Shown here one piece after another: positions 1 through 49,567 of a stretch of DNA of 49,567 bases. The notes under the pieces were generated by a model. It did not search any database. It was not told the DNA's origin and saw nothing but the letters and a program-made list of their open reading frames with translations. The position numbers were made by a program, and so were the translations under genes. Origin of the DNA: Chiloscyllium plagiosum (lineage: Eukaryota); assembly GCF_004010195.1 (NCBI RefSeq), contig NC_057751.1:3906208-3955774 (forward strand), written 5' to 3'. The first letter of the stretch is position 1. Each line of letters starts with the position of its first letter.

Positions 1-403
1 CAACTAGCCACGAAACGACACGACCAGCTATCCTTAGTAGCCACACACGCAGATGACAAGCAACATGACTGGGACAACACTACCATTATAGGGCAAGCCA
101 AACAGAGAACAGCCAGGGAATTCCTAGAGGCATGGCACTCATCCACAGACTCTATCAACAAACACATCGACCTGGACCCAATATACCGGCTACTACAGCG
201 GACAGCTGGAACTGACAACCGGAAGCGGCAGAGACAGGTCACTTTCAATGCCGGAGGAAACCTCACAGAAGCGCTTCACAGGAGGCTCCCAAGCACTGAG
301 GATGTCACCTCGACAGGGGACGAAATGTTTGCAAGACAAATTCCCAGCTTGGCGAACAGAACCACAACAACAAGCACCCGAGCTACAAATCTTCTCCCAA
401 ACT
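1..403 (+). mobile_element. Poseidon-like Penelope-like element (PLE), 3' end: C-terminal GIY-YIG region plus 3' UTR/pseudo-LTR; runs off the window start
   Basis: Encodes ...IIGQAKQRTAREFLEAWHSSTDSINKHIDLDPIY..., nearly identical to the GIY-YIG ORF at 11656-12072. Ends in the same ...ctacaaatcttctc.caaact tail as 12657. Confidence 0.9.
293..332 (+). ncRNA. Minimal type I hammerhead ribozyme motif (Poseidon family)
   Basis: gca-CTGAGGA-t-gtcacct-cgac-aggggac-GAAA-tgtt-tgc: conserved core boxes, stem II hairpin, gca/tgc stem I. Stem III carries a CpG-type change. Confidence 0.75.
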
Positions 404-484
404 GTGATCTATTATCATCACATTGAGTTTGACCCCATCTACCACCCCCTGAGAAAAGGAACAGGAAGTCAATTCAGTAGCACT

Positions 485-632
485 GCAGGCACTCTGCCTC
501 TATTCCTGATGAGGGGCTTTTGCCCGAAACACCGATTTTCCTGCTCCTCGGATGCTGCCTGAATTGCTGTGCTTTTCCAGCACCACTCTAATCCAGAATC
601 TGGTTTCCAGCATCTGCAGTCATTGTTTTTAC
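485..632 (+). mobile_element. Short PLE 3'-end insertion carrying a hammerhead motif (family A)
   Basis: ttc-CTGATGA-ggggc-tttt-gccc-GAAAC at 503-530, followed by the family A tail (ggatgctgcctg...ttttccagcaccac...ccagcatctgcagtc) seen at 1745, 14881, 29936, 43745 and 47146. Confidence 0.85.
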
Positions 633-1744
633 CGAGGAAGTCAATACCAGCACAGTGATTAGGGAACCAGGCTTCAGGAAGATTCACTCTTGATTCCAAC
701 CCTTATGTTTGCACAAGCCCTCGGCAAGACTGAGAATATATACCAGGAAACCACAAAGATTAAAGGTACAGCTTTGGTTCCAGTCTCCTATAAGCAGCAG
801 TTATCACTAACTATTGTAAAAATCTCCGGCCCAAGCTTGATGGGACAGAATTGATTGAGAAAGAATCAACTTGACTGGCTCAATTTTGTTCAATTAGAAA
901 ATGGCTGCCTGACTGAAGTCCTAATAAAATACCCAGACATTTTTCAGGAATCTCTCGGCACTATCAAAGGAGCCAAGTGACCTTACATGTTAATGATGAA
1001 GCAATTCTGCAATGCCCACAACTGCCATTTGCCTTACGTGCAAACATAGCGGCAGGAATCAGGAGGCTGGAAAGCAAAGTAATCATCAAACCAGTACAAT
1101 CTGCAAAATGGGCTAACCATTGAGGATTTTAAGCAAATGGTAAACCACTTCTTGCAGCTGGATAAATACCCAATTCCTCACAGAAAGGATGTGTATGCAA
1201 AAATGGCATGAGGCAGGGAACTGTCCTTTACAAAGCTCGACATTAGCCATGCGTACCTGCAACTACAACTAGATTGACAGTCCCATGTTCAAGATAACCA
1301 TTTGGGGAATTATCAGCCTGCGTCTTTTTCCAGCAGATCATAGAGAACATTTTATAAGGTCTACTCCAGGTTTCCATTTATTTGGATAACTAACAACCGG
1401 GAAGACTAAGAAACTGTACTTGGAGAACTTGGACATACTGCTTATAGAGTTCTCCAAGGCGTACATAGGCCTTAGAAGGGAAAGATGTGTGCTCCAGGCA
1501 CTCAAAGTTACCTTCTTGGGCTACAGAGTTGACAAGACCAGGTTACATCCGTTGGAAGATAAAGTGTGAGTGATCAAATGTGCCCCAGTTCCCACGTCTG
1601 TATTGGAGCTGAGGTCTTTCCTCAGGTTGGTGATTTATTACAGAAAGTTCATGCGCAACCTAGCCTCCATCTTGGCATCCTCAATGATTAGCCTTGAAAA
1701 CAGTCATAGAGCCAAGAAGTAGCCTTTGGGGAAGTGAAATAGCA

Positions 1745-1874
1745 GAAAGTGAGGACTGTAGATGCTGAAGATCAGAGTCAAGAGTGTGGTGCTGGAAACG
1801 CACAGCAGGTCAGGCAGCATCCAAGGAGCAGGAGAATGGACATTTCAGGCATAAGCCCTTCATCAGGAATTCCT
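1745..1874 (-). mobile_element. Short hammerhead-bearing PLE insertion (family A) inside Gypsy pol
   Basis: Reverse copy of the family A tail. Flanked by imperfect direct repeats gaagtgaaatagca (1731-1744) and gaagtgaagtcgca (1875-1888). Confidence 0.85.
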
Positions 1875-3849
1875 GAAGTGAAGTCGCAACTATCGTCATC
1901 TAAGGTGTTGACCAACTATGATCCCATGAGATGTGGTCCTGCCACGTGATGCACCCCCTTACTTCATTGGGGTAGTATTCGCTCACCAGTGGCCCAGTAG
2001 AAAGGAACATCAAATGGCATATTGTTCCTGGACTGTGGCTGATGCCAAATGAAGATATGCCCAGACAGAGAAGGAAGGCTTTACAGTCAGATTTTGGTGA
2101 GAAGGTTCCACCAATATCTTAACAGACGTAAATTAGTTGTAGTAATGGACCACAAATGCCCTATTTGGCTATGCCACCCACAACTTCTAGTCAAATTCAG
2201 CGGTGGGTCCTTATTCTCAGAGCATTCAAGTAGAAGTTGTAACACTGTCCAGGAGGTCAAGTGTCAAATTCAGATGCTTGAGCTGCCTCCTACTGGCATA
2301 TTTATCAGCAGAAGAGGCCGCTCTGGTTTTCAATTTTCAGGATATTCTTCTAGCCACTGCTGACAACATCTGACTGTGGACACAAAGAGATCCCATCCTG
2401 GCAAAATTAAAATAACAGGGCCATCATAACCAACAATGAAACCTTTCTGGATCTAGAGAGACCAGATCACAGTAGAGGGCTGCATATTATTATTAATAAG
2501 AATGATTGTCTCGAGTAAAGGCTACCACCAGATACTGGCTAAATTCCACCAGGGGTATTCCATGGGCATACAAAATGAAGATGTTAGCAGGAAGTTAAGT
2601 CTCGTGGCCAGGACTGGATGCCAACATGGCCATGTTGGTGGAGTAGTGCCCAGAGTGTTATCAAGGACAAGAATTACCACCAGCAGCTCCCACATTCATG
2701 GGAATGGCTGTGTGAATCATGAACAAGGTTTTACATCGACCATGCTGGTCATTTCATGGGCTTCATGTTCCTGGTTCTTGTGGTTACCCATTCAAAGTGG
2801 TTGGACGTGCATTGAGTTCATTCATCAAACTGGGGGATGATGAGTGAAAAGCTGCAGCATCATTCATGATACAATGACTCCTCGAAGTATCAGTCATGGA
2901 CAATAGAATGCCATTTACCAGCAGGATTTCGAGTATTTCCAAAAGTCAAATAGTATTCACAATGTTCGGACAGCTCCATATCATCCATTGTCCACAGGTA
3001 TAAAGGAAAGAAAGTCCAAATGTTGCAGGCAGCCTGAAAGACACAGCTGACAGCTTCATTCAATACCAAACCATCCCAGTTCCTGTTTGATTGTCGGACC
3101 ACCCCTCATGCAAGTACAGGGATTGCTCCAGCAGAATTGCCGATGGGAAGAAGACTCTGTGCCAGGTTAAACGTGATGGACCAAGGTTGGAAGTGAAACC
3201 GTATCAGGAATGCCAATGCCAGTCACATGCTCCTCTAAGCAAGAGAGACAGTTTACTTCAGGGGATGAAGTTTGGCATCAAAACCACAGAAATGGCCCTG
3301 CAAGGGTACAAACTAAGGTTGATGCAAGTCAGGTCCTGTGACATACAAAATTCAGTTGGTTGAGGCGGTCCTGAACGAACATGTGGATCACATGAAAGCT
3401 GCTACCTCACAAATAGATCAGAAGCAAAACATATCCAGCCTCTTAGAACAGCCCGAAAGCTGTCAGAAACAGTGGGTTCTCCCCCTCCATCTATCGAAGA
3501 AATCTTCAAGTCCAAGACGGATGCAGCCGATGTCGCAACCCTAACACCATTACCGCCTGAAGAGGAAGAATTTCTTCTCACACGCTCCAGATGCAAGAGA
3601 TGCATTACGATCCAGTGCAGACCAACTCTGTCCAAGTCAGAGTCGGAAGAATCAGACCTGGGATCAAAACATCCCATGAGAAGCTACAATAAAAATAATA
3701 GGCCATATTTCTCAACTTCAGTGGGAAAGGGAGGGACTGACTGCAATGAAATTGGCTCGGTAGGTCTCATTGACGAGGAGTTCCCTAATTGGGGCTGTTA
3801 CCCTGAGCCAATCAGGGAGTCCTGGCTGATAGATATCAAGAGGAGTCCA

Positions 3850-4212
3850 CCCTCCCCTTCACTGTTTGATCACACAGCAGTGCCCTTTGACGTGAAGGGC
3901 ACTGCTTGTCACTGGCCACTTGGGTGTTTCCTTTCTTCCTGGTGGTGGAAATTGAATAAAGATTCGTACACCTTGTGTCTCACACCTGCACACACACAAC
4001 ATGGGTGCTGGGGAAAAAAATAAGCACTACCGCAGTTAGGCGGGAGTGTGGGGGTTAGCAGTAAAAAAGAAAAAAATCAAGAGGAGTCCACCCTCCCCTT
4101 CACTGTTTGATCACACAGCATTGCCCTTTGATGTGAAGGGTACTGCTTGTCACTGACCACTTGGGTGTTTCCTTCCTTCCTGATGGTGGAAATTTGAATA
4201 AAGAAAAAACAA
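3850..4212 (+). mobile_element. Two tandem poly(A)-tailed non-LTR retroelement 3' ends (possibly L1/Tx1-like) inserted in the Gypsy LTR
   Basis: 15-bp direct repeat atcaagaggagtcca at 3835-3849, 4076-4090 and 4213-4227. Both units start ccctccccttcactg, contain a hairpin (agcagtgccctt/aagggcactgct) and AATAAA, and end in A-rich tails. Confidence 0.7.
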
Positions 4213-4349
4213 ATCAAGAGGAGTCCATGGAGTTCTCCTCACTCTGTGAACTGGCTCTCAGTTAGCTTGTCAGAGTCCACCTACTGTGCAGGTATAAATA
4301 AAGGGTGACTTGCTGATGGGATCCAGCATCTGTGGACTTACTCCACTTC

Positions 4350-4723
4350 GTTAGAGTTAAAAGCTGCTGCTGCTGTTGGAATTACATGTTAGACAAGGTA
4401 TCTTAGTGAATTTATCTTTACCAAGTATATGTTATGGGATGTGACTACATTGGAACAGTTAATTAGCATTAATATTTTGATATTTCAATATAGTATGCAT
4501 TTCAATATTGTTAGCATTAAGCCAATTCTTTTGTTTTTATTTTGTCTGCACTTTGATTATAGTGTAAAATTAAAGTATGTTTTGTTTAAAATTGAGTAGT
4601 TTGACCAATCAAATTACATCGAGAACATAATGCCTTACACTTACCTTTTTTAAAGAAAGAAAATGTTCGGGTCGAGACTATCTTTTAATTTGTATTTTGC
4701 AGGGTTCAGTCTGGTCCATAACA
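4350..4723 (+). mobile_element. 3' portion of an LTR-like repeat
   Basis: Ends ...ggtccataaca, the same ..CATAACA terminus as the solo LTR ending at 13099. AT-rich U5-like composition. Confidence 0.45.
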
Positions 4724-5599
4724 GACAGCTATTTATAGGTGTCTACAAGCTTCTAATGATTTGTGACCCTGAACACACAATTGTCTTTATTCACCTGGAG
4801 CTCCAAAATTCTCATACTCAGCAAACACTCAAGTTATCTTTCTTGGATCCCAAGTCAATGACCTCACACACATATGGTGAACTTCATTTTGGCCAATTTT
4901 TTTCCCATTCATTAAAATAGTCAATATTCCTTTGCAACTTCTTGCCTCCAAACTTGCTGTCATGCCTAATGTCAGGTCATTTTTTTGATCTCTGATCTTG
5001 TTTGAAACCTGTTAATTTAAATCCTGTTTCCTCAACTGACACAGGCCAAGCCAAGTAGACTGCTTACATCAACTTCATCTGTGTCTCACTGCATCTAAAA
5101 CTTAGATCATGACCTCCTATTGCTTTCAATGGAAGAAATAATGAGGTGGGAAAAAGTTAATGTTCTGTGAATCGTAGAGTTAAGTGAGACTCACAGTTTG
5201 GGGCAAAATGGGTTGTTACTTTTTCAAAAAATATAATCTGAAATTTTTTTCCCAAACACAAGTTCTGAAGTGTTCTATTAGTTGAGTTCTTGACCTCAGT
5301 CAGAGAAATCTGTCAAGCAGGATGGCAAGCAGAGGCAAGGTATTTCCTTTAACTAAGCCAGTGCAATTTCAATTTCTCAAAAGCACAAGTTTAAGTCGTT
5401 AAAGAATAGAAGCATGAGTGGCTAACACTGACAAGGTAATTCTTTCGTTGAAGAAAAGATGCAGGGAGAATGGCAGAGGAGCAGAGTTCCTTGTGTGGAT
5501 TGCATTTTCGAAAGAAGAGTCAAGAAAATATAACGACTAAGAAAATGAAGTCAGCCTTTTTTTTTCCAATCCTTAAATAATACAGCATGTCCATTTGGA

Positions 5600-5840
5600 T
5601 TTTTCTTTGAGAGGGCTGAGTCTTTGGAATATCTTGCCCACGGAGTAGCGAAGGCAGAGTCCTTACGTATACTTAAGGCTGAGATAAATAAATTCTTGAT
5701 CAGTTCGGGGTTCAAGGGTGATGGGGAAGGGACAGGAAAGTAATTTTGAGAAAGGTGTCAGATCAGCCATGTTCCTTTTCAATTGCACAGCACGCTCAAG
5801 GGCCCGAACAGCCTCTCCTGTTCGCCTATTTCTTATGAAA
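5600..5840 (+). mobile_element. CR1-type LINE 3' fragment
   Basis: Resembles the other CR1 3' ends in the window (ttaaggctgagata...gatcagccatg...ctcaagggcccgaa...cctatttcttatg). Confidence 0.7.
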
Positions 5841-6204
5841 TGAAGGTCTTATTTTTGCTTAAGTTAGTAAGCAGCCTTTCAGGTAAAGTACAGCTTGTTC
5901 CAAATCATTTCATTCAATTTCATGTCTTCCTGTATCAAACGCATTTGAAACTAACAATTGCAATAAAGGAATAATAATACAGTATTTCCTTGATAACAAA
6001 AAAAACTTGACTATGGTTTGTTCGGCTGCAAGAAATTAGATCTTTATTTGTAAAGAGAAGTCATACAGCAGTCCTGGTGCATATTACAAGGCTGAACATG
6101 CCTTGTTTACATGAAATTAAACCCGCAACACTTCAGTACAAAGATGCAAAGTAAGTCACAATTACTCGTGCCATCTGATGACATACATGTGATGAGACAG
6201 GCAG

Positions 6205-6625
6205 TAGGAACTATAGTTCTGTCAGTAGCATTCTTGCCTCAGAGTCAGAAGATTGTGGATTTACTCAAGAACTTTAAACATAAAGTCTCGAATGACAAGT
6301 CAATACAGTATTGAAGAAGTGCTGCTGTGTCCAAGGTGCTCACAGGTGAGACATTGAAGGCTCTTTGATCAAACTGAGCAATTCTATTGCATGATTTCAA
6401 AGAATGACAGCAGTTCACCACTGACCCAGTGAATCCTGTTACCTTAAATGAATGATATCCCGTTGCCCTTTGAGAGACTTGGTTGTGCATAGAATAGTTT
6501 GCCCGCTCCCTTCCTTAAGACAGTGATGACTGCTCACAAGTCCTTAATTAGCAATCAAGTTCTAAATTGTTTTGGGACATCCTGAAGGCGTAAAAAAGTT
6601 TATAAATGCAAGATGGTCTTTCACT
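6205..6625 (+). mobile_element. Old tRNA-derived SINE, SacSINE1/Deu-SINE-like
   Basis: tRNA-like head (agcattcttgcctcagagtcagaagattgtgg) and a characteristic tail (gggacatcctga...tataaatgcaag..tctttc), recognised by eye. Confidence 0.5.
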
Positions 6626-7310
6626 TGATGACCTCCATATGATCAGCTCAAACATGGGTCACAGTACTTCATATAAGATTCTAACATCGATTCAAAAACC
6701 TTGCCTAAATTTTAAGACAACCAGAATATTTATTAAAACACTGGTGATTTGCTGTTTGCAAATATTTCTTCAGGGATAGGATTCCATGTCATAATCCTAA
6801 CCTAACTCCCTCATCAGAACTTGCTTTCTGAATATTACAAACAATGGTACGTCGTAGCTTGGTGGATAAAATGATCATCTGCATGAGAAGAACAAATACA
6901 TTCTGTATTTTTGTCTCAGTTAAAAATATAAGTTGTGTCAAAATGGGGAGGATAGATCTAAACTTCAAAGTTGACAGCAAGAGCTTGGAAGCTATTGGAC
7001 TTATTAACGCTCAAACTTAGTAGGTTTAATTGAATTAAACAAATATGCTTTGAGCACACTTCGAAACCAATGTCCTGCTAAAATGATGTTGCTTTTCCTC
7101 CATCCGTTACTTCATATCCCAGATAATTATACAGCACTGTACAAAATAATACAAAACATTATCACTTTCCAAAGAGTAATTCATTTCCTGCTAAAATGTT
7201 AATTATGGAGGACACTTCCAATTAAATACAAATTTACCAAATTAAGTCCCTAATACCTCAAAAATACCTCCTCTCATAGGATTATATGACAAAACCTTAT
7301 TCTGCAATTG

Positions 7311-7324
7311 GTCTCCATGGTAAC
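7311..7324. promoter_or_regulatory. RFX X-box motif
   Basis: GTCTCCATGGTAAC matches the X-box consensus GTHNYY-AT-RRNAAC and lies in non-repeat sequence. Confidence 0.4.
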
Positions 7325-8102
7325 CATAAGTAGTGAACGTGTCTCAGTTAATAATCTGAATTAGAGACTGGGCTCCATCTGTATTCATCATGGCTTTGGT
7401 AAAAGTTGCATTATCCCTTCCAAATAGTCTACTTTTTATTTCCAAGTCAAATTCATTTGTCCAAAGATCAACCCATTACTTAATTCCTCACACACTACTC
7501 CTGACTTAGTGCTGTATTGCCCCTCAGTGAACAAAAGCACTGTAGTCAAACTTTAATAACCTTCAAGTGAAAACAATGATGACGCAATACTTTTTGAAAT
7601 TCCCCATATCTTAACAGCGTATTCTGCTGAGCATTAAAGGCTCCAGTTACTCATAAGCCAAAAACATATGAACCAAAACCACTTAAATTGCCATTTCACT
7701 GATTTCACAGATTCTCTGCCACACAATTGGAAACATGAAATTGAAAAAAAAATTAATATCTTACTTCATGAGCAATAATAAATGATTGCATCATGGCATT
7801 AAGAATCACAAACTCAAAATTTACAGCCAAGGATATTCTGACCTCCAAGTTAAAGGTGATATCTACTAAGACTTAAAAAAAATCAGAAAAAGGAACACTT
7901 TTCAAATAAATGTGTACAAATTCAAGAGAGTTAATTAAGATCATGCTTGGTTAATAGGCCAAATCAGATTACTGAGATAATGTAAGCTATCATGTAATGT
8001 CCTCAATTTTGGTAAACTCTGACTAATTTAAATTCAAAGATGTCATAGCAGATATGTATTTTAACTGTGCAAGTGATCTGTTACAGTTTACACACAGTTT
8101 GA

Positions 8103-8116
8103 GTTCCTATGGCAAC
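8103..8116. promoter_or_regulatory. RFX X-box motif
   Basis: GTTCCTATGGCAAC, a strong palindromic X-box match about 790 bp from the first. Confidence 0.45.
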
Positions 8117-8431
8117 AACATTCAAACTAAATGTGGCTGGCAGATGGATCTGCCTTGCAAGTCCACAAATTGCCCTGGAAAATCCACCTGGGGTGGGGGT
8201 GATTACTTGTCTCTGTTTGGTACACATGTTGGGAAGTTGAATACAGGGAAAGAGAGAAGAGCTGCTCCTCTAATTCTCTGCTATACCTTCTGCTGTAGAT
8301 GGCACACTTCAACTAAAACTGGATCAGGACCCATCTTTAGACGAAGCTGGTATTGGACCTCACTTTTGCCGAGGTTGGGATCGAAATCTACCTTCGGTGG
8401 AGGTCAGGAACTCCATCTCCAGTGACAGACT

Positions 8432-9171
8432 TGTTATGAAGGCGTAAGGGGTACTGTACCTTTAAGAGAGTTAAAAGCTAGCAGAAGTACCTGACACAGC
8501 ACCAAGTGTTCTGAACAAGGTAACAATGTAACATGTGGTCGAACAGTTAGATTAGCTGGATTGCCTGGAGACAAAAAAAAATCAAATTCAGCCAATCAGT
8601 TTAAATTATGCCCCAAAATGCCAAATTCCAATCAGGTTTGAATTTAGTATTTTGACAATATTAACACCAATAAAACAATCCAATTCATTGGGGTATAAAA
8701 CAGAAACAAAATTGAACAGTTGGAGGAGAACTGCCCAAAGACCAACAGATGTAGGCTGCTCGTCAGAACTCTCTGAGAGATACCTGTCGAGAGAAGGAGT
8801 TTGCACACAGAAAAAAACATTGACACTGACCTGAAGAGCAAATCTACAGAAGAAGGTACAAAGAGAAGATTCAACAGCTGGCTGATTTTGAAACGTGAAT
8901 CTTTCAGTAAGTCTTAGTCAGGGGGGTTTGATTGGATTAGTATTGTAGAGGGGAAGGTCAAAGATAAGTTAGAGAAAGGAGTTATAAATAGTTGTGAATT
9001 AATTATTCTCTGTTAGACTTTAAAAAATAAAATTGTTAATTTTTACTTTAAATAGTGACCTTTGGAAATAGTTCCTTGCCTCTCGAATTTTAACTGATTA
9101 CAGCAATGGGTTAAATCATTTCTGTGTTGCAGGTTTAAATTATCTGGGGGGGGTTACCCCATCTCAGAACA
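8432..9171 (+). mobile_element. Solo LTR
   Basis: TGTTATGA...TCAGAACA termini and gact TSD (8428-8431 / 9172-9175). CCAAT boxes at 8592, 8628, 8667 and 8680; TATAAAA at 8694; AATAAA at ~9027. Homologous along its length to 11374-13099. Confidence 0.85.
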
Positions 9172-9261
9172 GACTGGAGATTGGGAAAGAAGCAGCTACA
9201 AGAGGGCTGTAGGAGAAGGGGAACCAGTCTGCAAGGAGGAGAGAAAGAAGCAATAAAGAGA

Positions 9262-9372
9262 CTCATCTAAAGAGTCACACTAGACTCAAAACAGTAACTC
9301 TGTTTCTTTCTCCACAGATGCTAGCACACCTGCTGAGCTTCTTCAGCAATTTCTGCATTTGTAACAGATTTG
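9262..9372 (+). mobile_element. Decayed PLE 3'-end with degenerate hammerhead (family B-like)
   Basis: ctaaagagtcacactagactcaaaacagtaactctg...tctccacagatgct...cctgctgag, similar to 25126-25262. Confidence 0.6.
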
Positions 9373-9624
9373 TGCATGTGCAATGAAAACTCACAAGCTC
9401 TGTGCTCATTGGTCTGTTTAGCTGATGGCTTCTTGCTTGTAGAAGTGTCATTTATTTTTAAGAGAGCATTTGTTGTTAACTCACGCCTCTTGTCCATTCA
9501 AGGATTGTGGTATTAAGGAAATTAATGCTTTTATTGGCTGTTGTGGCTTTAAGTTCAATGGAGAGCTGGGATATCGATGACCTTTTCTAATTTTGTTTCT
9601 GACTCCATATGTCCCAAATGTCAA

Positions 9625-9880
9625 CACAAAATCAGCCCATTGAGCCTGCACCCACCCTCTAAAATGCATCCTACCCAGACCCACCCCATGCCCATAACCC
9701 CACATTTACCATGGTTAATCTGAGCCTGCACAACCTGTGGATATTATGGAGCAATTTAGCTTGGCCAATCCACCTAACTGGCACAACTTTGATTTGTGGG
9801 AGGAAACCGGAGCACCTGGCGGAAACCCATACAGACAAGGGGAGAACATGCAAACACCACACAGTCATCCAAGGCTGGAG
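9625..9880 (-). mobile_element. HE1-type SINE, partial
   Basis: Reverse complement matches the body of the copy at 38184-38505. Confidence 0.8.
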
Positions 9881-10689
9881 TATCTTAGCTATGATGAGTG
9901 TTGATAGATATGATAGATAGAATGATAGATACAGTTATTATTACTAATTTACTGTTCCAATATAGTAAAATCCCATAAACACACCCTTGCCAAAAAGGCA
10001 AATTCAGATAACAGATTGTCTCACATGCAGTTCTCCAATCCAAGAGGCAAAACACATCGTAAGACAACTTTGACAGAGCAAGTGCAGCAGCCAGAAGAAA
10101 TTCATTGCCTTCCAACTTGCTGAACAACTGCTGAAAGCTAACGTAATTCAGGATCTCCAAGAGTTGACCACACCCACTCAGGCTGCTTCTATTGTTCCAA
10201 CTTTCAAAAAAACCCAAGGCCTAACAAATTGTTTATCTTATTATAGACTGCTTGTTATCTGTTCCCCCAATCTCTGTCTGAAACACATCTCTTCAAGCTG
10301 CAGCATTGATTTCTTTCTGAACATGTGACAATGTCTTGACTAAATAATACGTAGGATTTTCTAAACCACAAACAATACTTCAAAGCAGTTCTGTCCTTAT
10401 CTGCATACTTGAAAGGAATGATGGATACAATGAAATTTTCATGATGGAGATCATCCTCTTCTTTTCTTTCAAAGGAGCCTGTTGCCAACTCAGAGCAAGG
10501 TTAATCTCACTTAGGTATTTTTACAGATAGCTCTGTTTCTTTGTCCTCTCGTCAACTTAATTTCTCCTTGCAGCTTTGCAATGATGAGAAAATGCTGATC
10601 TCTATTCAGCCTCCCTGAGGATCATCACGCCAATAGCCTTCAAATAAACGTCAAGTCACCATCGCCTGACCATACCAACAAGCTGCTAT

Positions 10690-10852
10690 TTCATTAGACA
10701 GACACACACTTGGTGGCAGTTCAAGCTGAAAAATCACTACACCACATGAGAGGGGAGGAGTTGGGAAGGAGGAGCATAGTAACCTCAGCTGATGCAGAGA
10801 TTTAACCCATGCTGTTGGCATCAACTAGTCATCCAGCCAATTGAGCTAAACC
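10690..10852 (-). mobile_element. tRNA-derived SINE fragment
   Basis: Minus strand begins ggtttagctcaattggctgga...tgggttaaatc (A/B-box-like). Confidence 0.5.
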
Positions 10853-11636
10853 ATCTTTCAAATAGGCAGAGCAGGTAGAGCAATTGCACAAAGTAATCAG
10901 GAAAACTAATACATTGTTCTAATGAATAATGAGAGGAATTTAATACATAAGTGAAGATGTGTTTCGATTATACAAGGCATTGGTAAAAGCCTTATTAGAG
11001 TACAATGCACAGCAAGTGTTACCTTCCTTAAGAAAGTAAATGTATTAGAAACAGCTCAGAGAAGGATTAGCAGACCAATATCTGGAGTGAAGAGAAATTG
11101 AATAGGGTCAGCTTGTATCTGTTGAAGTTTAAAAGAATAAGAGCTGACTTAACTGAAATGTAAGAAATTCTGAGAGTTCTTGACAGAGTAGATGTGGAGA
11201 GGATATTTCCTCATATGGTAGGATCTAGAATTAGGTTATTGCTCATAATCAGGGATCACCCATTTAAAACAAAAACAATTGATTTTCTCTTTTAAGTTCA
11301 TGAGTCTTAGGAGCTTTTTCCTGAAAAGATGGGTGAAACAGGCTCCTTGAGTATTCGTCAGGCAAAGACAGATTGTTATGAAGATGTAGGTATATCTTTA
11401 AGAGAATTAAAAGCAGCAGAACTACCGGACAACAGCACCAAGTGTTCTCAATAAGGTGACAATGTTACACTGGGTCAAACTACTCGATTAGTTTGTTACT
11501 TGGAGACAAAAACAAATTTGAATTCAGCCAATCAGTTTAAATTATACTCGAAACATAACAAACTCCAATCAAGTTTGAATTGAGTATACTGACAATCTTA
11601 AAAGCCAATGACACAATCCGATACTTTGCAGTATAA

Positions 11637-12657
11637 CAGACGTTTTGTCCCCTGTCTAGGTGACATCCTCAGTGCTTGGGAGCCTCCTGTGAAGCGCTTC
11701 TGTGATGTTTCCTCCGGCATTTATAGTGGCCTGTCTCTGCCGCTTCCGGTTGTCAGTTCCAGCTGTCCGCTGTAGTAACCGGTATATTGGGTCCAGGTCG
11801 ATGTGTTTGTTGATCGAGTCTGTGGATGAGTGCCATGCCTCCAGGAATTCCCTGGCTGTTCTCTGTTTGGCTTGCCCTATAATGGTAGTGTTGTCCCAAT
11901 CGAATTCATGTTGCTTGTCATCTGCGTGTGTGGCTAAGGATAGCTGGTCGTGTCGTTTCATGGCTAGTTGGTGTTCATGAATGCGGATCATTAGCTGTCT
12001 TCCTGTTTGTCCTATGTAGTGTTTTATGCAGTCCTTGCACGGGATTTTGTACACTACATTGGTTTTGCTCATGCTGGGTATCAGGTCCTTCGTTCTGGTG
12101 AGTTGTTGTCTGAGAGTGGCTGTTGGTTTGTGTGCTGTTATGAGTCCTCGTGGTCGCAGTAGTCTGGCTGTCAGTTCGGATGTATGGTAGTGTGGCTAAT
12201 CCTTTGGGTTGCGGCATGTCCTCGTTCTGTTGGACAACCATGGCATCCATGAACACCAACTAGCCACGAAACGACACAAACAGCTATCCTTAGTAGCCAC
12301 ACACGCAGATGACAAGCAACATGAATTCGACTAGGACAACACTACTATTATAGGACAAGCCAATCAGAGAACAGCCAGGGAATTCCTAGAGGCGTGGCAT
12401 TCATCCACAGATTCAATCAATAAGCACATCGACCTGGACCCAATATATCGGCAACTGCAATGGACGGCTGGAACTGACAACCGGAAGCAGCAGATACAAA
12501 TCACTATAAATGCCGGAGGAAACATCACAGAAGCGCTTCACAGGAGGCTCCCAAGCACTGAGGATGTCACCTAGACAGGGGACGAAACATCTCTACGCAA
12601 ATTCCCAGCTCGGCAAACAACAACGAGCACCCGAGCTACAAATCTTCTCACAAACTC
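11637..12657. mobile_element. Poseidon-like PLE insertion with inverted arms (minus arm 11637-~12235, plus arm ~12243-12657)
   Basis: Minus ORF 11656-12072 is a GIY-YIG endonuclease (NVVYKIPCKDC..HYIGQTGR.L..RIHEH). The plus arm repeats the 3' part inverted. Flanking duplication tgcagtataa at 11627-11636 and 12658-12667. Confidence 0.9.
12555..12594 (+). ncRNA. Minimal hammerhead ribozyme motif (Poseidon family)
   Basis: gca-CTGAGGA-t-gtcacct-agac-aggggac-GAAAC-atc. A mirror copy lies on the minus strand at ~11637-11675, with GAAA mutated. Confidence 0.75.
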
Positions 12658-14880
12658 TGCAGTATAAGACCAGGGAAAATCAAACAGTTGGGAGGACAAC
12701 TGCCAAGGCCCAGCGCGTAAACAGATGCTTGAAAACAGCTCTCTCTTAAAAGTCCCTTTTCGATCAGTAACCTGCAATGCAGTATTTCCTAACAAGGAGA
12801 AAAGACGACACAGGAAGATCCAAAGACAAGAACCTATTGCTGCCTGGTTTTGAGATAAGAAATGTTGTTTTGTAAATTTTAATTGGGAGTTTTATCGGAC
12901 TAGTATTATAGAAGAGAAGCTAAAAGATAGGTTAGAGAAAGAAATTGTAAATAGTGGTCAGTTAATTATTCTCTGTTGTACTTTAAGAAATAAAGTTGTT
13001 AATTTTTACTTTAAATCGTTCTTGGCCACTTGATTTTTAACTACACAGGATAAATCCTTGCTTTAACTTGAGCAGGAGGGTTTACCCTGTGTCATAACAC
13101 AGATAGATTCTTAATAAGCAAGGGGTAGGCAGGAATGTGGTTAAGAGGTATCAGATCAGCCCGGATCTTATTGAATGACGGAGCAGGCTCAAGTGGATGA
13201 AGAGCCTCCTCCTGCTCTTTGCTTGTATGTTTGACTGGAAATATCTGAGCTTTGAAGACACACTTACTCTCCAGTAATTGTTCAGTGATTGTTATAATAC
13301 GCCATAAGCTATCAAATAATGGAAGGGGGTTACACTAAACTGAAAACATCAAAGCACAAAATTAAGGCACTGGAATTCCTGGCATCCAATTTGTAAATGG
13401 CAAGAGCAAGAAAACATGTCTTAGCTATTCATTTCTCCACCAGGAGAAATTTTATTCAATTCAAACTGCATGGAGATGGGAAAGCAGGTCAGCCTCCAAC
13501 TTTTGAAGAAAATTCATCTCTCAATGAACTAATTCAACCAATATATAATATGATACTGTACAGGTTGCTTGGATGGATCAAGACCTAAGTCACAGGGGAC
13601 AGGTTGGACTAAGTTGGAGCTTAATCTGCAAGGAAACTATAATTGAATTTGGAGCGCAAAATTCAGTGAGTGACGTTTCTATCATTAAGGTTAACAAGTT
13701 TAAGTATTTCCAGGCCCCTCAGACTGAACCATGTCATGGTGCAGCCATTTCATTGTGCACTTTCTCCTTTCAAGAGAAAGCACTCTCACCTCCCTGTGCT
13801 CAGTTAAAGATAAGATCGCAGAAAGTAATTGCTTAAGGGTCACTTGAAAAGATTGATTTTCCTCTGACACAGAATTTCAATATTACTGCTTTGCTCAATG
13901 ACATTTTCTGAAGCAAACAGTCCAATGGAGTATCCACTTTTTGAAAAAAAAATGTGTGCTCTGGCCCACCAAATCTTCTCATTTGCATTCCAGAACTTTG
14001 CATGTTACCCTGCAAAGAACAGTGGTTTATTTTCAAATGTAAGTATTTGTTTCAAAAAATATTATCTTAGTCATACATGACTAATAGCCTGGAGAAATCA
14101 TCCTTTTCTTGTGTTCATTCAAGGTATGTGGCTATCTCTGGCTGCACCTGCATTTATTGCCCATCAAATAATTCACCTTGAAAAGTTTGTGGTGATCTGC
14201 CCTCCTGAACTGTTGCAGTTCATTAGGTACACCTACAGAAGCACTCAAAACTCAAGGAGGCTAGGATATAGGGAGGTGACTTGGGGGCAAAACATTGGTT
14301 GCAGAACACAAGGGAGGTGAGAGAGAAAGGTGGTTGCTCCAGTTCGAAAGTGAGATGGAGGCTGCAAAGGCAGAGAAGAGAGATGGATGGTGCAAAAGAA
14401 AGAGAGAACAGTTTCAGATCTTTCAACAAAGGAACACTCAGTTAAGTTGGAGTTAGGAAATCTTGAAATCACAAAGGTAATGAACTCATTCCAAATGAAT
14501 GTGCTATTGACATCTTAAAGTTGCGCAAGTTCAGGAATTAGTCTTTGGGGAAGAACTTAGTGGATGCAATTGTTATGAACACCACACCAAGTGTCAAATT
14601 TAAATTTGAAATGCAGTAAATAGGGAAGTGAATGTCTCATTAAAATGATTCAGCTCTGTATTTGTGATGGAAACACATTAGCTGTGACCTTACCAGTCCA
14701 TGGAAGATACGTCTAAGGTCATAGTTTTATACGTGCAGAAATACGTGCAGCTTTTTTTCAAAAATTCACAAACTTATGTCTGTTGTCTTGTGCCATTTTA
14801 AAAATTGTAGTATCAAGAAAATTATTCCTTTCCTTTATGTGTTATAGTTTTAAGCTCAATGGAGTTGATAATTATTGAGG

Positions 14881-14979
14881 AGAAAGTGAGGTCTGCAGAT
14901 GCTGGAGATCAGAGATGGAAATGTGTTGCTGGAACAGGAGAATCGACGTTTCGGGCATTAGCCCTTCTTCAGGAAATTA
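14881..14979 (-). mobile_element. ~100-bp hammerhead-bearing PLE mini-insertion (family A)
   Basis: Intact core on the minus strand (ttc-CTGAAGA-agggc-taat-gccc-GAAAC-GTC, 14941-14976) with an internal deletion. Perfect 16-bp TSD ttgataattattgagg at 14865-14880 and 14980-14995. Confidence 0.9.
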
Positions 14980-16129
14980 TTGATAATTATTGAGGCTATT
15001 AACAAATTCTTCTAAACCTGTTTTTTTCCAGAGTCCAAATACATCAAAAATTTCAATACAAATGCAGAAATACTGTTACTATTTGACTGCAGCATACATT
15101 AAAAAATTTGTTGAGAATGAAAGCAAAGCGCCTGAAAACTGCAAGTATTGGGTGTCAGGGTTCTTTAAAAACTGAACTTAACTCGTATTTACTGTGTAGC
15201 ATGGGAATTCATTTGACAGCTATTACAGCAACACATACCCAAATTTGAGAATTTGAAAATGAAGGGAAGAATTACTACATTCACAGAGATCAGGATGCAC
15301 AGTGAAACAGCATCAACAATTTATCTGGTGCCAAATGCACCCTATTATCAATATGTTGTTTTTGAAAATAGGATGTATTTGTTCTTAAAAAGAACAGTAA
15401 GCTAACCTTTAGACAAAGGTAGGCAAGTGGGAAAAGATCATCCATTGTCATCAGTGGCAGCCCACAGTCACTGGCCAAAAGGGATTTGGCACTGAATCAA
15501 CAGAGCACTGATGAGCAACTCCCAAAAGGTATGTTAACAGGGATAGACGGGAGGAATAAGCAAGAACAGGGGCTACAACCGACTATCTTCTTGAGGGAAG
15601 ACCAGGAGTTCCCAGAGAGAAGAACTAAGATAGCTGCCACCAAAAATTATGAAGAAAGACTGCAAGACATTACCTTAATTCTACAGAACAGCTTTGGGAG
15701 AAATGAAACATTCTCAATCATCTAATAACTAATTAACAATTAAGCTGTTGCTTCTTAATAAACTCAGTAAACTACTGGAAAATTACTTCAAGTTGTCAAC
15801 AGCTTACATTAGGTATTTGTAATTGTGAACACACACCTTAAAATGAACATCAAATCGGCCGTGAAAATAAAAATAAAAACATAGACCTTGAGGGGAACCC
15901 TCAAAACAAAAATTTTTACCCTGACCATAATGCTGTTAAAAAGGGAATTCTAGGGTTTGACCCAGTCACAGTGAAGGAATGACAACGGAGTTCAATATCA
16001 AGATGGAATGTAGAAGTTGAAGGTGTTTCCTTTTTGAGTTTCCAAATCAACTCTCCATTCTTCACTTTATTCCAAAGTTCAGCAGACTTATTGGAGGGAC
16101 ACATGAAAGCCATGTCTGCTGATGTTTTT

Positions 16130-17060
16130 TATTAAATCATGACGTGTGTCACTATCTAAAACAGCATTTACTGCCCGTGAGAGTCAATTGTTTTCTTATG
16201 GGTCTGGAGTCAATTGTGGGTGCGAACAGGTAAGAATGGCAGATCGAGCATAAACACAAGGAAGTGATGCTGCACCCCTACCAATCATTAGTCAGACTAC
16301 ACTTGGTTTAATGTGTTCATTTCTGGGCATCTTACTTAAGAAAGATTGTCAAAGCCCTGGAGAGAGTGCAAAAGAGATTTACTAGACGATACCAGAAATG
16401 AGGGATTTTTGATACATAGAAAGACAATAGAAATTCGTCTTAATCTCCTTGGAGCAGAGAGGATTAAGAGGTGACCTCACTGAGTTGTTCAAAATTATGA
16501 ACAACGTTGACACTGTAAAGACGCATATTCTGCTTCCAGCTAGTTGGTATGTCACAATTTCATAACTGCCAGCAAGAGGGCCAGGAATGAGATGGGGAGA
16601 AACTTCTTCACTCAGAGAGTTGTTCAAATTTGGAATCCACTGTCTGGGAGAGTGATGGAAGTGGATTCCATCGGAGATTTCAAAAGAGAGCTGGATATTT
16701 GTTGAAAGATGTGTTTTGAGGGCTTTGGAGATATGGCTGGAGAACAGGAATATCTGGTCGGCATGGACGGGTTGGACCGAAGGGTCTGTTTCCATGCTGT
16801 ACATCTCTATGACTCTTTGACTCTACGGTACAGACACAATGAGTCAAAAGGCCTCCTTCTACACTGTCAAATTCTATGATTCGATTTCCTTCCCTGAAGG
16901 ACATTCGTGAACCAAATAAGTTTTCTTTCACAGCTGACAATGGTTTCTTAATTGCCATTATGCTCATTACTTATTTCATATATTTTGTTGAATTCACGTA
17001 TGCACCACGGTGGGATTTGAACCCATGTCCCCAGAACATAGGCCCAGGGTTCTGAATTAC
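16130..17060. mobile_element. Minus-strand tRNA-headed SINE split by a plus-strand CR1 fragment (~16245-16880)
   Basis: SINE sequence aggtaagaatggcagat resumes as ttccttccctgaagga after the CR1. The CR1 shows LERVQKRFTR.IP. The same SINE family occurs at ~18700-19065. Confidence 0.7.
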
Positions 17061-18699
17061 ACTTGTACCTCTGTCCTTCTATTTCAGAGGTCATGCTAAC
17101 GGGAAGCTTTGGAAGTTACCTTGAAGTGGACAGACCACAGTCACAATGTGCCAGTGCCAGCCTCGTTAAGTGAGTGGTTAAGAACCTAAGAAATACAACA
17201 AGAATCTTCAGCCCTTCAAAACTGTTTTGCCATTTAATGCAATCAGGGTGAACATCTACCTCAACTTGACCTTACTATAAACACATGGGTTCCTTTGTCC
17301 TTTGGAGCAGTGTCTTGATGTTTTAGAATTGCAAAGAACCTCATGCAACTTAAGATGAAATTCAAAAATTTTATTGTGAGTACTGTGGTTGAAGATCTAT
17401 GAAGATCTGCCAGTGTTCCGACATGCTTTCTACAAAGTTGATTGAATCAACAGACTTTTTAAGTTCTCCTCAGAAGCCTGCCCAGATCTTGGTTGGGGAT
17501 GGTGGGGTTATTCATTGGTATAAAACATCTCTCTCTCTACCTCGACAATTACAGAAAAAACACAAAATATCTCGAGTGGAATGCAACTGAGGAGCAAAAG
17601 AAGGCAAACCCTTACAATTTTTATGAAAGCACAGAGTCCCATATGCACCACCTGCCTGCACTTGGTCCATATCACTCCAAACATTTCTTATTCATGTACT
17701 TATCCAAATATCTTTTCAATGTTGTAATAGTACTTGCATTCATCATTTCCTCTGGAAGTTAATTCCACCACACAAACCACTCTGTGAAAAATCTCAATAT
17801 TTTATTCTGATAGTTCACACAGAACTACAAACCAAAAATCTCAAAAATATCATTGCAGACATCATTGAGAGAATCAAACAATAAAGAAGAGGGCCACTCG
17901 GCTCATCACAACTGTTCTGGATCATTCAACGAGCAATTCAATTGTTATTCTGTCATTAAAATTTCATATTTAATAATTTTGTGGATTGAACTGGAATTAT
18001 TGTGGGCACCTGGACTTCTCTTTCCAAAAGAGGTCACTGAAAAGGCTTTCAAACTTTTTTGTTCTAATTTCTCAGTACTCTCTTCTGATAACGCCTTGTT
18101 TACTGGAGATGATCGACTTCAGTTCCAGTTGATAAATCAGGTTCCAATTTCTGCTCTGGATATTGTTCTGGAGGTGTTTGGGAAAAGTCTGTTAAAAGAA
18201 AAGCTTCCAAGTTCAGCTCTCTTTTTTTCTGGAAAAGAAGATTCCTAAATGACTGCTTCAACAAAGATCTCTCCAGAAAATTGCAGGTGTTTAGTGACGT
18301 CTATCTTTGGAAGCCAGAACTCAGACTGACAGCCATTGGAACAATACAAACCTTCGACCTTTTACCTTCCAGAACAAAGACTTATTGGCCAAAAGTGCAT
18401 TTTTTCCCAGTCTCTGCGGACAGAAAACAATTTTCAACCTCCGAGTTCGTGTGTGTTTTTGACTTATTAGGAGGAATAAAGATTTATGTTTTTATATTGC
18501 AAACAAAGTATACTTTGCTAAATCATCGAATATGTTTTGATCTTCAATAAAGCAACAATTTTAATGTTCATTAAACAATTTATTACTAGTGTAATAGCAT
18601 AGGTTTGGCCACATCAGGAACAGGTAAAACAATTATATTTATGTAATAGATGATTTATGGAACTAAAGAAAGAAAATGCACTTCTCCCATCTCAATAGG

Positions 18700-19065
18700 A
18701 ACATGCCATCGGCAAGGCCAGCAGTTGTTACTCACCCCTAATTTCCCTGGAACTGCATTACCATTATGTCATTTCAGAGGGCACTTCAGAGTCAACTAAA
18801 TTGTTATGGGTCTAGAGTCACATGTACGTCAAACGAAGTAAGGATGGCAAATTTCTTTATCTGCAGGTCACTGATGAACCAGATAAGTTTTGCTGCCAAT
18901 CGATGACTGTTTCATGGTCATCATGAATGAGACTATTTTTATATTTCAGATTGATGAACTGAATTCAAATTCTACCAGCTGCTGCGAGAAATCTGAACCC
19001 ATGTCATGACAGCATTCGTTAGGACCTCAGGATTACTAGCAAAAATAATCCAACACTGCCATCTC
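18700..19065 (-). mobile_element. tRNA-headed SINE sharing a LINE 3' tail
   Basis: Collinear with the halves of 16130-17060. Its tail matches 14115-14225 and 32995-33150 (minus) and ~35170-35240 (plus). Confidence 0.6.
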
Positions 19066-19786
19066 CCCAAAATTCAATTTATCCTAATTACTTGTCTGCT
19101 TCAAGTGAAGATGCAATTTCTTACTGTCGTTGCTGGTAAAGCTGTTCCTGCAACACTTTCAGGCCTTCAAGATCCAAACTTGCTGCATTATAAAAAACTC
19201 ACCTCTGCTTCTTTTGCCAATGCTCTTTGTTGTGTATCCTCCAGTTATTGGCTGTTGCACCCTATTCATTTCATCAGCACATGCGAACAATGGCAGGACA
19301 AGGTTTGATTCACCCCACCACAGATGTTATCATCTGTCCTACGATGCTCAAGAAATTATTTCACAAGAGTTGTGTTGCAGGAACAAGTAAATGCTTCTCC
19401 CTCTGGTGTTTCCATAGATACAGCTGAGGTATTCTAAGTTACAGGGTTAGAAGCTGCAGGAACATCCATTTCACTCCACACAGTATGACTCATTTTATAT
19501 GCAGTAAACATAAGCCTGGGAATATCCACTTAAAGGAGAGAAGATGCACACAAACAGTCAGAAAACATCATGTGAAATACATAGTGTTACTGAGATTGAG
19601 CAGAGCTGGCAGCAGTAGAGCTACAGAATCAAGGATTCTGACAGCCCCATTATTTCTGTTTGTCCCTGTCCTGTGGAAGCTATTCTTCCTATCTTGACTT
19701 GATGTTTTCTCCCCTGTCCAATCATTCCCCAGTGCATCTGTGATTCTTTGACGCTTTATGTTGGTTTCAAAAATTTACAAAGTCAA

Positions 19787-20305
19787 ATGTGTGGTGCTGG
19801 AAAAGGTCAGCAGGTCATGCAGCACCCGAAGACCAGGAGAATCACTGTTTCGGGCATCAGCCCTTCATCAGAAATTTCCAGTTTGCAGGCAGCAGCTGCC
19901 TCCTCTTTACCAGGGAAATGCAGCTCCATCCCCCATCAGGATTGTCTCAGGCATCCCCATTTCTTCCTGGAAAGAAAGCCTGAAGCACGTCCATATACTA
20001 CTACTTCCTCCAGCTGGCTGAGCTTGTCCTCGGTTTGACCAACTTCTCCTTCAGCTCATCTCACTTTCTGAAACATGTGGCCATGGGTACCCACTTATGT
20101 TCATCTCTTTGTGGGGTATGTGGAACATTCATTGTTCCAATCTTCCCCAGGCCCTACCCCTTAATACTTTCTCCAGTACATCAATGGTATTGCTGATGCT
20201 ACTTCCCTCCCTCGTTTTGAACTGGTAAAATTTATCAATTTTTTTTCCAGTTTCACCAGTAGTATGTTTTGTTTCAGGTCTCCAGCATCTGCAGTTCTCT
20301 GTTTT
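19787..20305. mobile_element. Family A hammerhead mini-element (minus, 19787-19876) joined to a decayed plus-strand PLE RT fragment
   Basis: Minus strand CTGATGA-agggc-tgat-gccc-GAAAC. Downstream plus-strand NFSF, VAMGT and LFVGYVEHSLF remnants, then a tccagcatctgcag tail. Confidence 0.7.
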
Positions 20306-21583
20306 ATGTGATTGAATCAAATGCTGATTGGTAACAGGTTTAGGGCAGCACCACCCTAAGACTGCCAACCCACCACGATTGCCTTGGTTGTCTAGGAATT
20401 CAGGACTAATGGATGGTCACTGGCATGGAGTAAAGAGTTAATTCCATCTTTAATAACAGCAACCTGAGCCATGCACAAGGCACCATGTTTTGGTGATGTC
20501 AGATGACATGGAATTGGAAACTGAATCTGCAACATTCCGAAAGCCATCTCTTCTTATTCCTAGCGTTTCATTACATTCATAAAACTAATTAATGTTCAAT
20601 CATCTGAGCGCAAAAGTGAACTTACAGCTTGGTGAAATCAAGGAGAAACAATAAAAGGAGAACATTTCTCCGTTTTATTTTCATTTTCTTTATCAATTGT
20701 AGAAATATGTTAGATGGAGAAAAAGGGCTGCTTGACTGTCAGGGAGGGAGAATTGAGTTTTGGTCAGGTGATGAAATCTCCTCTCCAACAAGAGTTTGCA
20801 GCCCAGGTTTCACAAAGTACAAGATGCCACATTTCTAGGATTGTCAATTTCTCAAATCCATTGACACTGTGCAAAACAGGAACATGCAGAAATTCACTGA
20901 AACTGAACTATTCAGGCGGTCTAGTTCCCCACAATAGGCTAGTATCTGTTCAGCCTGCAGTGCGTTCTTTGATAATGTCAATATCACGCAGTTAGCAGCA
21001 CATAATGTGATCTTTCATTAGGACTAAGGAACAAAAATAGGCTGTTCCATCATTCAGGTTAAAATTGTGATCTCAACATATCTGTCCTCAGAGATCAACA
21101 CAAATTTGTACCGTACCAGAAGAATTTCAACCCAAATAATCCCCAATCCTTCACAGAACTGCAATTTGTGTGCATCTCTGCAACATCTTTAACTGAATGC
21201 AGAGCATGCCCCAATGTTTTTCTATTTCAAATTGCATAACACATGCAAACACACATCTATATTGCTGCTACACCACAGTGGAACATCACTCCTATCACAA
21301 TTAGTTGTCCTTATTTTAAAGTCACAGAAAAATATAGTGGCAACAAAGAACATGCATTAAAAATCAATAAATATTCAATTAGGTGGAACTTATGGCAAAA
21401 GGTTTCTTGAAACCCACTGAGGAAGCATTCATTCTTTGAACAAGCCAGATTGGCAGTAATTCTACAATTGAGCATTAAATGTATCTCAGCTATCAGATAT
21501 ACTGACAGTACTGACAATATAAACTTCTCACGACAGTCAATTGCGAAGTACAACTGAACAGGCAGAAAAAGCCATTTAAAAAG

Positions 21584-21835
21584 GGTGACACAATGGCTCA
21601 GTGGTTAGCACTGCGGCCACACAGCACCAGAGGCCCGGGTTCGATTCCAGCCTCAGGCAACTGTCTGTGTGGAGTTTACACATTCTCCCCGTGCCTGTGC
21701 GGGTGTGCTCCAGTTTCCTTCCACAATCCAAACGATATGCAGGTTAGGTGAATTAGCCATGCTAAATTGCCCATAATGTTCAGGGATGTATAGTTTAGGT
21801 GCCAGAGTCGGGGTAAATGAAGGGGAATGGGTCTG
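21584..21835 (+). mobile_element. HE1-type SINE, 3'-truncated
   Basis: A box tggctcagtgg, B box gggttcgattcc, body matching 38184-38505. Confidence 0.85.
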
Positions 21836-22354
21836 ACAAAGAAAATCTGTGCTGCATTTATTAAAATCATAGTAGATAATAATTTAAATTAATTAGAAGG
21901 AATCAAGTGCTTTGAGTTTTTCATCTAATCATTCATGAAAACCTGGAAAAGCAACCAGTATCTTCACTGCTGGCAACTGACATGCATATACCCAGTTTTA
22001 GCTTCTTAAAATGACCATTTAATCATATGCCCACTCCAACGTGATAAATATTCAATGATAATTTTTTTCTCAGCTTCCTTTTGAAGACTTGCAAAATTGC
22101 TGCTGGATCATACAATGCATGGAAAATAGCAAAGTGTGGTTTTCCAAATTATATTGCATAATAAGACTCACAAGTTGCTCACTGCAATTTCAACTGGCGG
22201 GGAAGAGGGAAGAAGCCAGCTTTGCATGTTTCCAGAGAAATCAAACTGAGGACTGAAAAAGAGAGAGTTAAACACTTAGAAAAGAGGACTGAGGGGATAC
22301 AAGCAAAGTCAATGGCGCAGGTCGGACCCAGGAATTGACAGATACATATACACA

Positions 22355-22959
22355 AGAATATAAGAATTAGGAGCACAGAGTTGACCATTTGGCCCTTCGA
22401 GCCTGCTCCACCATTCAATAAGATTATGGCTGGTCTTTGCGTGGCTTCAGCTCCACTTATCCATCCTTTCACCATAACCCTTAGTTCCTTTATTGTTTAA
22501 AGAATGATCTATCTTAACTTTAAAAACATTTGCCAAAAAAGCCTCAATCACTTCACTAAGCAGGGAATTCCATAGCTTCACAATTTGGTCCGAAATCTGC
22601 TCCCCCTAATTTTGAGGATACGCGCTCTTGTCCTCATTTCACCCACTCGTGGAAACATCCTCTCGACTTACTTCTTATCTATTCTCTTCATCATTTTGTG
22701 TGTTTCTATAAGATTCCCCTCATTCTTCGGAATTCCAATGAATATAATCCCAGTCTCCTCAGTCTCTCAACTCCAGAATTAACCGAGTGAACCTCCTCTA
22801 CAGCCCCTCTTTCTCAAGTAAAGAGACCAAAACTGCATGCAGTACTCCAGGTGTGGCCTCTCCAGCCCTCTATATATCTGCAACATAACCTTTCTGCTTT
22901 TAAATACAATCCCTTTAGCAATGAAAGACAAAATTCTATTTGCCTCGTTCATTACCTGT
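22355..22959 (-). mobile_element. CR1-type LINE 3' fragment running into the gap
   Basis: Typical tail (ataagaattaggagca...ggcccttcgagcctgctcc) and ORF2 remnant (RPHLEYCMQFWS on the minus strand). Confidence 0.85.
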
Positions 22960-23459
22960 NNNNNNNNNNNNNNNNNNNNNNNNNNNNNNNNNNNNNNNNN
23001 NNNNNNNNNNNNNNNNNNNNNNNNNNNNNNNNNNNNNNNNNNNNNNNNNNNNNNNNNNNNNNNNNNNNNNNNNNNNNNNNNNNNNNNNNNNNNNNNNNNN
23101 NNNNNNNNNNNNNNNNNNNNNNNNNNNNNNNNNNNNNNNNNNNNNNNNNNNNNNNNNNNNNNNNNNNNNNNNNNNNNNNNNNNNNNNNNNNNNNNNNNNN
23201 NNNNNNNNNNNNNNNNNNNNNNNNNNNNNNNNNNNNNNNNNNNNNNNNNNNNNNNNNNNNNNNNNNNNNNNNNNNNNNNNNNNNNNNNNNNNNNNNNNNN
23301 NNNNNNNNNNNNNNNNNNNNNNNNNNNNNNNNNNNNNNNNNNNNNNNNNNNNNNNNNNNNNNNNNNNNNNNNNNNNNNNNNNNNNNNNNNNNNNNNNNNN
23401 NNNNNNNNNNNNNNNNNNNNNNNNNNNNNNNNNNNNNNNNNNNNNNNNNNNNNNNNNNN
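22960..23459. other. Assembly gap (500 N)
   Basis: Run of N. The round length suggests a placeholder size. Confidence 0.99.
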
Positions 23460-24304
23460 TAAATATCAATTGAATTCTATTTTCTTGAATATATGCCTGC
23501 CATTCACACAATACTAGGAATAAAAAACTAAGCTTATTGAATTTTGGATATATTGCTAGCCTTGGCACAATACTCACATGACAAATTAAATGAACAAATG
23601 TGTCACATGGCAACACCAATTAGCATCAACTGTAGCAATCTGTGAGCTGTGAAAATGGTTTTATTACAGAAGGTATGCCAGGTCGCGCTTTTGTTCTGAA
23701 AAATGTGGTCTTGTGCAATAATAATTTTCAACCTTCTGTTTTAAATTGGCAACATCATTTGAGCATGTAATGTTAACCCACTACTTCTGGGAAACTCTTT
23801 AAAATTTCACAATTTGGAGAGAAGAAAGGCTCTCGGGATCTTGAACATGGATTGAACATCTTATCCACAGGGATGACAAGGATTCCCAGTATGAGTTATT
23901 ATCAAATGACAATCATGTATAAAGTGTCTGTCAGTACATTTTGTGAAATGGTTGGGTTAGGATGAGGCTCCACTGTGATAGCACATAAAAAACACTCATT
24001 CAGGCAAGAAACTGGGGGCCTGAAAAATTATACTGCTGAAGCAATGAATGGGGTGTGGACAGAACAATAGAAAGAATTTTTTTGGTAATTTTTGAGGGAT
24101 TTTGCAGGAACATCACTTGAATTTCTGACATTCATTTGCAAACTGTTAAAACTTTTAATTGATTAAAAACAGGCAACTCGGTTAATTATATATGAACATT
24201 GAGGAACATATCCTGTAAATGACATGATCAACTGTTCCTTAATGGATATCATCTATAGGCATGAAGGATAATTAGTTGAAGAACTATTTAATCCTGGGTT
24301 GAAT

Positions 24305-24980
24305 AGAGTTATGGAGAGTCATTTAGTCCTACAGCATGGAGACAGGCCCTTTGACCCAAACTGGTCCATGCCAACCAAAATGCCCACCCACGCTAACCCC
24401 ATTCCCCTGCACTTGGCCCATGTCCTTCTAATCCTTTCTTGTCCATGTATTTGTCCAAATGCCTTATAAATGTTGTTTATGTACCCACCTCAGCCACGTC
24501 CGCTGGCAGTTCATTCCATATGCATATCACCCTTTGTAAAAAACGTTGCCCCTCAGGTTCCCTTTTATTCATTCCCCTCTACTCCCAAAAGTAGACCACT
24601 AAGGATAACTGTCAGCAAATTCAACCCTGAAACATGGCACAGACCATTCGACACATCGACTGCTCTGCCATTCAATCACGGCTGATAAGCTTCTCAACCC
24701 CATTCTCCAGTTTTCTCCTCATAACCCTTGATCCCCTGGACAATCAAGAATCTATGGCCATCTTAAGTATACTCAATGACCTGGCACCCACAGTTTTCTA
24801 TGGCAGTGAGTTCTATAGATTCACCATTCTCTGGCTGAAGATGTTTCTCCTCATCTCCAGGCTAAAAGATCTTCCATTACTCTAAGGATGTGCCCTCGAG
24901 TACTAGTCTCTCCTATCAATGGAAACATCTTCATAACATCCACTCTGTCCAGGCCATTCAGTATTCTGTAAGTTCCATTA
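24305..24980 (-). mobile_element. Two adjacent CR1/HER1 3' fragments
   Basis: Tails agagtc..tacagcatggagacaggccct (24316) and agaccattcg..catcga..ctgctctgccattcaat (24640). Confidence 0.7.
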
Positions 24981-25125
24981 ACTGTCCCAATCAAGTTGAA
25001 GACGACATGATATGATTCACTGCTATCAAAAGAAGCATTCCTCCAAAGTGTAATCAGTCACTTAAGGTGATCTGGCCCCAATCTATTTGAGAACTGCCAG
25101 TCTCTGACACACTTCCGAGCTACTG

Positions 25126-25262
25126 TCAGTTCTGAGGAAGGCTCACTGAACCCGAAATGTTAATTCTGATTTCTCTCCACAAATGCTGCCAGACCTGCTG
25201 AGCTTTTCCAGCAATTTCTGTTTTTGTTTCTGATTTTCAGCATCCACAATTTCAATTTTTAT
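25126..25262 (+). mobile_element. Short hammerhead-bearing PLE 3'-end (family B)
   Basis: cagtt-CTGAGGA-aggctc-actg-aaccc-GAAA-tgtt-aatt, then tctccacaaatgctgccagacctgctgag. Confidence 0.8.
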
Positions 25263-26625
25263 TTAGTACCTGACAGGCTTCCTCCTGACGTACAGCAATG
25301 TGCAAAACAAGCTAGGCTTTTTGTTTGAAATCCCTGTAACACTTCCAATTCCTCCATACATAATGGTTAATTTCTGTAGTTGTTGGTTCTCCGTTTGACA
25401 GACCTCATGCAATAAAAAGACCTCCAACGTCATCACTAAAAATCTGTTGGAGGAAATAAAAGATAGGCAAGAGTACCAAATGTCTGACAGCAATTTGTCC
25501 AAAACAGTTGCATTGCAGTGAAGGTTAAATAGCAGCAATCAGTTTTATAATCATTTGCAGCTCTAGTTCTGTCTGGTGTTCTCACTGCACAGAGAGGAAC
25601 TAATGTATTAATCAAATATTTGAATTACAGTTGGAAGAACACAGAAATTCAAAACTACAGTGAGCTAGATTGGTCACATATCTTGCATAAACCTCAAAGC
25701 TGGTAGCTTCTGCAGATTGTTTGTGAAGCTGGCAGGTGGACAAGTGATTGCAATCAGGTAAATAAGTCCAGGGCTCCAGGTATCTGTTGCAGAAAATACA
25801 GGTCATGAAAGGGTTAATGTCAGAGACTGGATGAAACTCCACCTAATCTAATGATATCATAAGATCTTGGGTGGGAAAGTTAGGAGAAGAGCTCTTGGTG
25901 TTGAAGGGGTCAGATGTGTCATTTTATTTTCTCAGAATTTTGGTGTCAATGTCTAAATCACTAGGGTAACTTGTATCTCATTGCGATCATGTAACAACGT
26001 ACAACTTGTTGAAACAAGACTGTCTTCGCACTGAGACTCTTGCATGATTATTCCTCGACGAGATATTAGTCGGATTGAAACAGATGAACTGAATGTGCAA
26101 GAATAAATAAATAAAACTTAGAACATAAGACCGTATAGCACACGAAAGGGCCCTTCGATGCCAAAGTGAACTAATCCCGTCTGTCTGCCCTTAGTCCATA
26201 TCCCTCCATTCCTTGCACATTTATGTGCTGCTCTAAAGTCCCTGAAACACCCCAAAGAAGTATGATCTGACAGCCATTACAGAAACATGGGCTGCAAAAA
26301 GCCACATGTCGGAAACGTGTGTCAAGGTCTCCTAACAGTAAACACATAGAAGGTTGGAGTATAAATGAAGAAATAATAGGATCTTGTCAAAAAGATATGG
26401 CAATAATCATGGGGGAAATTTTGTTCTCAAATAGATGAGATGAAAATCTATTGAGTGAAACTCATCCAGAAGAAAAGTTCATGTAATATTTTCCAAATGG
26501 TTTCTTCAAACATCATGTTCTGGCCAGTCAAAAGACTGTACTCAACCTGATATTGTGCAATAAGATAGGATTAATTAATTACATCACAAGGATGGTACAG
26601 CGAGGTCACAGTGATCACAATATAA

Positions 26626-28690
26626 TTGAATATTACATCGCCTCAATTGGCCTGCCCCCTCACCCATTCCAAACTATCTCCCTCTAAACTGACTGCACTC
26701 TGTGCCCTCAGATCCAATCCGAACTTGGTAATCAAGCCTACTGACAAGAGTGGTGCTGTTGCTATCTGTCATATTGACTTCAACATTGAAGAGGTTGAGC
26801 GCCAGCTCTCATATCTCCTCCCATCTCCCCATGGACCATGACTCCACTATGAAACACAAGGCCAATGTGTCCACAACGGTTACTAATCTTCTTTCACCCA
26901 GTGATCTCCCCTCCAGTGTCACCAAGCACAAAGTCTTCTACCTCCTTCTCAAAATACACAAATCAGACTGACCAGGCAGACCCATTGCTTCTGCCTCTTC
27001 TTGCCTCACAGAACTCATCTGTTCCTACCTGGACTCAATTTTTCTCCCTTCTCCTGTCCCTTCCCACTCTCATGTGTGATTTTTCTAATGCCATATCTCA
27101 GGTTCAAAATTTCTAGTCCCCCTATTTACCATGGACATGCAAGCCCTTTGCAAGTCCATTCCCCGTTAGGATTGTCTCACTTTCTCGGTTTCTTTTGGAA
27201 ACCATCCCCGTCCATCACTAGCCTCCTCTGCCTGGCTGAGCTCATCCTCAATTTTAACAACTCTTTTAACACCACCCACTTACTTCAGATATAAGGTGTG
27301 CCATGGGGACACGTGGATCCCAGTTACGTCTGACTCTTTGTCAGGGGTACATGGAACATTCCTCAGTCCTCAGTCACGTCCGACCCATCTCCCGTACTTT
27401 GGCCCTCAGTCTTTCTCTTCCCTCCCACAATAGCGATAGGATCCTCCTTGTCCTCACCTACCATCTCACTAGCACCCGCATTCAAAGGATCATTAGCTGC
27501 CATTTGTGCCACCTCCAGCAGAATGCCACTACCAGATGTATATTCCCCTCTCTTCCCTTGTCAGCCTTCCTCAGGGACCATTCCTCCAGGGTACCTCGGT
27601 CCTTTTTTTCTCCAATCCCGATATCTCCCCACAGCGCCTTCCCATGCAATCACAGAATATTTAACACCTGCCGATTTACTTCCCCACTCCTCATTATCCA
27701 GGGCCCCAGACATATCTTCTAGGTGAAGCACTGGTTTACCTGCACTTCACGCAATCTTGTCACTGTATTCAATGCTCACAATGCGGTCTCCTTTACACTG
27801 GCGAGACGAAATGCAGACTAGCCAACCACTTCACAGAACACCTACACTCTGTCTGCAAAAATTATCCTGAGCTTCCAGCTGCCTGTCATTTCAGTGAATC
27901 TCTGTGTTCACTGGCCAACATCGTGCTACAGTGTTCCGGTGAAGCTTAGCGCAAGCGGAAGAACAACATCTCATTTTCTGGCGGTGAAACCCTGTAACTC
28001 TCTGGAGTCAACCTCATGTTCAATAATCTTTAGGGTCTTAGCATGTTCTCTCATGTCCTTACCCCAACCTCTATACACCAGGTCTTGTACTCACATGGGC
28101 TGCTTCCACAAACAACCCATTTTCAGCCACTGACACTCCCCATTAGCTGCTAATCATTCGACCAAACTGGCCTTTACCCACCCCTTTGTCTGTCCAGTTT
28201 TTTTTTTCTCTCTCTCTCTGGGTTCCATCTCCATCTATCATTTCATCTCCCCCTTTCCCTTACCCCTTCTTTGGCATTTAGGTATTAAGTCTGCTTTTTC
28301 TCCACAAATTAGATTACTTATAGTGTGGAAACAGGCCCTTCGGCCCAACAAGTCCACACTGACCCACCGAAGCACAACCCACCCAGACCCATTCCTACAT
28401 TTACCCCTTCACCTAACACTACGGGCAATTTAGCATGGCCAATTCACCTAACCTGCACATTTTTTTTGTGGACTATGGGAGGAAACCTGAGCACCCAGAG
28501 GAAACCGACACAGACACGGGGAGAATGTGCAAATTCCACACAGTCAGTCGCCTGAGGCGGGAATTGAACCCGGGTCTAAGGCAGCAGTGCTAACCACTGC
28601 GCCACCGTGCCACCCACAATAGGTCAAACCTACTGAGTTTTTCCAGTAATTTCTGATTTTGTTTCTGATTTCCATAGTTATTTGTTTTGT
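26626..28690 (+). mobile_element. Decayed Neptune-like PLE (RT, Cys-rich linker, GIY-YIG), internally deleted and split by a SINE
   Basis: LRSNPNLVIKPTDKSGAV (PLE DKG motif), FYLLLKIHK, G..MGT, FPCN...NTC linker, C.QCGLLY.GETK.RL..HF.EH (~27770-27840). A family B tail resumes at 28620-28690. Confidence 0.85.
28306..28617 (-). mobile_element. HE1-type SINE, near full length
   Basis: Reverse complement of 38184-38505, including the tRNA head and taatc tail. Confidence 0.9.
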
Positions 28691-29935
28691 TTTTAATTGA
28701 ATCTGTATTTAGTTTAAGGAAGTGAGGAATGGGTCTAAAGGTCGTATTTTAAATGTATATAAGGTTAATTCCGAGGACATGAAGGAGAGCGAGCTAAAAT
28801 GAACTTGTAAATTAGATTAAGGGTTAGGTCATATGCAGAAGTAAGTACAAGAGAAAGCTGGCTACAAATTTTAAAATGGATAAGAGTTTCTATTGCCATT
28901 TAAAAAAGGGAAAGAGTCAATAAAGTGAACACGGGTCCGATAGAAATTGAGTCTGCAGAATTAAGAATGGAAAAAACGATGACAAATCAAACAAGTATTT
29001 TTCACCAGTCTTAAATGTAGAGGTTACATGCATAACATCCTAGAATTGGCTGTAAATCATAAAATAAAAGACAGGAACTAAAGAAAATTACAAATATTCA
29101 CTCATATTACAGGGCAGTTACCTTAAAATCCATCACAGGGAAAATATTTTGTGAAAGGGAAATTCAGGATAACTCATCCATAAGAGCTCCTTGAAGAAGT
29201 AACCTGTGTTGTGGATAGAGGATATCCAGTGCATGTACTGTACCTACACTGCTTCAAGGTATTTCATAACCCACAAGCTTCTTTTGAAATTCATCATATG
29301 TTAGGCCTACCATTCCAGGGATCATCTGTGTGAAGCTTCGCTGGACAGGTTCCAGTGCCACTATGTCCCTCCTGAGGTGTGGGGCCCAAAACTGGAACAC
29401 TATGTTTTAAATGGGGCCTAACTGAAGCTTTATAAAGTCTCAGAAGCGCAATGCTGCTTTTATATCCTAACCCTCTTGAGATAAATAACAACATTACATT
29501 CACTTTCTTAATCATGGACTCAACCTGCAAGTTACTCTTGAGAGAAGCCTGGACTAGCACTCCCAGATCCTTTTGTACTTCGGCTTTATGAATTATCTCA
29601 CCATTTGGAAAATAGTCCATGCCTGTATTCTTTTTCCCAAAGTGCAAGACCTCATATTTGCTCACATTGAATTTCATCAGCCATTTCCTGGACCACTCTC
29701 CTAAACTGTCTGAATCTTTCTGCAACCTCCCCATCTCCTCAGTACTACCTGCCTGTCCACCTCACTTTGTATCATTGGCAAACTTAGCCAGAATGCTCCC
29801 AGTCCCTTCATCCAGATCATTTAATATATAAAGTGAACAGCTACAACTCCAACACTCAACCCTGCAGGACCCCACTTGTCACCAGCTGCCATTCTGAATA
29901 AGAACCTTTTATCCCAAGTCTCTGCCTTCTGTCAG

Positions 29936-30147
29936 GTCAGGCAGCATCCAGGGAACAGGAGATTCGACGTTTCGGGCACAGGCCCTTCTTCAGGAATGAG
30001 CAGAGAGTGTTCAGCAGGAGAAGATAAAAGGTAGGGAGGAGGAACTTGGAGGAGGGGCGTTGGAAATGTGATAGGTGGAAAGAGGTAAAGTGTTCCAGCA
30101 ATAAAGTTTCAACTTTGATCTCCAGCATCTGCAGACCTCACTTTCTC
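29936..30147. mobile_element. 5'-inverted hammerhead-bearing PLE insertion (family A)
   Basis: Perfect 16-bp TSD ctctgccttctgtcag (29920-29935, 30148-30163). Minus arm 29936-~30089, plus arm 30091-30147. Confidence 0.9.
29962..29997 (-). ncRNA. Best-preserved minimal hammerhead ribozyme
   Basis: Minus strand: attc-CTGAAGA-a-gggc-ctgt-gccc-GAAAC-GTC-gaat. Perfect 4-bp stem I and 4-bp stem II, loop-less palindromic ACGT stem III, GUC site. Confidence 0.8.
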
Positions 30148-30869
30148 CTCTGCCTTCTGTCAGACAGCCAATCTTCAGTCCATGCCAGTAACTCACCTCG
30201 AACACCATGGGCCCTCACCTCACTCCGCAGCCTCCCGTGCGGCACCTTATCAAAAGCTTTTTGGAAGTCTGGATGGTTTCCCTGGACTTACCTATTTGTT
30301 CCCTCTTCAAAGAATTCTAAAAGATTTGTCAGGCATGACCTCCCCTTACTTAATCCATGCTGACTTGTTCTAATCTGACCCAGCACTTCCAAGAATTTAG
30401 AAATCTCATCCTTAACAATGGATTGCAGAATTTTACCAACGACCAAGATTAGGCTAATCAGCCCATATTTTCCCATCTTTTGTCTTAGTCCTTTGAACAA
30501 TAGACAACAGGTGCAGGAATAGGCCATTCTGCCCTTCGAGCCAGCACTACCATTCATTATGATCATGGCTGATCATCCTCAATCAGTATCCTGTTCCTGC
30601 CTTATCCCCATAACTCTTGATTCCATTGTCCCTAAGTCTCTTGAAAGTATCCAGAGACTTGGCCTCCATAGCCTTCTGGGGCAGAACATTCCATACACCC
30701 ACCACTCTCTGGGTGAAGAAGTTTCTCCTCAACTCTGTTCTAAGTGGCCTACCCTTTATTTTTAAACTGTGTCCTCTGGTTCAGGACTCACCCATCAGCT
30801 GAAACATGCTTCCTGCCTCCAGATCCTTTATTAATCTTACACAAGGGGGTTACAACAGCGATTTTCCAA

Positions 30870-31280
30870 TCGACGAATAGTTGGAATGGGTGGTTGTCTT
30901 GCAAGGAAATGTTAGACAGGTGACTCTTGGATTTGCTGGAATTTGGAAGATTAAGAGATGAAAACATATCGATTTTGAGGGGGTTTGCTCAGTGGATGTG
31001 GAATCTAGAACAATGAGTCATCATATAAAAGTAAGGGTCCACCTGTATTTTCTCAGTCAATGATTTTTGGAACTTTTTTCCTCTTTCGACAGTGGAAGCA
31101 GTCTGAATATTTTTCAGACAGAAATTGGTGGATTCTTGACATCCACAGGTGAAAGGTTATCAGAGGTGGTCAGGAATGTCAAGTTCAGTTTATAATTAGA
31201 TAAGCCGTGATCTTATTAAATAGCAGAACAAGATCAATGGCTAATTGGCGTACTCCTGCTCCTAACTCATAAGTTTATAT
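30870..31280 (+). mobile_element. Old CR1 3' fragment
   Basis: Similar to 10870-11373 and 13100-13235. Confidence 0.6.
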
Positions 31281-32389
31281 GATCCTTGATGGGAGGGATC
31301 AGGAGGAGTCACCAAAAGTATTGTCCTGCATTTGAGAAGCTTCTGGACTTTCATCTACTTTGGTTAACAGTTCGGAAAAAAATGATTTGATGAAGTACTG
31401 CAGTAACTTGCAAAATTGCAAGTACTGACCACAGTCATCTTTTAACTTTTGCACAGTTATCAATGTGAGACTGACTGAATCCACATTGGAATTCACGTCC
31501 AAATCAAAGTTTCAGGGCAAATGTGAGTCACATGTCTATTCAATCTATTATTACACTTAGCTTAACATACACTTATGACAGCAGCAGCAGCTCCAACAAG
31601 CTTGAACATTGAATAAAACAACCATGAATTAAGAAGAAATTGTAATCCTCTGCTCCTTCAACAATGTGCAGTTTCTGAATTCTCCAATTATTGTAGGCTC
31701 ACGGTCAGCAGACAAACATTATTTAATTGTAGCAGCCAAATCAGCAAAAAATATTAAAACATTTACAATTGGCTGTAAACAGCCACAGCTACTGTGCACA
31801 GTTGCCTAATGGATGTTTCCATCTGTTTGAGTGAAACAGAGTTGTCTGTGTTATACCAGCTTATTTTCTGACTGTCTAACTCCAAGTTTCTCTCGCAATG
31901 GCCAATCAGAGAGGGAGAGCTGATCATTGTTATGGAAATCTTAGTTGGCCAATGATAAAATTCAGCAACACCAATCTAATAAATTTGCATGATCACTCTA
32001 TCACATGTGCCCAAAAATACACACATACTCACAGGCTTCATGAAATGGGCTCTCATAACTACCATTCCATAGATCATTAACTCTCAATGCACACAAAGCA
32101 TTTGCTTTGCTCTGCACTAATCTGATCCTACCTAAAACTGTGAGCAACCTGTGCAAATCGTCAAGGGGAGAAATTCAGATGACTGATATGAGTAATTTAA
32201 TGGCTTCTTTAACATGGCCTTCTTGTGGTACAGTGGTAGTGTTCTCACCTCAGGACCCGGAGTTCTGTGTTCAAGTCCCACCCGCTCCAAAGGTGTGGAA
32301 TAACCTCACTTAACAGGTTGATTAGAAAAATAGGTTTTACACAAAAGTTTCCTTGTGGCCTTGATTCATATTTCCTCCACATCCATCAC

Positions 32390-32484
32390 CCTGTTCCTCG
32401 GATGCTGCCTGAACTGCTGTGCTTTTCCAGCACCACTCTAATCCAGAATCTAGTTTCTAGCGTCTGTAGTCATTGTTTTTACCT
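32390..32484 (+). mobile_element. Family A PLE tail lacking the hammerhead core
   Basis: Nearly identical to 540-632. Confidence 0.8.
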
Positions 32485-32839
32485 TTTATCCACATCCATC
32501 AAAACAGGTGAAAGCTTCAGAATTCATGGAGAATACAACAGCATCAAACTAAAAAATTCTGTGAATATCAAAATAAATAACCATATTGAGAATATTGTCT
32601 TCAGAAAGCTTAAGAAAGCTGAAAATACATCAGGTTAACAGCCCTTTCATCCATCAACAGATGAAACAGGTGCCTGCCACACAACAAGGGAAAAGAAGAG
32701 TTAATGCCAATGGTTAAAAAAAATCCAGGTGCTTTCATACAACATTCACAGGAGGTCCATGTGATGTAGCCATAGTGAAAGTGAACAAGCGACTCGGTGT
32801 GTTCACAGATTCATTCATGATTATAAACATAGCAACATA

Positions 32840-32966
32840 AAAGGAAGTACTGCAGATGCTAGAGATCTGAAACAAAACAGAAATTGCTGGCAAAACTCAG
32901 CAGATCTGATAGCGTCTGTGGGAAGAAAGCAGAGTTAATGTTTTGAAAGCACTGGCTCTTCATCAC
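32840..32966 (-). mobile_element. Family B PLE 3'-end with degenerate hammerhead
   Basis: Reverse complement begins tgatgaagagccagtgctttcaaaacattaactctg, followed by the family B tail. Confidence 0.7.
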
Positions 32967-34584
32967 TATGGTATTTAGTTTCCTTTATATATTCACTTGT
33001 GGGACATAGGCAATAAATTCTGGCCAGCCAGCAATGCCTATGCCAAGTTGCCTTTGAGAAGGTGTTGGTGAGCTGCCTTCTTAAACTGCTGCAGTCCACA
33101 TGCTATAGGTTGACCCACATTGCCCTGATAGGAAATTCTAGGATTTTGACCCAACATTATTCTCAGTTGGAATACCGCGACTTGCTTTGATCTTCTCACA
33201 TGATGAGGAATTCTGAACTTCTGAAATAATTTAAGAGACAGCAGCAGAACAAGTGTTCAAATGGAAACAACTGAATTGAGTAGTTCAGCAAAACAAGTGG
33301 AATCTGTCCACTTCGGAGAAGCATATCCTTGTGAATCATTTGATTTAAATTTGTAAATTTTCAAATGAAAAAATAATTTCATCAAAAATGATTACAGCAG
33401 GCCCAGGAATCAAGTTACATTATGCAAACTAAGAGCTGTGGCACATACCAGGAGATGATTCTTCTCCAACAGTGAAGTGGAATTGATTGCCAGTGTATGT
33501 CGTGAAAACGGCAGTTCAGCACACGATCAAAAAAGCTGAAACTGTTTCCATTTGGCACTGGGGTTATTTCTGACAAGATCATCTGAAGTATGAATCAGAG
33601 TCAAAATGATCTTTCAGACAAATTTTGATTGCTTAAGCGTACTCTGGATATTTCTTTGCTTCACGAATTGACCTGGAGTGCTACTTATCTCAATTTTCAA
33701 CTCTCCCAGTTGGTTGTATAGGTCCAAGTAGGGTGTATAAAACATGTATTTGTTGCAAAAGTCATCAAGTGTGCTGGAAAGACTGGAGGGAACCAGCATT
33801 TCTTATCGTGTCCAACATTTCTGGAAACAATGTATTTCACAATGTACATTTTCAGACAGTTTGGACACAAACAATGAAGATGGTTGCAGTTTGAAGTCAA
33901 CTATCTTAGCCCTAGTACATCCTCGGGATAGTGTCCTAGGCCCAATCAGCTTCAGCTATTTCATCGATGACTTTCCCTCCATCATAAAGTCAGAAGTGGG
34001 GGAGGTTCGCTGATGATTGCTCAATCTTCAACATCATTCATAACTCCTCAGAAATTGAGGCGTGTCATGTGTATTTGCAACAAAATGTGGACAGTATCCA
34101 GGTTTGGCTTTCAAATCATTCGAGGAAAAATTAGAACAATTAGAGCAGAGAATATTAAGAAGTGACCTTATTGAGCTATTCAAAATTATGAACAAATTTG
34201 ACAGAGTAAAAATGTAAGTTATGTTTCCACTTGTTGCTATGTCAGTAAATCAAGGTCACAATTTCAAGATTGTCAGTGAAAAAAATAGGAATGAGTGAGT
34301 TGTTTGGATTTGGAATGCCCTGTCCAAGAGAGAAGAGGAGGCAGATTCCATAGGAGGATTGAAAACAAAAGGTGAAAATATATTTGAAAGTAATGAAGTT
34401 AGAGGGCTATGGAAATGGGCTAGAGAGTGGGACAAGCAGGAAAACTCTTTTGGGATCTGGTACAGACAGGATGGGTTGAAGGTTGTTGGGTCACCAACGA
34501 GAGACTATTAAATCATTACTTCATGACATTCAATTATATCACCGTTACTGAATCCTCCACTTTAGTCAACATCCTGGAGGGTCC

Positions 34585-34785
34585 AAAAAGCAATAGCTGG
34601 ATAAACTCAGCAGATCTAGCAGCATCTGTCAAAAGAAAGCAGAGTCAACGTTTTCGGTCCACTGACCCTTCTTCTGTTCTCAAGTAGCATTGCTGGACTG
34701 AAATACTGACTCTGCTTTCTTTCCACAGATGCTGTCAGACATGCTGAGTTTCTCCAGGTATTTCTGTTTTTGTGTCAAATTCCAT
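34585..34785. repeat. Head-to-head palindromic pair of family B hammerhead elements
   Basis: Left arm aaactcagcagatctagcagcatctg...aaagcagagtcaacgttttcggtcc is inverted relative to right arm ggactgaaatactgactctgctttc...cagatgctgtcagacatgctgagttt. Confidence 0.75.
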
Positions 34786-35739
34786 CATTGTTTTGAAGCT
34801 GGAAGTTACCATTGGCTAGAAATGGAACTCGACCTGCCAACAGAAATACTGTGGCTACAAAAGCAAGTTAATGACTAGGAATTTGACAGCGTCTAACTCA
34901 CCTCCTAACTTCTTGAAGCCTGTCCAGTGACAGAACACTCTTCATGTGCCTAAATGTGTGCAGCTCCAGTAATACTCAATAACAGCCAAGTAGGACAAGG
35001 GTAACACATCCATGTGAACACCACAACCCACAAGTCCCCCTCTAAATTTCACATAATCCTGAGCTGCAACTATATGCTATTCCTTCACTGTCACTGGATT
35101 AACATCCTGGAACTACCTCCCAAACAACAGTCAGTGTCACTGCACCATATGGACTGAAGCATTTCAATAACTTACCACTACCTTCTCCATAGCAATTAGA
35201 AAAAGGCAACAAATGCTGGATTGCAAGTGACACACACGTCCTGGCAAAGAGTATTTTTAAAAGGCTAACATGGCATTTTTAAAATACAATAACTGTTGTA
35301 AAGTAGCTAAAGAGGCACTGAAATCATGATAGCCATTGCCAGGACGTGAAGTCACTTGAAATCAGGAAAGTATGTTTAAAAAACTGTTGTTAGTTCTTTT
35401 TCTTTCATACCACAAACGTGCATTGTATTCCAAAATGCAATATGCCCTCTCTCAACTCGTTCAGACAATTAGGATTTCACTGCACTGCCTAAACCCCAAG
35501 GCTGCAATGGAGTTTAAGAGACCATCTCTGCTGCATGCTATTTCAATACTATTTATTTCCTTATTAACATTGTCATGGAAACTGCCGAAGAGATGATAAG
35601 GAATTCAACTGCAACAGCATAAATGTATAATCTGATCCTTTGAAATTTCTTAGTTTATTTCCACGATTGATGATCATATCAAGGGGAATGGCATGAGGGA
35701 TATCTATTTTGTTGAACAGTACTTTTGTAGAAAACACCA

Positions 35740-36930
35740 GAGGACACATTTTATTCATGATTAAATGAGATCCTTAACTGGCCTATAATACTGTTCAACC
35801 AAAGTTTTGAGGAGGTGACAAGCAGTGTTAAAGAGCAGAATGCCATGCAAATTGTCTGCACGGATTTCAGTGAGGCTTTTGTCAAGGTCCCACCAAGTTG
35901 GCTAATCATAAAGCGAACGTAAAAAAAGTTTGATCCATGGGTGAATGGCAAATTGGTGCCACAATACCAAAGAAAATGACTGATGGGTGCTTTTGTGATT
36001 TGAAGACTGTTACCAATATGGTTCCTCAGGACCGAATGCTCAGTTTTTTTTGAGTTGTATTAAGGCTTAAAGATTTGGATCATAACAGAAATTCCAAATA
36101 ATGTCAAAGTTGACAAAGTGATTGACTGCAGTGAGGAAAACTTCAGATTACATCAAGATGGTCTGGTCACCTGGACAGAAGGTAATGTATTTTGGGTACT
36201 GCATCGCGCAAGGAAAAACACCACAAATAGTCGGATACTGAGAAGTCTGGAGAAATAGATGTACGTTCACAGATAACAGGTCAGACAAAGGTATACAGTC
36301 TGCTTTCCTTTCCTATGTGAGGCACAGAATATAAGTTCTGCTACAACTGCATTCAACAACAGCTCGATCATAACTTGAGAACTGTGCACAGTTCTGGTCA
36401 CCACATTGTTTGCGAGATGAGATTATGAGGGAGGATGCAAAGCAAACTTGCCAGCATGTCGCCAGAAGTTCACAATCAGCAAATATTGTATCAGCTTGGG
36501 TTGTTTTCTGATAAACAGACAAGAATTATTTGAGGTGCAAATAATAATGGAGTGCCCAGTTAGATAAAATAAGATGAACTCCCTTCATGAGCGATCAAAA
36601 CCTATGGATGTGGATTGAAAATATCAGGCCAAAGAATTACAGAGATGAGATGAGCTACATTCCCTCAAATTCTGCTATGGAAGCCTGCAATGTTTGTGCT
36701 TGGCAAGGACTTCTGTGACCCAAAGACAATGTGTCCACACAGAAATCAGCCAGTCTGCTGTGTGCACAGATCCTCCGAGTGGCTGCACAGCTTAAAGAGA
36801 ATGTTGGAACTGAGGAAGTAAGTTTTCACTTCGAGTGACAAACTCCTGGAACTCACCCAAAAGAATGGTGGAGCCAAAAACTGTCACCACATTTGAAAAG
36901 CAATTGAAAGAATGTGGAATTAGGATCGGT
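35740..36930 (+). mobile_element. Highly decayed CR1 RT/3' fragment
   Basis: DF..AF.KVP, VPQG and C.QFWSP remnants. Confidence 0.6.
36655..36806. mobile_element. Putative hAT-type MITE inside CR1
   Basis: Imperfect TIRs ctacattccctcaaattctg / cagcttaaagagaatgttg. Flanks gagatgag and gaactgag match at 6 of 8 positions. Confidence 0.5.
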
Positions 36931-37339
36931 ACCTCTGGCATGAACGCATTGAGCCAAATAACCTCTGGCTGAGTCATAAACATCACTATTCAAAGCCCAG
37001 AAGGCTCAAATCGAAAACTGTCTGTCTTTTGACACTGCAGAGATGAGTCACAGTATCATGGTTTTGCAGCATGCTATTTCATGGAAAGTGCAACAGGAGA
37101 AGGAAGCAAAACCAGTCATCTCCAGCTTTCATAAAATGAATATTATGAAGAGAGGATCCACCTCTCATGAACACCTTCTCTGCAGCTAATAAAGACACTA
37201 CATTGCACCAAATCCCTCCAAAGGGGAAGCAAGATACAGCTTGAAGACTAATTTAAAATAAACTTAAAGCATTGCATTTTTGGGTCAGCCAAACATCAAC
37301 AAAGGATCATTCAACTGAAACAGGTTGCTGCTGAAGCAG

Positions 37340-38035
37340 ATCGAGTTCAATCCAGGCAAAGCAGATGGAGCTCAATCCAGGCAAATGAGAGGTGATGCAT
37401 TTTGGGAAGTCTAATTCTACAGCAAATTATACAGTAAATGGAAGAGCCTTGGGAAAAGTTGACGAGCAGAGAGATCTGTGAGTTCAGGTCCATTATACCC
37501 TGAAGGTTGCTGCACAGGTGGATAGAGTTGTCAAGAAGGCATATGGTATGCTTGCCTTCATCAGACGGGGTATTGAGTATAAGAGCTGGAAGGTCATTTT
37601 AAAATTGTCCAAGAAATTGATTCAGCTGTATTTAGAATACTGTGTACAGTTCTGATCGCCACATTACCAAAAGGATGTGGATGCTTTGTAGAGGGTGCAG
37701 AGAAGGTTTACGAGGATATTGTCTGGTATGGAAGATGCTAGCTATGAAGAGAGGTTGAGTAGTTTAGGATTGTTTTCATTAGAAAAAAGGAGATTGAGGG
37801 AGGACCTGATTGAGGTCTACAAAATCATAAAGGGTATAGACAGTGTAGATAGAAATAAGCTTTTTCCCCAGGGTGAAGAATTCAATAACAAGAGGTCAGG
37901 CTTTCAAGGTAAGAGGTGAAAAATTTAAGGTAGACACACACAGCAAGTACTTTACAGAGGGTGGCGGGTGCCTGGAACGCGTTGCCAGCAGAGGCAGGCA
38001 CGGTAGATTCATTTAAGATTCGTCTGGTCAGATGC
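37340..38035 (+). mobile_element. CR1/HER1 LINE ORF2 3' fragment
   Basis: QRRFTRILSGMEDASYEERLSSLGLFSLEKRRLREDLIEVYKI. Confidence 0.9.
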
Positions 38036-38183
38036 TAGGATCTGCCTGGAAAAAATTGGTCTTGTGAGGTACTAAACCATTTTAATTATACAAGTGTAAT
38101 AATTACTCAGGAAATCTAGAAGCACTACACAATGCTTCATCCAGTGACAAAAATACCTCTTTATGAGCATCATTATGAGCACC

Positions 38184-38505
38184 GTGGGTGGCACGGTGGC
38201 ACAGTGGTTAGCACTGCTGCCTCACAGCGCCAGAGACCCGGGTTCAATTCCCGCCTCAGGCGACTGACTGTGTGGAGTTTGCACATTCTCCCCGTGTCTG
38301 CGTGGGTTTCCTCCGGGTGCTCCGGTTTCCTCCCACAGTCCAAAGATGTGCAGGTCAGGTGAATTGGCCATGCTAAATTGTCCGTAGTGTTAGGTAAGGG
38401 GTAAATGTAGGGGTATGGGTGGTTTGCGCTTCGGCGGGTCGGTGTGGACTTGTTGGGCCGAAGGGCCTGTTTCCACACTGTAAAGTAATCTAATCTAATC
38501 TAATC
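38184..38505 (+). mobile_element. Full-length, young HE1-type SINE
   Basis: A box tggcacagtgg, B box gggttcaattcc, V-domain-like body, LINE-derived tail gggccgaagggcctgtttccacactgt plus (TAATC)4. CpGs retained. Confidence 0.93.
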
Positions 38506-38742
38506 AAAAATTTCGTTTTTGGGTGTTTACAATAAATATCTAAGGATACAAAAATGACAAAAGCTATGGGAACTTGGCTCTCGCAGACAAAAAGTGATGA
38601 CAGTCCGAAGTTTCTGCTCTAGTATTATGTTGGTATGTATTTGAACAAGTGATGTACACCAATTTCGTGCACCAAGTTTTAATCAATAATTACTGTTCAC
38701 CTATTTACAGGTATCAGGAAGATGGATCTGAACACTGAAGGA

Positions 38743-38958
38743 CAGTCAGTTGTGATACAACACGATAGTACCATTCGTGTGTGATCTCGCATTGTAAGAA
38801 AATCACGCAATAGCTGCATTTAAACTAATGGGACCAGAATCGCATTATAGCCCACACAGGTGAGGAAAGTTCATGTGATACAAACAACAGTCTAAATTCT
38901 TCAATTGTGTTAAAACCAATTAGTGTTGAGGAAACATGCATTCTAGCAGAATTGACCG
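38743..38958. mobile_element. Putative Tc1/mariner(Tigger)-type MITE
   Basis: Degenerate TIRs cagtcagttgtgatacaac / ttctagcagaattgaccg, with TA at the right flank. Confidence 0.5.
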
Positions 38959-41900
38959 TACATATGGAGAAATTTAACTTTTAAGTGCGACATATATCTT
39001 TAAAGAGCAATATAGTTGTAAATTCAGTATCTGTCTGGCAGAGCCCCACATGTGAACCCACAAAGTGTCACACTTGCATAAGGTTAAAGAAATTTCAAAT
39101 AGAAAGACAAAACAGGAAGAATTAAGCTGAGGCCAACTCCCACACCTCCTCCCCCCTTATCCCTCTCAATCCCCATCCCCCAACTACACTGTAACCAGAG
39201 GTCTGTGCATGGTTAGTGACTCAATATGCTTGTGTGTTTATAACAGTTATTAAACTCTGATGCTGAAAGTAAAAGGTGAACTCTCGTTCTGAAGGCTGAA
39301 AGCCATGAGCCATCAAAAGGAATGAAGACAAAAGAATTTCAACCAATGTAAAAAGCCTGGAAATTTGAAACTAACCGTTCAACTATCAAAATCAATACAA
39401 TCAAATCTTTCCAAACTAACAACATTCGACAAACTGCACATACAGACTGATCACATATCGTTGTTATCATTTTTTTCCTAATCTGTGTCTTATGTCCTCT
39501 TAGTATTTCTCCTCACAGTTAGTAAATAATAAATTCATAATTTGTTAGTTCAACAAGCATTTTTAAATTCATTCCTTTCAAAACATATGTTCATTTAATT
39601 TGAGAGAAGGTTACCCACAATTGAACGGATCCTTGTCTAAATTAACCTTGCTGAGATAAACTGAAGCAGTCAAGTGAACAAAGGAGGGGAAGCAGCTCAT
39701 TATTAGTGACTCAGAATCTTAACAATCTGAAGTATCTTCTCTGGAACTGTCATAAATTGGGGAACCTTACCCAGCAATTTGTCTTAACACAGGTGACATC
39801 ACCCTTGCTACTTGTTCAAACAGTTCATGCCAGTCCCATTCCAAATTAAGCATTCAACTCCAGCAACATCATACTAAAACTGGCAACAAACAATTGCAGG
39901 AAGGCAGCACAAGATGGTGTCATTGTTCCTCACAATGGGACAGTGTCAGACCTCTGCTCAGTGCCCTCTGTTGTTGTGGTTGAGGTAGGAGTACAGGACT
40001 AGATAAGATCATGTAGACGATTATGCGAACAAACCTCCATCCCATTGAACTTTGGCCGTGGAAAAACCTGCTACAAAGATTTCCACATTTTCTAACCATA
40101 TTGTGAGCCTGTTTCAAAACAATGTTGCCAGAATAACAGAATTACATTAAAAAAAAGGGCTATTTTGGTTGTCATTCAGGTTTTGGCATACAGTGCTAAA
40201 ATAGATGATAAATCACATGATACCAGAGTATAACATCAACTTTAATTATGTTAAGAATTTGTACTGCAGTGCCATTTTGGCTTTTACCATGCCAGACTTA
40301 ATTCTTACTCTTTTTATGAACAAATTGAGGTCTTTACCATCAGTGATTACGCAGAAGTTAATATGCATCTCTCACACTTTCTCTACCCGATGGCAGTCCC
40401 TGTAGCTTTCCTCCAAGTCTTTCACAGGTTTACATTACTGAAAACAGACTTCTCACGTCACAACTTTTCTGCATAGCGCCACATACCTACTTTCCATGAT
40501 TTCTGGCCTTGACATCTGTGGCATGAACATATTTGCTGTTACATACACCAAAGCATCTTTTACATTTCATAAAACAATGATTTAAATAAGAAACTCAAAA
40601 CTGCTATAAAAATTGTATTAACAAATTGTATTCCAATTATTTTGTTTCTGAAAGATAAATGTAAACTTTAACTGTGCTTTAAAATGTTATGAATAAATTA
40701 ATTTTTGTTGACCAAGTAATATGATCTGGTTTGCCTATGAATCATCCTCACAAATTAGTACATTATGATTGGTCTTCGAATCTGGATATGCATCAGCCAT
40801 AATTTGTTTGTGCACCTGCCAGGCCCACCTTTTTAGGATTCCACAAGGCTTAATTCTCAGCAATCCAGAATCCATCAATCGTGTAATGCAGATCCTACAA
40901 AAACTTTTCATCAGCTGGAACTGCCAGTTCAGTACATTTGCAGAAGAATTTGAGAAAATTACGTTCACTGTGGATTTCAATCCTGTAATCAATCATTCAT
41001 AAGGCCACTCCATGAAAACTCAGTCTTGATTAATCGCAGAGTTAACTTCAAGATCTGGAGGATAATACTTTGCAACCAGATAGTTGAGTAGGACTTCGAT
41101 ACAGTTCTTGTAGCTTATGGTTTTACCATTCTGCAACTTCCTAATAATCAGAACCAAGAACCGAGAGAGGAAAAGCTGGTTTAAATTCATTTAGTTCTAC
41201 TTCACATGCTTTTCTTGGACCGAAAAAAAAGGTCAGTGATGATAGCTTTGGAGGATTTTACTGGTTGCATCTTGGTTAGCCGGTTTAATAAAACTGAAGA
41301 AATGGGAAGAAGTTAATATAAGAGAGTTGCATTATTGTTCCAGAATATAGTTTTGCACCATAATTTAACCACAATGTTATATGTTTTGAGGTCACTCAGC
41401 TGAAATCAACTTCATTGAAGAAGAAAACCAAATCCAATGCTTTTTTTAAACTTTTCTGCACTTTTACTTCAAGTCACTGATACATAAACATAATCAGGGT
41501 TAAGGAAACATTGTGCTTTGTTTTCTTTGTGAAGATTGTTTATGAAGTTCAAAGCAGACATCAATATAAATCTAATCCTGTTGAAATGGTGTCATGGTGC
41601 AATAGAATTTAACACTTTTTCCTTGTGGCTCGAGCTTCTTAACTATTCAGTCACTTCTCTCCAACCACCCAGAGTACCACCTGCTTCCCTCTCGAAGAAT
41701 TTTTAATTTCCATGTTCAGACATGTTACAGTACATGTCTAGAACTGATTGGATTGACTATCACTGTGCAACAAGATCTCTGGAGCTAATATACCCAGAGC
41801 ATTCGCCTGGATTTGTGAATTACTAAGCCAGTGACATTACTATTATATCACCAACTGCTTCTCAAATATTTTTTCTTAATCAAGCCTCTATGGCATACCT

Positions 41901-41959
41901 CTATGGCATGTGGGACTTGAATCTGGAAATTCTGGCCAAGAGGGCTGGACACTACCACT

Positions 41960-42295
41960 ATCATAGAATTATAGAATCCCTACAGTGTGGAAACAGGCTA
42001 TTTGGCCCAACAAGACCACACCGACCCTCCGAAGAGTTCCGAAACCAGACATATTCCAATACCCTATTACTCTACATTTCCCCTAACTGACACATCCCTG
42101 AACACTGTGGGCAATTTAGCATGGCCAATTCACCTAACTTACACACCTTTGGACTGTGGGAGGAAACCAGAGTACCCAGAGGAAACCCACACAGACATGA
42201 GGAGAATGTGCAAAGTCCACACAGTCACCCAAGGCTGGAGTCGAACCTGGGTCCCTGGCGTTGTTGGGCAGCTATTGCTAACCACTGAACCACCC
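41960..42295 (-). mobile_element. HE1-type SINE
   Basis: Reverse-complement match to 38184-38505, with an atagaat-type tail. Confidence 0.85.
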
Positions 42296-43744
42296 GCAAG
42301 ATCCTTTATTTTGGGCAGTCACATGATTAATTAACTCCCATAAGCAGGATTAACTCTTGCTGTTCTGCCAGCAGGAAGTAATACCATAACTGCAGATTTC
42401 ATTCGGTAAATAATAAATGGAGAAGATATCATTTTTTGCAGTTGGCACCAGAATACTCACTGGAAAATTCCTTATTTAACAGTATTTGATTGTGTCCATA
42501 AGAACATATGTCGGATATGCAATCAGCTCTGTCCAAGACATCTTGAGCAGGACATTGTTTATTTCAGAGCATATTACCAACAATCAACAACACAATGCAG
42601 AGACCAAGTATTTGGAAGTGAGCAAAGAAACTTGAGATTACTTGAGACTGGTGAAAATGTTGCAGAGTTTGTTGCACACGTTCAGTCATTGAACTGATGC
42701 GCGTTGAAGTCTTATTATTGTTAGCAGATGGTTTTATTGAATGGTAATTTCTTGAAAATAATGTTTGAATTAAATAAGAATTTGTTCAATACGATAACAT
42801 ATTTAAAAACAGCTCAGTCTGCTTTAAAACATGAAAGGAGCGTCAAAATTTGGTTTGAATACTGGTCGCCTGCAGATAAAACTAAATTAATTCATTATTT
42901 TGTACAAGAAGATTTATTCATTCATCATCCCTTGCACAATCAGTAATCCTAATCACTTGTTCAAATTTTAATTGCCTGACCACATATGTTCAAGAAGAAA
43001 ATCTGTTCCAAAGTTATAATTGTCAATAAGCGCGTCACCAGAGCTGTTCCACTCCCACACACCAAATCTTTATTTAATGAGGGAATTCCTGTCAAGCCTA
43101 TGAGCATACAGAGTGCTGTTTTGTGAATGCCTCAAACATCAGGGTCCTAACGAATGTGGGAATGCTGATCAATATATCGAATTTTCTTTCTCCCAGACTT
43201 AATTCTATTCATTCCATAAAACTTTCCACAGCTTGTAATTCCTCCAGCCCATCTTTACATCTCAGTCACTCTCACCGTTTTTCAGACATCCCTTGAAAAC
43301 AGCATTTCTGACTTTACATCTCCTCAGTAACTCAGTGACTAAAATCCTTAGCATGCCTTACTGCATTAAAAGCAATTGTGAAGATCAATTGCTTACTTAT
43401 AGAAAACACCAATATTTAGTTTGACAGATTAGGTGTCTGATGTACAGAGAAACTGTATTGCACACAAGCAGTTTATGTTTGCAGCCTTATTGTCATGCTC
43501 ACCACCAGTGACACAGTTCGAAAACACAAAATACCCAAAATTGAAGGTGTGTTAATGATAGGGAGATGGTCTCAGGCTATATTGGGCAGAACAATGGCAG
43601 ATGGAATTTAATCCTGCCATGTGTGAGGATAAAGCATTTTTGGAGGCATATTAAGGAAAGGACAAACTGAATAAATGCTAAATCCCTGAAGAATACTGAC
43701 AAACAAAGGGACCTTGGTGTATAAGTCCACAGATCCCTGAAGGT

Positions 43745-43883
43745 TGAGAGTGGAAAAGCAAGTAGGTCAGGCAGCGTTCCAGGAGCAGGACAATCGACGT
43801 TTCGGGCAACAGCCCTTCATCAAGAAATCCAGCACCTTACTCTTGACTCTGATCTCCAGCATCTACAGTCCTCACTTTCTCTT
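43745..43883. mobile_element. 139-bp 5'-inverted family A hammerhead element
   Basis: Perfect 14-bp TSD agatccctgaaggt (43731-43744, 43884-43897). Minus arm to ~43827, then plus arm tccagcacc...ctcactttctc. Confidence 0.9.
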
Positions 43884-44104
43884 AGATCCCTGAAGGTGTC
43901 AGCACAGGTAGATCGCGTGATGATGAAGGCATATGGGGTGCTTGCCTTCATTAAGGGCGTAGAATACAGAAGCATGGAAGTTTTGTTGCAACTTTATGAA
44001 GCATTCTTTAGGCCACAGATGAAATATTGTATGCCGTTCTGGTCGCCATACTGTTGCAAGAATGCGATTGCACTGGAGAGGGTGTACAGGAGATTCTCCA
44101 TAAT

Positions 44105-44240
44105 GGTTCTGAAGAAGAATCACTGGACCCGAAAGGTTAACTCCATTTTGTCTCCACAGCTGTTGCCTGACCTGCTGAGTTTTCCAGCAATTTCCAATTT
44201 TGTTTCTCATTTCCAGCATCTGCCGTTCTTTGGTTTTTTT
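44105..44240 (+). mobile_element. Family B hammerhead mini-element
   Basis: ggtt-CTGAAGA-agaatc-actg-gaccc-GAAA-ggtt-aact plus the family B tail; interrupts the CR1 at RRF. Confidence 0.8.
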
Positions 44241-45959
44241 TCACCCGGATATTGCCTTGGATGGAAAATTTCAGGTATGAGAAGGGTCTAGATAGGCTAG
44301 GTTTGTTTTGCCTGGTGCCTGGGGGACTGAGAGAGGATCCAATTGAGATATATGAAATTACGAGAAACACAGATAGCACAGATCATGACAAGTCTAAGAC
44401 CAAGGGGCATAAGTTTAACTTGTTTCAAAGGGATCTGAGGAATGAACACTTCTTTTCACCGAGACAGTGATAGAAATATGGAACATGCTACCTGAGAGGG
44501 TGGTGGAGCCAGGTACTCTCACAACATTGAAGGAGGATTTGGACGAGCACTTAAAATCCCAGGACATGATGGACAATGGACCAAGGTAAATTGGATTAGG
44601 ACAGTTTGGTGCATGTTGGTCAGCAGTGACGTGGTGGGCCGAATGATCTATTTCTATGCTGTATGATTTTATGACTCGAAAAAGTCGAAGGATGTCTAGC
44701 ATCTGCAGTCCTCACTTTCTCCTAGAAGAACAACAAAACCAAGATGTGGAAATCCACACACATGTACAGGACTGTACTGAAACAGAGACATTTACCAAAT
44801 GAATCCTCAGAAGATGTCCTCTGCTTATCCAAGTCAAAGAACTTTTTAAGGGGACTTTTGCTTGAAGAGATCAGGTGGGAAGAAGCACATTCCTCAACAC
44901 TGTGAAAGTTGCAGAATGGGTCGGATCCAAGATGAAGCTGTCGTTCCACGGCCAAGTTTATGTCATTGTGAACCATGTCATGTAACATTTATGATCTTCA
45001 AAAAGACAGTGACACCCAATCCAAGCTAAAGCTAAAGCTAATCCTTCCTTTAAACTAGCAACAAGTGAAACCAAGGTCCAAGTGTCTTTTCATGTTCAGA
45101 CCACAGTTCTGAATATCTGCTTTTGAGGATGGAATTAAACTCAAGCCCAGAGTTCAAATAAGACAGACATCTGCTATTGTTACCCCTCCCAATAAGAAAA
45201 CAAAAGAACATTAATACATAACAAGACTATTAGACTCCTTCACATCCAGCATAATAGTTATTTCCCCATTGTGACATTTCATTGTGTTTTGAATAAACCC
45301 AACATTGAGATTCAAGTCTCTCCAAGTATTCGTTATTCATGAACTTGGCAAATCAGCAGTTGCAAAAGCAAACCTTTATTTTCTCTGAACAAAATCTTGC
45401 AATTCAAAATAGTTAAAAGTACTCAACACAGCAGTAATGATTATCCTATTATATCAGTTACACTCAAAATTAACCATCATGAAAATGTGACTGCTCCAAA
45501 AGATGGATCATACCACAATGTCAGCTAGTACCTTTCATACTAAAACTACACTGCAGTTAATGTTGATCTTAATAATCTAATTGTGAAAGCTCAAAGCCTT
45601 TTGAGAGAAGATATTTCAACTAACCCGCTTGTGAAAAAGTGCTTCTCGATTTCAATGCTAAATAGACAAACCATAATTTCAAATTATCAATTCCCTGACC
45701 AGTTTCTCTGGACTGAAATTTTCTTTCTTTCGGTCACATTTTTAAAATTGAAATCCATGACCTGTATTAACGTTTTTCTTATGCAATCTTGCGCTCTTCA
45801 ACTGATTAAATGTGTGACAGTCTTGTAGAATTGTGCAGCAGGAAAAGCTTTGTACTATTCTTGCACTTGGTGTCAAAATTAAACCCAGCTCCACACCACA
45901 TCTGGGACTGGAAGCCAGCAAATTTCCATCACACTCAGGTGCTCCAATATTATTCCTGA

Positions 45960-46750
45960 GGCAGAGTGCTGGTGTTGGACTAGGGTGGACCAAGTTAAAA
46001 ATCACACACCAGGTTATCGTCTAACTGGTTTATTTGCAAGTACAAGCTTTCGAAGAGCTGCTCTTATGTCATGTAGCTTGTGGGGCAGGATCAGTGGTCA
46101 CAGAATTTACTGTAAAACATACAACATAGTGTCATACAACTTGAACAAACAAAGATTGCTTTTAAGTCTTTAATCACTCAGAATGGGGATGCAGGTTTTG
46201 ATTGATTAATATGTAAACCCCAGAACTTCTTTCAAGTCACAGTCCCGAGATAACTTAAGGTTTTTAAAAAAAGTGCCATCTCAACTCAGACAATGCATTA
46301 AAAGTGGAAGGTTAGAGTCTGTCTTTACTCCAATCTTGAGTTAGACTTGTTTTATTTCCAAAGTAGGAATATATAAAATGTCACATAGAGTGACTGCTTA
46401 CAGATTGTATGCTTTTTGAACAAAATAGAATATATCTGCAAATGCAAATCTGCAAATTCACCCCATAGACTTCTGTGTGTGTGTGTTTGTATGTGTGTGG
46501 GAGAGAGAGAAAAAAAGTGTGTGTGTGTCTGTGCGCTTGATAGAATGTGCATGCAAGTGTGGCCCAGTATATACCTGTTAGAGGGTGTGCGTGTGAGTTT
46601 GAGTATATATGTGTCTGAGAGAGGGTCTGTGCGAGTATGATCATGCACAAGAGTGTGTGTGTATATGTGCTTGTGTTTAAGTTGTGTGTGTTTATAGTGT
46701 CGTGGGGTCCCTTGTAGTATAACATGAACCCAAGATCCCTGTTGAGGCCA
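45960..46750 (-). mobile_element. 3' end of a further PLE family (C) with (CA)n-rich 3' UTR and degenerate hammerhead
   Basis: Minus strand starts GLNRDLGFM..Y (a typical end of a PLE GIY-YIG ORF), has a low-complexity tract at 46470-46700, then ..atgacataagagcagctcttcGAAAgcttgt. Confidence 0.7.
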
Positions 46751-47145
46751 TATAAGCTACGCAGTCTGCGCTACTGTCATCAGACACATCTCAACTCAAA
46801 AAATTCAACCAGACATATTAGGCATGACCTCTGACAAAGTCATGTTGATTACCCCTGATCAAACCTTTCCTCTCCAAATAGAGATTAATTCTCTCCCTCA
46901 GAATTTTTGTGTAAACTTTCCAAAACACTGGTCTATAGTTCCATGGTCTATCCCTCCCACTGTTCTTCAAAGGTGGAACCACATGAGATGACTGATGACT
47001 GGAAGCTCTCCCATTTCAGGACCCCTGTGATTTCCTCCCACAGCAACTCGATTAAATTAATTCAGACCTGGAGTTATGTCTACTTTGAAACCTGCTAAAA
47101 TCTCCACTACCTGCTCACTTCCAATGAGAGACTGCTCAAGATCCT

Positions 47146-47437
47146 ATTCTGGATCAGTGGTGCTGGAAGAGCACAGCAATTCAGGCAGCATTCGACGAGC
47201 AGCAAAATCGACGTTTCGGGCAAAAGCCCTTCATCAGGAATAAAGGCAGAGAGCCTGAAGCGTGGAGAGATAAGCTAGAGGAGGGTGGGGGTGGGGAGAA
47301 AGTAGCATAGAGTACAATAGGTGAGTGGGGGAGGAGATGAAGGTGATAGGTCAGGGAGGAGAGGGTGGAGTGGATAGGTGGAAAAGGAGCTAGGCAGGTC
47401 GGACAAGTCCGGACAAGTCCAGGGGACAGTGCGGAGC
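47146..47437 (-). mobile_element. Family A PLE 3' region with intact hammerhead core (47206-47241)
   Basis: Minus strand attc-CTGATGA-agggc-tttt-gccc-GAAAC-GTC-gatt, preceded by a ~190-nt pyrimidine-rich 3' UTR. Confidence 0.88.
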
Positions 47438-47439
47438 TA

Positions 47440-47945
47440 GAATCCTTACAGTACATATCTTCTTGAATTCTGGACCTCCATCCTCTTGTCCTGACCACAG
47501 ACAGATGTGAAGTACTTGTTTAACACAATACCAAGTCTGCCATCTCTATGCACACATTTCCTACTCTTTCCCTGGGCATCCTCTTCCCCATGATATACTG
47601 ACAGAATATCTTGGGATGCTCCTAAATCTTGCATGACACTGCTTTCTCATGCCTCTCTTCACTCTCCTAATTGCTTTCTTCGGTTGCGCTTGCGATATTC
47701 TACAAGGATCTCCATTGATTTACTCCTTTGTAACACTTGTTTTTCTTTTTTATCCGCTCCTAAATATTCCGAGACATCTCGGATTCTTTGGGCTTGTTGC
47801 TCTCCATTTCAGCCAAAAGGGAACATGATTGTCTTGTTCTCTCCCCAATATATTTGTCAATGTCCCCTGTGATTCTTCAGCACTCTTCTCCTCAAGCAGC
47901 TGATCCTAGTCTCCTTAGGCCAGACCCTACCTTATTATAATAAAA
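47440..47945 (-). mobile_element. Old CR1 ORF2 fragment
   Basis: VLNKYFTSV motif on the minus strand. Confidence 0.6.
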
Positions 47946-47949
47946 TCAG

Positions 47950-49280
47950 CTGGATGTAGGTTTGCTCACTGAGCTGGAGGGTTTGTTTTCAGACATACCA
48001 TCAGTGAGCCTCCAGATGAAGCACTGGTGGTATGGCCCGCTTTCTGTTTATGTGTTTAGGTTTCCATGGGTTGGGCATGCCAATTCCTGTGGTGATGTCA
48101 TTTCCTGATCTTTTTCCCAGGGGATGGTAAATAGGATCCAAGTCATTGTTGAAGTTCCAAGTTCCAGTTGAAATGCCATGCTTCTAGAAATTCTCATGCA
48201 TGTCACTGTTTGGCTTGTCCAGTCGAAGTGGTGACCTTCCTCATCTGTAAGGATACTAGTGAGAGCAGGTGATGTCTTTTTATGGCCAGTTGATGTTCAT
48301 GATGTTCATGCATTCTGGTAGCTAGTTTTCTGCCTGTTTGTCCAATATAGTGTTTGTTACAGTTCTTGCAAGGTACTTTGCAAATGACATTAGTTGTGCT
48401 AGTTGTCTGTATAAGGTCTGTATAAGCTGCTGTTTTAGTGTGTTGGTGGGTTTGTGGGCTACCATGATACCAAGAGGTCTGAGTAGTCTTTTCCGAGATG
48501 TCTTTGCTGTGTGGGAGAGTGGCTAGGGTTTGTCTGCTTATTTGGGCTTGTTGCTGAGAAATCAGCGGACTGTGTTCACTGGGGACCCGTTCTTTCCAAA
48601 TACATGATATAGATGATTTTCCTCTGCTCTGCATAGTTCTTCTGTGCTGCAGTGTGTGGTGGCTCGTTGAAATAATGTTGAAGTTCCCCATTGGCTGCTC
48701 GGTCCACTGCGAGATCTAAGAATGGCAGTTTATTGTTGTTTTCCTCCTCTTCCGTGAATTTAATGCCAGTAAGGGTATTATTGATGGTGTTGAAGGTTTT
48801 ATCTAATTTGTTTCATTTAGTGATGACAAAGGTGTGATTCACATAGCGGACCCAGTTTGGGTTGGCAGTGCTGTTTGTTTGAGTCTCTGCATTACTGCCT
48901 CTGCTAAGAGCCCTGATAGCGGAAATCTCATGTGTGTTCCTTTGGTTTGTCTGTAGGTTTTGATGTTGAAGGTGAAGTGGCTGGTAAGGCATAAGTCCAG
49001 TAACTTGACAATGTTGTCCTTGCTGAAGAAGATGGTGGCGTTTCGGATATGGGTCTTTGGTTCTTCTAATAATGTAGTCAGTGTTTCCTTGGGCAGGTTG
49101 ATGTTGATGGATGTGAACAGGGCTGTTACGTCAAAGGAGACTATTATTTCATCCTCTTCTATCTTGGCGTCTTTGATGGTCTTCAGGAATTCTCTGGTGG
49201 CGTGGATGGAGCGGCAGGATAATTCTACGAAGTGTTTTAGTCTTTGGTTTACCTTCTTAGCCAATGTGTAAGTTGGTGTT
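47950..49280 (-). mobile_element. Decayed Poseidon-like PLE (RT plus GIY-YIG), second subfamily
   Basis: VSFDVTALFTSI, YRQTKG..M..PLSG.LAE.VM, NVICKVPCKNCNKHYIGQTGRKLATRMHEH. Hammerhead stem II is deleted near 47995. Confidence 0.92.
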
Positions 49281-49369
49281 CAGTCAATTCTGTGACTTTC
49301 ACCTTGGTTATGGAGAGAGATAGGTGTGTGCAACAGGGCAGGTTTTACAACTGGGGGAAGGGTAAATAC

Positions 49370-49567
49370 GATGCTGCAAGACAGGATCTGAGGAGCATAA
49401 ATTGGGAGCACAGGCAGTCAGGGAAGGATGTCGTTGAAATGTGGAACTTTTTCAAGGATCAGATACGACATGTCCTTGATATGTATGTACCTGTCAGGCA
49501 GGAAAGAGATGGTCGTGTGAGGGAACCTTGGTTGACGAGGGAGGTTGAATGTCTTGTAAGGAGGAAG
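49370..49567 (+). mobile_element. CR1 ORF2 fragment (post-endonuclease region), runs off the window
   Basis: V.MWNFFKDQI..V.D.YVPVR...REPWLT.EV. Confidence 0.75.

Follow-up and report, generated by a model that had tools for sequence, protein, structure and literature searches.

A stretch of 49,567 nucleotides from Chiloscyllium plagiosum (the window) holds short non-coding copies of two PLE tails, families A and B, many of which begin close to a hammerhead core. This raises the question of what sets their 5' boundary, and whether they are a mobile unit in their own right. Positions are counted from the C of CUGANGA (0), minus values lying upstream of the hammerhead core. The following features were located in the window:

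1..406, plus strand: 3' end of a Poseidon-type PLE, with the endonuclease end and its own minimal hammerhead (core 296); other family, used as control.
483..633, plus strand: Neptune A1 copy beginning at -23 and with a long 3' end (+128); core 506.
1740..1870, minus strand: A3 copy with 5' end -4 and a long 3' end; its core is at 1866 and its 5' junction has a short fold-back.
9262..9362, plus strand: old copy from family B with a short 3' end; its core, near 9267, is degenerate, and the alignment runs from +12.
14879..14975, minus strand: A2 copy with 5' end -3 and a long 3' end, having lost about 32 nt internally.
19778..19875, minus strand: A3 copy with a short 3' end (+95) and 5' end -4; a clear TSD is lacking.
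25113..25255, plus strand: B1 copy beginning at -19, with a long 3' end; core 25132.
27368..28674, plus strand: long Neptune copy of family B with the end of the ORF and a pLTR reaching 28247; another repeat interrupts it at 28308-28617, and a tail remnant lies at 28625-28674.
29933..30150, no single strand: A5 head-to-head pair, minus arm 29933-30090 (to about -97), plus arm 30091-30150 (+67 to +127).
32390..32484, plus strand: A1 copy cut at +34, without hammerhead core, 13-bp TSD; absent from the preliminary description of the window.
32845..32966, minus strand: old B1 copy with a long 3' end; its core, at 32966, is degenerate.
34585..34781, no single strand: family B head-to-head pair, minus arm 34585-34674 starting at +2.
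43747..43884, no single strand: head-to-head pair of family A; 43828-43884 is its plus arm (+70 to +128) and 43747-43826 its minus arm, with 5' end -3 and a short 3' end.
44106..44236, plus strand: B1 copy, 5' end -3 preceded by a G, long 3' end, core 44109.
47146..47442, minus strand: A1 copy whose pLTR extends to -195; core 47237, short 3' end +94.

All 11 copies of families A and B that the preliminary description had listed are present. Its entries 29936, 34585 and 43745 are head-to-head inverted pairs rather than single copies. The 5' ends that it had placed at the core were found there at 1870 (-4), 14975 (-3), 19875 (-4), 43826 (-3), 44106 (-3) and 34674 (+2), and partly for entries 9262 and 32840, whose alignments begin only at +12 and +28 and which by eye extend to about 0, but not at 483 (-23), 25113 (-19) or in the arm 29933-30090 (about -97). 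Its three perfect TSDs were recovered (16 bp at 14865/14980, 16 bp at 29920/30148 and 14 bp at 43731/43884), and two more were found, one of 11 bp at 463/635, which together with 7 extra nt belongs to the A1 copy 483..633, and the 13-bp one at 32376/32489.

The parents of families A and B are EN+ PLEs of the Neptune clade, as judged from their predicted ORF layout, linker and insertion structure. Motifs of a single ORF with RT and, at the C-terminus, GIY-YIG were seen in one copy (L195). Pfam searches of broken copies gave RVT_1 (E=5e-4) and GIY-YIG (E=7e-3), both under the curated cut-offs, and no match on four window fragments. Five of six long copies (three B, A1 and A2) have the CX2-5CxxC linker between RT and EN, some 640-670 nt upstream of their core; in the A3 copy it was not found. 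A partial tandem arrangement of the pLTR was seen in A1, copies of which carry the hammerhead-tail before the ORF start and about 3-3.8 kb after it. EN+ Neptune PLEs are known to insert as units with a pLTR, an optional tail of 30-40 bp and an adjacent inverted 5'-truncated copy (PMC8557442, PMC3846280); the optional tail, the adjacent inverted 5' copy and TSDs were all found here. The ORF layout, linker, partial tandems, inverted 5' copy, one-end-only tail, variable TSDs and heavy 5' truncation are those described for Neptune PLEs (PMC8557442, PMC3846280). Short and long copies share their source subfamilies, and ORF-bearing copies often start in the same zone as the short ones (five of the ten reaching +5 end at -11..+2).

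The earlier proposal that the short copies are PLE ends carrying minimal hammerheads was borne out. A minimal type I hammerhead, consisting of CUGANGA, stem II, GAAA, NUH and a short, covarying stem I, is present in all references, the strict core pattern matching only 30 of 106 arms. An Rfam hammerhead search, recommended as a check, returned no match in the window at E<=1; the hammerhead call rests on the sequence itself. The motif resembles the minimal type I hammerheads of PLE pLTRs in its core, the extra base before stem II and the palindromic minimal stem III; those too are mostly single motifs from truncated PLEs, with opposite-strand pairs noted (PMC4209133).

The position of the 5' ends was determined in a blind sample of 1.166 Mb containing 225 PLE copies (arms), anchored only on the 3' part from +49 to +128; by extrapolation the genome holds about 225,000 arms. 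Ends were measured by reference mapping, which replaced pairwise extents because these were confounded by inverted pairs. The clustering suspected from the window proved to be genome-wide. Ends at -6..-2 were found in 74 of the 225 copies, against 2.7 expected (family A 54 against 1.85, family B 20 against 0.88), and in 22 of the 23 blind blocks that hold copies. The hazard per nt in this zone was 0.105 in A and 0.129 in B over backgrounds of 0.0047 and 0.008, and non-inverted copies gave the same peak (0.079). In the well-sampled subfamilies A1, A2, A3 and B1 the mode was the A at -4, with which stem I begins. The Poseidon-type control family, which has its own hammerhead, showed no such peak among 22 young copies at risk or nine blind-sample arms (0/22 and 0/9). 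The flanks of 86 peak copies were unrelated, with no similar pair and a C+T content of 0.505 against 0.65-0.85 in the pLTR. This rules out that the peak is produced by a missing subfamily. Truncation in Neptune PLEs has been described as high or variable, whereas here one-third of the ends fall in a zone of 5 nt, with an extra G. No report of such a 5' peak was found in the literature covered, mostly open-access papers.

As first described, the peak lies upstream of the core and away from the predicted cleavage site, where three A ends were found against 2.9 expected and three B ends against 1.6. A peak sought at +27..+30 was not found (7 of 348 A ends, 4 of 121 B ends); of three seeming junctions at +28/+29 one was left after inspection. 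Simple self-cleavage, already doubted as the source of the boundary, is inadequate, since ends are not in excess at the predicted cleavage site. Template cleavage and circularisation have been proposed for PLE hammerheads (PMC4209133), but the insertions described here do not end at that site and, for these families, speak against the view that the template is usually cleaved or circular RNA. Another suggestion was that the ribozyme fold may act as a programmed point at which reverse transcription stops or switches; the RT would in that case be copying a longer RNA. The hazard is indeed raised already at +1..+10 (0.016 per nt in A), and many inverted and template-switch junctions lie in the peak zone. 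However, coming from the 3' side, the RT would run into the fold at about +32 and about +21, where the hazard equals background, the fold would already be unwound by -4, about 40% of the A arms that reach 0 go beyond -12 (42/113), and the Poseidon hammerhead has no peak, which makes a stop of this kind very improbable. That the template RNA itself ends at the peak is the better reading.

Genome-wide, 6965 exact A2 matches had a non-reference base at -5, against 150 at the internal control position +54, the pattern for which required one more non-C and differs in its anchor. Among the first 100 matches listed, which are pattern matches not bounded by TSDs, the base at -5 was G in 55, against 22 of the first 100 in the control (P=2.6e-6, hand count). 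Leaving out fold-back and mutant rows gave 21 of 44 against 16 of 65 (P=0.015), and family B had G in 37 of 93 (P=0.008 against the control), both again hand counts of the matches listed. On the other side, a second cluster of A1 ends lies at -8 and starts on C (G in seven of seven, two of them accounted for by the partner arm). The G excess was not seen in the smaller blind locus sample (18 of 68 at the peak, 9 of 35 in the upstream control), and extra-G tests on individual loci were negative or weak. The initiator consensus YYANWYY has its A at -4 in six of seven references and is absent at -4 in B2; each reference has it 3-5 times with no peak there, and the -4 A is fixed by stem I pairing as well. 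Together, the G excess and the initiator-like motif point to a capped transcription start, and on this sequence evidence the A at -4 is probably the capped start of the PLE's own RNA. An untemplated extra 5' G in L1 and SVA insertions has likewise been attributed to the cap (PMC3287187). In D. virilis Penelope the start is not at the helix; it precedes by 46 bp an intron whose end is at Helix I (PMC2377424, PMC4209133), which counts against a start at -4. Public RNA runs gave no pile of molecule starts, their library type being unclear as to 5' ends and their organisms possibly not C. plagiosum. In runs from other organisms depth steps and loose ends appeared near -4; as subfamilies diverge at the same place, neither was counted as support.

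Against the cap reading, an RT is able to add C at any template end, capped or uncapped. The end at -4 might be a decay stop rather than a start, with a 5'-to-3' exonuclease halted at the first base of a protein-bound hammerhead and a non-templated C added by the RT on run-off. The boundary is the first base of stem I in both families despite their differing stems, as a decay stop would have it, and an Anolis hammerhead was cleaved only with protein added (PMC11167929). We consider a decay stop unlikely, because the similar Poseidon-type hammerhead has no peak, stem I has only 2-4 bp and folds weakly alone, and the excess of a single G suits a cap better.

The 3' ends were bimodal, at about +90 and about +126 (107 short and 118 long among 225 arms), in short and long copies alike. 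Of 107 head-to-head insertions 98 joined a long 3' end with a short one, a tail asymmetry that goes beyond described Neptune PLEs in being counted; in the blind blocks, which held 54 inverted events, the figure was 45 of 48. Among the non-inverted family A peak copies 16 of 33 had a TSD score >=9. The short copies are probably direct Neptune PLE insertions, in which the RT would start internally and run off a capped 5' end of the RNA. RNA polymerase II would start at the initiator-like motif; the RT would begin at one of the two internal sites (about +90 or about +126) near the RNA 5' end and run off at the A at -4, the extra G being a copy of the m7G cap. For copies extending past -6, priming may have taken place at these same sites within the 3' pLTR, or templates may have been jumped. 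Inverted pairs would result from priming at both ends of the cut target, each end using a different site, after which microhomology of 1-4 nt would join the cDNAs. Full-length L1 and SVA insertions share the extra G at a fixed 5' boundary and microhomology at other junctions, but their cDNA spans the whole RNA, whereas internal priming near the 5' end would here give products of 94 or 130 nt (PMC3287187). Run-off at the RNA 5' end implies that hammerhead-cleaved RNA would seldom be the template in these Neptune families. The insertions supply a precise candidate start site for a vertebrate Neptune element.

Alternatively, the end could be made at the DNA level or by splicing, through a GIY-YIG cut of the new copy at ATT, a 3' splice site or antisense self-priming. 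The Anolis enzyme favours ATT within its own pLTR (PMC11167929), there is a YAG at -2 in family B, and antisense self-priming has been proposed for head-to-head copies (PMC3846280). Yet family B has AGT rather than ATT at -4, ATT at +29 and -36/-38 is without a peak, the family A acceptors lie at -17, -23 and -25, a common upstream exon is lacking, and non-inverted copies keep the peak. An origin of this sort is highly improbable.

Two internal RT starts that define the tail were also found in vitro for the Anolis Poseidon element PAc, where both strands are cut and extended and hammerhead cleavage is not needed (PMC11167929). PAc belongs to another clade, and the parts of that paper covered describe neither an RNA 5' end nor a 5' junction peak; in vitro its two strands showed no difference in start site, whereas the shark genomic pairs are nearly always long plus short. 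This long-plus-short rule sets limits on the use of the two RT starts in vivo. What the PLE hammerhead does, and how the PLE transposition cycle runs, have been described as open questions (PMC8557442, PMC11167929). A bolder proposal, which we hold only tentatively, is that a capped Neptune start on the first hammerhead base would make the ribozyme a 5'-terminal decapping switch, that a dimeric RT would couple the priming at the two ends of the cut target, with one internal site for each, and that about 200,000 tiny insertions would form a fossil CAGE map, only uncleaved RNA being copied.

It had been proposed that the short copies form a SINE- or retrozyme-like unit, to be refuted if they interleaved with long copies in a phylogeny. 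They did so: the tree of 211 rows, based on 92 columns only and consisting mostly of open forks, had 56 label changes and no short-only clade, three sets of identical rows held both short and long copies, and short-short identity about equalled short-long identity. The short copies did not form a lineage of their own with private mutations in this tree. An independent element, transcribed and re-mobilised by the PLE protein, would gain from the retention of the start site and both RT starts in the short copies, from some clustering of labels (56 changes against 69.7 when shuffled, 0/500), from short nearest neighbours of short A1 copies (0.55 against a share of 0.36), and from single contigs joining the 3' end back to about -3 in public runs, which do not show starts or circles. 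The A1 sampling was, however, biased by ORF-based searches, and no clustering was seen in A2 (0.58 against 0.59) or A3 (0.70 against 0.71). Neither the 225 arms nor the window contained a head-to-tail tandem. Like non-LTR retrozymes, the copies are non-coding dispersed monomers derived from PLE pLTRs with a type I hammerhead, but that class is defined by tandem units each with a hammerhead (bioRxiv 10.64898/2026.07.22.740005), and here 0/225 arms are head to tail and an independent lineage is lacking. An independent unit is therefore quite improbable, and a very abundant repeat class would be explained as internal-priming by-products rather than as a new SINE. Mixed-family neighbours were found in 3 of 531 cases.

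Positions were numbered from the C of the hammerhead core CUGANGA (0), the predicted cleavage falling just before +28. The short PLE copies of families A and B in the window had been described as mostly beginning close to this core; that holds for eight of the 11 listed, six of them by measurement and two by eye, the other three starting at -19, -23 and about -97, and the three perfect TSDs were borne out (16, 16 and 14 bp, all exact). The 5' ends were further studied in a blind sample made up of 24 50-kb blocks placed at round coordinates (1,166,167 non-N bases). Copies were detected solely through their +49..+128 part, which gave 312 anchors, 243 with an alignment score of at least 60; 225 arms were kept after dropping duplicates and arms ending before +70 or starting after +50. 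At -6..-2, ends per base at risk amounted to 0.105 in family A versus 0.0047 elsewhere and to 0.129 in family B versus 0.008 (54 ends versus 1.85 expected and 20 versus 0.88, respectively), and -4 was the mode in the subfamilies A1, A2, A3 and B1. Non-inverted copies on their own gave 0.079 (A) and 0.090 (B). The cleavage zone showed no excess of ends above background in this sample. The flanks of 86 peak copies were mutually unrelated and not pLTR-like. The 5' peak is real, sharp and genome-wide; scaled up to the 3.56 Gb genome, which has a repeat content that looks shark-like, the counts from the blocks, chosen arbitrarily and not randomly, correspond to about 690,000 arms and 225,000 peak ends. 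The literature searched contained no description of this peak.

Poseidon-type PLEs served as a control. The window contains:
1-406: Poseidon-type PLE, separate from families A and B, carrying its own hammerhead
11637-12659: a large insertion of Poseidon type, its two arms (11637-12232 and 12243-12659) lying head to head
Among 28 young Poseidon-type copies, located via their 3' part, none of the 22 reaching -1 ended at -6..-2 (nine were interrupted by N gaps beyond -50), nor did any of nine Poseidon-type arms in the blind sample. Because this control lacks the peak, the latter is caused neither by the method nor by the hammerhead as such. Six Poseidon-type ends at -140 to -160 (L294, L304, L311 and three blind-sample arms) give a weak hint of that family's own start site. 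Besides, window 406-473 resembles an ORF end from a second family of Poseidon-like elements, the A1 copy at 483 being inserted into this fragment, and 48203-49279 (minus strand) holds older, broken remnants of Poseidon-like RT and endonuclease.

Both family A and family B consist of pLTR and 5' UTR ends that belong to Neptune-type PLEs. An ORF-start query retrieved young elements, about 3-3.8 kb long and flanked on either side by the hammerhead-tail, and five of six long copies have the CX2-5CxxC linker, given as the Neptune/Nematis mark in PMC8557442; Pfam matches to RT and GIY-YIG were weak and under the cut-off. The peak copies are not a new element class, they are a variant within a known kind of element. 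The preliminary description had suggested an independent SINE/retrozyme-like unit, which found no support as a separate lineage. In a tree of 211 rows (109 short and 102 long copies), built on 92 columns and with 147 of its 200 forks open, the short/long label changed 56 times versus a mean of 69.7 in shuffles, and three sets of identical rows contained short and long copies alike. Some clustering of the label exists and tracks subfamily ratios: within A2 and A3 short copies did not cluster, and within A1 they did so mildly (0.55 versus 0.36). Head-to-tail units were absent among the 225 arms.

The 3' ends fell in two zones, about +90 to +97 (107 short) and +124 to +130 (118 long), in agreement with PMC11167929, where the tail is defined by two internal RT starts. 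Of 136 inverted events, both arms lay inside -60 in 115, and 98 of the 107 that could be classed combined one long with one short 3' end, as did 45 of 48 in the blind blocks. As the two arms of a pair span one and the same part of the RNA, these pairs are not simple L1-type twin priming; their formation would require either two RNAs or strand displacement. Microhomology was present at 41 of 64 junctions of arms starting at -12..-3.

Stem I begins at position -4, which in six of seven references is also the A of an initiator-like YYANWYY motif. Exact A2 patterns with non-C at -5 occurred genome-wide in 6477 and 6965 copies, that with C in 23,393 (about 78 of the first 100 long), and a control pattern at +54 in 150. 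Counting by hand on listed rows, without a TSD check, G stood at -5 in 60 and 55 of the first 100 of two A2 lists, mostly the same places and all on one contig (C1), versus 28/100 at -6 and 22/100 in the +54 control (55 versus 22, P=2.6e-6). Once fold-back or duplicate rows (56) and mutant rows of the control (35) had been excluded by eye, 21/44 versus 16/65 remained (P=0.015); in family B, over all rows, it was 37/93 (P=0.008 versus the control). In L1 and SVA, an untemplated 5' G is ascribed to the cap (PMC3287187). Against a cap reading, the fetched loci showed no excess of G (18/68 at the peak versus 9/35 upstream). RT can also add C at uncapped ends, which likewise counts against it. Among 25 ORF-bearing copies, five of the ten that reach +5 ended at -11..+2, as expected if they had run off the same RNA end.

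Transcription likely starts at -4. Two mappings of public RNA runs, one of two raw runs yielding no mapped reads, gave no pile of molecule starts; the start site is therefore one that we infer and do not observe. Transcription would begin at -4, and the PLE protein would bind the two RT starts, which lie some 94 and 130 nt further along the RNA, nick the target and copy the RNA up to the cap. Priming at these two sites within the 3' pLTR would yield long copies with random truncation, and priming of both target ends head-to-head pairs.

In L090:8563-8692 and in the public runs X2 and X3, single contigs connect +83, +89 or +125 with a point near -3/-4; they may represent genomic partial tandems or circles. 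A1 ends at -8 (L010, L016, L025, L192, L219) are all preceded by AG, a possible alternative start on a pyrimidine. A1 template-switch junctions cluster at -74 to -79 in eight arms of an ORF-biased sampling (L012, L002, L196, L018, L217, L197, L202), perhaps a second RNA end. Internally deleted A1 derivatives (L163, L180, L196, L197, L198) often exit the ORF between about +285 and +294, a zone partly forced by the query ending at about +283, and continue into the 3' pLTR.

The window also holds several copies of a roughly 310-bp SINE-like repeat (28308-28617, 38184-38494, 41972-42294, 21583-21789 and 9743-9881), one of which splits a long family B element. A tRNA-like T-arm at 17009-17047, with a weak tmRNA match, is probably a SINE head. 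Two 275-bp copies of an unnamed repeat, 80% alike, lie at 8424-8698 and 11367-11636.

Follow-up and report, generated by a model that had tools for sequence, protein, structure and literature searches.

Inverted, head-to-head insertions of EN+ Penelope-like elements (PLEs) are already known from Adineta vaga, where Pen2a_Av and Pen2 provide examples (PMC3846280), and the general architecture of such insertions has been set out by Craig et al. 2021 (PMC8557442). Their origin is described as unresolved in the latter paper, and the published leads are self-priming, which the 2013 study favours for inverted PLE insertions (PMC3846280), and extension of both target strands by a predicted dimer (PMC11167929). 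That second lead comes from PAc, the Poseidon element of Anolis carolinensis (Frangieh et al. 2024, PMC11167929), whose protein, predicted to form a dimer, both cleaves and extends the two target strands in vitro; the experiments in question used one RNA species. Beyond the PLEs, L1 offers a precedent, in that opposite-orientation inserts made from two transcripts have been obtained experimentally (PMC11702581, section 7) and have also been seen in genomes (PMC13174262).

Here, we describe a 1,021-bp insert (11637-12657) within a 49,567-nucleotide stretch of Chiloscyllium plagiosum DNA (hereafter ‘the window’), which consists of two 5'-truncated Penelope/Poseidon arms lying head-to-head. The architecture is a known one; what may plausibly be new, as a mechanistic detail, is that the two arms carry alleles of different lineages.

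Like the Adineta vaga PLEs (PMC3846280, PMC8557442), the locus has a 5'-truncated inverted copy next to a 5' end, a single target-site duplication (TSD) in the 9-10-bp range and a one-sided tail. Unlike them, both of its arms extend far into the sequence coding for the endonuclease, its tail-less arm ends about 40 nt before the family's second end point, its arms bear different-lineage alleles, and its junction is a filler with no clear palindrome. Discordance between arms is not reported in the sections of PMC3846280 or PMC8557442 drawn on here, and a literature search of partial coverage found no PLE insertion with two templates or with lineage-discordant arms.

With PAc, the locus shares an ATG at the start of hammerhead stem II, a tail delimited by two 3' end points, and an A+T-rich target of which both strands appear to have been cut and extended (in vitro in PAc). 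The end points themselves differ, at +111-118 in PAc versus about +72 and +102 in the present family, and the present minus arm stops at +30, close to the ribozyme cut, a position at which the PAc data drawn on showed no RNA ends (PMC11167929). As in L1 (PMC11702581, PMC13174262, bioRxiv 2024.08.27.596794), two reverse transcriptions seem to have set out from opposite ends of one staggered break, with joining by microhomology or filler and a single TSD, and in L1 the templates can be two different RNAs. The arm overlap of classic twin priming from a single L1 RNA is, however, only 1-10 bp, versus 350 bp at the present locus; here, moreover, the enzyme would be a GIY-YIG/telomerase-like PLE protein, poly(A) is absent, and the element's own relatives would have supplied both templates.

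Architecture of the insert and its host repeat

The locus, the separate family copy and the proxy empty site are laid out as follows, in window coordinates with the strand in brackets:

1..403 (+): another copy of the family, truncated by the edge of the window; its 3' end is the family end also used by the plus arm
8432..9171, end approximate (+): uninterrupted paralogue of the host repeat, used as proxy empty site; 77-80% identical and matching both flanks
11374..13099 (+): host, an older LTR-like solo repeat split by the insertion; about 695 bp without the insert
11627..11636 (+): left TSD copy, 10 bp; one of only two copies in the window, the homologous site being single in the paralogous host repeat
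11637..12232 (-): minus arm, a 5'-truncated Penelope/Poseidon copy of 596 bp, holding the end of the RT-EN linker, the GIY-YIG endonuclease and a hammerhead motif; inner limit taken from contig loose ends at 12232
11985..12232 (-): part present in the minus arm only, 248 bp, forming the spacer of the inverted repeat
12233..12242 (no strand): junction filler, 10 bp, separating the 5' ends of the arms; limits taken from contig loose ends at 12232 and 12243
12243..12657 (+): plus arm, a 5'-truncated copy of 415 bp, holding the C-terminal endonuclease region, a hammerhead motif and the tail
12346..12501 (+): 156-bp stretch with 22 of the 31 inter-arm substitutions and all candidate lineage alleles
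12558..12592 (+): minimal hammerhead-like motif (CTGAGGA, stem II, GAAA) found by pattern scan; activity only putative
12593..12657 (+): 3' part present in the plus arm only, 65 bp, including an optional tail of roughly 30-35 bp
12658..12667 (+): right TSD copy, whose first 2 nt (TG) are also the next letters of the family

The arms align as an inverted overlap of 350 bp (11638-11984 on the minus strand with 12243-12592 on the plus strand) at 90.6% identity, in agreement with the figure of about 350 bp given by an earlier note on this DNA, made from the sequence alone. The TSD-like 10-bp repeat with which that note had bracketed the arms is likewise present at both ends: TGCAGTATAA occurs just twice in the window, at 11627 and 12658, and never on the opposite strand, with both insert ends directly adjoining its copies. 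The host repeat runs TGTTATGA...TCATAACA with CAGAT on both flanks, and in its paralogue the left and right flanks are continuous across one homologue of the 10-mer. Judged from this paralogue, as a proxy for the orthologous site, the TSD is genuine and the duplication came without a large deletion; the flanks also join seamlessly into one host repeat, which argues against a misjoined assembly.

At the junction, two 5-mers of the filler match nearby arm sequence (GGACA, inverted, at 12217 and CCATG at 12247), and there is no match of a 6-mer or longer, such that templating of the filler is at most suggested; it is compatible with end-joining of the two arms. Self-comparison of the window returned three inverted pairs within 1.5 kb at E<1e-3, and no other long head-to-head pair.

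The read search covered 11985-13200, and thus one copy of the shared arm without the left flank, and returned mostly family reads; among the rows listed (15 of 349 joints, 24 of 3,886 loose ends and 40 of 234 variants, in a ranking that is unstated), no read or contig spans the junction or the whole insert, nor is the orthologous empty site seen. Word shares in organisms B and C (0.28-0.35 in eight runs, 0.18 in one) are uninformative as to the presence of the insert.

Family, ribozyme motif and 3' ends

The minus-arm reading frame (11659-12180) encodes 174 aa, which are 93% identical to an RT-bearing protein of Chiloscyllium punctatum (P0018) and 54% identical to a protein that passes Pfam GIY-YIG (P0022); a Pfam search of the frame itself returned no family. 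In the close relatives P0018 and P0041, the region matched by the frame lies C-terminal to RVT_1, and it is via these relatives that the element has the EN+ arrangement of a GIY-YIG endonuclease C-terminal to the RT, the RT being absent from the present copy through truncation. The minus arm also carries a frameshifting deletion near 12177, of about 11 nt as judged from P0018 and P0041, together with a 3-nt deletion, and the plus arm is interrupted by a nonsense codon at 12332-12334.

As for the clade, Penelope/Poseidon elements lack a CX2-5CxxC zinc-finger in the RT-EN linker and have CCHH-type residues within the endonuclease (PMC8557442). P0041 has one cysteine in the 76 residues that precede its endonuclease and is without the CX2-5CxxC zinc-finger of Neptune and Nematis, whilst the minus arm has a CxxC at residues 48/51 with histidines downstream, candidate ligands of the CCHH type. 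Assignment to Penelope/Poseidon is supported by these features at the level of motifs, rather than of phylogeny. Family DNA was found neither in prokaryote genome contigs nor in metagenome contigs, where the protein search confirmed 0 of 247 pattern matches and a 24-nt motif gave none.

The pLTR holds a minimal hammerhead motif whose layout agrees with the descriptions in PMC11167929 and PMC4209133; the ATG at 12564 lies at the start of stem II, as is also the case in PAc (PMC11167929). The same pattern scan finds a second CTGAGGA-stem-GAAA motif at 296, in the copy at 1-403. The plus-arm motif has decayed immediately after GAAA (12589), and that of the minus arm has a changed base preceding its AAA (11646). 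Rfam, at its gathering score, has no match in the whole window, and three stretches of the ribozyme region folded no better than shuffles (z -0.8 to 0.5).

The plus arm stops at the commonest 3' end of the family, with 4,627 raw reads leaving the element at 12656, and a second family end point lies about 30 nt earlier, at ~12627-12630 (1,578 loose ends); these are the usual ends, at about +102 and +72 from the ATG. EN+ PLEs have an optional tail of 30-40 bp at one end; here, a one-sided tail (plus arm only), an inverted 5'-truncated partner and a 10-bp TSD complete the EN+ Penelope-like picture. Read depth across the shared arm (12354-12558) is about 10,000-13,700 in 1,934 Mb of raw reads, which, for a genome that is presumably a few Gb, we take to mean tens of thousands of copies.

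The minus arm, by comparison, has its 3' end at +30 from the pLTR ATG, 2 nt beyond the likely ribozyme cut site and about 40 nt short of the second family end point; no family end at +30 appears among the loose-end rows listed (24 of 3,886). The 5-mer CTGCA is shared by the reverse-complemented TSD and the family sequence at the minus-arm end, a match of modest odds. One account of this end dispenses with a second priming event: a pre-existing head-to-head locus would have been transcribed through, and the RNA then reverse-transcribed into one cDNA starting at the 3' end of the plus arm, with +30 as the point at which the cDNA stopped, and antisense or composite templates have indeed been proposed for PLEs (PMC3846280, Discussion). 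Such a composite source merely shifts the question to the source locus, and predicts further copies with the same junction, of which there are none among the rows listed (15 of 349 joints, 24 of 3,886 loose ends; a weak test). We consider it quite improbable.

Differences between the arms

Comparing both arms with the copy at 1-403 over 321 ungapped columns, we counted 21 differences peculiar to the plus arm and 6 peculiar to the minus arm (p=0.006), with 4 more in the copy only and a single column in which all three differ. Because polarising by the majority of three went wrong at two or more sites (the family letter is C at 12453, and at 12501 it is the minus arm that shows the common letter), these counts, along with the synonymous counts below, are approximate. 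The copy agrees with the plus arm at 12501, and is unlike both arms at four sites beside the ribozyme motif, as well as at the base that follows the motif; the proposal that the minus arm matches this copy therefore holds as to closeness, but the two are not clearly of the same lineage. All eight of the motifs quoted earlier as diagnostic for one arm or the other are present, but some of the plus-arm letters (12461, 12466) are private decay.

Raw reads of organism A (run X19, likeness 80) served as family reads. At 10 of the 21 plus-only sites the plus-arm letter is rare, the other letter taking 88.6-98.3% of raw reads; this group includes the nonsense change and all three CpG decays, and the plus-arm letter accounts for at most 11% at 12461 (a CpG decay) and at most 2% at 12466. 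Site 12400 is intermediate, with the other letter at 68.9% and the plus letter at up to 31%. The remaining 10 sites are not among the variant rows listed (40 of 234), which, as their ranking is unstated, is only a hint of a common allele; the CpG change at 12589, probably private, is likewise not among them.

Synonymous changes make up 12 of the 21 plus-only differences, versus 6.7 expected for random placement (p=0.012). Proteins allow four of the 10 unlisted sites to be read, and at each of them the plus-arm state is seen again in another shark copy (the proteins being those of named sharks, which may be of other species than the Chiloscyllium plagiosum source): the antisense exon P0042 has the plus-arm state at 12346, 12457 and 12495, although 12457 is a biased site because P0042 would be annotated only if free of a stop there; P0021, P0026 and P0001 share the state at 12495, and P0026 that at 12500. 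At the rare plus-only sites shark proteins carry the common residue, except at the CpG site 12489, for which P0001, P0041 and P0042 all show the plus-arm state. Five of 9 sense-frame shark proteins carry the minus-arm motif RQAT, with differences nearby (TART for TAGT). P0001, for its part, matches the plus-arm combination of a hydrophobic residue at the 12495 codon and then a TINAG-type segment; this one protein suggests that an unbroken lineage of plus type exists, which would favour discordance of the whole arm.

Taken at face value, about half of the plus-arm differences look like private decay and the rest like lineage alleles, and the family itself resembles a ‘ladder’ of lineages on which the two arms occupy different rungs, the copy at 1-403 standing between them. 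Given the synonymous excess and the recurrence of plus alleles in proteins, the templates probably differed, and we think it fairly likely that they already did so at integration. The opposing account is that identical arms diverged through uneven decay or RNA/DNA editing, or that two loci were joined in assembly: it can draw on the 10 of 21 plus-only letters that are rare in the family, and on the lack of a junction-spanning record among the rows listed, but has to contend with the synonymous excess, with plus alleles that recur in other copies, and with seamless flanks in one host repeat, unlike a misassembly. Editing of the ADAR or APOBEC type was rejected, as the spectrum of plus-only changes (7 G>A, 6 C>T, 4 A>G and 4 transversions) is not editing-like. 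Decay alone is largely refuted, and the account as a whole seems to us barely credible.

By our own tally, the shared part holds about 11 private substitutions in the plus arm and 8 in the minus arm (p=0.65), counts that do not differ and so are compatible with one date for both; each arm would have gathered 2-3% private decay after integration. The slightly greater private change in the plus arm, and arms of different lineages, would also be expected of two successive insertions, the later element landing exactly at the 5' junction of the earlier; this, however, needs a second insertion at the same base without a duplication of its own (a second TSD was sought at the arm junction, and there is none), and the difference in age is not significant. 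We rate such a sequence of events as highly improbable.

The differences are unevenly spread, with 6 substitutions in 12243-12345, 22 in 12346-12501 and 2 in 12502-12592, the 31st arising at the edge of a 1-nt deletion; all lineage differences that could be identified fall within 12346-12501. The scan gives p=0.026 for this cluster, for a window chosen post hoc and a permutation that allows for position and not for width. The arms also share an identical run of 82 bp (p=0.006), which spans the ribozyme motif, where lineages may differ little. At the base just after that motif both arms have C, versus T in the copy at 1-403, in P0042 and in the most uniform class of reads; C is nonetheless common at this base in reads (1,280 loose ends at 12592 versus 3,150 at 12588).

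The clustering, together with the shared C, keeps conversion or a template switch in play as a candidate. Arms of one lineage could have had some 156 bp replaced, whether by ectopic gene conversion or by an RT that switched out and back, or else unlike arms could have had their outer 82 bp homogenised by conversion between them; donors are abundant at the family depth given above, and both the cluster of 22 among 31 substitutions (in 156 of 350 bp) and the identical run are what such patching would leave. On the other hand, the presence of the plus-arm combination in P0001 implies that an unbroken lineage of that type may exist, the identical run lies over the ribozyme motif, and the scan window was post hoc; taking both forms of patching together, we regard it as unlikely.

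How the insertion may have formed

A simple foldback, that is, a self-primed copy, was rejected. Such a copy must lie wholly inside its template, and with 248 bp present in the minus arm only and 65 bp in the plus arm only, neither arm is contained in the other. The contention in the earlier note that this is not a foldback of one RNA, argued there from the divergence of the arms, is hence borne out, and more firmly by geometry than by divergence.

Both outer ends of the insert are 3' ends of the element that adjoin the TSD, and each arm is accordingly read as first-strand cDNA; from the layout of the locus, priming from both nicked ends is very probable. We suggest that the endonuclease would cut the target with a 10-nt stagger to leave two 3' overhangs (as indicated by the TSD and proxy empty site, the nick positions being inferred). 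The bottom-strand 3' end would then prime cDNA synthesis at the family's usual start, generating the 415-bp plus arm, and the top-strand 3' end would prime a second cDNA at an unusual site beside the ribozyme cut, generating the 596-bp minus arm; both cDNAs would stop early, and then be joined head to head via the 10-bp filler.

The templates, in this scheme, would be transcripts of different lineages in one very abundant Poseidon family. Opposite orientation, two 3' ends at the TSD and an end-joined 5' junction are all found here, as in two-template twin priming. The lineage alleles through which the arms might be traced to two distinct source transcripts were identified within 12346-12501, rather than along the whole length of the arms. 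Double priming on two separate RNA molecules, within a single integration event, is our tentative first choice, of which we are somewhat less than half convinced. The earlier proposal of two templates stands to the extent that one event appears to have brought in arms with different-lineage alleles, but the evidence does not single out two separate RNA molecules.

Both nicks could equally have primed on one multi-unit RNA, transcribed from a tandem or partial-tandem locus with unlike units, one nick using a downstream unit and the other an upstream unit; divergence within one source is a case that the earlier note had itself named as a refutation. PLEs do occur in tandem arrays, with transcription presumed to yield multi-copy RNA, and mixed arrays could be built by the Anolis protein, which nicks its own pLTR (PMC11167929); the +30 end of the minus arm likewise resembles internal second priming, with the CTGCA match at its modest odds. 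What this asks for in return is an expressed array in which neighbouring units differ at about 10 lineage sites, and we do not expect it to be the answer.

Returning to double priming on two separate RNAs, one extension of it is that Poseidon might integrate as a dimeric particle carrying two RNAs, one for each nicked strand, with head-to-head insertions being routinely ‘heterozygous’ for lineages expressed together; a ribozyme-cleaved or ribozyme-paired RNA may then have been the second template, the minus arm ending 2 nt from the putative cut. This seems doubtful, if conceivable; the idea of an RNP or ribozyme dimer, raised in the earlier note, rests on work published on PAc (PMC11167929) and on minimal hammerheads (PMC4209133).

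The two-transcript precedent in L1 lowers the surprise of an insertion of this kind, and a single decayed locus, for which three explanations stay in contention, is a pointer and not a result; as such, it provides a small clue to how a poorly understood class of elements inserts. Concordance of lineage between arms is, however, a cheap test to apply genome-wide, given a family that numbers tens of thousands of copies. Were the dimeric, two-RNA reading to be true, arm discordance over thousands of shark loci would serve to count the RNAs used per integration event.

Host repeat of the Poseidon insert

The Poseidon insert (11637-12657) is held by an LTR-like solo repeat, its landing point being the TATA-like motif of that repeat, and a second copy of the repeat, 77-80% identical to the first, is found at a spacing of 3 kb.

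LTR-like solo repeats, with their flanking duplications
11374-13099: copy holding the Poseidon insert; starts TGTTATGA; 5-bp duplication CAGAT
8432-9171: second copy; starts TGTTATGA; 4-bp duplication GACT

Minus-arm 3' end and sequence shared between copies

At the 3' end of the minus arm (11637-11645), the inferred hammerhead cut site sits 2 nt before the end itself, both of the usual 3' ends of the family in raw reads (about 12627-12630 and 12656) lie well beyond it, and the motif CTGCA is common to the reverse-complemented target-site duplication and the part of the Poseidon family sequence that corresponds to this end.

Between the two arms, 82 bp (12502-12583 in the plus arm, 11647-11728 in the minus arm) are free of any difference, with two CpG sites kept by both; it is possible that this identity reflects conversion between the arms. 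The minus arm also shares a T with the separate family copy at 1-403, some 12 kb away (11777 and 191, both equivalent to 12453), at a position where 97% of family reads carry C and where Pro or Ser is encoded in the examined shark proteins. The shared T could be due to chance, to a small sub-lineage or to local exchange.

Related and other repeats in the window

Hammerhead-core motifs (CTGA.GA...GAAA) occur at 506, 1866, 14972, 19871, 29993, 47237 and 25132, the carriers being short repeats of at least one further Penelope-like family; immediately after the copy at 1-403 comes one such hammerhead-motif repeat, spanning about 483-633. An old relative of the endonuclease region found in the arms, 66-78% identical, lies at 48172-48489, and since it matches in both orientations, it is possibly a further decayed inverted insertion.

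Elsewhere, a short repeat family is represented at 34585-34769 by a 185-bp imperfect palindrome (75% self-complementary), around which a quick scan found no target-site duplication, and the decayed sequence at about 700-1500 looks, judging by eye, like an LTR-retrotransposon pol region.

Poseidon-derived exons in annotated Chiloscyllium punctatum proteins

In Chiloscyllium punctatum, the annotation includes isoforms of MAP3K7 (P0021), NT5DC1 (P0026) and D-serine dehydratase (P0042) whose last exons derive from the Poseidon family, two in sense and one in antisense; these terminal exons may be gene-model artefacts or may represent exonisation.
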